A stretch of 64,000 bases of DNA from an uncultured Gemmatimonadales bacterium (GTDB lineage Bacteria; Gemmatimonadota; Gemmatimonadetes; Longimicrobiales; Longimicrobiaceae). Made by a program: the position numbers and the translations under genes. Shown here in pieces: positions 1 through 64,000 of the stretch. The notes beneath the pieces are model-generated. The model was not told the DNA's origin and did no database searches. It worked only from the letters and a program-made list of their open reading frames with translations. The stretch is from positions 576,001 to 640,000 of the forward strand of contig OY970303.1 in assembly GCA_963716255.1 (NCBI GenBank), written 5' to 3'. How positions within the stretch are numbered: position 1 is the stretch's first letter; every line of letters starts with the position of its first letter.

Positions 1-114
1 GGGGAACGCGCCGGTGCCCGCGGTGGCGCCGCCCGCACCCGTTCCGGCCGCCGCGCAGGCACCCGCCACGGCGGACGCGCCCACGGCCAGGAACAGTCCA
101 CGATGGAATCTCAT
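1..114 (-). CDS. N-terminus of a putative lipoprotein (runs off the window)
   Basis: GGAGGG RBS, then ATG at 114; MRFHRGLFLAVGASAVAGAC lipoprotein-type signal; frame open to base 1. Confidence 0.6.
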   Translation of the reverse strand, partial: MRFHRGLFLAVGASAVAGACAAAGTGAGGATAGTGAFP

Positions 115-179
115 CTCATCCCTCCGGTGATGGTGGCCGGCCTCCAGCGGGCCGGGGTTTCTCCGAGCTTTCGGACGGG

Positions 180-1352
180 TCAGTGCTCCGACGCCACGCC
201 CTCGGACAGCATTGCCCGGAAGGCGGCGAGCGGCGTCATGCCGAGCCGGCCGGCGGCCCGGACCACGTCCTCGAACTCAGGCTTGGCGCGCTCCCCGCCG
301 CCGGGGAGGGAGGAGCGCTTGACGCGGACCGGCTGGCCGCGCCACTCGACGGTCTCTTCTCGCCGGGCGAGCGCTTCCCGCCGCACGGGCCAGAAGCGGA
401 CGCCGATGGACGAGCCGCCGTGGAACAGGGCCCCCTGCACCGCCGCCAGCGCGGAGGGCGGCACGAGCGCTTCCACGCGCAGCCCGGGGCGCCCCTTCTT
501 CATCAGGACGGGGACGGCGGTGCAGTCCAGCGCGCCGGCGGCGAGCACCGCCTCCAGCAGCGGCGGCACGTACTCGGGGGACAGGTCGTCCACGTCGCAC
601 TGCACCACCAGGACCTCCTCGTCATCCCGCCGGGCGTCGGCGCGGATGGCGACCAGGCGCAGGCAGTTGGGGCGGTCCTGCGGGTCCCGCGTCCCCGCGC
701 CGAAGCCGGTGGCCTCGGCGACGAAGGTGGTGGGCGGGGCGGCCCCGGCGGTGAACGCCTGGAGCAGCGCGGCGCCGGTGGGGGTGGTGCACTCGCCCTC
801 GAACTCGGGGTCCCGCACGGGGATCCCGGTGAGCAGCTTGAGCACCGCGGGCGGGGGCACGGGGAAGTTGCCGTGCGCCATCTCCGCCCACCCCCGCCCC
901 AGCGCCACGGGGCGGGTGTAGAACTCGGTGAACCCCAGCTCGGCCGCCCCGGCCACGGACGCCAGCACGTCGATGATGGCGTCCAGCGCCCCCACCTCGT
1001 GGAAGTGCACGCGCTCGCGCGTGGTGCCGTGCACCTCCGCCTCGGCCTCGGCAAGAAGCGTGAACGCATGGATCGCGCGCTCCCGGACCTCCGCCGGCGC
1101 CTCCGTCCCCTCGATGATGCGCACCACGTGCGAGAGGTGGCGGTGGGCGTGCTCGTGCGGCAGCTCCAGGACCAGGCGCTGGCAGGCGATGCCCTTGCGC
1201 ATCACCCGCTCGGCGTCCACGCGCACCTCGGCCAGCTTCAGCCCGCGCACGAAGTCCCGGAGCCACTCCAGCGGGAGCCCCAGGTCCAGCAGGGCGGCGA
1301 TGGTCATGTCGCCGCTGATCCCGGCGAAGGGATCGAAGATCAGACCGCGCAA
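180..1352 (-). CDS. larC: Nickel pincer cofactor biosynthesis protein LarC
   Basis: GISGDM N-terminus, HEHAHRH, VHFHEVGALDAIID, ECTTPTGAA, MKKGRPG and KPEFED motifs. Confidence 0.93.
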   Translation of the reverse strand: MRGLIFDPFAGISGDMTIAALLDLGLPLEWLRDFVRGLKLAEVRVDAERVMRKGIACQRLVLELPHEHAHRHLSHVVRIIEGTEAPAEVRERAIHAFTLLAEAEAEVHGTTRERVHFHEVGALDAIIDVLASVAGAAELGFTEFYTRPVALGRGWAEMAHGNFPVPPPAVLKLLTGIPVRDPEFEGECTTPTGAALLQAFTAGAAPPTTFVAEATGFGAGTRDPQDRPNCLRLVAIRADARRDDEEVLVVQCDVDDLSPEYVPPLLEAVLAAGALDCTAVPVLMKKGRPGLRVEALVPPSALAAVQGALFHGGSSIGVRFWPVRREALARREETVEWRGQPVRVKRSSLPGGGERAKPEFEDVVRAAGRLGMTPLAAFRAMLSEGVASEH

Positions 1353-1381
1353 TTCAGCCTCTGGGGTAAACGGACGGCCGC

Positions 1382-1410
1382 AAGATAGGCCGCGCCTGGG
1401 GAATCGTCAA
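1382..1410 (-). promoter_or_regulatory. Sigma70-type promoter for larC
   Basis: TTGACG-17 bp-TATCTT on the minus strand. Confidence 0.55.
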
Positions 1411-1411
1411 A

Positions 1412-2809
1412 CTACGCCCCTTCCCCGCCGATCTCCGGGAGCGCCGCCAGCACCCGCGCGCGCCCCTGCACCATCGCCACCCCCGGCAGGTCGGGCCCGT
1501 GCTCCTCGCCGGTGAGCGCCAGCCGCACGGGGAGGAAGAGCGCCCGCCCCTTCGCCCCCGCGTCCCTTCCCCCCTCGGCGATGGCGCCCTTGACGGCGGC
1601 CTCGTCCCACTCCGGCAGCGCGGCGAGCCGCGACCGCACGGCGGCGAGGACCCGCCGCGCCTCGCCGTCCGCCAGCACGCGCTCCCGGGCCTCGCGGGCC
1701 CCGAGAGTGTCCGGCCCGAAGAAGTGCTCCAGCTGCCCGCCCGCGTCGGCGAGCACGGAGATGCGCTCGCGCAGCGCCGCCGCGACCGCGGGCATTTCCT
1801 CCTCCGCGACGGGGAAGCGCTCCCGGTCCACGAACGGCGCGAGCGCGCGGGCCAGCTCGCCGGCGGGCATCTCCTGCACGTAGCGGGAGGAGAGCCAGCG
1901 CAGCTTGTCGCGGTCGAACACGGCGTCGCTCGCCCCCACGCGGTCCAGCTCCACCTCGGCGGCCAGCCGCTCGCGCGACAGCTTCTCCTCGCCGGAGGGG
2001 GAGGACCAGGAGAGCAGCGACAGGTAGTTGAAGAGCGCCTCGGGGAGGTAGCCCTGCCGCCGGTGCTCGGCGACGGAGGTGGCGCCGTGCCGCTTGGACA
2101 GCTTCTGCCGGTCGGGCCCCAGGATCAGCGGGATGTGCGCGAACACGGGGAGCGCCTGCCCGATCGCGTGGTAGACCAGGACCTGCTTGGGCGTGTTGTT
2201 GAGGTGGTCCACGCCGCGGACGACGTGGGTGATGCGCATCTCCGCGTCGTCGACGGCCGCGGCGAAGTTGTACGTGGGCAGGCCGTCCGAGCGCAGGAGC
2301 ACGAAGTCCTCGATGTCGCTCACCGGGAAGCTCACCGTGCCGCGGATCACGTCGTCGACGACGACCTCTCCCCCGTCGGGAACCCGGAACCGCAGCGCGG
2401 CTCCCGGCGGGACGATATCCGGCGCGTCCCGGTCTGCGCAGTCGCAGCGTCGGCGGCCCTGCGCGGTCTCGTCCTGCCCGGTGGGAGGGCAGGTGCACCA
2501 GTACGCGTGGCCACCCTGGAGCAGCCGCCGCGCGTGGTCCCGGTAGAGGGGCGAGCGCTCGCTCTGCCGGTAGGGCGCGTGGGGCCCGCCCGTGTCCGGC
2601 CCCTCGTCCCAGTCCAGCCCCAGCCAGCGCAGGTCGTCCAGCAGCGCCGCTTCGGCGCCGGCGACGTTGCGCTCGCGGTCGGTGTCCTCGATGCGCAGCA
2701 CGAAGCTGCCGCCGTGGTGGCGCGCCAGCAGCCAGTTGAGGATGGCCGTGCGCGCCCCGCCGACGTGGAGGCTGCCGGTAGGGCTGGGGGCGAAGCGGGT
2801 GCGGAACAT
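1412..2809 (-). CDS. gltX: Glutamate--tRNA ligase
   Basis: RFAPSPTG, HVGG (HIGH-like), LRIEDTD, KLSKR (KMSKS-like) and a C-terminal anticodon-binding domain. Confidence 0.95.
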   Translation of the reverse strand: MFRTRFAPSPTGSLHVGGARTAILNWLLARHHGGSFVLRIEDTDRERNVAGAEAALLDDLRWLGLDWDEGPDTGGPHAPYRQSERSPLYRDHARRLLQGGHAYWCTCPPTGQDETAQGRRRCDCADRDAPDIVPPGAALRFRVPDGGEVVVDDVIRGTVSFPVSDIEDFVLLRSDGLPTYNFAAAVDDAEMRITHVVRGVDHLNNTPKQVLVYHAIGQALPVFAHIPLILGPDRQKLSKRHGATSVAEHRRQGYLPEALFNYLSLLSWSSPSGEEKLSRERLAAEVELDRVGASDAVFDRDKLRWLSSRYVQEMPAGELARALAPFVDRERFPVAEEEMPAVAAALRERISVLADAGGQLEHFFGPDTLGAREARERVLADGEARRVLAAVRSRLAALPEWDEAAVKGAIAEGGRDAGAKGRALFLPVRLALTGEEHGPDLPGVAMVQGRARVLAALPEIGGEGA

Positions 2810-2811
2810 CT

Positions 2812-2836
2812 AGGGAACAGGGTACAGGGTACAGGG
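2812..2836 (+). repeat. Short heptamer tandem repeat (AGGGWAC)n
   Basis: agggaac agggtac agggtac aggg; the same unit occurs at 24815-24842 and inverted at 34867-34896. Confidence 0.7.
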
Positions 2837-2901
2837 TTCATCGGTTCACGCGTAGCGTGAAGCGTCACAGGGAACAGCCTGCAACTGCATGGCAGTGACC
2901 C

Positions 2902-4482
2902 TCAGTGCCGGAATAGGCGGCGCCCCGTGAACACCATCGCGATGCCGTGCTCGTTCGCGGCGGCGACCACCTCCTCGTCGCGCACGGAGCCGCCGGGCTG
3001 GATCACGGCGCGGATCCCCGCCTCGGCCGCGGCGTCCACGCCGTCGCGGAAGGGGAAGAAGGCGTCCGAGGCGAGGGCGGCGCCCGCGAGGTCGAAGCCG
3101 TTGTCGCGCGCCTTGAGCACGGCGATGCGCGACGAGTCGACGCGGCTCATCTGCCCGGCGCCGATCCCCAGCGCCATGCCGCCGCGCGCCAGGAGGATGG
3201 CGTTGGACTTGACGGCGGCCACGGCGCGCCAGGCGAAGCGCAGGTCGGCCCACTCCTCGTCCGTGGGCGCGCGGTCGCCGGCGACGCGCCAGCCGTCCTC
3301 GTCGAAGTGCGTGGACAGGCGGTCCTGCGCCACGAAGCCGCCGCGCACGCGCTTGAAGTCCCACCCCTCGTCGAGCTCCCCGCCGGCGGGGAGCACGATG
3401 AGGCGCAGGTTCTTTTTCTCGCGCAGCAGGTCCAGCGCGCGCGGGGCGAAGCCGGGCGCCACGACCGCCTCCACGAAGTTGGGGCGCATCAGCACCGCCG
3501 CCTCCTCCGACACCTCCGTGCTGAAGGCGATCACCGAGCCGAAGGCGCTGGTGGGGTCGGTGGAGAGCGCCTTCCGGTACGCCTCCGGAGCGTCCGCACC
3601 CACCGCGATCCCGCACGGCGTGTCGTGCTTGATGACCGCGCAGGCGGCGAGGTCGTCGCCGCTCCACGGGGCGACGGCGAGCACCGCGGCGTCCACGTCC
3701 ACCAGGTTGTTGAAGGACAGCTCCTTGCCGTGCAGCTGCCGCATGGCCGGGAGCCCGCCCGACACGCCAGCCTCCGCGTAGAAGGCGGCGCGCTGGTCCG
3801 GGTTCTCGCCGTAACGGAGGTCCTGCACCCGGGTGAGCGACAGCGACAGGCGCGGCGGGAAGCCGTCCGTGCCCGCGTCCGCCCCGGCGGCCTCCGCCGG
3901 GTGGAGCTGCCGCCGGAGGTATCCGGCGATGGCGGCGTCGTACGACGAGGTGTGGGCGTACACCTTGGCGGCCAGCTCGCGGCGCAGCGGCAGCGTGTCC
4001 GCGGGTCCGGCATCCAGCGCGCCCAGGACGCGCCCGTAGTCGGCCGTGTCCACCACCACCCACACGCTCTCGTGGTTCTTGGCCGCGGAGCGAAGCATGG
4101 ACGGCCCGCCGATGTCGATGTTCTCGATGGCCTCGTCCACGCCCACGCCCGGCTTCGCGACGGTCTCGCGGAAGGGGTACAGGTTCACCGCCACCAGGTC
4201 GATGGGCGCGTAGCCCCGTGCCGCCATCTCCTCCAGGTCGGTGGCGTGACCGCGGCGCGCCAGCAGCCCGGCGTGCACCGCCGGGTGGAGCGTCTTCACG
4301 CGGCCGTCCATCATCTCCGGGTGGCCGGTCACCTCGGCGACCTCCACCACCTCCAGCCCCGCCTCGCGCAGCGCGCTGGCCGTGCCGCCGGTGGAGAGCA
4401 GCGTCCACCCGCGCCCGGCGAGCGCGCGGGCGAAGGGGACGAGGCCGGACTTGTCGGACACGCTGAGCAGGGCTCTGGGCAT
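2902..4482 (-). CDS. purH: Bifunctional AICAR transformylase/IMP cyclohydrolase
   Basis: RALLSVSDK, GRVKTLHP, IDIGGPSM, LRYGENP, ASDAFFPF, IQPGGS. Confidence 0.97.
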   Translation of the reverse strand: MPRALLSVSDKSGLVPFARALAGRGWTLLSTGGTASALREAGLEVVEVAEVTGHPEMMDGRVKTLHPAVHAGLLARRGHATDLEEMAARGYAPIDLVAVNLYPFRETVAKPGVGVDEAIENIDIGGPSMLRSAAKNHESVWVVVDTADYGRVLGALDAGPADTLPLRRELAAKVYAHTSSYDAAIAGYLRRQLHPAEAAGADAGTDGFPPRLSLSLTRVQDLRYGENPDQRAAFYAEAGVSGGLPAMRQLHGKELSFNNLVDVDAAVLAVAPWSGDDLAACAVIKHDTPCGIAVGADAPEAYRKALSTDPTSAFGSVIAFSTEVSEEAAVLMRPNFVEAVVAPGFAPRALDLLREKKNLRLIVLPAGGELDEGWDFKRVRGGFVAQDRLSTHFDEDGWRVAGDRAPTDEEWADLRFAWRAVAAVKSNAILLARGGMALGIGAGQMSRVDSSRIAVLKARDNGFDLAGAALASDAFFPFRDGVDAAAEAGIRAVIQPGGSVRDEEVVAAANEHGIAMVFTGRRLFRH

Positions 4483-4551
4483 TCGCTTGACCTGTCGGAG
4501 AACGCCCTCGCGGGCGACGTGGTTTCCAGCGGCGGCGGGACCGGGCGGCGC

Positions 4552-5247
4552 TCAGCCGTCCCGCGTCCCCCCGAAGACGGCGATCCCCCGGACGGACTCT
4601 TCGGCGGGCGCCGCGCGGGGCGCCAGGTCGAAGGCCACGGGGTCGGCCAGCGGCTGCACGTGCGGTGCTCCGCCGCGGGCGAGCCCTTCCACCACCAGGG
4701 GGAGGAGCCGGTGCTCCACCGCGAGCACGCGGGCGGCGAGCGCCCCGGGGGTATCGCCGGGGAGCACGGGCACCGGCCACTGCGCGATGATGGCGCCGGA
4801 GTCGTACTCCTCGCCCACGTGGTGCACCGTGGCGCCGGTGACGCGCGCGCCGGACTCGATCACGGCGCGGTGCACCCGCATCCCGTACATCCCCGCCCCG
4901 CCGAACGCGGGGAGCAGCGCCGGGTGGATGTTGACCATCCGCCCCCGGAAGCGCTCCACCACCGCCGCCGGCACGAGCTGGAGGAACCCGGCCAGCACCA
5001 CCAGCTCCACCCGGTGACGGTCCAGCTCCGCGAGCAGCGCTTCCGTGTACCCCTCGGCCCCCATCTCCCGGACCGCGAGCACGGCGACCGGGACCCCCGC
5101 GCGCTCCGCCCGCTCCAGCGCGCCGATGCCGGCGCGGCTCCCCACCACCAGCTCCACGCGCGCGACGGACGGCCCCCCGACGTTGAAGCGGTCGAGGAGC
5201 GATTGCAGGTTGGTCCCGCCGCCCGAGGCGAGGACCGCGACGCGCAT
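4552..5247 (-). CDS. purN: Phosphoribosylglycinamide formyltransferase
   Basis: VAVLASGGGTNL, NIHPALLP, GATVH, YDSGAII; start set at MRVAV, downstream of the promoter. Confidence 0.95.
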   Translation of the reverse strand: MRVAVLASGGGTNLQSLLDRFNVGGPSVARVELVVGSRAGIGALERAERAGVPVAVLAVREMGAEGYTEALLAELDRHRVELVVLAGFLQLVPAAVVERFRGRMVNIHPALLPAFGGAGMYGMRVHRAVIESGARVTGATVHHVGEEYDSGAIIAQWPVPVLPGDTPGALAARVLAVEHRLLPLVVEGLARGGAPHVQPLADPVAFDLAPRAAPAEESVRGIAVFGGTRDG

Positions 5248-5290
5248 GGGATCCGGCAGCGGCGTTCTCCGGCTGGGGTCGAGGCGGCGG

Positions 5291-5319
5291 AAGATAGACC
5301 GCGCTCCCCGAGGCGTCAA
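5291..5319 (-). promoter_or_regulatory. Sigma70-type promoter for purN-purH
   Basis: TTGACG-17 bp-TATCTT. Confidence 0.55.
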
Positions 5320-5340
5320 CCGAGCGGACGGCCGCGCAGG

Positions 5341-5379
5341 AAAGCGAAGCCGCCGCCCGGACGATCCGGACGGCGGCTG
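5341..5379 (-). terminator. Hairpin terminator downstream of element copy A
   Basis: agccgccgtccgga-tcg-tccgggcggcggct, then tcgcttt; near-identical to the hairpin at 6502-6543. Confidence 0.5.
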
Positions 5380-5385
5380 GAACCC

Positions 5386-5524
5386 GCATGAGGGATTTCG
5401 GCCCGAAGTGGCGAGACCCGGCGGGGCTGTTTCCGCCGGGGCTCGACTCCGTTACGCAGCGTTGTTTGCTGCGTTACGGAGCCGAAGCCCGACCCCGGCG
5501 CCAGCCGGGGGCACGCCCGCACCC
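5386..5524 (+). repeat. Structured intergenic repeat family 1 (Flavo-1-like ends), copy A
   Basis: GCATGAGGGATTTCGGCCC...GAAGCCCGACCCCGGCGCCAGCCGGGGGCACGCCC; conserved scaffold with two variable covarying hairpins (strand given is the GCGTGAGGGAT strand). Confidence 0.9.
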
Positions 5525-5543
5525 GGCAGTTCAACGTTTGAGG

Positions 5544-6353
5544 TCAGAAGATCCCGCCGGTGGGCGAGCAGGTGCAGGAGACTCCCGGCGGGCAGTAGCA
5601 CTCGGGCGCGCTCACACGGACGACGGCCGTACCCTTGAGGGACCCGCCGCTGAGGGTGGCGGTGATGGTCGCCTGGCCCACCGCGTCGACCGAAGGCCCG
5701 GCCTGGACGCCGGCGGCGTACGCGGTTGCGTTGTAGATGGTCGCCACGGCGGTGTTGCTGCTGGTCCAGGTCAGGCTGCGGCTGGTGATCCTGTTGCCGG
5801 CGGCGTCGTAGATCATCCCGGCGAGCTGCCTCGTGGCGCCGATCTGCAGGTCGAAGGTGGAGGGGGTGATCTCCACGCGGGCGGGATCGCCCGGCACGAC
5901 GGTGAAGTAGTAGGTGTTGGTGATCGACGCGTAGCTCACCGTCAGGGCCGTCGTCCCCGCGAGCCCGAAGCGGAGCGTCTGCGCCGGGCCCACCTGGTTC
6001 GGGTACACGATGGCCGCGATCGTGGGATCGGCCACCGACCAGGTGACGCCCCCGGACGGATAGACCCGGCAGTTGTTGGCGCCGTACACCTTGATCGTCA
6101 GCTGGACGGTCGCGCCGCTCCTGAGGGGGTTCGTGGTCCCGCCCGAGTCCAGCTCGAACCGCGTAGCCGTGCAGGGCTGGGTCTGGAAGATGGGCCCGAT
6201 GGGCTCCTTCTCGTAGTCGAAGGCCGCGCGCTCCGAAGCGGCGGTGCGCTCCACGCCGGCGGGCCCGGCGGCGTCCCCGCAGGCCGCCGCGAGGGCGACC
6301 GCGAGGGGCGCCAGGAACAGGCGCAGTGTGGCGAATCGGTCGAAGAGGGACAT
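5544..6353 (-). CDS. Lipoprotein with two bacterial Ig-like (Big_2-type) domains
   Basis: GGAGAAG RBS, LAAAC lipobox, VTWSVADPTIA and LTWTSSNTAVA Ig-like motifs, Cys-rich C-tail. Confidence 0.75.
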   Translation of the reverse strand: MSLFDRFATLRLFLAPLAVALAAACGDAAGPAGVERTAASERAAFDYEKEPIGPIFQTQPCTATRFELDSGGTTNPLRSGATVQLTIKVYGANNCRVYPSGGVTWSVADPTIAAIVYPNQVGPAQTLRFGLAGTTALTVSYASITNTYYFTVVPGDPARVEITPSTFDLQIGATRQLAGMIYDAAGNRITSRSLTWTSSNTAVATIYNATAYAAGVQAGPSVDAVGQATITATLSGGSLKGTAVVRVSAPECYCPPGVSCTCSPTGGIF

Positions 6354-6501
6354 GGACTTCTCCTGCGATGGGGTGATGCGAGGGATGCGCCGCACCCGCT
6401 GCGACGCGATTCCAAGCTCTCCCTATCCGCCTGCCGCGACAATCACTTGCGGGCGAGCCGACGGGTTCCGGGGGCGAAACGCACGTTTCCCAGGGCGGAC
6501 G

Positions 6502-6543
6502 AAAAAGAGGCAGCCGCCGCCCGGACGATCCGGACGGCAGCTG
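6502..6543 (-). terminator. Intrinsic terminator downstream of element copy B
   Basis: cagctgccgtccgga-tcg-tccgggcggcggctg followed by cctcttttt. Confidence 0.65.
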
Positions 6544-6549
6544 GGACCC

Positions 6550-6686
6550 GCGTGAGGGATTTCGGCCCGAAGGGGCGAGACCCCGCGGGCAGTTTCGCGG
6601 GGGCTCGACTCCGTTGCAGACGGTCGTTTCGTCTGCTACGGAGCCGAAGCCCGACCCCGGCGCCAGCCGGGGGCACGCCCGAACCC
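6550..6686 (+). repeat. Structured repeat family 1, copy B
   Basis: Same scaffold; variable stem gcagacg-gtcgttt-cgtctgc. Confidence 0.9.
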
Positions 6687-6716
6687 GCCCTTCCAAGCAG
6701 TTCCGCCGTAAAGAAC

Positions 6717-7379
6717 TCAGCCGAACGAGCTGCCCCCGTAGTGCGGCACCAGGAACGGGTTCGCCACCCGCTCGAACCCCACGGTGGTCTCCGGCCCGTG
6801 CCCGGAGTACAGCGCCGTCTCGTCGGGAAGCGTCAACACCTGTTCGCGGATGGACTTCATCAGCGTCTGGAAGTCGCCGCCGGGCAGGTCCGTGCGCCCG
6901 ATGGAGCCGCGGAACACCACGTCGCCCACCAGCGCGTACCCCTCGCCCACCAGCGTGACGTGCCCCGGCGCGTGCCCCGGCGTGTAGCGCACCTGCAGCT
7001 CGCACTCGCCGAAGCGCACCGGCTCCCCCGGCTCCAGGTAGCCGTCCGCGGGGGGCGGGGTCTCGGCGTACACCCCGAACATCTGCGCCTGCTGCGGCGC
7101 CGCGGCGTACATGGGCTCGGCGTCGCGGTGCAGGAGCACCGGCGCCGACGTCTCCCGCTTAGCGCGCGCGACGCCCTCCACGTGGTCCAGGTGCGTGTGC
7201 GTCAGCACGATCAGCTCGATCTGCATCTCCTGCCGCCTGGCCTCCGCCAGCGCGTCGGGGGTGGCGGCCCCGGGGTCCACCAGGATCGCCCTGCCCGTGC
7301 GCGTGCAGCTCACCAGGAACACGTTCTGGGCGAAGGGCCCGCCCGTGAAGCTGCGGACGGTGGCCTCGCCGCGGCCCAT
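6717..7379 (-). CDS. MBL-fold metallo-hydrolase (glyoxalase II-like)
   Basis: THTHLDH, TPGHAPGH, GDVVF, GRTDLPGG, SGHG. Confidence 0.9.
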   Translation of the reverse strand: MGRGEATVRSFTGGPFAQNVFLVSCTRTGRAILVDPGAATPDALAEARRQEMQIELIVLTHTHLDHVEGVARAKRETSAPVLLHRDAEPMYAAAPQQAQMFGVYAETPPPADGYLEPGEPVRFGECELQVRYTPGHAPGHVTLVGEGYALVGDVVFRGSIGRTDLPGGDFQTLMKSIREQVLTLPDETALYSGHGPETTVGFERVANPFLVPHYGGSSFG

Positions 7380-7380
7380 C

Positions 7381-7830
7381 TCAGCCACGGAGTGCCTCCA
7401 GCACCTCGTCCGCGCCGTGCGCACCCGGCGCCGCGTACACGATGCGCCCGTGCGTGTCGACCAGGAAGGTGGCGCGCGCGATCCCGCCGTTCTCCTTGAG
7501 CGTCCCGTACGCCCGGGCGATCTCCCGGTCCGCGTCCAGGATCAGCGGAAAGTCCAGGTCGTACTTGTCGCGGAAGCGCCGGTGGCTGACCATGCTCCCG
7601 TCGTTGACGCCGAAGCGCGCCACCCCCGCCGCCGCGTACTGCGCGCCCTCGTCGCGCGCCGTGCACATCTGCTTGGTGCAGCCGGGCGTGTCGTCCTTCG
7701 GGTAGAACATCAGCAGCACCGACTGCTTCCCCCGGAAGTCGTGGAGGGAGACGGTGCCGCCGTCGGTGGTCTGCGCGGTGAAGTTGGGCGCGTCCGAGCC
7801 CGCGTTCAGAAGGGTGTCCGTGGCCGACAT
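7381..7830 (-). CDS. bcp: Peroxiredoxin, BCP/PrxQ type
   Basis: FYPKDDTPGCTKQMC active-site motif; start MSATDT. Confidence 0.88.
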   Translation of the reverse strand: MSATDTLLNAGSDAPNFTAQTTDGGTVSLHDFRGKQSVLLMFYPKDDTPGCTKQMCTARDEGAQYAAAGVARFGVNDGSMVSHRRFRDKYDLDFPLILDADREIARAYGTLKENGGIARATFLVDTHGRIVYAAPGAHGADEVLEALRG

Positions 7831-8032
7831 GTGCTCGCTCCGATCGGGGTGGTTTCGTGAGTCGGTCCCGCCTGGAACTATGGCGGCAGGGCCGGGGGAT
7901 GGCAACCGACCGGCGGCGGTCCGCGCGCGCGGTCGCGCATGGTTCGCCGCTTGCGTGGTCGTGGCCCCGGACCCTGCGGCCAGACGGCCCCCCGCGGCAC
8001 GCACCCGGACGGAAGAGGCGCACTCCAGCCCC

Positions 8033-8773
8033 ATGCGCGACCAACGCGGACCCGTCACCGGCGAGTGGAGCGACCTCGCCTTCCTCAACTTCCGTGTCCA
8101 CCCGGACCTCCTCGCCCCCCACCTTCCCGCCGGCACCGAGCCGGACCGGTGGCGGGGCGAGTGCTGGCTGAGCGTCGTCGGCCTGCACGTGCGCGACCTC
8201 CGCATCGGTGGCGCCCCCGCACCGCTGCACCGCGACTTCGCCCAGGTCAACCTCCGGCTGTGCGTGCGCCGGACCGTCCGCGCCCGCGGAGGCACCCAGG
8301 TGCGCCGGGGCGCCGTCCTGATGCGCGAGTTCGTCCCCCGCCCCGCGCTGGCCGCCGCGCCCGGGCTGGCGCGCGAGGAGCCGCTGCAGCCCGCCGTCCT
8401 GCGGCGCCGCACCCTCCCCGACGCGCAGGCCGACGCCGGCGCGGTCGCCGAGTACGTGTGGGACGAGCTGATCCGCGGCGGCCGGCTGTTCGCCGAGGCC
8501 AGGGGGCCGGCCGAGCCGCTGCGGCCGGGCTCCTTCGAGGAGTGGATCGCCGAGCGCTGCTGGGGCTATTCGGGGCGCAGGGGCGGGCCGGCCGCCGAGT
8601 ACCGCCTGGAGCACCCGCGCTGGACCGTGAGGGCGGCCGCCCGCGCGCAGCTCTCCGGCAACCTGGCCGCCACCTTCGGCGAGGAGTTCGCCGACGTGCT
8701 GCACGGCGAGCCCGTGTCCGCGTTCCTGGCGAGCGGGTCCAGGGTGGTCGTGCATGCGCCGTCGCTGTTCTGA
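8033..8773 (+). CDS. YqjF/DUF2071 family protein
   Basis: WSDLAFLNF, FAQVNLR, WIAERCWGY, EHPRW resemble DUF2071. Confidence 0.75.
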   Translation: MRDQRGPVTGEWSDLAFLNFRVHPDLLAPHLPAGTEPDRWRGECWLSVVGLHVRDLRIGGAPAPLHRDFAQVNLRLCVRRTVRARGGTQVRRGAVLMREFVPRPALAAAPGLAREEPLQPAVLRRRTLPDAQADAGAVAEYVWDELIRGGRLFAEARGPAEPLRPGSFEEWIAERCWGYSGRRGGPAAEYRLEHPRWTVRAAARAQLSGNLAATFGEEFADVLHGEPVSAFLASGSRVVVHAPSLF

Positions 8774-8813
8774 ACGGCTTGTGACGGACGGATGGACGGA
8801 CGGATGGACGGCA

Positions 8814-8949
8814 GGGTTCGGGCGTGCCCCCGGCTGGCGCCGGGGTCGGGCTTCGGCTCCGTAGGGCTGCAAACGACGCAGCCCAACGGAGTCGAGCCCC
8901 GACGATACTGCTGTCGGGTCTCGCCCCTTCGGGCCGAAATCCCTCACGC
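8814..8949 (-). repeat. Structured repeat family 1, copy C
   Basis: Same scaffold inverted; stem gggctgc-aaacgac-gcagccc. Confidence 0.9.
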
Positions 8950-8980
8950 GGGGCTCGCGCTGGCGTCCGCGGGGACCCCC

Positions 8981-9050
8981 ACCCGGCTCGCTTTAGGCTC
9001 GCCACCCTCCCCCTTCATGCGGTTCACGCGAAGCGTGAAGCGCCATTCTG
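8981..9050 (+). repeat. Intergenic repeat family 3
   Basis: acccggctcgctttaggctcgccacc...ttcacgcgaagcgtgaagcgccattctg; 67/70 identical to 56301-56370 by eye; partial copy at 58770-58818. Confidence 0.8.
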
Positions 9051-9155
9051 AGCGCGCACGCGATACCTGCCGCATCCCCGGAACAGGCCGGAAAACAGCA
9101 GGGGCGGCCCCCGTCGCCGGAAGCCGCCCCCTTCTCCTCTGATCCAGCATCGCCT

Positions 9156-9410
9156 TCAGTCGTCCCACTCCGAGGTATCCGAAGCCTCCGCGGCATCGTC
9201 TCGGGCCGAGCCTTCGGCGGCGTGCGGCCGGGCGATCTCCTCGCGCGTCCGCTGCGTCTGCGTGAGGAGCCGGCGCGCGCGGGTCATCAGCGCCTCCACC
9301 TCGCGCTGCGTCTCCTGCATCTGCTCGAACGCCGCCTGCCGGTGCTGCACCGCGCGGCGCAGCTCCGCCTCCAGGGTGCTCCACTCGTCCTGCTGAAAGG
9401 GCTCGCTCAT
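9156..9410 (-). CDS. Small coiled-coil hypothetical protein (84 aa)
   Basis: GGAG RBS, MSEPFQQDEWSTLEAELRRAV..., GC3-rich codons. Confidence 0.6.
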   Translation of the reverse strand: MSEPFQQDEWSTLEAELRRAVQHRQAAFEQMQETQREVEALMTRARRLLTQTQRTREEIARPHAAEGSARDDAAEASDTSEWDD

Positions 9411-9507
9411 GCGCTCGCTCCAGGCTCGTACCACGCTGCGGGAATGCGACTTGCGTTTCCGGGCGCCCCCAAGCCCGGCAGACGACACGGTGACAAGGAG
9501 GCCGTTC

Positions 9508-9822
9508 ATGGACCGCAGCGACGACGTCCGCAGCACCGAGGACACCACCGCCAACCGCGAACACGCGCACAACGCGGAGGAGAACCGCGACGCCCTGGCC
9601 GCGCAGGCCGAGCGCACCCGCGCCACCACGCCCGCGGCAGCCCACACCCCCGTCGGCGCGGCGGGCGCAGCCGGGGGCGGCACCGCGATGGACAACACCG
9701 AGGCCGTGCGCGCGGCCGCCGAGAACCGCGACGCCCTCGCCGAGGAGAACCGGCGCGTCGCCGCCACCACCCCCGACGACGTGCCCATGACCGGGCCCGA
9801 CACCCGGCGGGAGGACCGGTGA
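9508..9822 (+). CDS. Small hydrophilic low-complexity protein (104 aa)
   Basis: AAGGAGG RBS; internal ENRDALA repeats. Confidence 0.65.
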   Translation: MDRSDDVRSTEDTTANREHAHNAEENRDALAAQAERTRATTPAAAHTPVGAAGAAGGGTAMDNTEAVRAAAENRDALAEENRRVAATTPDDVPMTGPDTRREDR

Positions 9823-9859
9823 GCCGCGGCGGCTAGCGCCGCCGCGAGGGGGGAGCGGG

Positions 9860-11554
9860 TCAGCGCCCGGCGGCGACCCGCTCCCCCGTTTCCATCGCGG
9901 CCAGCTCCGGGTCCGACTGCGGCAGGCTCAGCAGGAAGCAGCTTCCCTCCCCCGGCGCCGAGGACACCGTCAGCGATCCTCCCAGGAGCTCCGCCAGGCG
10001 CCGCGAGATCGGCAGCCCCAGCCCCGTCCCCTGCGTGCTGTGGGGCTGCTCCAGCTGCACGAACTCGTCGAAGATCTTTTCCTGGTCCTCCGCGGCGATC
10101 CCCTCCCCCTGGTCCACCACCTCCACCACCAGCCCCCCGTCCTCGCGCCGCGCCGAGATCACCCGCACCGGCTTGCCGCCGCCGAACTTGATGGCGTTGG
10201 AAAGCAGGTTGAGGAGGATCTGGCGAACCCGCCGCGCGTCCGAGACGATGGTGAACGGATCGCTCCGCCTCTCCAGCGCCAGCGGCACCCCGTGCTGCTC
10301 CGCGAAGGGGGCCACCGTCACGAACAGGTCCTGGATCAGCTCCGGGAAGCCCACCGACTCCAGCTGGAGCTCCATCTTGCCCGCCTCGATCTTGGACAGG
10401 TCCAGGATGTCGTTGACCAGCTCCAGCAGGTGGTTGGCCGCCTTGTGCGTCCGCTCGATGCTGTTGACCTGCGGGTCGTTGAGCGGGCCGTAGATGCGGT
10501 CCAGGAGGAGCGAGCTGTAGCCCAGGATGGCGTTGATGGGGGTGCGCAGCTCGTGGCTCATGTTGGCGTAGAAGCGGCTCCGCGCCCCCATGGCCCGCTC
10601 CAGCTCGATCGTGCGGCGGTTCAGCTCCTCGTTGAGCACCCGAAGCTCCTCCATGGTGTTCGCCAGCGACACCGCCTGCGCCCGCACCGCCTCCTCCGCC
10701 TGCCGCCGCTCCGAGATGTCGCGCAGGATCAGCGTGTACACCCGCTCGTTTCGCTGCACCAGCGACGACAGCGAGAACTCCGCCGGGAAGCGCTCCCCGT
10801 CGCCGCGCACCCCCACCGCCTCGCGCACCGACGACTCGCTGGCGCGTCCGGCCACGGCCGCCCCGTTGCCGCGTCCGCGGGGGGGCTTGCCCGGGCTCAG
10901 GTCCAGCGCCGGGTGGAAGAAGCGGTCGATCGCCGTCCCCACCGCTTCCGCCATGCTGCAGCGGAAGACCCGCTCCGCCGCCGCGTTGAAGAGCGTGATC
11001 CGCCGGTCCCCGCCGAAGGTGACGATCGCCTCCAGCGCCGAGTCCACGATGTCCGCGTAGCGCGCCTCCGACTCCAGGAGCTGCGCGCGGTGCAGCAGCT
11101 CCGTCTCGCGCCGCTCGCCCTCGCGCAGCATGTCGTCCTGCTGGCGGAGCTGCACCGTCTTCAGGTACAGCTCCACGAAAACCGCCACCTTGGAGCGGAG
11201 GATCGCCGGGTTGAAGGGCTTGAACATGTAGTCCACCGCCCCCGCCGAGTACCCCTCGAAGACGTACTCCTCCTCCTTGCTGATGGCCGTCAGGAAGATG
11301 ATGGGCGTGGCGCGCGAGCGCTCGCGGGACTTGATCAGCTGGGCCGTCTCGAAGCCGTTCATCCCCGGCATCTGCACGTCCAGGAGGATCACCGCGAAGT
11401 CGTGCAGGAGCACCTGCCGCAGCGCCTCCTGCCCCGAGGTGGCGCGGACCAGCTCGTGCCCCAGCGGCTGGAGGATCGCCTCCAGCGCCACCAGGTTCTC
11501 CATGCGGTCGTCCACCATCAGGATCATGGCGCCGGACTGCGGGGTGTCGGCCAT
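9860..11554 (-). CDS. Hybrid sensor kinase REC-PAS-HisKA-HATPase
   Basis: ILMVDD...LLDVQMP receiver, PAS (FNAAAERVF), [16 protein letters not shown]; coupled to the cheB stop. Confidence 0.9.
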   Translation of the reverse strand: MADTPQSGAMILMVDDRMENLVALEAILQPLGHELVRATSGQEALRQVLLHDFAVILLDVQMPGMNGFETAQLIKSRERSRATPIIFLTAISKEEEYVFEGYSAGAVDYMFKPFNPAILRSKVAVFVELYLKTVQLRQQDDMLREGERRETELLHRAQLLESEARYADIVDSALEAIVTFGGDRRITLFNAAAERVFRCSMAEAVGTAIDRFFHPALDLSPGKPPRGRGNGAAVAGRASESSVREAVGVRGDGERFPAEFSLSSLVQRNERVYTLILRDISERRQAEEAVRAQAVSLANTMEELRVLNEELNRRTIELERAMGARSRFYANMSHELRTPINAILGYSSLLLDRIYGPLNDPQVNSIERTHKAANHLLELVNDILDLSKIEAGKMELQLESVGFPELIQDLFVTVAPFAEQHGVPLALERRSDPFTIVSDARRVRQILLNLLSNAIKFGGGKPVRVISARREDGGLVVEVVDQGEGIAAEDQEKIFDEFVQLEQPHSTQGTGLGLPISRRLAELLGGSLTVSSAPGEGSCFLLSLPQSDPELAAMETGERVAAGR

Positions 11555-12138
11555 CAGCGCTTCTCCCCCGGGCGTGCCGGGGACGATTGCAGGGTGAGGA
11601 GGCGCGCCGCGATCCCCTCCAGCGTCAGCACCTCCGCCTCGGGGACCGCGCGCAGCGCCGCGGCGGGCATCACCTTCACCTCCGCGGTGGCCGGGTCCTG
11701 GACCAGCGCCGTCCCGCCGCGGTCCACGATCCGGCGCAGGCCGCGGGCCCCGTCGTGGTTGGCGCCGGTGAGCACCACGCCCACCGCGCGGGCGCCGTAG
11801 GCGTCTGCGGCGCTCTCGAAAGCCACGTCGATGGACGGGCGGCTGTACATCTCGGGCGCGTCGGTGGAAAGGGAGAAGTACCCCGGCTCCAGCAGCGTGT
11901 GGTAGTCCGGGGGGGCCAGGTACACGTTGCCCGGCTCGGCCGACGCCTTGTCCGTCACCTCCTGGATCGCCAGCGGCGTGCAGTCCTGCAGCACCTCGCA
12001 GAGCGCGTCCGAGTCCTTGCTGCGGTGCTGCACCACCACGACGGCCATGCGGAAGTCGCCCGGGAGCCCGCCCAGCAGCGTGCACACCGCGTCCAGCCCC
12101 CCCGCGGAAACCCCCACCATCACGATCTCGCGCGCCAC
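11554..12138 (-). CDS. cheB: CheB-type methylesterase, catalytic domain only
   Basis: GVSAGG, VQH, RPSIDV, LTGANHDG; GTG start overlaps the cheR stop. Confidence 0.88.
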   Translation of the reverse strand: MAREIVMVGVSAGGLDAVCTLLGGLPGDFRMAVVVVQHRSKDSDALCEVLQDCTPLAIQEVTDKASAEPGNVYLAPPDYHTLLEPGYFSLSTDAPEMYSRPSIDVAFESAADAYGARAVGVVLTGANHDGARGLRRIVDRGGTALVQDPATAEVKVMPAAALRAVPEAEVLTLEGIAARLLTLQSSPARPGEKR

Positions 12139-12998
12139 TAGACCACCTTCCGGTAGATCTTTTCGCGCTGGTTGATCGCCTCGTAGCACTCCTCGTACTT
12201 GGAGAACTTGAGCGATTCCTTGCTCCCCAGCGCCAGGATCCCGTAGGTGGGCAGGCTCTCGTAGAACAGCTCGTGCACCCGGTTCTGCAGCGACCGGTCG
12301 AAGTAGATCATCACGTTCCGGCAGAGGATCACGTTGAACTCGCTGAACGAGCGGTCCGTCACCAGGTTGTGCTGCGCGAACACCACGTTCTCCCGCAGAG
12401 CCGGCGAGAACAGCGCCCCGCCGTACGCCGCGGTGTAGTACTCCGAGAAGGAGCGCATGCCGCCCGCCCGCAGGTAGTTCTGCGTGTACTCCTGCATCTT
12501 TTCCAGCGGGAAGATCCCCGCCCGCGCCTCCGCCAGCACCACCTCGTTGATGTCCGTGGCGTACACCCGGGACCGCTCCAGCAGCCCCTCCTCCTTGAGG
12601 AGGATCGCCATGGAGTACACCTCCTCCCCCGTCGAGCACCCGGCGTGCCACACCCGGATGAAGGGGTAGGTGCGCAGCAGCGGCACCACCTCCGCGCGGA
12701 ACGCCCGGTAGAAGTTGGGGTCGCGGAACATGGACGTGACGTTGACCGAAAGGTCCAGGAGCATCCGCTCCATCGCGCTCCGGTCGTGCAGCACCCGCTC
12801 CTGCAGGCCGCTCACCGTGCCGAGCCCCTCCGCCCGGATCCGCTTCCACAGCCGCCGCCGCAGCGAGGCGTAGGCGTACGAGCGGAAGTCGAAGCCGTAG
12901 TGGCGGAAGATCCCCTCCAGCAGGATCTCGACCTCCACCCGCTCCAGCTCCGGAGAATAGCTTTCCGGGGCCGTGGGCAGCCCCCCCGCGGCGTTCAT
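12138..12998 (-). CDS. cheR: CheR-type protein-glutamate O-methyltransferase
   Basis: VNVTSMFRD, RVWHAGCSTGEEVYS, ATDIN, CRNVMIYF. Confidence 0.93.
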   Translation of the reverse strand: MNAAGGLPTAPESYSPELERVEVEILLEGIFRHYGFDFRSYAYASLRRRLWKRIRAEGLGTVSGLQERVLHDRSAMERMLLDLSVNVTSMFRDPNFYRAFRAEVVPLLRTYPFIRVWHAGCSTGEEVYSMAILLKEEGLLERSRVYATDINEVVLAEARAGIFPLEKMQEYTQNYLRAGGMRSFSEYYTAAYGGALFSPALRENVVFAQHNLVTDRSFSEFNVILCRNVMIYFDRSLQNRVHELFYESLPTYGILALGSKESLKFSKYEECYEAINQREKIYRKVV

Positions 12999-13005
12999 GC
13001 GCCGG

Positions 13006-20379
<7,374 letters not shown>

Positions 20380-20917
20380 GATGGACCTCGCTTCTTGCAG
20401 TTGTTGGTACGGGAGGCAGGGCACTTCGCGCCGGGCGGGGCGACGGAATCCGTCGCCGTGTCCGGCGGAGCTCGTTCTGCTTCACCACGGGGTGCAGGCT
20501 GCTACAATCTACGCGGCAGCGCCGGAAACGGACAGGGAGGGGGGCGCCGGCCGGGCGCGGCACGGATCCGCTTGCAGCGCAACGACCTGGCCCGGCCCCG
20601 AGGCGGGCCCGTCCCGCCTCCGGCCGGTGGAGCGGAGGCCCGGTTCCCGTCGACCATGGCCGCGAGGACGAGCACCGGGGCCGGCAGCCGGTTCGACGGA
20701 GCAAGTGGGGCGCGGCCTCCGCGGCGCGCATGTCCCACTCCCGGTCCGGCTGCACGCACGCGGCCGGCGAAGCCCGCGTTCAAATCCACACACGACAACG
20801 AGTTGAGCAGCCGTGGGCGGCGTCGCTCCAGGTGGCGTGGCGGCTGCGTGCATGGGCTCGCGCCGGGCGGACCGACGCCCGGAACCGACGAAACGAACCG
20901 ATGCTCCGCAGGAGGAC

Positions 20918-21490
20918 ATGATGAATACAAGAAAACCGATGCTCCGTACGCTGGCCTATCCCCCGCTGCTCACCCGCGCGCGCCGGGCGCTGGCCGCCCT
21001 GGTGATCGGCGCGCTGATCGCCCTGGCCGCCGGGTGCGACGCCGGGATCCCCGCCGCCCCCGCGGGGGCGCTCCGCGACCAGGCGGCCCGTCCCGCCGCT
21101 CCCAGCGAGACCGACGTGCAGGAGGCCGCGCTCCGCTTCCTGATCGCCAACCACGGGGTGGAGGGGATGGACGCGTACTGCGTGTCTACCGGGTGGCCGG
21201 AGGCAAACGACGATCCGGGCGCCGCGCTGCAGGACCGCTTCGCCGGGAGCCAGCCGCCGGTGGTCCCCTACTCGGCGTGCACCATCTCCGTTTCGGGAGA
21301 CACCTACGACGCCACCGGCGGCCCCGCGCAATGGTTCTCGCTTGGACCCGCCACCTTCCGCGGCCGCCGGGCGGAGCTGGACGCCAACTGGCACCTCAAT
21401 GGCCGGCTCGCGGAGTTCTACCATTGCACGCTGCGGCTGGCGGGGGACAACTGGCGGGTGGCCGGGTGCACGCTGGTGGCGGCGGCCTGA
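20918..21490 (+). CDS. Hypothetical lipoprotein
   Basis: GGAGG RBS; hydrophobic stretch ending LAAGC. Confidence 0.7.
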   Translation: MMNTRKPMLRTLAYPPLLTRARRALAALVIGALIALAAGCDAGIPAAPAGALRDQAARPAAPSETDVQEAALRFLIANHGVEGMDAYCVSTGWPEANDDPGAALQDRFAGSQPPVVPYSACTISVSGDTYDATGGPAQWFSLGPATFRGRRAELDANWHLNGRLAEFYHCTLRLAGDNWRVAGCTLVAAA

Positions 21491-21510
21491 ACGAAACGGG
21501 ATGAAGGGCG

Positions 21511-21649
21511 GGGTTCGGGCGTGCCCCCGGCTGGCGCCGGGGTCGGGCTTCGGCTCCGTAACGCACGAAACAACCGTGCGTAACGGAGTCGAGCCCCGGC
21601 GGAAACAGCCCCGCCGGGTCTCGCCCCTTCGGGCCGTAATCCCTCACGC
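21511..21649 (-). repeat. Structured repeat family 1, copy D
   Basis: Stem acgcacg-aaacaac-cgtgcgt. Confidence 0.9.
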
Positions 21650-21659
21650 GACGGCAGGA

Positions 21660-21694
21660 CCCCTCCCCCGCAAGCGGGAGAGGGGGAGAACTGC
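21660..21694 (+). repeat. REP-like C-rich/G-rich hairpin repeat family 4
   Basis: cccctcccccgcaagcgggagagggggag; related copies near 30100-30154, 33451-33490, 33522-33562 (inverted) and 58679-58727. Confidence 0.7.
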
Positions 21695-21895
21695 GGGCGG
21701 CAGGAAGGTCGCAGGGAGGGTGCGGGGGTGGTCGGAGGAAAGAGTTGGGGGTGTGGCAGGGTGGAGTGGAATTAACTCTTTCCGGAGAGCAGCCCCGCAC
21801 CCGACCCCACGCGCAGAACCCGATCACCCCTCTCCCGGAACCGGGAGCGGATGGCTGGTACGCCCACCGCCGATTCCGGGACCGCCGTACGAAGC

Positions 21896-21932
21896 AAAGA
21901 GGCCGCGGGGAGCGATGCTCTCCGCGGCCTCT
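21896..21932 (-). terminator. Terminator downstream of nadA
   Basis: aagaggccgcggggagc-gat-gctctccgcggcctctt long hairpin, T-run on the minus strand. Confidence 0.6.
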
Positions 21933-21958
21933 TCCGTCGCGCTCGTCCGCTCCGCCGG

Positions 21959-23035
21959 CTATGCGCAGCCGCAGCCGCCGGGACGAAGGCTTTCCTCCTC
22001 CAGCGCCGCCTCCTCCGCCGTGGGAGCGCGCCAGCCGCCGGACAGGTCCAGCATACGGGTCAGCGAGGCCTCGGCGCGGCTGCGGACGTCCTCGTCCAGC
22101 ACCACCTCGTGCGCCATGTGGTCCAGCGACCAGGCGAGCTTTGCGAGGGTGTTCATCTTCATGTTGCCGCAGATGGCCGCGCCGGAGAGCGGCACCAGCG
22201 TCTTTTCCGGGAAGCGCTGCTTGAGCCGGTCGATGAGCCCGCGCTCCGTGCCGATGATCAGCTCGTCGTGCTGCTCGGCGATGTCCACCATCTTCGAGGT
22301 GGAGGTGACGAAGTCCGCCTGCGCCAGCAGGTCGGCGCGGGCCTCGGGGTGGATCACCACCAGCGCCCGCGGGTGCTTCGCCTTCGCAGCGGCGAGCTCG
22401 TCCATCACCAGGTCGTCGTGCACGTAGCAGTAGCCGTCCCACGCGACGATGGAGCCGGGCTCCGGCTCGCCGGTCTCCTGCCCCGCCACCACGTACGGCC
22501 GCCCGGACTTTTCCGCGGCGTAGCGGGCCAGGTTTCGGTCCGGCACGAACAGGATGGTGCGGTCGCGGGGGAGGGAGTCCACCACCTGCACCGCGTTGGC
22601 CGAGGTGCAGCAGATGTCCGACTCCGCCTTGACCTCGGCGGTGGAATTGACGTACGCCACGGTCGCCGCGCCCGGGTAGCGCGCCTTGAGGCGGCGCAGC
22701 GAGTCGCCGGTGACGAAGTCGGCCATGGGGCACCCGGCGCGCAGGTCGGGCATCAGCACCGTCTTGGTCGGCGACAGGATCTTCGCCGTCTCCGCCATGA
22801 AGTGAACGCCGCAGAAGACGATCACGTCCGCGTCCGTCCTGGCGGCCTCCTGCGACAGCCCCAGCGAGTCGCCCAGGTAGTCACTGACCTCCTGGATCTC
22901 CACCCGCTGGTAGTTGTGCCCCAGGATCACCGCGTTCAGCTCCTCCTTGCGGGCCACGATGCGGTCGCGCAGCTCCTCGCGCGACAGGCGGGCGTAGTCC
23001 AGCGGGGTCCGGAGCACCTGGGAGACCTGGATCAA
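21959..23035 (-). CDS. nadA: Quinolinate synthase
   Basis: GHNYQ, FCGVHFMAE, AGCPMA, YVNS, CYVH, HPE, CGNMK. Confidence 0.95.
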   Translation of the reverse strand: MIQVSQVLRTPLDYARLSREELRDRIVARKEELNAVILGHNYQRVEIQEVSDYLGDSLGLSQEAARTDADVIVFCGVHFMAETAKILSPTKTVLMPDLRAGCPMADFVTGDSLRRLKARYPGAATVAYVNSTAEVKAESDICCTSANAVQVVDSLPRDRTILFVPDRNLARYAAEKSGRPYVVAGQETGEPEPGSIVAWDGYCYVHDDLVMDELAAAKAKHPRALVVIHPEARADLLAQADFVTSTSKMVDIAEQHDELIIGTERGLIDRLKQRFPEKTLVPLSGAAICGNMKMNTLAKLAWSLDHMAHEVVLDEDVRSRAEASLTRMLDLSGGWRAPTAEEAALEEESLRPGGCGCA

Positions 23036-23093
23036 TGCTCACCTCGTCGTCGGGGGAAGCGGACGCGCGCGGCGCCCTTCCGGAAAGCCCGTG

Positions 23094-23122
23094 AATATAA
23101 CGATTTTGTCGCGTTCCGGCAA
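23094..23122 (-). promoter_or_regulatory. Sigma70-type promoter for nadA
   Basis: TTGCCG-17 bp-TATATT. Confidence 0.5.
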
Positions 23123-23209
23123 ACTTCCGGCACCTGCGCCGCACGCCGTAAAGCAAAGGGCCCGCGGGACTTGCCCGCGGACCCGATCGCCGTCCACTCG
23201 TCCGCCGTG

Positions 23210-23611
23210 CTACCAGCGCCGCACTTCCAGGGTGGCCCGGTACGTTTCCGGCGGCGACCCCCCCACGCGCGGATGGGGATCCAGCTCCCTGAGCACCACG
23301 CGGTACCCCTCGTAGGTGCCGGATTCCTTGCTGGGGGTGGTGCGCAGCGTCAGCTCCGCGGGCTCGCGCCCCGCCTGTGCCAGGCGGAGCACCACCACTC
23401 CCTCGCCGGCCCACGCGCACTGGGCGCCGGTGGGGCAGCGCGAGTCGTCGGACACCTCCAGGAAGCGGACGGTGAGCATCCCCTCGTCCACCTCCACCTG
23501 CTCGCCCTCGCGCACGCCGAACGCGCGGTCCAGCGTGGCGGTGCCCGGCTCGGTCGCCAGGGCGCACGCCGCGGTGAGGGCCGCGCACAGCAACGACATC
23601 GTTCTCTTCAT
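23210..23611 (-). CDS. Hypothetical lipoprotein (DSRCP...CxWAG type)
   Basis: LTAAC lipobox; DDSRCPTGAQCAWAG. Confidence 0.75.
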   Translation of the reverse strand: MKRTMSLLCAALTAACALATEPGTATLDRAFGVREGEQVEVDEGMLTVRFLEVSDDSRCPTGAQCAWAGEGVVVLRLAQAGREPAELTLRTTPSKESGTYEGYRVVLRELDPHPRVGGSPPETYRATLEVRRW

Positions 23612-23750
23612 GAGTCCTCTCCTGTCCCCGGCCCGCGGCGCCGGGCCCGCCCCCGTGGCGGGCCCGGCGCCGTGGACGTCCGGTACGGAACAGGGGCCCC
23701 GGGAGTTTCCCGGGGCCCCTGTGCGTGGGACGAGCGGCCCTTCGGATGCG

Positions 23751-24131
23751 TCACACCGTGAAGGAGCTGCCGCAGCCGCACCCGCCGGAGGCGTTGGGGT
23801 TGTTGAAGGTGAACCCGGAGCCCTGGAAGGTGGAAACGTAGTCGATCTCGGTGCCGGCCAGGTACTGCATGCTGAAGGGGTCGACGAAGAGCCGCAGCCC
23901 CGCGACGTCCAGCACCATGTCGTCCTCGGCGGGCTCGTCCTCGATGTTGAGCCCGTACTGGAAGCCCGAGCAGCCGCCCGGGAGCACGCCCACGCGGAGC
24001 CCGGCCTGCCCGGAGGCGCCCTGCTCCTCCATGTATCTGCGCACCTCGGAGGCCGCGACGGCGGTCACGGCGATGGGGGACGCCGCGGTCGCGGTATCGT
24101 TGCCGGTAGCCGTAGTGTTGTCAGTCTGCAT
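23751..24131 (-). CDS. A-type Fe-S carrier (HesB/IscA/ErpA family)
   Basis: GGCSGFQY and NPNA..CGCGSSF. Confidence 0.93.
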   Translation of the reverse strand: MQTDNTTATGNDTATAASPIAVTAVAASEVRRYMEEQGASGQAGLRVGVLPGGCSGFQYGLNIEDEPAEDDMVLDVAGLRLFVDPFSMQYLAGTEIDYVSTFQGSGFTFNNPNASGGCGCGSSFTV

Positions 24132-24236
24132 GGGACCCTCTACGGTGAAAAGTTCGGATCCGGGGCCACGCCCCGCAACCGCTTGTGTTTCCGCACGTTC
24201 CGGGCCCACCGGCCGAGGGGAACGGTTCAGGGGTGA

Positions 24237-24265
24237 AATATACGCGGCGCGGCCCGGCGGGTCAA
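24237..24265 (-). promoter_or_regulatory. Sigma70-type promoter for the IscA-like gene
   Basis: TTGACC-17 bp-TATATT. Confidence 0.55.
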
Positions 24266-24810
24266 TTCGCGCGGGTGGCGGCGAGCACCCGCTCCACGGC
24301 CTCGGCGAGGCCCTGGACCACGGGGACGCCGTCCGGTGCGTGCTCCGCCTCGCCGTGCTCCGCGCCCGCGCGCACCAGGATCCCCCGCCCGCCCAGCCGC
24401 TCCGCGGGCGCGACGTCGCGCAGCCGGTCGCCCACGTACCACGAGCGCGCCAGGTCCAGCCCGTGCTCCTCCGCCGCGCGCACGAAGAGCTCCACCCCCG
24501 GCTTGCGGCAGCCGCACGCCGGCACGGCGTCCGGCGCGTGCGGGCAGTGGTAGACGGCGTCCACCCGCGCGCCCCCGGCGCCGAGCAGCGCTTCCACGCG
24601 CGCCTGCACCGCGCGGAAGTCGCCCTCGCCGAAGTACCCCCGCCCGATCCCCGACTGGTTGGTGACCACGACCACCGGGATCCCCGCGGCGTTCAGCCGC
24701 GCGATCGCCGCGGCCGCGCCGGGGAGCAGCCGCACGCCATCGGGGTCGGCGAGGTAGTGCGCGTCGTGGATGATGGTCCCGTCGCGGTCGAGGAAGACGG
24801 CGGGGGTCAA
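24262..24810 (-). CDS. gmhB: HAD IIIA phosphatase, GmhB-like (heptose 1,7-bisphosphate phosphatase)
   Basis: FLDRDGTI, VTNQSGIGRG, CPH...CGCRKP, VGD. Confidence 0.82.
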   Translation of the reverse strand: MTPAVFLDRDGTIIHDAHYLADPDGVRLLPGAAAAIARLNAAGIPVVVVTNQSGIGRGYFGEGDFRAVQARVEALLGAGGARVDAVYHCPHAPDAVPACGCRKPGVELFVRAAEEHGLDLARSWYVGDRLRDVAPAERLGGRGILVRAGAEHGEAEHAPDGVPVVQGLAEAVERVLAATRAN

Positions 24811-24894
24811 AAGAAGGGAACGGGGAACAGGGAACAGGGAACGGCCTGCAACAGCCGGACGAAGCGGCTCGGAGCCCGCCGCCGCGTGCCTTTC

Positions 24895-25047
24895 GCGGTA
24901 CCCATAAAAATCTGTTCGGAGGGAGACAGCCGGGCTGTTTCGGCTGGCTCACTCCGGCGCAGGGAGACAGGCCGGCTGTTTGGCCTGGCTCCCGGAGCCC
25001 GCGCAGGAGACGGACGGCTGTATCGTCCGGCTCCGGAGCGGCCCGCC
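24895..25047 (+). repeat. Structured repeat family 2 (three-hairpin element), copy a
   Basis: Three GGAGAC-stem-GGCWGTWT-stem-GGCTC modules joined by GCGCA/GGAGC linkers. Confidence 0.85.
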
Positions 25048-25057
25048 AAACCAGACG

Positions 25058-25846
25058 TCAACCCGCGGTGATGTTGAACCCGGCGTCCACGTACATGACC
25101 TCCCCGGTGATGCCGGTGGAAAGGTCGGAGGCGAGGAAGAGCGCCGTGTTGCCCACCTCGTCCACCTCGATGGCGCGCTTCATGGGCGCCCGCTCGGCGG
25201 TGATCTTGAGCAGGTCGCGGAAGTGCGCCACCCCGCGCGCCGCCAGCGTGTTCACGGCCCCGGCGGAGACCGCGTTGATGCGGATTCCCTTCGCGCCCAG
25301 GTCCACGGCCAGGTAGCGCACGCTGGCTTCCAGCGAGGCCTTTGCGACGCCCATGACGTTGTAGCCGGGGACCGCCTTCTCGGAGCCGTAGTAGGTCATG
25401 GTGACCACGCTGCCGCCGGCCTCCATCAGGGGCTCGGCGGCGCGCACCATCCCCACCAGCGAGTACGCGCTGATGTCGTGCGCGGTGAGGAAATCCTCGC
25501 GCCGGGTCTGGATGAACGGGTTCGCCATGGCGTCCTTGGGCGCGAAGGCGACGGAGTGGAGGAGAAAGTCCAGCCGCCCCCACTTCTCGCGCAGCTCGGC
25601 GAAGAGCCGGTCGATCTGCGCGTCGTCGCGGACGTCCAGGTCGTAGAGCGGGACGTCGCCCAGCGGCGAGACGGTCTTTGCGCACCGGTCGCGCATGGTC
25701 TCGCCCTGGTACGTGAACGCCAGCTCCATCCCCGCGCCGTGCAGCGCCCTGGCGCACGCCCAGGCGATGGAGTTCTGGTTGGCGACGCCGACGATGAGTC
25801 CGCGTTTGCCGGCGAGAAGGCCGGAGATTGCGCTGGCTTCGGACAT
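25058..25846 (-). CDS. fabI: Enoyl-ACP reductase
   Basis: GVANQNSIAW, HSVAFA, YNVMGVAKASLE, VDAG. Confidence 0.95.
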   Translation of the reverse strand: MSEASAISGLLAGKRGLIVGVANQNSIAWACARALHGAGMELAFTYQGETMRDRCAKTVSPLGDVPLYDLDVRDDAQIDRLFAELREKWGRLDFLLHSVAFAPKDAMANPFIQTRREDFLTAHDISAYSLVGMVRAAEPLMEAGGSVVTMTYYGSEKAVPGYNVMGVAKASLEASVRYLAVDLGAKGIRINAVSAGAVNTLAARGVAHFRDLLKITAERAPMKRAIEVDEVGNTALFLASDLSTGITGEVMYVDAGFNITAG

Positions 25847-25903
25847 GGGCTCTTTACGTTCGAGGTCGAGGTTCGCGAAGTCGTCCCGGCCGGTTCACGC
25901 CGC

Positions 25904-27055
25904 TCAGGGGCGCCGGCCCGCGGTGGAGTCGGCGGGCGCGGCGGGGCGCGCGGGCGCCGGGGCGGCGGCCGGGGTCTTCCCCCGCGCCTCGCCCCCGCCC
26001 ACCAGCCCCGCCAGGTTGCGCACGCCGGTGACCCGCACCGTGTACTCGGTGCCGGGCGGCACGGGCCGCGCCAGCCGCACGCGAATGGTCTGCGACGGGA
26101 GCCGCTCCTGCGGCGCGGCCGGGGCCGCGGGCGCGGCGGCGCTGTCGGAGGGCGCGGGCTGGCCGCCCACGGGCGGGCCGCCGCCCTCGCCGCCGGCGCC
26201 CAGCTCCACGGCGACCGCCTGGATGGGGGTGCTGTCGGCCAGCACGACGCGCACCTGGGTGGGCGCGAACGCCTGCAGCGGGTCCAGGTAGTCGTCGAAC
26301 TTGACCTCGATCCAGGCGCTGTCGGCGGGCTGGACGGAGGCGGCGCGCGGCGCGGTGCTGTCCGGCTCCAGCACGCGGAGCCGCACCGTGGGGGAGGCGC
26401 CCGCGGCGACCGTCGCGCCCGCGGTGTCGCGCGGCTCGTAGTCCTGGAGTTCGCGGTCGGCGTTCTGGTCGCGGAAGGCGCGCACCCGGTACCGCCCGGC
26501 GGGGATCTGCGAAAAGGTGAAGGCGCCGGCGGAGTCGGTCTGCACCGAGTACACCAGCGAGTCGGGGGCCAGCGCCGCTTCCACGCGCGTGCCCACCTCC
26601 GGGCGGCCGGTGGTGCGGGCGGTCACCGTGCCGGAGAGCCGCGTGTCGGGGATCTCGGGCCCGGTGGAGAACACCAGCCGCACCGGCTCGGTGCGCCGGT
26701 TGTTGAACAGGTCCTGGACGCCGGGGGCGACCGTCACCTGGTAGATGCGCCCGGCCTCCCATCCGCGCCGCAGCGACACGCGGATCTCGTCGCCCCGGTG
26801 GTCCACTTCGGCGGCGCTGGTGCGCGGCGACACGCTCACGGCGTCGCGGACGCTCTGCTCGGACAGGCGCTCGTCGAACAGCAGGACGACGGGGTCGCTG
26901 AACGCCCCGCCGCGCCGCAGGGTGTCCGGGCGGGTGGCGAGGAGCTGCGGCGCCTGCCTGTCCTCGGGCCCGCCCGGAGGCGGCTCGATGTGCGCGCAGG
27001 CGGCCAGCGGCAGGAGCAGGAGCGCGGCGCGGGCGGCGCGGAGGCTCAGACCCAC
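25904..27055 (-). CDS. Lipoprotein with Ig-like (Big_5) and carboxypeptidase-regulatory-like domains
   Basis: LAAC lipobox, then AHIEPPPGGPED; beta-rich; GTG start overlaps the valS end (start approximate). Confidence 0.75.
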   Translation of the reverse strand: MGLSLRAARAALLLLPLAACAHIEPPPGGPEDRQAPQLLATRPDTLRRGGAFSDPVVLLFDERLSEQSVRDAVSVSPRTSAAEVDHRGDEIRVSLRRGWEAGRIYQVTVAPGVQDLFNNRRTEPVRLVFSTGPEIPDTRLSGTVTARTTGRPEVGTRVEAALAPDSLVYSVQTDSAGAFTFSQIPAGRYRVRAFRDQNADRELQDYEPRDTAGATVAAGASPTVRLRVLEPDSTAPRAASVQPADSAWIEVKFDDYLDPLQAFAPTQVRVVLADSTPIQAVAVELGAGGEGGGPPVGGQPAPSDSAAAPAAPAAPQERLPSQTIRVRLARPVPPGTEYTVRVTGVRNLAGLVGGGEARGKTPAAAPAPARPAAPADSTAGRRP

Positions 27056-29775
27056 GCGGCGCCCTCCAGCCCGGCGAGCTTGTCCGCCAGCTTGCCGCGC
27101 TGCTCGGTGTACCCGGCCAGCTTCTCGCGCTCCTTGTCCACCACGGCGGCGGGGGCGCGCGCCACGAAGCTCTCGTTGGACAGCTTCTTCCCGGTGCCGG
27201 CGATCAGCCCGTCCAGGCGCTGCACCTCGTCGCGCAGGCGGGTGCGCTCGCGGTCCACGTCGATGGCGCCGGAGAGCGGGACGAAGATCTCGGCGCTGGA
27301 GCGGAGCACGGCGGTCGCGCCCACGCCCTCGCCCGCCCCCTCGAAGCCCAGGTCCTCCATGCGGCACAGGTCGCGCAGGGCGCGCACGCTCGCCTCCAGG
27401 TCGGCGCGCAGCTCGGGCGGGGCGCCCGCCACGCGCAGCGGCACCCGGTTCCCCGGCGGCACGCCGTACTCCGCGCGGATGTTGCGCACCGCCACGATCA
27501 CCGCCTGCAGTTCGGCGAAGCGCGCCTCCACGCCGGCGTCCTCCCACGCGGGGACGCGCTCGGGCCAGCGCGCCGTCATCAGCGACCCGGGGTCGCCGGG
27601 GGCCCGCGGCAGGCGCTGCCACACCGTCTCGGTGATGAAGGGCATGGTGGGGTGCAGAAGGCGCATGGCGCCGTCCAGCACGGCGGCCAGCGTGGCGCGC
27701 GCGGCGTCGCGGCTGGCCTCGCCCATCTCGCCGCGCAGGCGGGGCTTCACCAGCTCCAGGTACCAGTCGGCCAGCTCGCCGCGGAAGAACTCGTAGGCGC
27801 GCAGCACCGCCTCGTTGAGCCGGAACTTCTCCATCGCCTGGGTGGTCTCGTCCGCGGCGCGCGACAGCCGCGACAGGATCCAGCGGTCGGGGAGCTCCAG
27901 CGCGCCGGCCACGGCGTCCAGCGGCACCCGCTCGGCGTCGCCCAGCGTCATCAGCGCGAAGCGGCCGGCGTTCCAAAGCTTGTTGGCGAAGTTGCGCCCC
28001 GGGCCGAACGCCTCCTCCAGGTCCTCGTAGTTGAGCCCCTGGTCGGTGCCGGCGGCGCCCCCGGTGAGCACGGTGTAGCGCAGCGCGTCGGCGCCGAAGC
28101 GGTCCACCACCTCCAGCGGGTCGATGCCGTTGCCCAGCGACTTGGACATCTTGCGCCCCATGTGGTCGCGCACGATGCCGGTGAGGTACACGTCGCGGAA
28201 GGGCACGTCGCCCATGAACTCAAGCCCCGCCATGATCATCCGCGAGATCCAGAAGAACAGGATGTCGTGCCCGGAGACCAGGGTGTCGTTGGGGTAGAAC
28301 TTGCGCAGGTGCGGCGTGTCGTCCGGCCACCCCAGCGTGGAAAAGGGCCACAGCCACGACGAGAACCAGGTGTCCAGCACGTCGGGGTCCTGCTCGGGCG
28401 ACGCGGCGCCGCACCGGGGGCACCCGGTGGGGTCCTCGCGCGAAACGATGGTCTCACCGCACCCCTCGGCGCGGCAGTACCACACCGGGATGCGGTGTCC
28501 CCACCAGAGCTGCCGCGAGATGCACCAGTCGCGGATGTTCTCCAGCCAGTGCTCGTAGATCCTGGTGAAGCGCTCCGGCGTGAACCTCACCCGACCGTCG
28601 CGCGACGCGGCCAGCGCCGGCTCGGCGAGCGGCTTCATCTTCACGAACCACTGCTCGGAAAGGCGCGGCTCCACCACCGTGTCGCATCGGTAGCAGTGCG
28701 GCACGGCGTGGGTGTGCGCCTCCACCTTGTCCAGCAGCCCCAGCGCCTCGAAAGCCTGCACCACGGCGCCGCGCGCCTCGGTGCGGTCCATCCCGCGGAA
28801 CGCCTCGGGGGCGTTGTCGTTGACCACCGCCCCGGGCGTGAACACGTCGATGGCGGGAATGCCGTTCCGCTGCGCCATCTCGAAGTCGTTGGGGTCGTGC
28901 GCGGGGGTGATCTTCACCGCGCCGCTCCCGAACTCCGGGTCCACGAAGTCGTCCGCCACGATGGGGATGGTGCGCCCGGTGAGCGGCAGCTCCACCAGGA
29001 GCCCGTGCAGCCCGGCGTAGCGCTCGTCTCCCGGGTGCACCGCCACGGCGGTGTCGCCCAGCATGGTCTCCGGACGGGTGGTGGCCACCACCAGGTAGGG
29101 GCGCCCGTCGGGGAGCCGCGGGAGCCCCGGTGCGTCGGCGCCGGCGGCGAGCGGGTAGCGCAGGTGGTACAGCTTCCCCTGCGTCTCCTCGGGCTCGGCC
29201 TCCTCGTCGGACAGGGCGGTGAGGCAGCGGGGGCACCAGTTGATGATGCGGTTGCCGCGGTACACCAGCCCCTTGTCGTACAGCCGCACGAACACCTCGC
29301 GCACCGCGCGCGAAAGCCCGTCGTCCAGGGTGAAGCGGGTGCGCTCCCAGTCGCACGAGCAGCCCATGGCGCGGAGCTGGTCGATGATGGTGCCCTCCGT
29401 CTTCCCCACGAAGTCCCACACGCGCCCCACGAACGCCTCGCGCCCCAGGTCCTGGCGGGTCTTCCCCTCCCCGGCGAGGACGCGCTCCACCACGTTCTGC
29501 GTGGCGATGCCGGCGTGGTCGGTCCCCGGCTGCCAGAGCGTGGCGCGCCCCTGCATCCGCCGCCAGCGGACGAGCATGTCCTGCACGGAGTTGTTCAGCC
29601 CGTGCCCCATGTGCAGGGGGGCGGTGACGTTGGGCGGGGGGATGACGATGGTGTACGGCTCCGCCTCCGACTCCGGGTCGGCGCGGAAGAGGCCCTGCTC
29701 CTCCCACCAGCGGTAGAGGGGCGCCTCGTTGTCCTGCGGCGAGTACTGAGGGGCAAGCGGCTCGGACTCGGACAT
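27046..29775 (-). CDS. valS: Valine--tRNA ligase
   Basis: PPPNVT, HMGH, DHAGIATQ, DWCISRQLWWGH, KMSKS, C-terminal coiled coil. Confidence 0.97.
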   Translation of the reverse strand: MSESEPLAPQYSPQDNEAPLYRWWEEQGLFRADPESEAEPYTIVIPPPNVTAPLHMGHGLNNSVQDMLVRWRRMQGRATLWQPGTDHAGIATQNVVERVLAGEGKTRQDLGREAFVGRVWDFVGKTEGTIIDQLRAMGCSCDWERTRFTLDDGLSRAVREVFVRLYDKGLVYRGNRIINWCPRCLTALSDEEAEPEETQGKLYHLRYPLAAGADAPGLPRLPDGRPYLVVATTRPETMLGDTAVAVHPGDERYAGLHGLLVELPLTGRTIPIVADDFVDPEFGSGAVKITPAHDPNDFEMAQRNGIPAIDVFTPGAVVNDNAPEAFRGMDRTEARGAVVQAFEALGLLDKVEAHTHAVPHCYRCDTVVEPRLSEQWFVKMKPLAEPALAASRDGRVRFTPERFTRIYEHWLENIRDWCISRQLWWGHRIPVWYCRAEGCGETIVSREDPTGCPRCGAASPEQDPDVLDTWFSSWLWPFSTLGWPDDTPHLRKFYPNDTLVSGHDILFFWISRMIMAGLEFMGDVPFRDVYLTGIVRDHMGRKMSKSLGNGIDPLEVVDRFGADALRYTVLTGGAAGTDQGLNYEDLEEAFGPGRNFANKLWNAGRFALMTLGDAERVPLDAVAGALELPDRWILSRLSRAADETTQAMEKFRLNEAVLRAYEFFRGELADWYLELVKPRLRGEMGEASRDAARATLAAVLDGAMRLLHPTMPFITETVWQRLPRAPGDPGSLMTARWPERVPAWEDAGVEARFAELQAVIVAVRNIRAEYGVPPGNRVPLRVAGAPPELRADLEASVRALRDLCRMEDLGFEGAGEGVGATAVLRSSAEIFVPLSGAIDVDRERTRLRDEVQRLDGLIAGTGKKLSNESFVARAPAAVVDKEREKLAGYTEQRGKLADKLAGLEGAAWV

Positions 29776-29936
29776 CTGGACCGGCTCCTGTCTATGCGAA
29801 CGGGGCCGTGGGGCCCCGCGTCTCTGACTGGCAAATCTGGCTGTGCTTCCCAATCCGAAAGCTACGGAGGGGGGGAAGGGCGGTCAAGCGAAGACGTGGC
29901 GGCTCGCGGAGGATTGCGGCGAAAAGCGTTACGAGC

Positions 29937-30069
29937 GGGTCCGGGCGTGCCCCCGCTGGCGCGGGGTCGGGCTTCGGCTCCGTAGAGCAGCAGACTACGC
30001 TGCTCAACGGAGTCGAGCCCCGCGAAACTGCCCGCGGGTCTCGCCCCTTCGGGCCGAAATCCCTCACGC
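29937..30069 (-). repeat. Structured repeat family 1, copy E
   Basis: Stem gagcagc-agactac-gctgctc; terminal hairpin one bp shorter on both arms. Confidence 0.9.
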
Positions 30070-30253
30070 GGCTCTCGCGCTGGCGTCCGCGAGTGCGGGC
30101 CCCCTCACCCCCCGGCCCCCTCTCCCCCGCAAGCGGGGAAAGGGGGAGCACTGCACGGGGTCGTCCGGCCCTGCGCCTGGACTCGGCGGAGCGCGGTGGG
30201 TCGGCGGGCCGGTCGCAGAGGGCCGAATCCGCCCGGCTTGCACGGGATCCAGC

Positions 30254-30661
30254 TCACAGGCTGAGCTGTTCCGGCTCCCGTCCCGGCCCGTCGCCGGCAC
30301 CCGGCTCGTCCGGGAGCTGGCCGCGCAGCCAGCGCTCCATCGCCGCGAGCACGTGCCGCGTCTCCTCGTCGGTGAGCGCGCGCCCCTTCGGGATGCCGTG
30401 CCACTTCCGGAGGCAGCCGCGGCAGCAGGTGCCGGTGGCGTGCTGCGCCACGAACGCCGGGTGACTGCGCATGGGCGTCTGCCTGCCGTCGTTGGCCGGC
30501 TCCGCGACGGCCAGCCGCGCGGCGACGAACCCCGCCGCGTGTTCCATCACCGCGGCGACGCCGCGCCCACGCAGGTAAGCCAGCTCCGGCCCGCGCAGCC
30601 GGAACCGCCGCCGGAAGTCGGACCTGGAGAGTGCGGCGAAGAGATCGTCGAGGTCGCGCAT
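30254..30661 (-). CDS. DUF4186 family protein
   Basis: FRRRFRL, NDGRQTP, HPAFVAQHATGTCCRGCL.KWH. Confidence 0.88.
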   Translation of the reverse strand: MRDLDDLFAALSRSDFRRRFRLRGPELAYLRGRGVAAVMEHAAGFVAARLAVAEPANDGRQTPMRSHPAFVAQHATGTCCRGCLRKWHGIPKGRALTDEETRHVLAAMERWLRGQLPDEPGAGDGPGREPEQLSL

Positions 30662-30706
30662 GGAAGCCGAGGCGCTGAGCCGTTGTCGTTGCAGTTGCAG
30701 TTCCCC

Positions 30707-30858
30707 ACAGTTCCCAAAATCCGTACGGGGGGAGACTCGCCGGCTGTTTGGCGAGGCTCCCCCCGTGCGCAGGGAGACCCGGAGGCAGTTTTCCGGGGCT
30801 CCCGGAGCCCGCGCAGGAAACAGGCCGGAAGTTTGGCCTGGTTCCGGAGCGGCCCGCC
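30707..30858 (+). repeat. Structured repeat family 2, copy b
   Basis: Three hairpin modules, same linkers. Confidence 0.85.
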
Positions 30859-30884
30859 AAACCCGACGAAGCGGCAAGAACCGT

Positions 30885-31967
30885 CTACTCGCCCCCCGGA
30901 TACGAGCGCAGCGTCGGCGCAGCGGGATCCTCCGGGAACCCCTTGGCCAGCGCCCGCCGGAACGCCGCCACCACCTCCGGATCGAACTGCGACCCCGAGC
31001 ACCGCTCGATCTCCGCGAGCGCCACGTCCGGCGAACGTCCCGCACGGTACGGCCGCGACGAGACGATGGCGTCGAAAGTGTCCACCACGGCGATGATCCG
31101 TCCCTGGAGCGAGATCTCCTCGCCGCGCAGCCCGGCCGGGTACCCCGTGCCGTCCCAGCGCTCCTGGTGGTGCAGGACCGCCGGGAGCGCCGGCTGGAGG
31201 AACGCGCTCCGCGACATGATGGCCGCCCCGATCTCGGGGTGCCGCTTCATCACCTCGTACTCGTCGTCGGTGAGGCGCGCGGGCTTGCGCAGGATGTCGT
31301 CCGGCACCGCGATCTTGCCGATGTCGTGCAGCAGCGCCCCCACCCAAAGGTGCCGCAGCTCTTCCCCGGCGATCCCCATCTCGCGCCCGGTGGCGACGGC
31401 GCGCCGTGCCACCCGCCCCACGTGGTTGCCGGTGTAGTCGTCGCGCGCCTCCACGGCGTTTGCGAGCGAGAGGAGCGCGTCCACGAACAGGTCCTCCAGC
31501 TCGCGCGCCTGCTCGGCGACCCGGTCCTCCAGGTGCTGCTGGTAGAAGCGGTTCTCCCGCACCAGCGCGCGGTGCCGCAGCGCCCGCTCCACGGCGAGCG
31601 TCACCTCCTCCAGGTTGAAGGGCTTGAGGAGGTAGTCGTCGGCCTGGAGCCGCAGGGCGTGGATGGCGTTCTCCATGCTCCCGGCGCCGGTGAGGAGGAT
31701 GAAGGCCACCGTGTCGTCGCGCGCCTTGCAGCGCTGCAGCAGCTCCAGCCCGCCGATGCCGGGCATCTGCAGGTCGGAAAGGATCAGGTCGGCGCCCTCG
31801 GCGGCGAACACCGCTTCGGCCTCTTCGCCGCTGGTGGCCTCCCGCAGGTCGTACCCCGCCGCGAGGACGCGCAGCAGGACCCGGCGGATCGCCGGGTCGT
31901 CGTCCACCACCAAGACGCGCGGCGGCGTCCCGCTCCCGGTCGCCGGCGGAAAGGCGGCAGCCCTCAC
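30885..31967 (-). CDS. Response regulator with HD-GYP phosphodiesterase domain
   Basis: VLVVDDD, SDLQMP, LHDIGK, HHQERWDGTGYP; GTGA overlap with the upstream gene. Confidence 0.92.
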   Translation of the reverse strand: MRAAAFPPATGSGTPPRVLVVDDDPAIRRVLLRVLAAGYDLREATSGEEAEAVFAAEGADLILSDLQMPGIGGLELLQRCKARDDTVAFILLTGAGSMENAIHALRLQADDYLLKPFNLEEVTLAVERALRHRALVRENRFYQQHLEDRVAEQARELEDLFVDALLSLANAVEARDDYTGNHVGRVARRAVATGREMGIAGEELRHLWVGALLHDIGKIAVPDDILRKPARLTDDEYEVMKRHPEIGAAIMSRSAFLQPALPAVLHHQERWDGTGYPAGLRGEEISLQGRIIAVVDTFDAIVSSRPYRAGRSPDVALAEIERCSGSQFDPEVVAAFRRALAKGFPEDPAAPTLRSYPGGE

Positions 31968-32662
31968 CGCTGCGCCCCGGCCTGCGCCGCGCCGGGCTCC
32001 ACCGCGAAGCCGCCCAGCTGCAGCTGCACCTGGTGGGCGATGCGCACGCCGGGGATGCCGGCGGCGTCCACCTCGGAGGCGCCCACGCGCGCCACCTGTT
32101 TTCCGTTGACCAGGAAGCTGACCGAATCCGCCGCCACGCGGACCTCCAGTTCGTTGGGGCGCCCACCCTCCTCGGTGTCGCGGCGGATGGCGGGGTCGGT
32201 GGTCCAGGGGCGCACCACGGGGATGTCGGCGCCGGAGCGGCGGCGGATGAGGAAGCTGCCGTCGCCGCGCACCAGGAAGTAGCTGTAGCGCTGCCCGGAC
32301 TCGGGCGCGTCCAGCGACGCCCCGCCCCAGACGATGCCGTACCCCTCGTGGAGGCGCCCGTGCAGCTTCTGCATGCGCGCCCGGATGGTGTACGGGGGCC
32401 GCACCGGCGCCTGCCCCTGCCGCCAGAGCACGACGTGGGGGCCGGTCTCCACCGTCAGCGCCTCGCCGCCGCGCAGCGTCACGCCCTCGCGCGGGGCGAG
32501 CTGCCACGCCGCGGGAGACGCCACGGAGTCGGCCGGGGCGGGAGCGGCGGCGGGGGCCGCGGCGGTGTCGGCGCGTGGCTCCCGGGCGTCCGTGCGCGGG
32601 CGGTCGGCGCCGCACGCCGCGAGAAGGGCGGCGGCGGCCAGGAGGGGGAGCGTGGCTCTCAT
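31964..32662 (-). CDS. Hypothetical lipoprotein (beta-sandwich-like)
   Basis: MRATLPLLAAAALLAAC lipobox. Confidence 0.7.
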   Translation of the reverse strand: MRATLPLLAAAALLAACGADRPRTDAREPRADTAAAPAAAPAPADSVASPAAWQLAPREGVTLRGGEALTVETGPHVVLWRQGQAPVRPPYTIRARMQKLHGRLHEGYGIVWGGASLDAPESGQRYSYFLVRGDGSFLIRRRSGADIPVVRPWTTDPAIRRDTEEGGRPNELEVRVAADSVSFLVNGKQVARVGASEVDAAGIPGVRIAHQVQLQLGGFAVEPGAAQAGAQR

Positions 32663-32667
32663 GGCGA

Positions 32668-33189
32668 TCAGGGTTGCAGGGACTTCCGCAGCTCGTCCAG
32701 CGGGAGGTCGCGGATGCGCACCTCCAGCGGCACCACCAGCTCGTCCTGCGTCTGGGTGCGGAGCCGGAAGGTGTGGCGGATGTGGAGCGGGACCACGGTG
32801 CGGATGGGAACCGTGGTCTTGATGGGGAGGGTCACCTGGTGCGTCCCGAACGGCGAGCGGAAGGGGACGCGCACCTGGGTGTCGATGGGGAGCTGCGTGT
32901 TCAGGTCCACGCGCAGCCGCTCGTCCACCGGGATGTCCAGCCGCAGCGGGGTCCCCGCCGCGAGCCGGATGCGGTACTGCACCCGGGCGTCCTCCTCCGC
33001 CAGCCGGTCCAGCGCCCGCAGCGCCGTCCCCACCGCGCGGCTTTCCGCGCCGCGCAGCCACCACAGGAGGTACAGGTTGGCTCCCAGCGCGACCGCCGCG
33101 ACGACCAGGGCGGCGAGCGCGATCCCCGCCGCTCGCTCCCGCGCCGCCCGCATCAGCCCGCCCGCGCGGCCGGACGCTTCACCGTTCAC
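32668..33189 (-). CDS. Hypothetical single-TM protein
   Basis: GGAGG RBS with GTG start, one TM helix, repetitive beta-rich C-terminus. Confidence 0.65.
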   Translation of the reverse strand: MNGEASGRAGGLMRAARERAAGIALAALVVAAVALGANLYLLWWLRGAESRAVGTALRALDRLAEEDARVQYRIRLAAGTPLRLDIPVDERLRVDLNTQLPIDTQVRVPFRSPFGTHQVTLPIKTTVPIRTVVPLHIRHTFRLRTQTQDELVVPLEVRIRDLPLDELRKSLQP

Positions 33190-33290
33190 CGCATGCCCTC
33201 CTGGGAAATCGCGATTCGCCGCAAGATACAATGAGTCGGGGAGGTTTGGCGACCCCTCATTGCAGATCCGGGTCTCTTTTTACTGCAAGG

Positions 33291-33425
33291 GGGTTCGGGC
33301 GTGCCCCCGGCTGGCGCCGGGGTCGGGCTTCGGCTCCGTAAGCCCGCAAACAACGCGGGCTAACGGAGTCGAGCCCCGGCAAACTGCCGCCGGGTCTCGC
33401 CCCTTCGGGCCGAAATCCCTCACGC
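33291..33425 (-). repeat. Structured repeat family 1, copy F
   Basis: Stem agcccgc-aaacaac-gcgggct. Confidence 0.9.
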
Positions 33426-33580
33426 GGGTATCGCACTGGCGTCCGCGGGGGCCCCCTCCCCAACCCCTCCCCCAATTCCGGGGGAGGGCTTCCTGACCCT
33501 CAACTCCGGACGTGTCGTGCTTCCCCTCCCCCCTTGCGGGGGAGGGGGCCAGGGGGAGGGGGGTCGCCGTTGCCGTTCCC

Positions 33581-33731
33581 GCAGTACCCCCCAAATCCGT
33601 TGCGGAGGGAGACAGCCGGCAGTTTGGCTGGCTCCCTCCGGCGCAGGGAGACCCGGAGGCAGGTTTCCGGGGCTCCCGGAGCCCGCGCAGGAGACGGACG
33701 GCAGTATCGTCCGGCTCCGGAGCGGCCCGCC
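33581..33731 (+). repeat. Structured repeat family 2, copy c
   Basis: Three hairpin modules. Confidence 0.85.
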
Positions 33732-33739
33732 ACCACACG

Positions 33740-33770
33740 AAAAAGCCCCGGGGCACACACACCCCGGGGC
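33740..33770 (-). terminator. Intrinsic terminator of etfBA
   Basis: gccccgggg-tgtgtgtg-ccccggggc-ttttt. Confidence 0.7.
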
Positions 33771-33796
33771 CGAACGGCGAATCGGAAGAGAACCCC

Positions 33797-34780
33797 TCAG
33801 TGGACGACCTTGCGGATCTCCTCGGTCAGCCGCGGCAGGATCTGGAACAGGTCCCCCACGATCCCGTAGTCGGCCACCTTGAAGATGGGCGCCTCCGGGT
33901 CCTTGTTGATGGCGACGATGAAGCGCGACGAGCGCATGCCGGCCAGGTGCTGGATCGCGCCGGAGATGCCGACGGCGAAGTACAGCGTGGGCGCGACCGT
34001 CTTGCCCGTCTGCCCCACCTGCTCGGCGTGCGGGCGCCAGCCGGCGTCCACCACCGCGCGCGAGGCCCCCACCGCCGCCTTGCCGTTGAACGCGGCGGCG
34101 AGCTCCTCGAGGAGCTTGAAGTTCTCGGGGCTGCCCATGCCGCGCCCGCCGGACACGATCACCGGGGCCTCGGCCACGTCCAGCGCGCCGCCGGCCGCCG
34201 CGCGGATCTCCCGCACCACCGCGCCGAAGTCGGCGCCGTCCAGCGACACGGCCAGCGTCTCCACCGACCCGCCCCTGGCGTTCTCCTTGGGCGTGAAGGT
34301 GTTGGGGCGCAGCGAGAGCACCGCCGGCCGGTCGGCCACCGTCACCCTGGCGTTCAGCTTGCCGGAGTACAGCGGGCGCGACACGACCAGCTGCCCGCCC
34401 TCGGCGGAGATCGCCGTGACCTCGCTCTGGTACTCCACGCCCAGCCGGGCCGCCACGCGCGGCGCCAGGTCGCGCCCCATGGAGGTCGCGGGGAAGAGCG
34501 CCGCGTCGCAGCCGTGCTCCTTGATGAAGCCGGCGATCACCGCCGTGAACCCCTCGGGCGAGTACCGGTCGAACGCGGCCGATTCGCCCACGAACACCTT
34601 GTCCGCCCCGAAGCGGCCCAGCTCGCCGGCCGCGCCGCCGCTCCCCTCGCCGCCCAGGAGGACGGCATGGACCTCGGTACCCAGCGCGTCGGCCAGGGTG
34701 CGGGCCGCGGTCACCACCTCGTGCGCGACCTTGCGGAGCTCGCCGTCGCGCGCCTCCGCGAACGCGAAAATGCCTGCCAT
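33797..34780 (-). CDS. etfA: Electron transfer flavoprotein alpha subunit
   Basis: [33 protein letters not shown]. Confidence 0.95.
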
Positions 34781-34894
34781 GTATGTGACTCCTCAGTCGG
34801 TGTCGGATTCGGGAGGTCACAGAGAAATGGAAGAGAGAAGAGCCGCCCGGCCGTTGCCGTCGCAGGCTGTTCCCTGTTCCCTCTTCCCTGTTCC

Positions 34895-35647
<753 letters not shown>

Positions 35648-35701
35648 CTCCTTCGATCAGGGTGTTGCTCGAGCCGCCCGGGCGGCTCCCTTGGCGGCGC
35701 C

Positions 35702-35730
35702 AAGATAGCGGCCCGCCCCCCGCGTGTCCA
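35702..35730 (-). promoter_or_regulatory. Sigma70-type promoter for etfBA
   Basis: TGGACA-17 bp-TATCTT. Confidence 0.5.
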
Positions 35731-35757
35731 GCGAGCGCGCCGCGCTCCGGCGCGCCG

Positions 35758-36111
35758 CTACGGCCGCGCCGCGGCGGTGTCGCGCGGGACCGCCGGCATG
35801 GGCGCGGCCGGGGGCGCCGCGGCCCGCTGTCCCCGGGCGATGATGCTGTCGTCCGGGCTCTGCAGGCTTTCCACGTGGATGGTGCTGTCCACGATCCCCA
35901 GCGCCTCCGCCTGCTCCGGCGTCATGGAGCTGGCCTCGGCCCGCACCTGGTCGGCGGACATCCCGTCCAGCGCCTGCCGGTTGGTGGTGTCGGTCACCGC
36001 CGTCGTGTCCGCCGCCGCGGCGCTCCCGCCCTCGTCGCGGCCGCACCCGGCGGCGACGAGGGCGCACGAGAGCGCGAGAACGAGCGGGCGGCGGGCAGCG
36101 CGTGGCTTCAT
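35758..36111 (-). CDS. Small hypothetical lipoprotein
   Basis: GGAG RBS; MKPRAARR...VAAGC lipobox. Confidence 0.65.
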   Translation of the reverse strand: MKPRAARRPLVLALSCALVAAGCGRDEGGSAAAADTTAVTDTTNRQALDGMSADQVRAEASSMTPEQAEALGIVDSTIHVESLQSPDDSIIARGQRAAAPPAAPMPAVPRDTAAARP

Positions 36112-36179
36112 CGCAATGGCTCCAGATGTCGGGAACACGGCACGGACGCGGCGCACCGGGCGCGCGCCGCGTCCGGGCG

Positions 36180-37256
36180 TCAGGCGGGCGAGGAAGCCGC
36201 CTCGTCCGCCCGGGCCAGGAACTCGCGGACGCGCTCGTACACGTCGCCCGGGCGCTCCCAGTGCGGGAGCGCGCCGGTGGGGAGCGCGGCCACCTCCACG
36301 CCGGGCCGCCCCTCCAGCTCGGGGAGGTCGGTGAACGTCTCCATGCGGCGGTCGGCCACCGTGCCGTACACCACCAGCAGCGGCTGGCGCAGGCGGCGGA
36401 ACGACTCGCGCGCATCCTCCGGGAAGAGCCGGCCGCTGAGGAAGTCGTCCAGCGGGCGCGCGGCGCCCTCCACCCGGGCGGTCTCCGCGCCGTACTCCAC
36501 GTACTCCTCCGGGACGCCGAACTCCGGGGTGAACAGCTCGTCGCGCGCGAAGCGGTAGAGCGCCTCCGGGGTGGTCAGCCGGTCGTAGAAGGCACGCTGC
36601 ACCCCCGGCAGGGTGAAGAGCAGGCGCGACCAGATGCGGGGGATCTCCGTGGGCTCCTCGCCCAGCCCCACCGGCTCGATCGCCGCCAGCGAGTGGATCA
36701 GGTCCGGGCGGCGGCGCGCCACCTCGGCGGCGTAGGTGGCCCCCAGTGAGAGCGCCACCACGTCCACCCCGCCGCGCGGCTGGATCACCTGCTCCAGCCA
36801 GTGCTCCAGCTGGTCCTCCAGGAGCCGCGGCGTGTACTCCACCTCGGGGCGGTCGCTGTGGCCGAAGCCCAGCCACTCCAGCGCCAGCACGGGGCGCTCG
36901 CTCTCCCGCTGGAAGCGCTGCACCAGCGGGCGCATCTCGTGCGCCGAGGCCACCGCGTTGATGGAGTGCAGGAACACCACCGGGCGCCCCCGCCCCCGCC
37001 GCGAGTAGTACGCGTAGTGGAACTCCTGCCAGGGGACGTAGTCCAGCCGCAGGTTGAGCGCGTTGGGGAGCTCCGTCACGGGGCGGCGCCGCGTGCGCGA
37101 GCTCCCCATCAGGTACACCCCGTACGCCGCCACCGCCGCGGCCGTGAGCCCCGCGGCCGCCTTGCCGGCCTTGCTTCCCAGGATCCCCTTGCCGCCTTCG
37201 GCGTCCCGGGCCTTCTCCAGCGCCGTACGGCGCTCCTTGTCGCGATCGCGCTTCAT
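36180..37256 (-). CDS. Alpha/beta-fold hydrolase with N-terminal anchor
   Basis: PVVFLH, GFGHSDRP, ALSLG nucleophile elbow, LPHWE. Confidence 0.82.
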   Translation of the reverse strand: MKRDRDKERRTALEKARDAEGGKGILGSKAGKAAAGLTAAAVAAYGVYLMGSSRTRRRPVTELPNALNLRLDYVPWQEFHYAYYSRRGRGRPVVFLHSINAVASAHEMRPLVQRFQRESERPVLALEWLGFGHSDRPEVEYTPRLLEDQLEHWLEQVIQPRGGVDVVALSLGATYAAEVARRRPDLIHSLAAIEPVGLGEEPTEIPRIWSRLLFTLPGVQRAFYDRLTTPEALYRFARDELFTPEFGVPEEYVEYGAETARVEGAARPLDDFLSGRLFPEDARESFRRLRQPLLVVYGTVADRRMETFTDLPELEGRPGVEVAALPTGALPHWERPGDVYERVREFLARADEAASSPA

Positions 37257-37377
37257 GGCTGCCCCTGTCTCCGCTCCGGTCGCCGGAATCCACTTCCCCC
37301 CACGCAAGCCTCATGCAACAGGAGGGCCCGGCTCCCCGCGCCGGACCCTCCCTCGGCCGTTCCCGCCGCCGCCCGGG

Positions 37378-38928
37378 CTACCGGGCGACGCCGTACAATC
37401 CCGCCTGCGGCGCCGGCACCAGCGACGCGGCGCTCTCCCGCGCCCAGCTCATGGGCCCACCCACGTCCCGGCCGAAGCCGTCCGGGAAGAAGAACAGCCC
37501 CACCACCAGCACCGCCGCCGCCGCGATGGCGAAGCGGGCCGCCGCGGGAACCCCCAGGGGCACCGCCTCGCCCTTTTCCGTGGAGGGCTGCATGTACATC
37601 ACCACGATGACGCGCAGGTAGTAGAAGTACGACACCAGCGACGCCAGCACCAGGATCACCGCCAGCGGCTGCAGTCCGCCCTGGATGGCCGACTGCAGGA
37701 TGTACATCTTGCCGATGAAGCCGCCGGTGAGCGGGAACCCGGCCAGCGACAGCAGGAACACCGAGAGCGCCACCCCCAGCAGCGGGTGCCGCCAGCCGAA
37801 GCCGGCGTAGTCGTCCAGCGTCACCAGCTCGCGGTCGCCGCGCGTGTTGGCGATGAGCACCCCGAAGGCCCCCGCCGTCATCAGCGTGTACACCAGCAGG
37901 TAGAACAGGAAGGCCGCCGCCCCGCCCGTGCTCGCCGAGAGCAGCGCCACCAGCAGGTAGCCCGCGTGCGCGATGGAGGAGTACGCCAGCATGCGCTTCA
38001 GGCTCCCCTCCGTCAGCGCGACCAGGTTGGCGCCCAGCATGGTGAGGGCCGCCAGCCAGAAGCCGATCTGCGCCCACACCTCGTACATCCCCGCGAACGC
38101 CACCCCGAACACCCGGATGAAGGCCGCGAACGCCGCCGCCTTGACCCCCGTGGACATCAGCGCCGTCACCGGCGTGGGGGCGCCCTCGTAGGCGTCCGGC
38201 GTCCACACGTGGAAAGGGACGGCCGCCACCTTGAAGCCCAGCCCCACCATCAGCAGCGCCGCGCCGGCCAGCAGCATGTAGTCGCGGGTCGCCAGCGCCC
38301 CTGCCACCTGCGGCCCGATCACCGCCAGGTTGGTGGAGCCGGTGGCCCCGAAGGTCAGCGCGATCCCGTACAGGAAGAAGGCGCTGGAGAAGGCCCCCAG
38401 CAGGAAGTACTTGAGCGACGCCTCCGACGAGCGCGGGTCCAGCCGGTCGAAGCCCACCAGCACGTAGATGGACAGCGACATCACCTCCAGCGCGACGAAC
38501 ATCATCATCAGGTCGCGCGACGCCGCCATGAGCATCATCCCCACCACCGCGAAGAGCACCAGTACGTGGAACTCGCCCCGGTTGATCCCCCTGCGGTCCA
38601 GATAGCCCATGGAAACGAACAGCGTCATCGCCCCGGAAAGCAGGAAGATGAAGTTGGCGAACACCCGGAAGCGGTCCACCACCACCAGCCCCGCGGGCGC
38701 CGACTCGCCGATGCGCAGCAGGTACGCGTTCGCGATCGCCGCCAGCACCAGCCCCGCCAGCGACAGCCAGGGGATGATGGGGCGCGAGGGCTCGGAGCGG
38801 TTCCCCTTCTGGAAGACGTCCACCATGAGCACGAGCATCGCCCAGAGGGAGAGCACGATCTCCGGGAGGAGCGCCCAGAAGTAGTCGGACTGCCGCGAGT
38901 AGTCGAGTAGCATTTCCATGTTGGTCAC
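37378..38928 (-). CDS. nuoN: NADH-quinone oxidoreductase subunit N
   Basis: EASLKYFLLG, FKVAAVPFHVWTPDAYEGAP, KRMLAYSSIAHAG. Confidence 0.95.
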   Translation of the reverse strand: MTNMEMLLDYSRQSDYFWALLPEIVLSLWAMLVLMVDVFQKGNRSEPSRPIIPWLSLAGLVLAAIANAYLLRIGESAPAGLVVVDRFRVFANFIFLLSGAMTLFVSMGYLDRRGINRGEFHVLVLFAVVGMMLMAASRDLMMMFVALEVMSLSIYVLVGFDRLDPRSSEASLKYFLLGAFSSAFFLYGIALTFGATGSTNLAVIGPQVAGALATRDYMLLAGAALLMVGLGFKVAAVPFHVWTPDAYEGAPTPVTALMSTGVKAAAFAAFIRVFGVAFAGMYEVWAQIGFWLAALTMLGANLVALTEGSLKRMLAYSSIAHAGYLLVALLSASTGGAAAFLFYLLVYTLMTAGAFGVLIANTRGDRELVTLDDYAGFGWRHPLLGVALSVFLLSLAGFPLTGGFIGKMYILQSAIQGGLQPLAVILVLASLVSYFYYLRVIVVMYMQPSTEKGEAVPLGVPAAARFAIAAAAVLVVGLFFFPDGFGRDVGGPMSWARESAASLVPAPQAGLYGVAR

Positions 38929-38944
38929 GAGCCCCCTGCCGGGG

Positions 38945-40552
38945 TCAGCGCGGCGACGCCGCCACCTCCCCCACCGACGGGGGGAGGGCGACGTAGGCAG
39001 CGCGGGCGGTCTCCATCCCGTTCGCCAGGCGCTCGGCTGCGGGCCTCATCTTGTCCAGCACCGGCTTGGGGTACACGCCCAGCCAGAGGATCAGCAGCAC
39101 CAGCGGCGCCAGCACCAGGATCTCCCGCGCGTTGAGGTCGGGGACGTGGCGGTTGGCCGGCTTGTCCAGCGCGTTGAACACCGTGCGCTGCACCATGGGA
39201 AGCATGTAGTACGCGGCGAAGATCACCCCCGTGGCGGCGATCAGCGCGGCGATGGGGTGCGTGCGGAAGGCGCCCAGCAGCACCAGGAACTCCGACAGGA
39301 ACCCGGCCGTCCCCGGCAGCCCCACCGACGCCATGGCCGCGAACACCAGCATGGCCGCGAACACCGGGATGGAGGCCGCCAGCCCGCCGAAGTCCGAGAT
39401 CTCGTACGTGTGCCGGCGCTCGTACAGCATCCCCAGCAGGAAGAAGAGCATGGGCGTGGAGAGCCCGTGCCCGATCATCACCAGGAGCGCGCCCTGGATC
39501 CCCTGCTCGTTGAAGGCGTAGATCCCCAGGATCACGAAGCCCAGGTGCGCCACCGAAGTGTACGCCACCAGCTTCTTTGCGTTGGGCTGCACCGCGGCCA
39601 CCATGGCCCCGTAGATGATCCCCGCCACCGCCAGCACCAGCGCCGCCCTGATCGCCGTGTCGCTCGCGGCCGCCAGCGGGAAGAGCGGGAGCGCGAAGCG
39701 CATGAACCCGTACGTCCCCATCTTCAGCAGCACCCCCGCAAGGATCACCGACCCCGCCGTGGGCGCCTGCACGTGCGCGTGCGGCAGCCAGGTGTGGAAG
39801 GGGAAGATGGGCACCTTGATGGCGAACGCCAGCGCAAAGGCCAGAAAGAGCAGCCCCTGCTCCCGCGGCCCCAGGATGGTGGACAGCTGCAGGAAGTCGA
39901 AGTACGAGAAGGTGGGCGTCCCGAAGATCGCCTGCCCCTTGAAGAACATGTACAGGATCGCGACCAGCATCAGCAGCGACCCGGCGGTGGTGTACAGAAA
40001 GAACTTGACCGCCGCGTACACCCGCTCCTTGCCGCCCCAGATCCCGATGAGGAAGTACATGGGGATGAGGACGATCTCCCAGAACACGTAGAACAGGAAC
40101 ATGTCCAGGGCGACGAACACCCCCACCACCCCGCCGGTGAGCGCGATGAGCATGGCGTAGAACCAGCGTTGCCGCTCGCGGACGTACGTCCACGAGCCCA
40201 GCACCATCAGCGGCAGGAGCAGCGTGGTGAGCAGGACCATGAAGAGCGAGATCCCGTCCAGCCCCAGCCGGTAGTGGATCCCCCACTCGGGGATCCACTG
40301 CGCGGCCACGCAGTTCTGCATCTGCACCGTGACCATCTCCGCGGCCCCGCCGCGGAAGGTGGGCTGCATGCAGCTCCCCGTGTGGTCGAACGTCCAGAAG
40401 AGCGGGAGCGAGACCAGGAACTCCACGATCCCCACCCCCAGCGCCGCTTGCCGGGCGCCGCGGTCGCCGGCCAGGTACACGGCGACCGCCCCCAACAGGG
40501 GGAAGAAGATCAGGAAGGTCAGGATCCCTGAGCCGGAGTAGAACGATTCCAT
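38945..40552 (-). CDS. nuoM: NADH-quinone oxidoreductase subunit M
   Basis: GLDGIS, FYVFWE, HTWLPHAH, LLKMG, AYTSVAH. Confidence 0.95.
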   Translation of the reverse strand: MESFYSGSGILTFLIFFPLLGAVAVYLAGDRGARQAALGVGIVEFLVSLPLFWTFDHTGSCMQPTFRGGAAEMVTVQMQNCVAAQWIPEWGIHYRLGLDGISLFMVLLTTLLLPLMVLGSWTYVRERQRWFYAMLIALTGGVVGVFVALDMFLFYVFWEIVLIPMYFLIGIWGGKERVYAAVKFFLYTTAGSLLMLVAILYMFFKGQAIFGTPTFSYFDFLQLSTILGPREQGLLFLAFALAFAIKVPIFPFHTWLPHAHVQAPTAGSVILAGVLLKMGTYGFMRFALPLFPLAAASDTAIRAALVLAVAGIIYGAMVAAVQPNAKKLVAYTSVAHLGFVILGIYAFNEQGIQGALLVMIGHGLSTPMLFFLLGMLYERRHTYEISDFGGLAASIPVFAAMLVFAAMASVGLPGTAGFLSEFLVLLGAFRTHPIAALIAATGVIFAAYYMLPMVQRTVFNALDKPANRHVPDLNAREILVLAPLVLLILWLGVYPKPVLDKMRPAAERLANGMETARAAYVALPPSVGEVAASPR

Positions 40553-40568
40553 TGCCGTCCCGTTGCCG

Positions 40569-42869
40569 TCAGAGTGCCACGAAGGAGCCGAGGACCACCA
40601 GCACCCCGACGATGATGACGAAGGCGTACGTGTTGAGCAGGCCCGTCTGGGTGCGGCCCGCGAGGAGCCCCAGCCCCTGCGACAGCCGCCCGAGGAAGTC
40701 CACCAGCCCGTCGATCACGTAGCGGTCGAAGGCCGCGTACACCCGCGACAGCGCGCCCACCGGGCGCACCACGACCGCGTCGTACAGCTCGTCGATGTAG
40801 TACTTGTTGTACAGCACCCGCTCCGGCGTGCTGGTGTACGCCGGCTCCTCGTCCGCCGTGCGCAGCTTCCGCCCCGAGAGCAGCACCCACGCCAGCGCCA
40901 GCCCGCCGAGCCCGATGACCACCGCCAGGATGATCGGCCAGGCGTGGTGCGCGGCTTCCGGTGCCTCCCCGAACTGGCTGCGGACCACCTCCTCCGAGCC
41001 GGCGATCACCGGGTGCAGCCAGTGGTGCAGCGCCGCGCCCTGCCCGAAGTCGAACCAGTTCACGATCGGCACGTCCTCCACGTTGAGGAAGCCGCCGACC
41101 AGGGAGAGCGCCGCCAGCACCACCAGCGGCAGCTTCAGCGTCCAGTCCGTCTCGTGCAGGTGCTTCCGCTCGGCGTCGCCGGTGCGGTTGTCGCCGAAGA
41201 AGGTGTAGATCATCATGCGGCCCATGTAGAAGGCCGTCATGAACGCGGCGATGGACAGGGTCCCGCCGATGAAGCCCATCCAGGTGCTCCCCGGGATCCC
41301 GAACAGCTCCGCCCGCGAGAACGCCGAGTGCCCCTCGGCGCCCAGCCACGCCGCCCCGATGATCTCGTCCTTGGAAAAGAACCCGGCGAAGGGCGGCACC
41401 CCGGCGATGGCCAGCGTCGCGATCCCCATGGTCCAGAAGGTGACCGGGAGGAACTTCCGCAGCCCGCCCATGTTGCGCATGTCCTGCGCGTCGGCGGGGT
41501 TGTGCGTGGAGTGCAGGGCGTGGTGCATGGAGTGGATCACCGCGCCCGAGCCCAGGAAGAGGCAGGCCTTGAAGAAGGCGTGCGTCATCAGGTGGAAGAC
41601 CCCGGCCACGTACGCCCCCATCCCCACCGCCGCGAACATGAAGCCCAGCTGCGACACGGTGGAGTACGCCAGCACCTTCTTGATGTCCCACTGCTTCAGG
41701 CCGATGGTGGCCGCGAAGAACGCCGTCAGCGCCCCCACCAGCGCCACCACCAGCGACGCCGTGGGCGCCAGGGTGAAGAGCACCGAGGACCTCACAACCA
41801 GGTACACGCCCGCCGTGACCATGGTGGCCGCGTGGATCAGCGCCGACACCGGCGTGGGGCCCGCCATGGCGTCCGGGAGCCACACGTAGAGCGGGATCTG
41901 CGCGCTCTTGCCCGCGGCGCCCAGAAAGAAGAAGAGCGCGATCGCCGTGACCACCGCCCCGCCGTACGCCAGCGTCAGGGGCGCGCGCTGCATCACCTCC
42001 GTGAAGTCCAGCGTCCCCAGGTTGGCGAACAGCAGGAACATGGCGATCAGGAAGCCGAAGTCGCCGATGCGGTTGACGATGAACGCCTTCTTCCCCGCGT
42101 CCGCGTTCGCCTTTTCCCTAAACCAGAAGCCGATCAGCAGGTACGAGCAGAGCCCCACGCCCTCCCACCCCACGAACATCAGCGGGTACGAGGCGCCCAG
42201 CACCAGCACCAGCATGAAGAACACGAAGAGGTTCAGGTACGCCATGTAGCGCGGGTACCCGGGGTCCTCCTTCATGTAGCCGATGGAGAAGAGGTGGATC
42301 AGCGACCCCACGCCGGTGATGACCAGCGTCATCAGCATGGACAGCGGGTCCAGCAGCAGCGCCGCGTCCACCTGCAGCTCGCCCACCGGCATCCAGCTGA
42401 AGTAGCGCACGGCCTCGAACACCGGGTGCTCGCCCGCCGCGCCCATGAACTCGCACATCTTCCACCAGTTCCACGCCGCCACCGCGAACGCCGCCAGCAG
42501 CACGCCCGGCGCCACGAACGACGGCAGCACGTGCGTCCAGGGCTTCGGCCCCGCGGGGTGGTCGTGGGCGTCGTGCGCGTCGTCATGGTCGTGCGCGTGG
42601 TCCGCGGCTGCGGCGTCCACCGGGCTGGGCCGGGTGCCGTGGTCGTGGTGCTCCTGCTCGCTGGGCTCGTGGTGCGAATCCCAGTGCGGGTCGCCAACGG
42701 GGGGCAGCACGGGGAGCGCGCGGCGCGCCGCGTACACCGATGCCAGCCCGTTGAGCAGGAACCCGACGAGCGGGAGGACGACGATCAGCCAGGGCGAGAC
42801 GGGGTGGAAGGCGCCGTGGCCGGCCGCCTCCGCCGCCGCGTGCGCGGCCTCTTGGAACAGGAGCGTCAC
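40569..42869 (-). CDS. nuoL: NADH-quinone oxidoreductase subunit L
   Basis: GWEGVG, NRIGD, KSAQ.PL..WLPDAMAGPTPVSALIHAATMV, HAFFKA. Confidence 0.95.
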   Translation of the reverse strand: MTLLFQEAAHAAAEAAGHGAFHPVSPWLIVVLPLVGFLLNGLASVYAARRALPVLPPVGDPHWDSHHEPSEQEHHDHGTRPSPVDAAAADHAHDHDDAHDAHDHPAGPKPWTHVLPSFVAPGVLLAAFAVAAWNWWKMCEFMGAAGEHPVFEAVRYFSWMPVGELQVDAALLLDPLSMLMTLVITGVGSLIHLFSIGYMKEDPGYPRYMAYLNLFVFFMLVLVLGASYPLMFVGWEGVGLCSYLLIGFWFREKANADAGKKAFIVNRIGDFGFLIAMFLLFANLGTLDFTEVMQRAPLTLAYGGAVVTAIALFFFLGAAGKSAQIPLYVWLPDAMAGPTPVSALIHAATMVTAGVYLVVRSSVLFTLAPTASLVVALVGALTAFFAATIGLKQWDIKKVLAYSTVSQLGFMFAAVGMGAYVAGVFHLMTHAFFKACLFLGSGAVIHSMHHALHSTHNPADAQDMRNMGGLRKFLPVTFWTMGIATLAIAGVPPFAGFFSKDEIIGAAWLGAEGHSAFSRAELFGIPGSTWMGFIGGTLSIAAFMTAFYMGRMMIYTFFGDNRTGDAERKHLHETDWTLKLPLVVLAALSLVGGFLNVEDVPIVNWFDFGQGAALHHWLHPVIAGSEEVVRSQFGEAPEAAHHAWPIILAVVIGLGGLALAWVLLSGRKLRTADEEPAYTSTPERVLYNKYYIDELYDAVVVRPVGALSRVYAAFDRYVIDGLVDFLGRLSQGLGLLAGRTQTGLLNTYAFVIIVGVLVVLGSFVAL

Positions 42870-42876
42870 GTGGCCT

Positions 42877-43182
42877 CTACCAGCGCAGGAGTCTGAAGTT
42901 CTTGACGTCCACCGACTCCGAGTGCCGGAAGACGGAGATGATGATGGCCAGCCCCACCGCGGCCTCCGCGGCCGCCACGGCGATCACGAAGAACACGTAC
43001 ACCTGCCCCTGCACCCCCGCGTACGGGGCGAGCCCCACGAAGGCCAGGTTCACGGCGTTGAGCATCAGCTCCACGCACATGAAGAGGATGATCGCGTTGC
43101 GGCGGATCACCACGCCCAGGGTGCCCACGGAGAACAGGATCGCGCTCAGCGCCAGGACCCAGCTCAGCGGAATGTCGGTCAC
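42877..43182 (-). CDS. nuoK: NADH-quinone oxidoreductase subunit K
   Basis: RRN...[18 protein letters not shown]. Confidence 0.95.
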
Positions 43183-43191
43183 GGGATCTCC

Positions 43192-43716
<525 letters not shown>

Positions 43717-43733
43717 GCTTGACGACATGGTTT

Positions 43734-43870
43734 GGGCGAATCCCCGGCCGATACTGCCCGGCCGGGGACCGGGCTCTATTCTGCTGGACACGAAACTACC
43801 GTGTCCAGCAGAACGGAGCCGCCGGAAACAGCCCCGGCGTCTCCGCCCTTCGGGTTACGATCCCTTTCGC
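43734..43870 (-). repeat. Divergent family-1 variant (1b), left arm of an inverted pair
   Basis: Reverse strand GCGAAAGGGAT...CCCGAAGGG...GGAGAC-stem-GGCTGTTT...GAGCCCGGTCCCCGG...GGGGATTCGCCC. Confidence 0.8.
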
Positions 43871-43988
43871 ACGGGCGCCCTCCGGCGCCCCGCGCTGCCG
43901 GCGCGAGCCGGCAGGAAACTACAGCCGTCCGCAGGACGGCACAGCCCGGTCCTTCCCACCGTCTTCCCCGCCCCACCCGCGAGCCCCC

Positions 43989-44124
43989 GCGAAAGCGATC
44001 GTGACCCGAAGGGCGGAGACTCGCCGGCAGTTTGGCGAGGCTCCGTTCTCCTGGACACGGTCGTTTCGTGTCCAGGAGAATAGAGCGCGGTCCCCGGCCG
44101 GCAGTATCGGCCGGGGATTCGCCC
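43989..44124 (+). repeat. Divergent family-1 variant (1b), right arm of an inverted pair
   Basis: GCGAAAGCGAT...CCCGAAGGG...GAGCGCGGTCCCCGG...GGGGATTCGCCC; inverted relative to 43734-43870. Confidence 0.8.
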
Positions 44125-44135
44125 GGATCCCCGTC

Positions 44136-44648
44136 CTATTCAGACGCCGGATCCGAGGGATCCCACAGCGCGGTCACCGGGTGCGGCTGCTTCATGAGCC
44201 GGTCCAGGTCGTACACGAACCGCTCGCGCGTGTACTCCGCGTTCTCGTAGTGCTGGCCCACGTGGATCGCCTCCACCGGGCACACCTCCTGGCACATCCC
44301 GCAGAAGATGCAGCGGAACTCGTCGATCTCGTAGACGATGGGGTAGCGGTTCCCCTGGTCGTCCTCGCCGGGCACCAGCTTGATGCAGTTGGCCGGGCAG
44401 ATGGTGGGGCACAGGCCGCACGCCACGCACTTGGGGCGCCCGTCCTCGTGCGTCTCCATGACGTGCGTGCCCCGCCAGCGCGGCGAGATGTCCTTCTTCT
44501 GCTCGGGGTACTGGATAACCAGCTCGCTCCGGTCGCCGGCCGCCTTGGCCATGTGCCGGAAGGTGAGCGCCATCCCCTTGAGCGTGGCCCGGATGTACGA
44601 GGACTTCTTCGCCTCCGGGCGCTTCATCACGCGGACTTTGACTGCCAT
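44136..44648 (-). CDS. nuoI: NADH-quinone oxidoreductase subunit I
   Basis: CVACGLCPTICP and CIFCGMCQEVCP. Confidence 0.95.
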   Translation of the reverse strand: MAVKVRVMKRPEAKKSSYIRATLKGMALTFRHMAKAAGDRSELVIQYPEQKKDISPRWRGTHVMETHEDGRPKCVACGLCPTICPANCIKLVPGEDDQGNRYPIVYEIDEFRCIFCGMCQEVCPVEAIHVGQHYENAEYTRERFVYDLDRLMKQPHPVTALWDPSDPASE

Positions 44649-44662
44649 GTGCTTGTCTGTCC

Positions 44663-45994
44663 TTATACCCGTTGAACGGGAGCGGCCGGCCGCTGCGGCG
44701 GCACGGGAACGGCGCGCTGCCGCGCCACCTCGCGGGGGAGCCGGTGCCGCTCGCGCGGGCCGGTGCCGGCCAGGGTGTGGCCGCGGTCCATGAGCCAGAG
44801 GATGGCGGCGAGCATCACCCCGTTCACCGCCGCGAGCACCAGCCCGTACACCGGGAGGAAGCCGTACATCAGGTCGGTGGGCTCCACGCCGGCGCTGTCC
44901 AGCCCCAGGACGGTCGCGGCGGTCACCACCAGCGCGGCGAGCGCGGTGGGAAGCATGATCTTCCACCCCAGGTCCATCACCTGGTCGTAGCGGAAGCGCG
45001 GCACCGTCCAGCGCACCAGCATGAAGACCATGATGAAGAAGAAGGTCTTCGCGCCGAACGCCAGCAGCGTGAGGAGGGTCTTCCACACCGCCGGCTCCGC
45101 GCCGATCACCGTCCCGGCGGGCCCCACCACCATGTCGTCGAACGAGCCGGGGATGTCCCAGCCGCCCAGGAAGAGCGTCGCCATCAGCGCCGAGATGGTG
45201 AGCACGTGCGCGTACTCGGCGATGAAGAACATGGAGAACTTCATGGCCGAGTACTCGGTGTGGTACCCGGTCACCAGCTCCGACTCGGCCTCGGGGAGGT
45301 CGAAGGGGAGGCGGTTGGTCTCGGCGAAGGCGGCGATCCAGAAGAAGAAGAAGGACACGGAGAGCGGGAGCGCGAACCACAGGTTCATGCGCTGCTGCGC
45401 CCACACCACCTCCGGCAGGCCGACATTTCCGACCAGAAAGAACACGCTCATCAGCGACAGCCCCAGCGCGATCTCGTAGGAGATCATCTGCGCGCCGGCG
45501 CGGAGCCCGCCCAGCAGCGCATACTTGTTGGAGCTGGCCCAGCCGGCGAGCACGATGCCGTACACCCCCAGCGACGAGAACGCCAGCAGGAACAGGATCC
45601 CGATGGGCACGTCGGCCACCACCATGGAGACGATCCCCCAGCGGGTGGGGAGCGGCGCGGCGAAGGGGATCACCGCGAAGGTGACCATCGCCGGGGTGAT
45701 GGAAAGCATGGGCGCCAGGTTGAAGAACACCCGGTTGGCCTCCGCCGGGTCGCTCTCCTCCTTGAGGATGTTCTTGACGCCGTCGGCGGCGGGCTGCAGC
45801 AGGCCGCCGGGGCCCACGCGGTTGGGACCCATGCGGTCCTGCATCCACGCGCTGACCTTGCGCTCCAGCAGCGTGAGCATCGCCACGGTCACCAGCAGCA
45901 CCAGGAACACCACGAGCACCCGAATCGCCATGAAGATCAGGAACGCGATGTCGCCCAGCTCCCCGATCCGGTGGATCGGCAGTCCGTCCATCAT
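44663..45994 (-). CDS. nuoH: NADH-quinone oxidoreductase subunit H
   Basis: ERKV...QDR.GPNRVG, AQMISYE, ETNRLPFDLPEAESEL. Confidence 0.95.
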   Translation of the reverse strand: MMDGLPIHRIGELGDIAFLIFMAIRVLVVFLVLLVTVAMLTLLERKVSAWMQDRMGPNRVGPGGLLQPAADGVKNILKEESDPAEANRVFFNLAPMLSITPAMVTFAVIPFAAPLPTRWGIVSMVVADVPIGILFLLAFSSLGVYGIVLAGWASSNKYALLGGLRAGAQMISYEIALGLSLMSVFFLVGNVGLPEVVWAQQRMNLWFALPLSVSFFFFWIAAFAETNRLPFDLPEAESELVTGYHTEYSAMKFSMFFIAEYAHVLTISALMATLFLGGWDIPGSFDDMVVGPAGTVIGAEPAVWKTLLTLLAFGAKTFFFIMVFMLVRWTVPRFRYDQVMDLGWKIMLPTALAALVVTAATVLGLDSAGVEPTDLMYGFLPVYGLVLAAVNGVMLAAILWLMDRGHTLAGTGPRERHRLPREVARQRAVPVPPQRPAAPVQRV

Positions 45995-46019
45995 CGTTGG
46001 CCTTGCAGGTGGTGTTTGG

Positions 46020-47639
46020 TCAGGCCGGGCCGCCGGCCTCGGCCAGCGCCCGCGGCTCCGGGAGCGGCCGCCCCTCGGTGCCCAGGTCGGCCCAGTCCAG
46101 CCCGGCGAACTCCGCCCGCAGCCCGCCGAGCGCCGCGAAGGCGTCGGCCGGGGTGCCGGGGACCTCGCCGCCGGTCATGCCGGCGTGCAGCACGCCCAGG
46201 ATCTGCCACGCGGGGCGCGCCATGCCGGGGGCCCGCAGCGCGGGCCAGAAGCGCTGCACGCGCCGCTGCACGTTGGTGAAGCTCCCCTCCATCTCGGCGA
46301 ACGTCGTCGCCGGGAGCACCACGTGCGCGTTGCGCGCCGCGGGCGACAGGAAGTGCCCCACGTACACGAACAGCCCCGCCGCCGCGCCGAAGTCCGCCGG
46401 GGCGTCCGCCAGCTCGTCGCCCAGCACGAAGAGCACGCCGGTGTGCCCGGCGGCGCTCTCCAGCCCGCCGTGGGCCGCGGCGTCGCCCTCGCGCTTGAAG
46501 CCGAGGAACTCCGCGCCGGCGGTGTTGGGCGAGCGGTCCTCGCGCAGCGCCAGCGTGGGGAAGCCGGGGAGGACCACTTCCTCGCCCCGCTCGGCGCGGA
46601 ACACGCCGCCACCGGAGCCGTGGGCGTCCAGCACCCGGCGCAGGGCGCCCAGGTCCTCGTTTGCCGCGAAGGGCGAGACTACCGCGCGCGCCTCGCCGGT
46701 CGCCGCGCCGATCCGCTCCACCAGCCGGGTCAGCGCCTCGGACCACGACACGGGGACGAAGCGGTCTCCGTCGCGCACCAGCGGCGCCTCGATGCGGCCC
46801 CCGCGGTTGATCCACGCGTAGTTGAGCCGGCCGTAGTCGCACATCCAGTGCGAGTTGACGGCCTCGTTGGTGCGCGGCTTGATCCGCATCACCTCGTTGT
46901 CGCGCGTCTCCAGGCGGACGTTGCACCCCTGCGAGCAGTTGGGGCACACCGAGGGGACGCGGTCCAGGTCCCAGGCGCGCGCCTTGTGCAGGAAGTCCTT
47001 GGACACCAGCGCGCCCACCGGGCACAGGTCGACGACGTTGTCGGCCCAGACGTTCCCGTCCAGCCCCTCGTCGAAGAAGGTGTCGATGACGCTGCGGTGG
47101 CCGCGCTGCACCACCGTCAGCCGCTCGTCCTGCGCGACCTCGCGCATGAAGCGCACGCAGCGGGTGCACATGACGCAGCGGTCGGCGTAGAAGAGCACGT
47201 CGCCGCCGAAGTCGTCGCGCCCAAGAACGCGCTTCGCCTCCTGCGAGCGGCCCATGGGGCGGCCCTCGGCGGAGGTGTAGTCCTGGAGCTTGCACTCGCC
47301 CGCCTGGTCGCAGACCGGGCAGTCGAGCGGGTGGTTCACCAGGTAGAACTCCAGCACCCCGTTCCGCGCCTGGAGCGACTTCTCGCTCTGGGTGTGGATG
47401 ACGTTGCCCTCGGCCACCGTGGCGGTGCACGACGGCACCAGCTTGGGGGCCTTCTCCACCTCCACCAGGCACATGCGGCACTGGGCCGGGGAGGAGAGCC
47501 CCGGGTGGTAGCAGTAGTGGGGGACGTCCACGCCCACGCGCGCGGCGGCGTCGATGATCCGCGTCCCCTTGGGGACGGTGATCTCGATTCCGTCGATGGT
47601 GCAGTTCACGGTGTCGACCGTGGGATTTGGGTCGGCCAA
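46020..47639 (-). CDS. nuoG: NADH-quinone oxidoreductase subunit G (short form)
   Basis: PHYCYH, CRMCLVE, NHPLDCPVCDQAGECKLQ, RCVMCTRC; TTG start after GGAGG. Confidence 0.92.
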   Translation of the reverse strand: MADPNPTVDTVNCTIDGIEITVPKGTRIIDAAARVGVDVPHYCYHPGLSSPAQCRMCLVEVEKAPKLVPSCTATVAEGNVIHTQSEKSLQARNGVLEFYLVNHPLDCPVCDQAGECKLQDYTSAEGRPMGRSQEAKRVLGRDDFGGDVLFYADRCVMCTRCVRFMREVAQDERLTVVQRGHRSVIDTFFDEGLDGNVWADNVVDLCPVGALVSKDFLHKARAWDLDRVPSVCPNCSQGCNVRLETRDNEVMRIKPRTNEAVNSHWMCDYGRLNYAWINRGGRIEAPLVRDGDRFVPVSWSEALTRLVERIGAATGEARAVVSPFAANEDLGALRRVLDAHGSGGGVFRAERGEEVVLPGFPTLALREDRSPNTAGAEFLGFKREGDAAAHGGLESAAGHTGVLFVLGDELADAPADFGAAAGLFVYVGHFLSPAARNAHVVLPATTFAEMEGSFTNVQRRVQRFWPALRAPGMARPAWQILGVLHAGMTGGEVPGTPADAFAALGGLRAEFAGLDWADLGTEGRPLPEPRALAEAGGPA

Positions 47640-47671
47640 CTCGGCCTCCGTGTCGGTTTGGATTCTCGCCG

Positions 47672-48967
<1,296 letters not shown>

Positions 48968-48974
48968 GGCGCCT

Positions 48975-49694
48975 CTACTTCAGTCTTTCGAGAAGGGCCG
49001 GGACGTTTTCCGGCCTCACGTTCTCGAAGTAACGGTCGTTGATCTGCACCGCGGTGGGGAAGCCGCAGGCGCCCAGGCACTCCACCTCCATGACCGTGTA
49101 GAGCCCGTCCGCCGTGGTCTCGCCCACGTCGGCGCCGGTGGCCTGGAGGAAGGCTTCGAGCACGGCGTCGCCGCCGCACAGGTTGCAGGAGATGTTGGTG
49201 CACACCTGGATCAGGTACTTCCCGACCGGGCCCAGGTTGTACATGGTGTAGAAGGTCGCCACCCCGCGCACGTACGCCGGGGAAAGGCCCAGCCGCTCCG
49301 CCACCTCGTCCATGGTTTCGGGCGACAGGAAGCCGCGGATCTCGTGCGCCATGTGCAGCACGGGGAGCAGCGCGGCCTGCGCGTCCGGGTAGCGCTCCAG
49401 GATCTTGCCCACGCGCTCGCCGTACTCGCCCTCGAAGAGCGGGGCCGTGGGGACACTGGTGGACACCTGGTACGGCAGGGTCCCCGCGACCGCCGGGTTG
49501 CCGCCGTGGCGCGGGCGGATGCCCACGTACGCGTTGCCGCGCACGTCCGCCTCGCTGAGGGCGGGGAACTCGCCGGTGTCGCCCGCGAAGCCCGGGTTCT
49601 GCAGGGCCTGCGGCCAGGACGAGGGCGGCGAGTCGAAGCCGCCGTGGCCAGCAGCATTCTGCGCGGCTGCGCCGCTTAGTCCCTGCGGGTTCAT
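48975..49694 (-). CDS. nuoE: NADH-quinone oxidoreductase subunit E
   Basis: VATFY, CTNISC, ECLGAC; ATGA overlap with the nuoD stop. Confidence 0.92.
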   Translation of the reverse strand: MNPQGLSGAAAQNAAGHGGFDSPPSSWPQALQNPGFAGDTGEFPALSEADVRGNAYVGIRPRHGGNPAVAGTLPYQVSTSVPTAPLFEGEYGERVGKILERYPDAQAALLPVLHMAHEIRGFLSPETMDEVAERLGLSPAYVRGVATFYTMYNLGPVGKYLIQVCTNISCNLCGGDAVLEAFLQATGADVGETTADGLYTVMEVECLGACGFPTAVQINDRYFENVRPENVPALLERLK

Positions 49695-50980
49695 CGGTCG
49701 ATCTCCCCGAGGACGATGTCGAGCGACGCGTTCACCGCGATCACGTCCGAGAGGAGCGCCCCCTCGATCATGTGCGGGAGCGCCGCGATGTTGATGAAGG
49801 ACGGGCCGCGCACGCGCCAGCGCACCGGCTTGGCGCCGCCGTCGGAAACCACGTACATCCCCAGCTCGCCCTTGGACGACTCCACCGAGAACCACGACTC
49901 GCCCACCGGGGCGCGGACCCCCTCCATGACCACCTTGAAGTGGTGGATCATGGATTCCATGTCGTTCATCGCCGCCGTCTTGGAGGGCAGGATGACGCGC
50001 GGGTCGTCCACGTTGATGGGGCCGCCGGGGAGCCGGTCGATGGCCTGCTGGAGGATGCGCAGGCTCTGCCGCATCTCCTCCATGCGGCACAGGTAGCGGT
50101 CGTAGATGTCCCCGTGCTCGCCGATGGGGACCTCGAAGTCGTACGTCTCGTAGTCGTAGTACGGGCGGTCCTTGCGGATGTCGTAGTCCACCCCGGAGGC
50201 GCGCAGGTTGGGGCCCGAGAGCCCCCAGTTGACCGCGTCCTCGGCGGAGATGGCGCCCACGCCCTGCGTCCGGCCGATCCAGATGCCGTTGTTGGTGAGC
50301 AGGGTGTCCACCTCCTCGAGCGTGCGCGGGAAGGTGTCCACGAACTCCTGCAGCTTCTCGATCCACCCGGACGGCAGGTCCGCCATCATCCCCCCGATGC
50401 GGGTGGACGAGGTGGTGATGCGCGCGCCGGTGAACGACTCGTGCAGGTCGTAGATGCGCTCGCGCTCCTGGAAGGTGTACAGGAAGACGGTGAACGCTCC
50501 CAGGTCGATCCCCGTGGTCCCCAGCCAGAGCAGGTGCGAGAAGATGCGGTCCAGCTCCATGCAGATGACGCGGACCACCTTGCAGCGCTCGGTGACCGTG
50601 ATCCCCATGAGCTTCTCGACCGCCATGGCGTAGGCGCAGTTGTAGATCAGCGGCGCCAGGTAGTCCATACGGTCGGTGAGGGGGATGATCTGGTTCCAGT
50701 CCCGGTACTCCCCCAGCTTCTCGAACGAGGAGTGCAGGTAGCCGATGTGCGGGATGCACCGCACCACCGTCTCGCCGTCCAGCTCCAGGACCAGGCGGAG
50801 CACCCCGTGGGTGGCGGGGTGCTGCGGCCCGATGTTGATGAGCATGTGCTCGCCCGCGATGTCCTCGTGCACGTGCACCGACTCGCCCTCCAGCGGGACG
50901 ATGGGGGCGTGCACCAGGCTCCCCCCAGCGCTCAGCTCCGGGTTGCGGGTGACGTTGTAAACGACCTTGCGGAGCGCCAT
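49691..50980 (-). CDS. nuoD: NADH-quinone oxidoreductase subunit D
   Basis: GPQHPATHGVLR, DRMDY, GEIDR C-terminus. Confidence 0.97.
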   Translation of the reverse strand: MALRKVVYNVTRNPELSAGGSLVHAPIVPLEGESVHVHEDIAGEHMLINIGPQHPATHGVLRLVLELDGETVVRCIPHIGYLHSSFEKLGEYRDWNQIIPLTDRMDYLAPLIYNCAYAMAVEKLMGITVTERCKVVRVICMELDRIFSHLLWLGTTGIDLGAFTVFLYTFQERERIYDLHESFTGARITTSSTRIGGMMADLPSGWIEKLQEFVDTFPRTLEEVDTLLTNNGIWIGRTQGVGAISAEDAVNWGLSGPNLRASGVDYDIRKDRPYYDYETYDFEVPIGEHGDIYDRYLCRMEEMRQSLRILQQAIDRLPGGPINVDDPRVILPSKTAAMNDMESMIHHFKVVMEGVRAPVGESWFSVESSKGELGMYVVSDGGAKPVRWRVRGPSFINIAALPHMIEGALLSDVIAVNASLDIVLGEIDR

Positions 50981-51711
50981 CAGCCTCCTCCTCCCATGCC
51001 GCCGAACTGCCCGTGCTGCTCGGCGCCCTCGGTCCCGGCGAAGGGGTCGGGCACCGGCTGGTTCAGTGCGTGCGCGATCTGCAGCTCGCGCGGCGAGTAG
51101 TGGTCCTCGGTCTTGAGCGCCAGGGCCCGCCGCGTCTGCTCCGCGCGCGAGAAGCGTCCGCGCAGCGGAAAGTCCTTACGCAGGGGGTGCCCCTCGGCGT
51201 AGTTGTAGGGCATGAGGATGCGCCGCAGGTCCGGGTGCCCGTTGAAGACCACGCCGAACATGTCGAACACCTCGCGCTCCAGCCAGTCGGAGGCGCGCCA
51301 CAGGTGGTAGACGCTGTCGATCTCCAGCGCCTCCAGCGGCACCTCGGCCTTGACCCGCAGGTTCAGCTTGGTCCTGGTGGACCAGAGCTGCCAGACCACC
51401 TGCAGGAAGCGGCCGTTGCCCCAGTCGATGGCCGTGAGGTCCTGGAGGAAGTCGTACTGGTGGCCGGGGGCGTCCTTGAGCCACGCCAGCACTTCGCGCG
51501 CTCGCGCGGGCTGCACGTACACCACGTGCTCGTCGCCCGCGGTGAGCTCGTGCCGCAGCACCGCGTCGCCGAACTCTTCGCGCAGCGCGTCCACGCTGGC
51601 GTGCGGGGGGAGGTCGCCCGCGGGGGGCGGGACGCCCGGCTCCTCGCGCGGGGAGCCCGCGGCGCCCGCGTCCAGCCCTTCCAGGCCCTTCTTGAACGAG
51701 TCGTTCGCCAT
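50980..51711 (-). CDS. nuoC: NADH-quinone oxidoreductase subunit C
   Basis: WLEREVFDMFG, GHPDLRRIL, GHPLRKDFPL. Confidence 0.95.
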   Translation of the reverse strand: MANDSFKKGLEGLDAGAAGSPREEPGVPPPAGDLPPHASVDALREEFGDAVLRHELTAGDEHVVYVQPARAREVLAWLKDAPGHQYDFLQDLTAIDWGNGRFLQVVWQLWSTRTKLNLRVKAEVPLEALEIDSVYHLWRASDWLEREVFDMFGVVFNGHPDLRRILMPYNYAEGHPLRKDFPLRGRFSRAEQTRRALALKTEDHYSPRELQIAHALNQPVPDPFAGTEGAEQHGQFGGMGGGG

Positions 51712-51725
51712 GTTCGTCGGGCGCT

Positions 51726-52421
51726 TCAAGGACGGCGGTCGGCCGGCCGCACGACCGCACCGGTGGACACGAGGCCGCTGGTGCGGTTCTGCCGGGTGGA
51801 GTTGCCGAAGGGCGCGGTGATCCCTTCGATCACCTCGTCCGGGAGCACGGAGTCGGCCAGCGGCAGGGCGTCCACGGTGTTCCACTCGCGCTGCGAGGTG
51901 GGCGCCGAGTTGCGGATCTTCTCCTGCACCATGAGGATGCCGTACATCAGCCCCTCGGGGCGCGGCGGGCACCCGGGGACGTAGACGTCCACGGGGATGA
52001 TGGTGTCGATCCCCTGCACCATGCTGTACACGTCGAAGACGCCGCCCGAGGAGGCGCAGGCGCCCATGGAGATGCACCACTTGGGCTCGGGCATCTGCTC
52101 CCAGATACGCCGCAGCACCGGCGCCATCTTGTAGGAGACGCGCCCGGCGCAGATGAGCAGATCGGCCTGCCGGGGGGAGAAGCTCATGCGCTCCATCCCG
52201 AAGCGGGCCAGGTCGTAGCGGGTGGCGGCGGTGGCCATCATCTCGATGGCGCAGCACGCGGTCCCGAAGGGCATGGGCCAGAGCGAGTTCTGCCGGGCCC
52301 AGTTCACCACCGCGTCCACGCGGGTGGTGAGGAAGCTGGGCGCCCCGGAGAAGATGCCGCCCTGGGGTGCCTCGGACCCGTCCTGGTGGACGGGGAGGCC
52401 GCCGTCGTCGTTCAGTTCCAT
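51726..52421 (-). CDS. nuoB: NADH-quinone oxidoreductase subunit B
   Basis: [26 protein letters not shown]. Confidence 0.95.
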
Positions 52422-52768
52422 TCGAGCGCTCCCTTCTTCCACTCGTAGATCAGCCCCACCGTGAGGATGAAGATGAAGATCCCGGCCGCGGCGAAGCCGT
52501 CCCAGCCCAGGTAGCGCATCTTCACGGCCCAGGGGAGCAGGAAAACGGTCTCCACGTCGAAGACGATGAACAGGATCGCGACCACGTAGAACTTGACCGA
52601 GAACCGCTCCCGCGTGCTCCCGAGCGGGTCCATCCCCGACTCGTAGGGCGACGACTTGACCTTTAGGTACCCGCCCGGGCTCAGCACCTTGGAGAGCACG
52701 ACCATGCCCACCGCCTGCGCGGCGGAAAGGACCAGCATGAGCAGGATCGGCGTGTACGAGCGTAGCAT
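52412..52768 (-). CDS. nuoA: NADH-quinone oxidoreductase subunit A
   Basis: [19 protein letters not shown]. Confidence 0.95.
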
Positions 52769-52799
52769 GGCGCGGTCCGGGTGCCGGGCTTGCGAAAGC

Positions 52800-52817
52800 T
52801 TGTGAAATCGTTCACTT
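52800..52817. promoter_or_regulatory. Putative Rex-type operator upstream of nuoA
   Basis: TTGTGAA-ATCG-TTCACTT versus Rex consensus TTGTGAA-N4-TTCACAA; lies just downstream of the promoter. Confidence 0.55.
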
Positions 52818-52831
52818 GCGAGAGACGGGTC

Positions 52832-52860
52832 AAAATACGGTCCCCGCCACCCGCGGTCAA
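52832..52860 (-). promoter_or_regulatory. Sigma70-type promoter of the nuo operon
   Basis: TTGACC-17 bp-TATTTT. Confidence 0.55.
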
Positions 52861-53019
52861 GGCGAACTCCCCGCCCCCGCGGCCCTTGCCCGGGCGCGGG
52901 GAGCGGCGGTAAGTTGGCGTCTCGGTCCGCCCTCCCTACCCCCGGTCCCGCGGCCCGTTCGTTCGGGGCCTCTTCGGTCCTGCCGGGAACTCCTGGCTCC
53001 GCTTCATTAATCGTTCCAG

Positions 53020-53580
53020 ATGAGCATCAAGCCCGACCACTGGATCCGGACGATGGCCCGCGAGCACGGGATGATCGATCCGTACGAGGACGCCCAGGTG
53101 CGGCGGGGGACGATCTCGTACGGGGTGTCGTCGTACGGCTATGACATGCGGGTGGCGAACGAGTTCAAGATCTTCACCAACGTCAACAACGCCATCGTGG
53201 ATCCCAAGGCGTTCGACGAGAAGTCGTTCGTGAACTTCGAGGGCGAGGTGTGCATCGTCCCGCCCAACTCGTTCGCGCTGGCCCGCTCGGTGGAGTACTT
53301 CCGCATCCCGCGCAACGTGTTCACGCTGTGCGTGGGCAAGAGCACCTATGCGCGCTGCGGGATCATCACCAACGTCACGCCCTTCGAGCCGGAATGGGAG
53401 GGCTACGTGACGCTGGAGATCTCCAACACCACGCCGCTCCCCGCGCGGGTGTACGCCAACGAGGGGATCGCGCAGGTGATCTTCTTCGAGGCCGGCCCCG
53501 GGGACATCTGCGAGGTGAGCTACGGGGATCGCAAGGGCAAGTACCAGGGCCAGGTCGGCGTCACCACGCCGCGCCTGTAG
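53020..53580 (+). CDS. dcd: dCTP deaminase
   Basis: [39 protein letters not shown]. Confidence 0.95.
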
Positions 53581-53750
53581 GCGGCTCGATAAATCGCCCA
53601 GCTCTGCGTTGCCCTGCGGGCGGCTCCCTGCGACGTACATGAAGTACGTCTCGGTCGCCGTCCTCGGGCGCCTTGATCTGCACGATTTCTCTTCGCCTCA
53701 CCCGGTGAGGCAGTGAACGGCCGGAAGGCCCGGCAGTCCGTTGTAGTTCC

Positions 53751-53900
53751 GCAGTACCCACATAATCCGTTGCGGAGGGAGACAGCCGGCAGTTTGGCTG
53801 GCTCACTCCGGCGCAGGGAGACTCGCCGGCTGTTTGGCGAGGCTCCCGGAGCCCGCGTAGGAAACAGGCCGGCAGTTTGGCCTGGTTCCGGAGCGGCCCC
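53751..53900 (+). repeat. Structured repeat family 2, copy d
   Basis: Three hairpin modules. Confidence 0.85.
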
Positions 53901-53969
53901 GACGCAGCACCCCGACCGGAACACGACCCACCTTCCCACCTTCATAATTCTCCTGCAGGAAAACCCTGA

Positions 53970-54575
53970 ATGAAGCAGAGCGGCGTACATCCAAAGCACA
54001 TCGACGCGATCCGCGAGGTGGTGAACATCGGGGCCGGCCACGCGGCGACCGCGCTCTCCACCATGACCAACGTCACGGTGATGATCTCCGTCCCCCGGAT
54101 CCTGTGGACGGACCGCCCGGCGGACGCGGAGCCGGCGCTGCCGCAGGACGACCGCCTGGTGCTGATCTCCATCCCCGTGGAGGCGAAGTCCTCGGGCGAG
54201 GGCGAGCGCGCCTCGCTGATCATCGGGCGGAGGACGGCAATGCGCATGGTGGGGCTGCTGCTGCGGCGCCAGGTGGACCCGGACGGCGAGCTGGGGATGC
54301 TGGAGCGCTCCACGCTCCAGGAGCTGGGCAACATCGTCTGCGCGTCGTACGTGGGGGTGCTGGGGACCTTCCTGGGCGAGAGCGTGATGATCGGGACGCC
54401 GGAGTTCCGCGAGGGCCCGCACGCGGAGATCGCGGCGGACATGGCCAACGGGCTGGTGATCGAAACGGACTTCACGCTGCAGGATTCCACCTTCGAGGGG
54501 GTGTTCGTGCTCACCCACAGCGAGGTGTCGTTCAACTCGCTGATCGCCGCGCTGGGGCTGTCGGACGTTTCCTGA
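53970..54575 (+). CDS. cheC: CheC-like phosphatase
   Basis: DAIREVVNIGAGHAATALS and STLQELGNI (two ExxN motifs). Confidence 0.8.
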   Translation: MKQSGVHPKHIDAIREVVNIGAGHAATALSTMTNVTVMISVPRILWTDRPADAEPALPQDDRLVLISIPVEAKSSGEGERASLIIGRRTAMRMVGLLLRRQVDPDGELGMLERSTLQELGNIVCASYVGVLGTFLGESVMIGTPEFREGPHAEIAADMANGLVIETDFTLQDSTFEGVFVLTHSEVSFNSLIAALGLSDVS

Positions 54576-54615
54576 CGCGCGGCGCGGGGACCGGCCCTTG
54601 CGTGCGCGGGCCGGC

Positions 54616-56316
54616 ATGAGCCACGAGACCCCCTTCTCCCCCCTCGCGCGCGCGGCCCACCTGCGGGCGCTGGGCGAAGCGCGCTTCGACGTGCTGGTGG
54701 TGGGCGGGGGGATCACCGGCGCGGGCGTGGCGCTGGACGCGGCGACGCGCGGCCTGCGCACGGCGCTGGTGGAGGCGGGCGACTTCGCGGAGGGCACCAG
54801 CTCCCGCTCGTCCCGCCTGGTGCACGGCGGCCTGCGCTACCTGGAGACGGGCGACTTCCGCCTGGTCTTCGAGGCGCTGGCGGAGCGCCGCCGCCTGCTG
54901 GAGCTGGCCTCCCACCTGGTCCACCCCCTCCCCTTCCTGTTCCCGCTCTACCGCACGGGCCCGGTCCCCTTCCGCAAGCTGCAGGCGGGGATGTGGCTGT
55001 ACGACCTGCTCGCCCTGTTCCGGGGGGTGCGGCGCCACCGCATGCTCCGCCACCGCGCGGTGCTTGCCGCGGAGCCGCGCCTGGCGCGGGAGGGGCTGGT
55101 GGGCGGCGCGGAGTACTTCGACGCGTCGGTGGACGACGCGCGCCTGGCGCTGGCGGTGGCGCGGGGCGCGCACGGGGCCGGGGCGGCGGTGGTGTCGCAC
55201 GCGGCGGTGACGGGCTTCCTGCGCGACGACGCGGGCGCGGTGCGTGGGGCACGCATCCGCGACGCGCTCACGGGCGGGGAGGTGGAGGCGCGGGCGGACG
55301 TGGTGGTGAACGCCACCGGGCCCTGGAGCGACGCGCTGCGCCGCCTGGCGGACCCGGACGCCGCGCCGCGCCTGCGCCCCACCAAGGGCGTGCACCTGGT
55401 GCTGGAGCGCGGGCGGGTGGGGAACGCGGGGGCGCTGATCTTCCCCTCGCCGCTGGACGGGCGGATCATGTTCGTGCTCCCCTGGGGCGCCTTCACCTAC
55501 GTGGGGACCACGGACACGGACTTCGCCGGGGACCCGGGCGAGGCGTCGGCGACGGAGGCGGACGTGGAGTACCTCCTGGACTCGGCGAACGCGCTCTTCC
55601 CGGAGGCGGTGCTGACCGCGGCGGACGTGCTCAGCACCTGGACCGGGGTGCGCCCCCTGCTGGCCCCGGAGCGCGGCGGCGACGGGGTGGCGGAAAGCGC
55701 GACCTCGCGCGAGCACGAGATCTGGCAGGACGGCGGGGGGCTGGTGAGCGTGGCGGGCGGCAAGCTGACCACCTACCGGGTGATGGCCGCGCAGACGGCG
55801 GACGTCGTGGTGGAGGTGCTGCGCCGGGAGCGCGAGGTCGCCGCGACCGAATCCGTCACCGCCGACCTCCATCTCCCCGGCGCGCCGACGGAACCGTGGG
55901 AGCGATTCGAGGCGCGCGTCGTGGCGGACGCGGCGCGGGCGGGGCTGCCGGACGCGACCGCGCGCCACCTGGCGCGCGCCTACGGCGAGGACGCGCAGGC
56001 GGTCCTCGCGGCGGTGGCGGCGGACCCGGCGCTCGGGCGGCCGCTGCTGGACGGCCTGCCCTACGTGTGGGCGGAGGTGCCGCACGCGGTGGGCGGCGAG
56101 ATGGCGCTGACGCTGGAGGACGTGCTGCGCCGGCGGCTGCACGTGTTCTACGAGGCGCGGGACGGCGGGCTGGAGATCGCGGCGGAGGTGGCGGAGCGGA
56201 TGGCGGAGCTGCCGGGACTGGGGTGGGACGCGGCGGAAACCGGGCGCCAGGTGGAGGCGTACCGGGAGGCGGTGGAGGCGACGCGGCCGGCCCGGCCCTC
56301 ACCCGGCTCGCTTTAG
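54616..56316 (+). CDS. glpD: FAD-dependent glycerol-3-phosphate dehydrogenase
   Basis: VGGGITG, GTSSRSSRLVHGGLRYL, DDARL, GTTDT, GGKLTTYR. Confidence 0.93.
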   Translation: MSHETPFSPLARAAHLRALGEARFDVLVVGGGITGAGVALDAATRGLRTALVEAGDFAEGTSSRSSRLVHGGLRYLETGDFRLVFEALAERRRLLELASHLVHPLPFLFPLYRTGPVPFRKLQAGMWLYDLLALFRGVRRHRMLRHRAVLAAEPRLAREGLVGGAEYFDASVDDARLALAVARGAHGAGAAVVSHAAVTGFLRDDAGAVRGARIRDALTGGEVEARADVVVNATGPWSDALRRLADPDAAPRLRPTKGVHLVLERGRVGNAGALIFPSPLDGRIMFVLPWGAFTYVGTTDTDFAGDPGEASATEADVEYLLDSANALFPEAVLTAADVLSTWTGVRPLLAPERGGDGVAESATSREHEIWQDGGGLVSVAGGKLTTYRVMAAQTADVVVEVLRREREVAATESVTADLHLPGAPTEPWERFEARVVADAARAGLPDATARHLARAYGEDAQAVLAAVAADPALGRPLLDGLPYVWAEVPHAVGGEMALTLEDVLRRRLHVFYEARDGGLEIAAEVAERMAELPGLGWDAAETGRQVEAYREAVEATRPARPSPGSL

Positions 56317-56370
56317 GCTCGCCACCCTTTCCCTTCATCCGGTTCACGCGAAGCGTGAAGCGCCATTCTG
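56301..56370 (+). repeat. Intergenic repeat family 3, overlapping the glpD stop
   Basis: Near-identical to 8981-9050. Confidence 0.8.
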
Positions 56371-56413
56371 GGAGAGGGGGCAACGGCTGGACATAGAGTA
56401 CGGGCAGGCAGTT

Positions 56414-56563
56414 GCGTGAGGGATTTCGGCCCGAAGGGGCGAGACCGCGCGGCACCTCAGTTCAGAGGTGCTGGCGCGGGCTCGACTCCGTTGGCGAGCG
56501 TTGTTTGCTCGCTTACGGAGCCGAAGCCCGACCCCGGCGCCAGCCGGGGGCACGCCCAAACCT
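56414..56563 (+). repeat. Structured repeat family 1, copy G (extended P4 arm)
   Basis: Scaffold intact; one arm lengthened (gcacctc-agttca-gaggtgc). Confidence 0.88.
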
Positions 56564-56588
56564 GCCGTGACGAGCAGTTCAGCCGTCT

Positions 56589-56765
56589 CTATCCCACGAA
56601 CATCGGCGACAGGAGCCAGAGCGCCGCGGCCGCCAGCGCGAGCACTCCGAGGACCACCGCCACCCCCTGGCCGACGCTCCGCCCCCGGGTCGGCACCTCG
56701 TCCTTGACGTGCGGGACGGGCTGGGACCCTCCCTCGAACGGCGGATCACGATCGGGCGTGCTCAA
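56589..56765 (-). CDS. Small membrane protein, 58 aa (not in the ORF track)
   Basis: GGGAGGGAG RBS, TTG start; MSTPDRDPPF...GVAVVLGVLALAAAALWLLSPMFVG*. Confidence 0.55.
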   Translation of the reverse strand: MSTPDRDPPFEGGSQPVPHVKDEVPTRGRSVGQGVAVVLGVLALAAAALWLLSPMFVG

Positions 56766-56838
56766 TTGCGCTCCCTCCCCACGGGTGGATTCGGATGCCG
56801 ACGGGCCGCTCCTCCGCGCAACCCGCGTGCCCGCCGGG

Positions 56839-57816
56839 TCACGGGATGATCACCGGCTGCGGCCGGCGCGTGACGGTGTCGGGCCGCGCCGGAGACTCCT
56901 CCTGCTGCTCCTCGGCTTCCTCCTCGCGGCGCCGCTCCGCCTCCTCCTGGCGCCGGCGCTCCGCTTCCTGCGTCCGCCGCCGCTGGGCCTCCGTGGGCGC
57001 CTGCTGCTTGGGCACAGCGCGTGGGGGCTGCTGCTGCGCGCGCGGCTGCGGGGTGCCCGCGGCGGGCGGCCTCGCCTGTCCGGGCGCGGCCGCGGGCGGA
57101 GCGCCCGGACGCACGGCCGGCTGCCCCGGGGCCTGGCCGGGCACCTGCGCCGGGCCGGCGGGCGGCACCGCCGCCGCGCGGGCCGAGTCGGCAAGGCGCA
57201 CCGAGTCCGCCCGCAGCGAGTCCGCGAGCCGCAGCGAGTCGCGGCGCACCGAGTCGGCGCGGATGGAGTCCACGTTGAGCTTGACGAAGCCGCCCTGGTA
57301 GCGGACGAAGGGCTGCCGCACGGCGGTGCGCACCAGGGCGGCCCTGGCCCCGGTGGACCACGTCTGCGCGGCGGAGAGCGAGGTCAGCTCGATCCACAGC
57401 GTGTCGCGCTTCACCCGCCCGGCGATGAAGCTCCCCGCCCCGTCCGGCCCGAACGCCACCACCGAAAGGATCCCGTCGCGCCGCACCTCGCCCACGAACG
57501 GGAACTGCTGCCCGTCGCGCACGTAGGCGCCGGCGACCGAGTCCAGCCGCTGCGTGCGCACCGCCAGCGCGCCCGGGGGGAGCATCCCCGCCCCCTCCGT
57601 GACGGTGTCGCGCACCGGCAGCTCCCAGCCGGCGAAGCGCCAGGTGCCCGCCACCTCGGGGAGCCCGGCGCGCGCCTCGGGGCTGGGGCGCTTCAGCGCG
57701 GGGAGCGGCTGCACGTCCACGCCTTCGGCCTCCTCGCAGGCGGCGAGGACGAGCAGGAGGAGCGCGGCACGCCGCGGCGCTGCGAGGACGGCGGGGAACA
57801 TCCTGGACTTTGGCAT
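56839..57816 (-). CDS. Hypothetical lipoprotein with Pro/Ala-rich and charged C-terminal tail
   Basis: LAAC lipobox; ADS-type repeats; start uncertain (57816 or 57801). Confidence 0.7.
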   Translation of the reverse strand: MPKSRMFPAVLAAPRRAALLLLVLAACEEAEGVDVQPLPALKRPSPEARAGLPEVAGTWRFAGWELPVRDTVTEGAGMLPPGALAVRTQRLDSVAGAYVRDGQQFPFVGEVRRDGILSVVAFGPDGAGSFIAGRVKRDTLWIELTSLSAAQTWSTGARAALVRTAVRQPFVRYQGGFVKLNVDSIRADSVRRDSLRLADSLRADSVRLADSARAAAVPPAGPAQVPGQAPGQPAVRPGAPPAAAPGQARPPAAGTPQPRAQQQPPRAVPKQQAPTEAQRRRTQEAERRRQEEAERRREEEAEEQQEESPARPDTVTRRPQPVIIP

Positions 57817-57910
57817 CGGCTGGAACCCTGGAAGACGTGTCACGCCCGGGCGATACCGGGGCGGGTTGCGCCCCTGTTGGCGCAGTTTCCGCCAGTGCGC
57901 GCGCGGGAGG

Positions 57911-57939
57911 TTGACATCATGTGGCGCATTCCGTACTTT
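57911..57939 (+). promoter_or_regulatory. Sigma70-type promoter of the Fur-family gene
   Basis: TTGACA-17 bp-TACTTT. Confidence 0.65.
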
Positions 57940-57998
57940 GCTGATCAGGCTACGACCGGACCCTGGGATCCGTCCGGACGAACTCCTACGAGGCCGTC

Positions 57999-58448
57999 AT
58001 GTTCACCACCTCACGAACCGTACCGTCCGACGCGGACACCGTGCTGCGGGCGGCGCTGGAAGCCAACGGGCAGCGCTACACCGACCAGCGCGCCGCCGTC
58101 TACCGGTTCCTGTGCGCCACCCTGGAGCACCCCACGGCGGACGAGGTGTTCACCGCGGTCCGCGCCCACATCGCCGACATCTCGCTGGCCACGGTCTACA
58201 AGGCGCTGGAAACGCTGGTCACCTGCGAGCTCGCCATCAAGCTGACCTACGGCGACGGCTCGGCGCGCTACGACGCCCGCACGGACGACCACTGCCACTC
58301 GCGGTGCCTGGGCTGCGGCAACGTGCGCGACATCCCCGACCACCACGTGGCGGCGCTTCCCCGGATCGAGGTGGGCGACGGGTTCGCGGCCCAGGGGTAC
58401 CGGGTGGAGGTCGTCGGGCTCTGCCGGTCCTGTACGGCGTCGCACTGA
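57999..58448 (+). CDS. Fur family regulator (PerR-like)
   Basis: T.QR, HPTADEV, SLATVYKAL, HCH..CLGC, CRSC. Confidence 0.9.
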   Translation: MFTTSRTVPSDADTVLRAALEANGQRYTDQRAAVYRFLCATLEHPTADEVFTAVRAHIADISLATVYKALETLVTCELAIKLTYGDGSARYDARTDDHCHSRCLGCGNVRDIPDHHVAALPRIEVGDGFAAQGYRVEVVGLCRSCTASH

Positions 58449-58474
58449 GGGTTTCTCTTCCAGGTTGTCGATTC

Positions 58475-58514
58475 GGGCGCTCTCCGGCTTCGTGCCGGGG
58501 GGCGCTTTCGTTTT
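58475..58514 (+). terminator. Intrinsic terminator after the Fur-family gene
   Basis: gggcgctctccggc-ttcgt-gccggggggcgctt followed by tcgtttt. Confidence 0.6.
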
Positions 58515-58540
58515 GTACGGCCACGGCTTACGGCTACGGC

Positions 58541-58672
58541 GGGTTCGGGCGTGCCCCCGGCTGGCGCCGGGGTCGGGCTTCGGCTCCGTAGAGCAGCAAA
58601 CAACGCTGCTCAACGGAGTCGAGCCCCGCAAACTGCGCGGGTCTCGCCCCTTCGGGCCGAAATCCCTCACGC
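58541..58672 (-). repeat. Structured repeat family 1, copy H
   Basis: Stem gagcagc-aaacaac-gctgctc. Confidence 0.9.
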
Positions 58673-59159
58673 GACAGGCCCCCTCCCCCCGGCCCCCTCC
58701 CCCGCAAGCGGGAGAGGGGGAGCACTGCGTCGCGTCCACGGACACCCGGCGGGCGTCCTGGGCGCCCCCACCCGGCTCGCTTGAGGCTCGCCACCCTCCC
58801 CCAATTCTGGGGGAGGGTTTCCTGTCGTTCTGGGATTTGCGCCGGGAGGTCGGGGGAGGGTCCGCAGGCAGTGCGTTTGTTCGAAGCCAGCGTGATCCCG
58901 CCCTCACTCGGAGGGCTGGCGAGTGCTCTGCGAGTCCCTTCGGGTGTCGCACTGCCGGAGGAGCCGCCCCCGGCCGACCCCATACCCGGAGCCCGCCGGT
59001 GCGCGCAGTCGTTGCTCCGCTCTCCGCCCGGCACCGGTCCGCCGGGCGAATGATGGACGGCGTTCGCGGCGGGTGTCAAGCGTTGATGAACCGGTCCCGC
59101 GGGGAGAGATTGGGGTGGCCCGGAGACATGGGCGCGAGCGACAACGGAAGGGGAGGACG

Positions 59160-60707
59160 ATGAAGCACGGACCGAGCGACCCCGCGGACTTCCGCGGGGC
59201 CTTCCTGCGGGACCCCGAGGCGCGAGGCCCCTTCGGCGCGGCGTCGGGGATCCTGCGCATGACGCCGGATGCGGTGGCGACCCCGGAGGACGCCGAGGAC
59301 CTGGCGGCGCTGGCGCGCTGGGCGGGGCGCACCCGCACGGCGCTGGTGCCGCGCGGCGCGGGGACAGGGATGCCGGGGGGCAACGTGGGGCGCGGGGTCG
59401 CGGTGGACCTGGTGGCGCGCTTCCGGGGGGTGGAGGAGGTGGACGCGGAGGGGCGGCTCGTCCGGGTGCGGCCGGGAACCACGCTGGCGGAGCTGAACGC
59501 GGCCTGCGCCCCGCACGGGCTGCACTTTCCCGTGGACCCGTCCAGCGGCGCGCGAGCCACGCTGGGAGGGATGATCGCCAACAACTCCGCCGGGTCGCAC
59601 TCGGTGAAGTACGGGGCGGTGCGGCCGTGGGTGCAGGCGCTGGAGGTGGTGCTGGCGGACGGCACGCGGGCGTCGCTGGCGAGGGGGGAGGAGCCGCGGG
59701 AGCCGGCGATGCGGCGCATCCTGGACCGGGTGCGCCGCGAGCTGCGTCCGCACCGGGCGCGCATCGAGGCGCGCTGGCCGCGCGTTCGCAAGAACTCGTC
59801 GGGGTACGCGCTGCGCGAGTTCCTGGAGAGCGGCGACGCCGTGGACCTGCTGGTGGGGAGCGAGGGAACGCTGGCGCTGCTCACCGGGGCGACGCTGCGC
59901 CTGGCGCCTCTCCCCGCCGCGCGCGGGCTGGCGCTGCTGGAGTTCACCTCGCTGGAGCACGCCGGCGAGGCCGTGCGCGAAGTGCTGCGCCACGACCCCG
60001 CCACCTGCGAGATGCTGGACCGCACCTTCCTGGACCTGGTGCGCGGCGGCGGCGACCCCGGCTACCCGCTCCGCCCCGGGCTGGAAGCCGTCCTCCTGGT
60101 GGAGGTGGAGCGCGACTCCGCCGCGGAGGTGGAGCGGGCGCTCGCCGGGATCGCCGCCGCGCTGGAGGGCGTGGCGGACCGCGTGGTCGCCGCCAGCGAC
60201 CCGGACGAGCAGGAGCGGCTCTGGCACCTGCGGCACGCCGCCTCCCCGCTGATCGCGGCGCGGGCCGGCGGCCGCGTGTCCATGCAGTTCATCGAGGACG
60301 GCGTGGTGCCCGTGGAGCGCCTCCCCGAGTACGTCCGCGCGCTCCGCGGCACGCTGGAGCGGCACGCGCTCCCGGCGGTCATCTTCGGGCACGCGGGCGA
60401 CGGCAACCTGCACGTGAACCCGCTGGTGGACGTGGCCGCGGCGGGGTGGCAGCGGCAGGTGGAGGGAATCGTGTACGAGATCGCGGACGCGGTGGCCGCG
60501 CTGGGCGGCACCATGGCCGGCGAGCACGGCGACGGGCGGCTGCGCGCGCCCGTGCTGGAAACCATCTGGGGCGCGGAGATGGTGGCGCTCTTCCGGCGCG
60601 TCAAGGAGGCCTTCGACCCGGCGGGGATCCTGAACCCCGGGGTGATCCTCCCCCTCCCCGGGCAGCGCCCGCTGGACGCCGTCGGCGAGTACCCGGCGCC
60701 GGCCTGA
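59160..60707 (+). CDS. FAD-binding oxidoreductase (GlcD/D-lactate dehydrogenase-like)
   Basis: PRGAGT, DPSS..RATLGGMIANN, GSEGTL, GHAGDGNLH, GEHGDG, FDP.GILNPG. Confidence 0.88.
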   Translation: MKHGPSDPADFRGAFLRDPEARGPFGAASGILRMTPDAVATPEDAEDLAALARWAGRTRTALVPRGAGTGMPGGNVGRGVAVDLVARFRGVEEVDAEGRLVRVRPGTTLAELNAACAPHGLHFPVDPSSGARATLGGMIANNSAGSHSVKYGAVRPWVQALEVVLADGTRASLARGEEPREPAMRRILDRVRRELRPHRARIEARWPRVRKNSSGYALREFLESGDAVDLLVGSEGTLALLTGATLRLAPLPAARGLALLEFTSLEHAGEAVREVLRHDPATCEMLDRTFLDLVRGGGDPGYPLRPGLEAVLLVEVERDSAAEVERALAGIAAALEGVADRVVAASDPDEQERLWHLRHAASPLIAARAGGRVSMQFIEDGVVPVERLPEYVRALRGTLERHALPAVIFGHAGDGNLHVNPLVDVAAAGWQRQVEGIVYEIADAVAALGGTMAGEHGDGRLRAPVLETIWGAEMVALFRRVKEAFDPAGILNPGVILPLPGQRPLDAVGEYPAPA

Positions 60708-60797
60708 GCCGCGCCCCGGGGGCGCACGGAAACCGCTCGTGGCCGGCGGGTTGCAGGCGGGGCGCGGGGCGGCTCCCGGAAACGGGGAGCCGCCCCC

Positions 60798-60826
60798 TTG
60801 CGTTCCGCGGGGATGGCGCATACCTT
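60798..60826 (+). promoter_or_regulatory. Possible sigma70-type promoter for lrp-glnA
   Basis: TTGCGT-17 bp-TACCTT. Confidence 0.4.
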
Positions 60827-60885
60827 GCTTGCGATTGAAAGCAGGAAGTCTAATTCACCTACTTTTTGAAAGCGTTCGATCCAAA

Positions 60886-61356
60886 TTGGCTCGAATCGAC
60901 AGCATCGACCTGCGCCTGCTGACCCTGCTCCAGGAGCACGGGCGCACCTCGCAGCAGGAACTCGCCCACGCGGTGGGGCTTTCCGGGCCCGCCGTGGGCG
61001 ACCGGCTCCGCAAGCTGGAGGAGGCCGGAGTCATCCGCCACTTCGGCGTCGTGCTGGACCCCAAGAAGCTGGGGCGCGACGTCACCGCCTTCATGGCGGT
61101 GGGGATCAGCGGATCGCAGCACTACGCCGACTTCCTGGAGCGCGTCGACGCGCACCCGGAGATCCTGGAATGCCACTCGGTGACCGGGCAGGGCTCGCAC
61201 CTGCTCAAGGTCCGCACCGAGAGCACCTCCACGCTGGAGCGCCTCCTGGCCGAGATCCAGGCCTGGGAGGGCGTCCAGTGGACGCAGACCAGCATCGTCC
61301 TTTCGACCATCAAGGAGACCAGCCGCCTGTCGCTGGACTCGCCACCCCGCACCTGA
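60886..61356 (+). CDS. Lrp/AsnC family transcriptional regulator
   Basis: [31 protein letters not shown]. Confidence 0.9.
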
Positions 61357-61369
61357 AGGACCATCGCCC

Positions 61370-63571
61370 ATGCCCAAGCCCTCGCCCCGCTTCGACACCC
61401 TTGCCGCGGCCACCGGGTGGACCCCGGCCGCCCGCAACGGCCCGGCCGTGGACCGCCGCAAGAGCGAGCTGACGGACATCGAGTCCATCTTCGGCACCAA
61501 CATCTTCGGCCTGGCGGAGATGCGCTCGCGCCTCCCCAAGCAGGTCTACCGGGCCGTCGTGTCCACGCTGGAGCAGGGGCAGCCGCTGGACCCGGCCTTC
61601 GCCGACGCGGTCGCCATCGCCATGAAGGAGTGGGCGCTGGAGCGCGGGGCGTCGCACTTCACCCACTGGTTCCAGCCGCTCACCGGCCTCACCGCCGAGA
61701 AGCACGACTCCTTCATCACGCCCAACGTGGGCGGCGGTGCGGTGGCGGAGTTCAACGGCAAGGAGCTGATCCAGGGCGAGCCGGACGCCTCGTCGTTTCC
61801 CTCGGGCGGGCTGCGCGCCACCTTCGAGGCGCGCGGCTACACCGCGTGGGACCCCACCTCCCCGGCCTTCATCGTGGAGTCGGCGGCGGGGTGCTACCTG
61901 TCCATCCCCACCGCCTTCGCCTCGTGGACGGGCGACGCGCTGGACACCAAGATCCCGCTGCTGCGCTCGGTGAGCGCGCTGGACCAGCAGGCGCGCCGCG
62001 CGCTCAAGCTGTTCGGCGTGGAGGGCGCCCGGGTGAACGCCACCTGCGGGCCGGAGCAGGAGTTCTTCCTCATCGACCAGGAGTTCTACTACCGGCGGCC
62101 CGACCTGGTGACCACCGGGCGCACCCTCTTCGGGGCGAAGCCGCCGCGCGGGCAGGAGCTGGAGGACCACTACTTCGGCTCCATCCCCGACCGGGTGCTC
62201 GCCTTCATGACCGAGGTGGAGCGCGACCTGTACCGGCTGGGCGTGCCGGTGAAGACGCGGCACAACGAGGTGGCGCCCGGACAGTTCGAGATGGCGCCCA
62301 TCTACGAGAACGCCAACCTGGCGGCCGACCACCAGCAGCTGATGATGCTGACGCTGCGCGGCGTCGCGCGGAAGTACGGCATGGCGTGCCTGCTGGCGGA
62401 GAAGCCCTTCGCCGGGGTGAACGGGAGCGGCAAGCACCTCAACTGGTCGCTGGGAACGGAGTCCGCCAACCTGCTTGAGCCGGGCGACACGCCGCACGAC
62501 AACATGCAGTTCCTGTTCTTCTGCGTGGCCGTGCTGCGGGCGGTGGACCGGCACCAGGACCTGATCCGGGCCTCGGTGGCCTTCGCGGGGAACGACCACC
62601 GCCTGGGCGCCAACGAGGCCCCGCCGGCGATCATCTCGGTGTTCCTGGGCGACCAGCTCACCGACGTGCTGGAGCAGCTGGTGGAGAGCGGGAGCGCCAC
62701 CTCCAGCAAGCAGAGCGGGCTGCTGGGGCTGGGCGCGCAGGTGCTCCCCCACATCCCGCAGCACGCGGGCGACCGCAACCGCACCTCGCCCTTCGCCTTC
62801 ACCGGCAACAAGTTCGAGTTCCGGGCGCTGGGGGCGTCGCAGTCCGTGTCCTTCCCGGCCACGGTGCTCAACACCATCATGGCCGAGTCGCTGGACGAGA
62901 TGTGCTCGATGCTGGAGGGCGAGCTCCAGGGCGGCGCCGACTTCGAGGAGGCGCTCCGCCGGCTGCTGTCCACGGAGATGCGCCGGGTGCGCCGCATCGT
63001 CTTCAACGGCGACGGCTACAACGAGGAGTGGCACCACGAGGCGGAGAGCCGGGGGCTCCTCAACCTGCGCACCACGCTGGACGCCCTGGAGATGCTGGCC
63101 ACGGACAAGAACCGGGAGCTCTTCGCCAAGTACGGCGTCCTGTCGCACCGGGAACTGGAGTCGCGGCACGAGGTGGCGCTGGACCAGTACTTCAAGACCA
63201 TCAACATCGAGGGCGAGACCACCGCCGACATCGCCAGCACCATGATCCTGCCGGCGGCGGTGCGCTACCTGGGCGACCTGCTGGCCGCCACCGACCGCTC
63301 GCGCGGGCTGGGGCTGGAGGCCGGCGGCCTGCGGCGCACCGCGGAAAAGGTGAACGGGCTGGTGGACGAGCTGCGCGACGCGCTGGACCGGCTCATCGAG
63401 CAGAACGAGGAGCTGGGCGGCGAGGAGGTGCACTCCAAGGCGTACCACATGCGCGACCACGTGGTCCCGGCGATGCTGGCGGTGCGCGGCGTCGCGGACC
63501 GGCTGGAAAAGGTGGTGCCGGACGACTACTGGCCGCTCCCCACCTACCGGGACATGCTGTTCGTGAAGTAG
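61370..63571 (+). CDS. glnA: Glutamine synthetase type III
   Basis: [58 protein letters not shown]; 733 aa. Confidence 0.95.
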
Positions 63572-63600
63572 CCGGTCCGGACGGAGCGGGATGAACGGCA

Positions 63601-63707
63601 GGGTTCGGGCGTGCCCCCGGCTGGCGCCGGGGTCGGGCTGCGGCTCCGTAGCAGACGAAACGACCGTCTGCAACGGAGTCGAGCCCCGACGATACTGCTG
63701 TCGGGTC
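63601..63707 (-). repeat. Structured repeat family 1, copy I (interrupted by IS)
   Basis: Matches the family up to ...CGGGTC, then switches to the IS end. Confidence 0.88.
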
Positions 63708-64000
63708 TGAGCAACCGGATTGATGCTTGACACCACAGACCGGGTTGATGCTTGACACTTCTGGTCTATCAAGTTCCACCTCGGGGGGTGTCCGGCGTCA
63801 GCCGGAGAGTTCCCCCGTTCGCTCGTCCAGCCGCGCCAGGAGCAGGTCGTAGAAGTAGATCGACCACACTCCGTCCTCGATCTCCTCCAACGCCACCTCC
63901 TGCCCGATCAGCAACTCGCTGAGGAAGATCGTCCGGTCGCGGAAGTACAGGATCCCGTTACCCCGCACCCGGCGCACCACACAATGCCCCGCGTACTGCG
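63708..64000 (-). mobile_element. Right end of an IS481-family-like insertion sequence (partial)
   Basis: Starts TGAGCAACC; two 19-bp direct repeats CCGGRTTGATGCTTGACAC (63715-63733, 63740-63758); lower GC; transposase-like C-terminus. Confidence 0.7.
63798..64000 (-). CDS. C-terminus of an IS481-like transposase/integrase (partial)
   Basis: QYAGHCVVRRVRGNG...GQEVALEEIEDGVWSIYF...LARLDER resembles IS481-family C-termini. Confidence 0.7.
   Translation of the reverse strand, partial: QYAGHCVVRRVRGNGILYFRDRTIFLSELLIGQEVALEEIEDGVWSIYFYDLLLARLDERTGELSG

Follow-up and report, generated by a model that had tools for sequence, protein, structure and literature searches.

A REP-like repeat of Longimicrobium, likely a folded single-stranded DNA signal, with a core common to phages, plasmids and Flavo-1

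REP sequences are defined (PMC3733652) as units of 20–40 bp with a terminal GTAG or CGTC tag. The Flavo-1 RNA motif (RF01705; Weinberg et al. 2010) was originally classed as an RNA (PMC2864571), and in F. psychrophilum its matches lie sense or antisense alike and often outside transcribed regions (PMC9723704). As DNA, GCGNAGC/GCGNNAGC hairpins have very high stability, far above that of the RNA version tested; one such DNA hairpin binds SSB poorly, and mini-hairpins are also a feature of the priming sites of G4 and RSF1010 (PMC13037366). In the F plasmid, rifampicin eliminates the early conversion that takes place 3' of the two Frpo promoters (bioRxiv 10.64898/2026.01.09.698686).

The Longimicrobium element described here resembles REP/BIME/REPIN families in its hundreds of extragenic copies, its bias towards convergent and co-directional gaps, its service as an insertion sequence (IS) landing pad and its clouds of alleles. 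It differs in its 130-nt multi-branch unit, in having neither a GTAG/CGTC tag nor a RAYT, and in having single-copy homologues in phages and plasmids. On balance, we favour a REP-like repeat with a three-way-junction core common to a phage and plasmid cassette, which likely folds as single-stranded DNA (ssDNA) and is likely homogenised by conversion. A literature search, short on subscription papers, returned no description of the Longimicrobium repeat or of the cassette flanking Frpo, and the link between this repeat, the plasmid and phage motif and Flavo-1 is new here.

Copies in the window and across the genome

The window is a 64-kb stretch of a soil bacterium of the Gemmatimonadota (OY970303.1 positions 576,001 to 640,000; GCA_963716255.1, the source genome). 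The first-pass annotation listed nine copies, of which eight are full-length; the ninth is a 3' half only, with an IS481-like element inserted after GAGAC and the 5' half beyond the window, and two divergent type C copies had been overlooked. The features are as follows.

5386..5518, plus strand: type A copy, in which two changes break pairs
6550..6680, plus strand: type A copy; the orthologous site is occupied by other alleles or types in relatives G001, G006 and G003
8820..8949, minus strand: type A copy
8950..9015, minus strand: 5' linker (GCGGACGCCAGC) and module of a separate DUF559-flanking repeat family, the usual 5' neighbour of the element
21517..21649, minus strand: type A copy
29943..30069, minus strand: type A copy whose last hairpin is reduced by one pair
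33297..33425, minus strand: type A copy
43734..43870, minus strand: divergent type C copy between nuoJ and nuoI
43989..44124, plus strand: divergent type C copy between nuoJ and nuoI
56414..56557, plus strand: type A copy with an extended P4 arm
58547..58672, minus strand: type A copy
63607..63704, minus strand: half copy (3' half), split by an insertion sequence
63705..64000, minus strand: end of an IS481-like element (~1.33 kb, extending past the window), inserted at GAGAC of the element with an AGAC direct repeat

The originally annotated scaffold stands, and so do the seven distinct P5 sequences and the shortened last hairpin of the 29943 copy. Two small corrections apply: the stem of the 56414 copy is GGCGAGC/GCTCGCT, which includes one G.T pair, and the 5386 copy contains two changes that break pairs.

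The high copy number is real and its scale lies far above the nine copies noted, with 811 full-length copies of ~130 nt (748 distinct) in the whole source genome; a 25-nt anchor recurs exactly 389 times over 8.42 Mb, far too often for chance. The element is found in 8/8 same-genus (Longimicrobium-type) genomes. Extragenic placement in the source genome is biased to convergent and co-directional gaps, close to stop codons on their 3' side, and convergent gaps are enriched (279/801). The element has no preferred orientation towards co-directional genes (225 sense against 252 antisense, p=0.23), and the source genome shows no leading/lagging (replichore) bias (429/811, p=0.11).

Fold, stem alleles and orthologous sites

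As DNA, the element folds with z = -7.1, and none of 200 shuffles is equally stable. Its inner arm forms a four-way junction that carries three hairpins, the terminal ends pair over 5 bp only, and the small loop is GAA, GGA or GCA in nearly all source-genome copies. The proposed structure and covariation are upheld by this stable fold together with paired alleles that differ in sequence. Thirteen perfect P5 alleles occur in at least ten copies each and differ on average at 3.7 of 7 bases, and 17/18 broken alleles occur at most twice. The earlier argument that neutral decay of a MITE would break pairs holds only in part: individual copies do decay, since pairing is flawed in 69/770 P5 stems, largely singletons, while 701/770 are perfect and the fold is kept in the alleles that spread.

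P4 and P5 alleles are combined nearly independently (68/72 combinations seen, Cramer's V 0.15, p=0.051), and stems are also replaced in place. An alignment with misplaced arms and a wrong-strand row of another alignment were kept out of all counts. At orthologous sites in G001 the P5 stem differs in 13/16 type A pairs, and in 9/14 pairs at 95% coding identity; in G008 it differs in 4/4. With point change alone, ~70% identical arms would be expected. These genomes are fragmented assemblies, so repeat alleles in them could be partly mis-assembled. Presence/absence polymorphism is also seen at orthologous sites. The suggestion of active regeneration holds, with stem alleles shuffled between copies and swapped at orthologous sites, and covariation among ~13 amplified alleles of this kind indicates REP-like concerted evolution rather than per-locus selection. 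Recombination quite probably rewrites copies such that only folding alleles spread, and gene conversion between copies likely keeps the element uniform.

The inheritance of paired stems might instead be explained if the element were an inactive passenger, copied with the abutting DUF559-flanking repeats and kept paired by hairpin-templated repair. Consistent with this idea, modules lie 5' of 305/811 copies and 3' of none, 292 of the 329 occurrences of the linker GCGGACGCCAGC are directly 5' of the element, 25/30 DUF559 genes carry these modules on both flanks, and changes at the P4 A.G mismatch site perfect the stem in 50/51 cases. Against it, 506/811 copies are more than 250 nt from any module and the element adjoins none of the 30 DUF559 genes; >90% of copies retain the A.G and T.T mismatches, whereas repair by palindrome alone would remove them; and phages and plasmids that are unrelated conserve one copy of the core. 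We consider the passenger account improbable, albeit the least improbable of the alternatives. In the favoured account, new sites probably arise along with the DUF559-associated repeats located 5' of the element.

Homologues in Flavo-1, phages and plasmids

The ends had been likened to those of Flavo-1, and the terminal core is indeed shared. The Longimicrobium element has in common with Flavo-1 a GCGTNAGGGAT-N ... N'-AGCCCGACC core with a covarying N-N' pair and many intergenic copies, and its GGGAT-N...N'-AGCCCGA core contains the same A.G mismatch. In the Rfam model of Flavo-1 the 3' hairpin and the closing stem are missing, and the Longimicrobium element, which differs further in its four-way-junction inner arm, its Gemmatimonadota host and its reading as DNA, obtains no Rfam score. 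Rfam searches of the window at the gathering threshold, and of 5200-9200 at E<=10, give nothing relevant, and Flavo-1 has no match in the window and none in the source genome in a loose first look, so the element is not a member of Rfam Flavo-1.

Model R1 was built from 51 phage and plasmid sequences with no Longimicrobium sequence included. Against the window, its top ten hits are ten copies of the element (E 9e-6 to 0.07, rough values), and it also recovers two Flavo-1-scoring loci. The element has the cassette's P1 (GCGNN/N'N'CGC), the following A, P2 with the A.G mismatch, the C-GNA-G hairpin, the AGAC/GGCT arm, the 3' hairpin and the CC tail, and the predicted folds of the two agree. The 51 phage and plasmid forms are 97.7% paired, a value reached by 0/500 shuffles. 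Among 105 distinct viral copies, chosen by a pattern that fixes both ends, two pattern-free positions pair in 103 and 100 copies. An R1 search of 120 other genomes of the phylum gave no match, which says little because the same search recovered only 1 of ~800 source-genome copies.

The F plasmid contains a two-arm homologue ~94 nt 3' of both Frpo promoters:

NC_002483 58091-58172 and 63479-63560, minus strand: homologues flanking the two Frpo promoters

It lies on the strand where these promoters (ssiD, class 1 ssDNA promoters) work single-stranded, folds with z=-2.6 on that strand and -0.1 on the opposite one, and has GGGCGGAGAC...GGCTCCGTTC in common with the type C copy at 43989..44124. The motif is outside the published ssiD fragment, however, and the source genome has no Frpo-like promoter: blastn of the F Frpo regions against it gave no match, and the element shows no homology to the ssiD hairpin with its -35/-10 boxes. 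All 13 strong plasmid matches are antisense to leading-type genes, on the strand of the published ssiD, and plasmid matches also adjoin ardC, DUF736 and a SLOG gene. Comparison of sequences establishes the homology to a mobile-element cassette and the strand it occupies in plasmids, and these homologues go beyond what the window alone could reveal.

The first-pass annotation left open whether the family is a structured ncRNA or ssDNA; the ssDNA side is favoured. An ncRNA, as an extended Flavo-1 produced from many loci or acting within 3' untranslated regions (for example in mRNA stability), would fit the positions near stop codons, the enrichment in convergent gaps, the good fold with RNA parameters and the RNA classification of Flavo-1 (PMC2864571). 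In one soil RNA run (X1, share 0.07), contigs reach a depth of 230-400 on three copies as against <=25 on genes, but these contigs are without strand or ends, such a pile-up is expected because ~800 copies collapse, and the run gives no evidence of expression. The random sense/antisense placement and that of Flavo-1 in F. psychrophilum speak against an RNA, as do the strand-specific mini-hairpins (GCGNAGC occurs 35 times on the element strand of viral copies and never on the opposite strand), and we regard an RNA gene as unlikely. Because the loops are GNA mini-hairpins of the DNA type, we read the family, and with it probably Flavo-1, as folded ssDNA; DNA is quite probably the working form. 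RNA parameters likewise favour the element strand in 79/105 viral copies, and G.T versus A.C counts in the source genome (58 vs 48) fail to pick a strand.

Spread, targeting and possible function

In copy number, in intergenic location and as an IS target the element matches REPs (PMC3733652), and these traits together with presence/absence at orthologous sites could suggest a classical MITE or a RAYT-driven REP. Yet Y1_Tnp is absent from the source genome and from 7/8 same-genus genomes (a single IS200-sized match occurs in one of the eight), target-site duplications are seen neither genome-wide (6 observed against 1.9 in the strongest of 960 tests) nor at empty orthologous sites, and the element has neither a GTAG/CGTC tag nor terminal inverted repeats beyond its 5-bp ends. 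A RAYT-driven origin is thus largely refuted, no HUH or RAYT gene of the kind envisaged at annotation was found, and this class of explanation is very improbable; an unrecognised transposase is possible.

The search for a cognate enzyme found none. It gave two GIY-YIG matches and, by phmmer with relaxase, Rep and leading-region proteins, weak or housekeeping matches only. The one reverse transcriptase gene lies in a low-GC island without the element, paralogue families adjoining the element are mainly IS transposases, and the 120 genes with the element on both flanks are unrelated to one another (among the shorter genes listed).

Three IS families target the element: all 8 IS481-like left ends lie at fixed places in it, as do four IS4 elements and one IS5-like element.

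The core shared with phages, F single-strand promoter flanks and Flavo-1 argues that the element is likely a folded ssDNA signal that multiplied in repeat form, and not a new RNA gene. The missing enzyme, the lack of DUF559 adjacency, the uninformative G.T/A.C counts and the same-strand preference under RNA parameters were counted against this explanation. The fold may resist SSB and give a landing pad to some host protein by which DNA synthesis or recombination is initiated on ssDNA; plasmids or phages entering the cell would benefit, and chromosomal copies that fold would become better donors. This landing-pad step is the least certain part of the explanation and must be called doubtful.

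A priming role is plausible, but three tests go the other way. In its strongest form, the element of plasmids and phages would be a genuine single-strand initiation site, where primase acts or the PriA primosome assembles, and its chromosomal multiplication would give the host extra sites for restart or priming. The transferred strand is occupied in 13/13 plasmid matches and the sense strand in 4/4 inovirus and 10/24 microvirus loci; like the ssi/primosome assembly sites of phiX174, G4 and RSF1010 (ssiA), the cassette places GNA mini-hairpins on mobile-element ssDNA, as at the priming sites described in PMC13037366, and the phiX174 F-G spacer contains similar hairpin words. However, phiX174 gives no model match, 14/24 microvirus copies are antisense to genes (mostly one clade), replichore bias is absent and F early conversion is rifampicin-sensitive, which together make such a site an unlikely reading. 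ColIb-P9 (ssi1-3) has no homologue, a different folded element occupying that slot. Indirect tests of priming are mixed, the plasmid strand in favour and microvirus orientation, rifampicin and replichore results against; phiX174 and ColIb-P9 were also counted against this step.

A broader proposal, speculative and less likely than not, is that one hitherto undescribed ssDNA structure, partly filed as 'Flavo-1 RNA' and present in microviruses, inoviruses, tailed phages and conjugative plasmids, recruits a conserved protein of host replication or recombination and can become a self-propagating chromosomal repeat without a transposase, as in Longimicrobium and Flavobacteria. The favoured explanation itself offers a RAYT-free way for a REP-like repeat family to arise, and suggests that Flavo-1, long unexplained as an Rfam 'RNA', is a DNA element whose 3' half the model omits. 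The homologue beside both F Frpo promoters makes function testable in laboratory E. coli, and 800 natural variants provide a ready map of important pairs, mismatches and loops.

Cultured phages contribute two microvirus records only. In 15/17 phage loci the element abuts the stop codon of a ~550-aa protein that has no Pfam or PHROG match; it carries a Walker-A-like motif, and our guess is a terminase large subunit.

Fold, alleles and distribution of the repeat

The element is a real feature of its host genome (G000; 8.42 Mb, 73% GC, single contig) and is REP-like in behaviour, with 868 profile hits, both ends present in 811 copies, and 748 distinct sequences. Near-full copies (n = 819) divide into types A (734), A2 (54), B (22) and C (9). 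The nine window copies claimed by the first-pass annotation lie where it placed them, eight intact and the ninth a 3' half only, interrupted by an IS481-like element whose far end is ~1 kb outside the window; two divergent copies, both in the gap that separates nuoJ from nuoI, had been overlooked.

DNA folding of the element (z = −7.1) gives a closing stem, P1, followed by a three-way junction (A, GA and one free base). Beyond it P2, interrupted by one A.G mismatch, leads into a four-way junction from which a C-GNA-G mini-hairpin and arms P4 and P5 branch off; P6 is the 3' hairpin. The base of P4 is GAGAC/GGCTC, again with an A.G mismatch, P5 has a T.T mismatch, and the same loop type, G-Y-N-G-T-W-T, caps both arms. 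Stems were parsed in 775 of the 788 A/A2 copies. Of 770 P5 stems of 7 bp, 701 pair perfectly, 28 contain G.T pairs and 41 are broken; 13 of the perfect alleles together cover 689 copies, and 17 of the 18 broken alleles were found only once or twice. The perfect alleles being few and amplified and the broken ones rare, the covariation noted earlier therefore stands but lies among amplified alleles, and the accompanying argument that pairs escape decay holds only in part, since single copies do decay. Nearly any P4 allele can be found with any P5 allele (68 of 72 cells filled, V = 0.15, p = 0.051).

The end pattern matches all eight same-genus genomes (4 to 566 matches each). Among 32 other relatives it matches four, with one or two hits apiece, about what a reversed control gives. 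Because the named records carrying the element span Longimicrobium, Longimicrobiaceae and a few other Gemmatimonadota bins, we infer the genus to be Longimicrobium.

Replacement, insertion and genomic surroundings

Between G000 and the same-genus genome G001, flanks are ~95% identical and 16 of 21 element sites are occupied in G001; the five 'absent' sites comprise three internal deletions, one gene-call artefact and one empty site. P5 stems differ in 9 of 14 orthologous pairs (13 of 16 when a partly shared set was counted by hand) and in 4 of 4 for a second relative, G008, which has the element at 6 of 11 sites; one orthologous site holds copies of type A, A, B and A2 across four genomes. These allele changes are in-place replacement, most simply by gene conversion, to which fragmented assemblies could add error. 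No target-site duplication was found at element copies.

Three IS families use the element as a target: all eight IS481-like left ends sit after its GAGAC, four IS4 elements are inserted in P4 loops and one IS5-like element in a P5 loop, the IS481 and IS5 scores being below the curated cut-offs. Of the eight IS481-like insertions, four are non-coding derivatives, 300 bp long, at the same element site (G000:C1 3578303, 4484834 and two more).

By crude gene calls made for this analysis, the 801 intergenic copies are convergent (279), co-directional antisense (252), co-directional sense (225) or divergent (45), sense and antisense placement being even (p = 0.23). A linker lies ≤40 nt upstream in 422 of 811 copies, and, when 250 nt to either side are considered, a DUF559-flanking repeat family stands 5' of 305 of the 811 and 3' of none. 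G000 contains 519 CCCTCCCC-type modules, and inverted repeats of this type stand on both flanks of DUF559 genes in 25 of 30 loci (L006, L422-L450), including:

G000:C1:125.1-125.6 kb, DUF559 locus L006

The layout resembles a REPtron, with a PD-(D/E)XK-type nuclease in place of the RAYT; the element adjoins 0 of the 30 DUF559 genes, and a search for the RAYT proposed as a possible neighbour found none.

Other repeats were also observed. A three-arm family, each arm GAGAC-stem-GYNGTWT-stem-GGCTC and of the P4 type, occurs at window 24895, 30705, 33579 and 53749, its strict pattern matching 59 times in the genome. Short tandem repeats (GGAC/GGAT units; GCAGTT/GCCGTT hexamers) lie directly 3' of many copies, at window 8787-8812 and in many intergenic gaps, and resemble the arm loop motif. 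A 2451-aa gene at window 13006-20358, presumably a poly-HAMP sensor kinase, contains about 14 tandem 276-bp repeats, and G000:C1 3979719-3981636 is an array of 19 tRNA genes.

Homologues in phages and plasmids

The element belongs with an unnamed ssDNA cassette of phages and plasmids, which probably includes Flavo-1. Searches of IMG/VR contigs with end patterns gave 5, 90, 18, 12 and 40 stretches, mostly one per contig, from microviruses, inoviruses and tailed phages. Among 105 distinct viral copies, P1 position 5 is paired in 103 (T-A 76, G-C 17, C-G 10) and in 100 the P2 end pair is formed, each of the four pair types being represented. In one microvirus clade (L010, L040, L043, L046, L049, L054, L059, L060, L068, L078, L085) the cassette lies antisense in the gap from the VP2 stop to the Rep start; microviruses outside the clade have it in sense orientation. 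In 15 tailed-phage contigs (L014, L017, L028, L032, L035 and others) it is antisense and abuts the stop of a ~550-aa ATPase-like gene, a probable, unconfirmed terminase; in other tailed-phage contigs it precedes the terminase small subunit gene. Some 60%-GC phages (L024, L029, L033, L063, L074, L081) have two or three copies each; in some of these phages both strands carry copies, and type C-like starts are among them.

A covariance model was trained on 51 sequences from phages and plasmids (97.7% paired; none of 500 shuffles as high), and its ten best matches are all window copies. It also recovers 15 of 19 further viral loci, chosen by the same end pattern, including both of those that reach the Rfam Flavo-1 score (2 of 20 viral loci tested). 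The proposed Flavo-1 likeness holds; the element itself was excluded, by the membership tests run, from Rfam Flavo-1, and likewise from REP-RAYT, MITE and Frpo. A limited literature search found no description of the cassette or repeat in the accessible parts of PMC9849209, PMC7690428, PMC12672017, PMC11541004 (with Supplementary Table 2), PMC3733652, PMC9029176, PMC4129139 and PMC6854812, or in the PMC2864571 supplement and part of the seed alignment.

With the 70-nt phage form as query, 3769 plasmid records were matched, 2864 of them conjugative, many at weak E-values. Of the 13 strong matches that the covariance model gave across six plasmid regions, every one is antisense to leading-type genes, and four belonged to the training set. 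On the F plasmid, at Frpo1 as at Frpo2, a distance of 93–94 nt separates the published ssiD end from the homologue, which lies 3' of it on the same strand and outside the published ssiD fragment; three candidate Frpo* sequences in the table containing the published ssiD extend into the homologue. Model searches of phiX174 and ColIb-P9 gave no match. Whereas F carries the cassette in the slot 3' of a class 1 ssDNA promoter, ColIb-P9 carries a different folded element there:

ColIb-P9 (L455) 14989 and 7956, minus strand, other folded element, 3' of two of three class 1 ssDNA promoters

Probable action as DNA and possible role

In the viral set, the folding strand contains GCGNAGC 35 times and the opposite one 0 times; of 775 small loops in G000, 764 are GAA, GGA or GCA. 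PMC13037366 describes hairpins of this kind as highly stable when made of DNA, and r(GCGAAAGC) as far weaker. Read from the opposite strand, CCC-GNA-GGG becomes UNCG, which is not the case for the GCGAAGC variant (type A2). The cassette strand in plasmids is the one that exists single-stranded, and Flavo-1 hits in F. psychrophilum are described, in the accessible part of PMC9723704, as sense or antisense without distinction and often untranscribed. We consider it fairly probable that the element works as DNA.

A folded-ssDNA cassette of mobile elements probably acquired an extra arm and multiplied in Longimicrobium into a REP-like repeat, conversion keeping its copies uniform and folding alleles alone serving as donors. 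The favoured explanation, offered tentatively, is that the fold may be bound by a host protein starting synthesis or recombination on ssDNA. Plain priming as the role of element or cassette is argued against by the antisense orientation of 14 of 24 microvirus cassette copies, by the lack of replichore bias of the element in G000, and by early conversion past both Frpo promoters being rifampicin-sensitive, as stated in a preprint (bioRxiv 10.64898/2026.01.09.698686). Because that preprint also maps the main replication block to ssp2, a strong roadblock role here is likewise argued against.

What the first reader, a model, noticed from the sequence alone, without database searches (positions are those of the whole stretch)
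24895..53900. One conserved 7-nt loop displayed on interchangeable stems across three different repeat architectures
Seen: nearly every variable hairpin in families 1, 1b and 2 carries a loop reading AAACAAC, AAACGAC, AGACTAC, AAACTAC, AAACAGC, AAACTGC, ATACTGC or ATACAGC on one strand (consensus about AWACDRC; GYHGTWT on the other). There are roughly 30 such hairpins in 64 kb, and their stems are unrelated in sequence. The closing motif GAG-A-C...G-G-CTC, with an A/G mismatch, is also shared. Inference: a single protein, or a loop-receptor interaction, recognises the loop in single-stranded RNA or DNA. The elements would then be multivalent scaffolds (2-3 loops each), analogous in logic to GGA loops in CsrB/RsmZ or hairpin recognition by HUH transposases. 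No cognate protein is evident in the window.
Basis: partly seen in the sequence, partly recalled or inferred. Interest (0 to 1): 0.78.

Follow-up and report, generated by a model that had tools for sequence, protein, structure and literature searches.

The report
Repeats that swap tagged DNA hairpins
About a thousand folded DNA repeats between the genes of a soil bacterium share one short loop tag and swap whole hairpins with each other in place, which points to an unidentified DNA-processing enzyme rather than an RNA scaffold.

Summary
The loop is real: 32 hairpins in the window (half 7-nt, half 8-nt) and 1991 genome-wide, against about 17-59 by chance. All positions are fixed except a free fifth base. 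The stems are a small reused vocabulary, not unrelated sequences. Families 1/1b are Longimicrobiaceae versions of the Flavo-1 scaffold; family 2 is three copies of the same cassette.

New here: (i) at orthologous sites in a relative with 95.5% identical flanks, both inner hairpins are replaced whole (15 of 17 each) while the frame tends to stay; (ii) the same ACNRC word lies, strand-polar, in unpaired leaders and on unrelated BoxC-type repeats, some framing DUF559 nuclease genes; (iii) an IS481-type element at the window's end, and its MITE, insert at one base of family 1 (8 of 8), on the A/G mismatch.

GNA/GNNA loops and no sense bias in family 1 favour single-stranded DNA over a CsrB-like RNA. 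Best reading: DNA repeats whose tagged hairpins are cut and recopied from other copies. The enzyme was not found. The scan had noted these families elsewhere in this genome, and Flavo-1 repeats in other genomes.

The parts
24915..25043 (-). Family 2 element, three cassettes (strand given = strand reading AAAC)
   Evidence: present with different cassettes at the orthologous site in G001, G008, G005 and absent in G002
24820..24856 (+). GGGAACAG-type heptamer array ending in AACGGC/AACAGC words, next to the family 2 trailer
29943..30069 (+). Family 1 element: Flavo-1-type frame with two tagged hairpins; followed by a BoxC-like hairpin at about 30104-30149
   Evidence: both hairpins and P1 differ at the orthologous site in G001
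30724..30854 (-). Family 2 element; linear AACTGC/AACGAC words trail it at about 30680-30712
33297..33425 (+). Family 1 element; absent at this site in G008
33454..33546 (.). Two BoxC/TM-like hairpins between the family 1 and family 2 copies
33600..33727 (-). Family 2 element
43734..43870 (+). Family 1b element (P1 arm replaced by a tagged hairpin); first of an inverted pair between the nuoJ and nuoI genes
   Evidence: pair present in G001, G006, G008, cut at the first loop in G002, site empty in G005
43989..44124 (-). Family 1b element, second of the inverted pair
53770..53898 (-). Family 2 element
5386..5518 (-). Family 1 element, outside the finding's coordinates (ends approximate)
6550..6680 (-). 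Family 1 element
8820..8949 (+). Family 1 element
21517..21649 (+). Family 1 element
56414..56557 (-). Family 1 element whose second loop is replaced by an extra hairpin tip; that tip is found on 5 different stems in 10 copies
58547..58672 (+). Family 1 element
63607..63707 (+). Family 1 element split by an IS insertion at the foot of the second hairpin; the rest lies beyond the window
63708..64000 (-). Start of a 1327-bp IS481-type element with a 3-bp target duplication; transposase on the minus strand, stop codon at 63798-63800, continues past the window end

Best explanation
These are non-autonomous intergenic DNA repeats that work like REP/BIME elements. Families 1/1b are the Longimicrobiaceae form of the Flavo-1 scaffold; family 2 is a run of three copies of the same inner cassette. 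They fold when single-stranded, mainly on the strand reading GYNGT. The ACNRC/GYNGT word is a strand-polar tag shown in unpaired places (loop tips, leaders, hairpin feet) and read by a trans-acting DNA-processing enzyme encoded elsewhere. A nick or break at a tagged tip is repaired by copying from another copy, so both arms of that hairpin are replaced together while the surrounding frame tends to stay. SHOWN: copy number, covarying fold, tag conservation on unrelated scaffolds, replacement of whole hairpins in place, and site-specific IS481 insertion at the A/G mismatch. INFERRED: DNA rather than RNA, a tag-reading enzyme, cutting at the loop, and DUF559 as a candidate. The IS481 element is a parasite that reads the junction, not the loop.
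For: Whole-hairpin replacement at orthologous sites: first hairpin 15 of 17, second 15 of 17, P1 7 of 17, outer stem 1 of 17 in G001 (flanks 95.5% identical); 12, 12, 7 and 6 of 12 in G008. Random-draw identity would be 0.11, 0.065, 0.30 and 0.79; P1 is kept more often than random, p=0.016. A rare scaffold variant (57 of 698) is kept at 3 of 3 G001 sites while the hairpin inside it changes. Modules are in linkage equilibrium (Cramer V equal to permuted; 547 haplotypes in 619 copies), but the two arms of a hairpin are linked (V 0.97). Only 2 of 698 first-hairpin hybrids join alleles that differ at 2 or more sites, and 3 of 697 second-hairpin hybrids were found. One hairpin tip sits on 5 different stems. 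The tag is strand-polar outside loops: AACGGC 343 vs 3 and AACTGC 167 vs 4 in family-1 leaders, 441 vs 8 in family-2 trailers, and 219 vs 25 of 445 BoxC-like feet against 8.7% background. In genus g14 the loop sits on BoxC-type hairpins (48-145 copies in 4 of 8 genomes, fifth base free) where the GAGCC cassette is absent. 5 of 26 DUF559 loci have such loop-bearing hairpins beside the gene and 10 have the word at a gene-facing foot. On the GYNGT strand the other loops are GAA 565, GGA 73, GCA 7 and GCCA 461, GCA 92, GTCA 24, GACA 19, with only 4 GNRA; these are the GNA/GNNA mini-hairpin loops of DNA (abstract of PMC13037366). That strand folds lower in 120 of 120 copies with DNA parameters. 13 of 43 consensus pairs show double changes.
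Against: No enzyme was identified. Y1 and Y2 transposases were not found in G000. G000's own DUF559 gene is framed by hairpins without the tag, and DUF559 also occurs in family members that lack the cassettes. The same strand also folds lower as RNA (117 of 120), and the opposite strand carries cUUCGg/cUCCGg loops and G-T-closed alleles, so strand and polymer are not proven. Family 2 is biased: AAAC strand sense in 80 vs 46 tandem pairs (p=0.003) and leading-strand in 137 of 213 (p=3.5e-5). P1 and tail also change in 7 and 9 of 17 pairs, so conversion is not limited to tagged hairpins. Intramolecular repair of quasi-palindromes could keep arms matched with no loop reader. One IS target has a mutated loop.
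Confidence: 0.45

Rival explanations
1. No loop reader. One ancestral cassette spread through all families, ordinary gene conversion among about 1000 copies shuffles modules, and template switching in palindromes keeps the arms matched. The loop looks conserved only through concerted evolution, and its fifth base is an old polymorphism or a mutation hot spot.
For: The scaffold is as invariant as the loop. P1 and tail also convert. Many stem alleles are one step apart. The g14 BoxC tip equals a family-1 allele, so it could be a captured cassette. No cognate gene was found.
Against: The same fixed and free positions hold in two differently closed loops (AAACNAC, AAACNGCC), in linear leaders and at BoxC feet, all strand-polar. 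The word survives in genera whose scaffold is only about 77% identical. Tracts can end within a few bases of a hairpin.
Confidence: 0.3
2. The elements are RNAs or mRNA 3' elements that present 2-3 loops to an RNA-binding protein, as CsrB/RsmZ present GGA loops, or that stabilise or terminate transcripts.
For: Elements crowd gene 3' ends: 268 convergent vs 39 divergent sites, against a background of 489 vs 653; 468 of 771 start within 80 nt of a stop codon. Family 2 has a sense bias. RNA folding is strong on both strands (z -3.2 to -7.8). Flavo-1 was proposed as an RNA (PMC2864571, Table 1).
Against: Family 1 has no sense bias (241 vs 219). No CsrA. Loops are GNYA rather than GNRA. Flavo-1 hits in Flavobacterium lie sense or antisense to transcripts, and many lie outside them (passage of PMC9723704). 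The tag also sits on BoxC, and PMC4666352 notes that purine-motif triplexes, the class proposed for BoxC, cannot form in RNA (passages).
Confidence: 0.13
3. The elements are mobilised by a RAYT or IS200-type HUH transposase that has been lost from or is too divergent in this lineage; the tag is its guide or cleavage word.
For: REP-like anatomy: imperfect stems with a conserved mismatch, a short tag, strand asymmetry (compare passages of PMC8266576). Presence/absence at orthologous sites. A Flavo-1 frame or half-frame lies within about 250 nt of a RAYT-like frame at 3 of 50 loci (L271, L317, L319).
Against: Y1_Tnp was found in 1 of 9 genus genomes, as an IS200-like element with its own ends, and Y2 in 1 of 9 with no repeat nearby, yet exchange is ongoing. 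The L271 RAYT has its own REP hairpins. Two of the three loci come from one genome, and 3 of 50 is not clearly above chance.
Confidence: 0.12

Closest known systems
Flavo-1 motif (Rfam RF01705; Weinberg et al. 2010, PMC2864571)
   Same: Family 1 has the same ends (GGGCGT, hairpin, GGGTCGGGCT ... ATCCCT[AC]ACGC), read on the opposite strand, including the outer GGG-A-T/A-G-CCC stem. 12 of 20 pattern-defined loci hit RF01705 at E<=0.01, 6 of them at or above the gathering score. Many copies, intergenic, either orientation.
   Different: The window copies do not score against RF01705. The interior is a multi-way junction with two tagged hairpins. Both loops carry the tag in all 10 Longimicrobiaceae/Gemmatimonadota-labelled loci, while the word appears anywhere in only 6 of 110 others. 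771 copies in this genome.
REP/BIME/REPIN with TnpA-REP (RAYT)
   Same: High-copy intergenic hairpin repeats at gene 3' ends, mosaic, strand-asymmetric with a conserved mismatch and a short tag; targeted by insertion sequences. Loop bases are read in group 3 REPtrons (passages of PMC8266576).
   Different: No GTAG-type tag at the stem foot, no RAYT in the genome, 130-nt branched fold, tag in loops and leaders, hairpins exchanged as units.
REP-targeting insertion sequences (IS1397, ISKpn1, IS621, ISPpu9/10; Tobes and Pareja 2006, PMC1525189)
   Same: An IS that inserts only into one base of a repeat family: 4 of 4 full copies and 4 of 4 MITE copies in G000, and 5 more loci elsewhere.
   Different: IS481-type; that paper names IS3, IS110, IS4, IS256 and IS5 and has 0 occurrences of IS481 in its main text. 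The 3-bp duplication is centred on the A of the A/G mismatch. More distant relatives sit at BoxC-like ends (4 loci) or heptamer arrays (4 loci).
BoxC / PIT / TM repeats (Holder et al. 2015, PMC4666352) framing DUF559 genes
   Same: A separate co-resident family, often directly downstream of family 1, that frames DUF559 genes in inverted orientation and carries the same word at its foot or loop in this lineage.
   Different: Not homologous in scaffold. The E. coli ycjD locus shows BoxC-like hairpins without an obvious tagged loop.
CsrB/RsmZ small RNAs
   Same: Several copies of a short word shown in hairpin loops.
   Different: About 1000 copies, no CsrA, no promoter found, no sense bias in family 1.

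Membership tests
Flavo-1 (RF01705) | Score at or above the Rfam gathering threshold | tested here: not met
   No hit in the window; no Flavo-1 hit at E<=10 in 29800-33900; L007 and L013 do not hit
Flavo-1 (RF01705) | Conserved ends and outer stem (GCGUGA-GGGAU ... AGCCCGACC) | tested here: met
   Same words in seed rows of the paper's supplement and in Rfam-positive loci; outer pair T-A/G-C double change in 6 of 19 aligned copies
Flavo-1 (RF01705) | Single inner hairpin, Bacteroidetes host | tested here: not met
   Branched interior; named records with the same element are labelled Longimicrobiaceae/Gemmatimonadota
REP/BIME with RAYT | High-copy intergenic imperfect palindromes at gene 3' ends, both orientations | tested here: met
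REP/BIME with RAYT | Conserved GTAG-type tetranucleotide at the 5' foot of the stem | tested here: not met
   GTAG/GTAA varies with the stem allele of the first hairpin and is absent from the other cassettes
REP/BIME with RAYT | Y1 transposase gene flanked by inverted copies | tested here: not met
   0 in G000, 1 of 9 in the genus with unrelated ends; 113 inverted pairs in G000 inspected by eye enclosed no recognisable transposase (not Pfam-scanned)
REP/BIME with RAYT | Strand-specific cleavage of the single-stranded repeat | not testable with these tools
   needs a biochemical assay
CsrB/RsmZ | CsrA/RsmA in the genome | tested here: not met
   0 hits in a genome 96.7% complete; control rings in 3 of 14
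CsrB/RsmZ | Stand-alone transcript with its own promoter and GGA loops | tested here: inconclusive
   No sigma-70-like site in 29700-34000; GGA in only 73 tail loops; no stranded reads available
Classical MITE | Terminal inverted repeats and target-site duplication | tested here: inconclusive
   Only a 5-bp terminal pairing; most differing sites are internal deletions or unalignable, one clean empty site
IS481 family (element at 63708) | Transposase profile score | tested here: inconclusive
   NF033577 best match, E 1e-63, 215.4 bits against a cut-off of 224
IS481 family (element at 63708) | Imperfect inverted ends and a short target duplication | tested here: met
   1327 bp, imperfect inverted ends (TG at one, GG at the other), 3-bp duplication in 4 of 4 copies

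The most novel reading that the evidence does not exclude
A tag-directed hairpin-exchange system. A nuclease (candidate: a DUF559/Vsr-like enzyme, whose genes in a sister genus are framed by hairpins with the identical loop) cuts single-stranded DNA at ACNRC-tagged tips at about 2000 sites per chromosome. Repair from ectopic copies replaces the hairpin as a unit, and unrelated repeat families (Flavo-1 frame, family 2, BoxC) have all adopted the tag to use the same machinery. This would also make Flavo-1 a DNA element and give BoxC and Flavo-1 a shared partner.
Probability: 0.2. Interest if true: 0.82.

Novelty: new variant of a known kind. Interest (0 to 1): 0.6.

Why it matters
Flavo-1 has been an orphan motif since 2010 and BoxC since the 1990s. 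How REP-like repeats spread and stay uniform without a neighbouring transposase is also open. This lineage gives a direct test: a defined tag with one free base, a measurable in-place exchange of hairpins, a candidate nuclease family, and an IS481-type transposase with single-base specificity for a folded repeat. The latter is a safe-harbour targeting mode not listed for IS481 in the one survey checked. If the tag is neutral, the result is still a clear case of module-level concerted evolution in a bacterium.

Tried and rejected
Rfam on the window: nothing. Y1_Tnp, Y2_Tnp, 23S-IVP four-helix bundle and CsrA were not found in G000. GIY-YIG gave 2 hits in long frames (397 and 1240 aa), taken as host repair genes and not followed. 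The single reverse transcriptase has no element in its 3.6-kb locus. An IS91-like GTTC target was considered: it precedes only 344 of 771 copies and no Y2 enzyme is present. The two copies in G019 flank housekeeping genes, not a cognate gene. Genes next to 70 non-Gemmatimonadota Flavo-1-type loci looked like housekeeping genes by eye (not Pfam-scanned). 14 of 40 viral matches carry the frame, none with the tag; for the 9 whose neighbours were listed, no transposase was evident. The 7 viral matches to the cassette pattern were not hairpins. RAYT as partner of Flavo-1 (lead e1-4915724): 3 of 50 loci, inconclusive. Replication-strand bias of family 1: 363 of 771, p=0.11. Neighbouring copies do not share alleles more than random. 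Expression: only contigs were available. In one metatranscriptome the element-to-gene depth ratio was about 250, against about 500-2000 in three DNA runs, which gives no sign of an abundant RNA but is not evidence either way. Literature searches that found no description of these elements: (uninformative). No structure or complex prediction was run. Papers seen: PMC2864571 (passages, supplement hits), PMC9723704, PMC4666352, PMC1525189, PMC8266576 (passages), PMC13037366 (abstract and outline); all others as search listings only. The paper's own text on Flavo-1 in its supplements was not located and may bear on the RNA-or-DNA question. The description of CsrB/RsmZ, GNRA/UNCG RNA loops, IS91 targets, the Vsr-like fold of DUF559 and IS3/IS481 ends is recalled, not from a call.
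Full report
1. Observation. The loop exists and is far above chance. Among 7-nt loops closed by at least 6 Watson-Crick pairs, AAACAAC (507) and AAACGAC (123) lead the genome; among 8-nt loops AAACTGCC (435) and AAACAGCC (386) lead. The window holds 32 such hairpins, 16 with 7-nt and 16 with 8-nt loops, 20 of them inside the finding's coordinates. The 8.42-Mb, 73% GC genome holds 1991 with stems of at least 6 bp, against 4-14 per 2 Mb in Markov controls. 2044 of 2101 are intergenic by my own gene calls. Scanning the cassette with no loop constraint gives the word in 949 of 962 cases on 48 stems, with every position fixed except the fifth. The stems are not unrelated: about a dozen alleles dominate and 9 of 21 window stems recur.

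2. Anatomy. Family 1 has 771 full copies of about 129 nt, family 1b has 8 and family 2 about 213. Read on the GYNGT strand, family 1 folds into a closing stem, a junction carrying a small P1 hairpin, and an inner junction with a GNA hairpin and the two tagged hairpins. 13 of 43 pairs show double changes in 19 aligned copies, which are related and not independent. Family 2 is three copies of the second cassette. Part of the sharing among architectures is therefore homology, although allele spectra stay mostly family-specific. The same frame occurs in 14 of 40 viral matches. The window copies themselves do not score against RF01705. All 10 Longimicrobiaceae/Gemmatimonadota-labelled loci carry the tag in both loops; the word occurs anywhere in 6 of 110 others. 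Phage copies keep the GAGCC..GAGTCTC stem with a different loop. The closure is thus older and wider than the tag. The host lineage is inferred from these labelled records.

3. The tag is not a loop-only feature. AACGGC and AACTGC occur 343 and 167 times in family-1 leaders on the AAAC strand and 3 and 4 times on the other. They are not over-represented in other intergenic DNA and peak about 10 and 20 nt upstream. Family-2 trailers show 441 vs 8. A co-resident BoxC/TM-like family has ACNRC at its 3' foot in 219 of 445 oriented copies, the reverse word in 25, against 8.7% background. In genus g14 the GAGCC cassette is absent (0 of 8 genomes), but the AAACNGC loop caps BoxC-type hairpins at 145, 60, 55 and 48 copies in four genomes, again with a free fifth base. 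These BoxC-type hairpins frame DUF559 genes. Of 26 loci shown, 5 have a tagged loop beside the gene and 10 have the word at a gene-facing foot; G000's own DUF559 locus has neither.

4. Hairpins are exchanged in place. Across 619 main-type copies, P1, hairpin 1, hairpin 2 and tail are in linkage equilibrium (547 haplotypes), but the arms of hairpin 1 are linked at V=0.97 and 631 of 698 stems are perfect. Of 12 apparent hybrids only 2 join alleles differing at 2 or more sites; hairpin 2 has 3 hybrids in 697. At orthologous sites (17 of 19 shared single copies parsed in G001, 12 of 14 in G008) hairpin 1 and hairpin 2 each differ in 15 of 17 and 12 of 12, which is saturation. P1 differs in 7 of 17 and the outer stem in 1 of 17, with P1 kept more often than random (p=0.016). 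A rare scaffold variant survives at 3 of 3 G001 sites while the hairpin inside changes; the marker between the two hairpins is kept in 3 of 4 comparisons. Family 2 behaves alike. An extra tip hairpin rides on 5 different stems. Gains and losses also occur, often as internal deletions that leave P1, with one clean empty site and one opposite-orientation pair.

5. DNA or RNA. Elements crowd gene 3' ends (268 convergent, 39 divergent), but family 1 shows no sense preference (241 vs 219) and no replication bias. On the GYNGT strand the untagged loops are GNA and GNNA with almost no GNRA, matching DNA mini-hairpins (abstract of PMC13037366); the variant scaffold contains GCGAAGC itself. Against this, RNA folding favours the same strand, the other strand has UNCG loops and G-T-closed alleles, and family 2 is biased to sense (80 vs 46) and leading strand (137 of 213). 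No CsrA and no promoter-like site were found. A transcriptome study found Flavo-1 hits sense, antisense and outside transcripts (passage of PMC9723704).

6. A protein that does read family 1. The element at 63708 is a 1327-bp IS481-type sequence (215 bits, just under the cut-off). All 4 copies, and all 4 copies of a 297-bp MITE with the same ends, sit at the same base of family 1 with a 3-bp duplication centred on the A of the A/G mismatch. Five of 23 homologous loci elsewhere, at 54-95% identity, are at the same site (for one, only one end was in view). Four more distant ones abut BoxC-like ends and four abut heptamer arrays. The site is fixed relative to the junction, not the loop; stems differ among targets, one target has a mutated loop, and none is in family 2 (chance about 0.01). 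It is a repeat-targeting parasite like IS1397 or IS621 (passages of PMC1525189), not the loop reader, and 4 copies cannot explain exchange at about 2000 hairpins.

7. Mechanism and rivals. The simplest account of arms that travel together, neighbouring hairpins that do not, and a frame that tends to stay, is conversion that starts at the tip: a nick or break at the tag, loss of both arms, and copying from another copy (inferred; 0.45). The neutral rival, general conversion plus palindrome self-repair, explains the linkage but less well the same fixed and free bases on unrelated scaffolds (0.3). An RNA role (0.13) and a lost HUH transposase (0.12) remain. No Y1 or Y2 enzyme is in G000, and RAYT adjacency to Flavo-1 frames is inconclusive (3 of 50 loci).

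8. Novelty and score. The scaffold belongs to a known, unexplained kind, and the scan had already described these families in this genome (e1-2561953, e1-2561954), Flavo-1 repeats with a shuffled arm (e1-4625496) and DUF559-BoxC framing (e1-4057948). In the notes I saw, the link of family 1 to Flavo-1, the measured in-place exchange, the tag shared with BoxC and the single-base IS481 targeting were not stated, and searches found no paper on them. Verdict: new variant of a known kind, interest 0.6.

Noticed in passing
window 63708-64000; G000:C1 639708-641034, 4403782, 4250341, 3218996; MITE at 443472-443768 and near 1743128, 3578252, 4484783: IS481-type element and a 297-bp MITE that insert only at one base of family 1; relatives insert at BoxC-like ends or heptamer arrays, suggesting a clade of repeat-homing IS481 elements.
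   Followed up: yes
L001 (G000:C1 125233-125544) and L284-L312: DUF559 genes framed by inverted BoxC-like hairpins. Several genus members carry the gene at the same chromosomal site, but with quite different protein sequences and hairpin subtypes, as if the cassette is replaced repeatedly.
   Followed up: partly
window 13006-20379 (-): Very long protein (about 2458 aa) with 14 tandem 276-bp repeats, resembling a poly-HAMP hybrid sensor kinase next to CheR/CheB-like genes.
   Followed up: no
window 24820-24856, 34860-34897; G021 loci L013-L019: Heptamer arrays (GGGAACAG type; CACTCACG type in g14) next to the elements; no four-helix-bundle gene found in G000.
   Followed up: partly
window 30254-30661 (-): Small gene that looks like DUF4186 (recalled label; no NCBIfam hit) between a family 1 and a family 2 copy; the neighbouring family 2 copy persists in G008, G002 and G005.
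   Followed up: partly
window 58820-58960 and many family-1 downstream flanks: A further repeated element containing TTCGAAGCCAGCGTGATC and CCCCCGGCCGACCCC motifs recurs downstream of family 1/BoxC clusters; not characterised.
   Followed up: no
L021, L024, L025, L026, L046 (viral contigs): Single Flavo-1-type frames in phages, with the same GAGCC..GAGTCT stem but untagged loops, between genes of unknown function.
   Followed up: partly
L003 (G019:C208): Only 8 cassette matches in G019 and near-identical family 1 copies on one contig; may be a mis-binned contig.
   Followed up: no
L271 (1221-2078): A RAYT with its own REP hairpins sits right after a Flavo-1 frame, and the frame's 3' end is repeated after the unit, like a target duplication.
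   Followed up: partly
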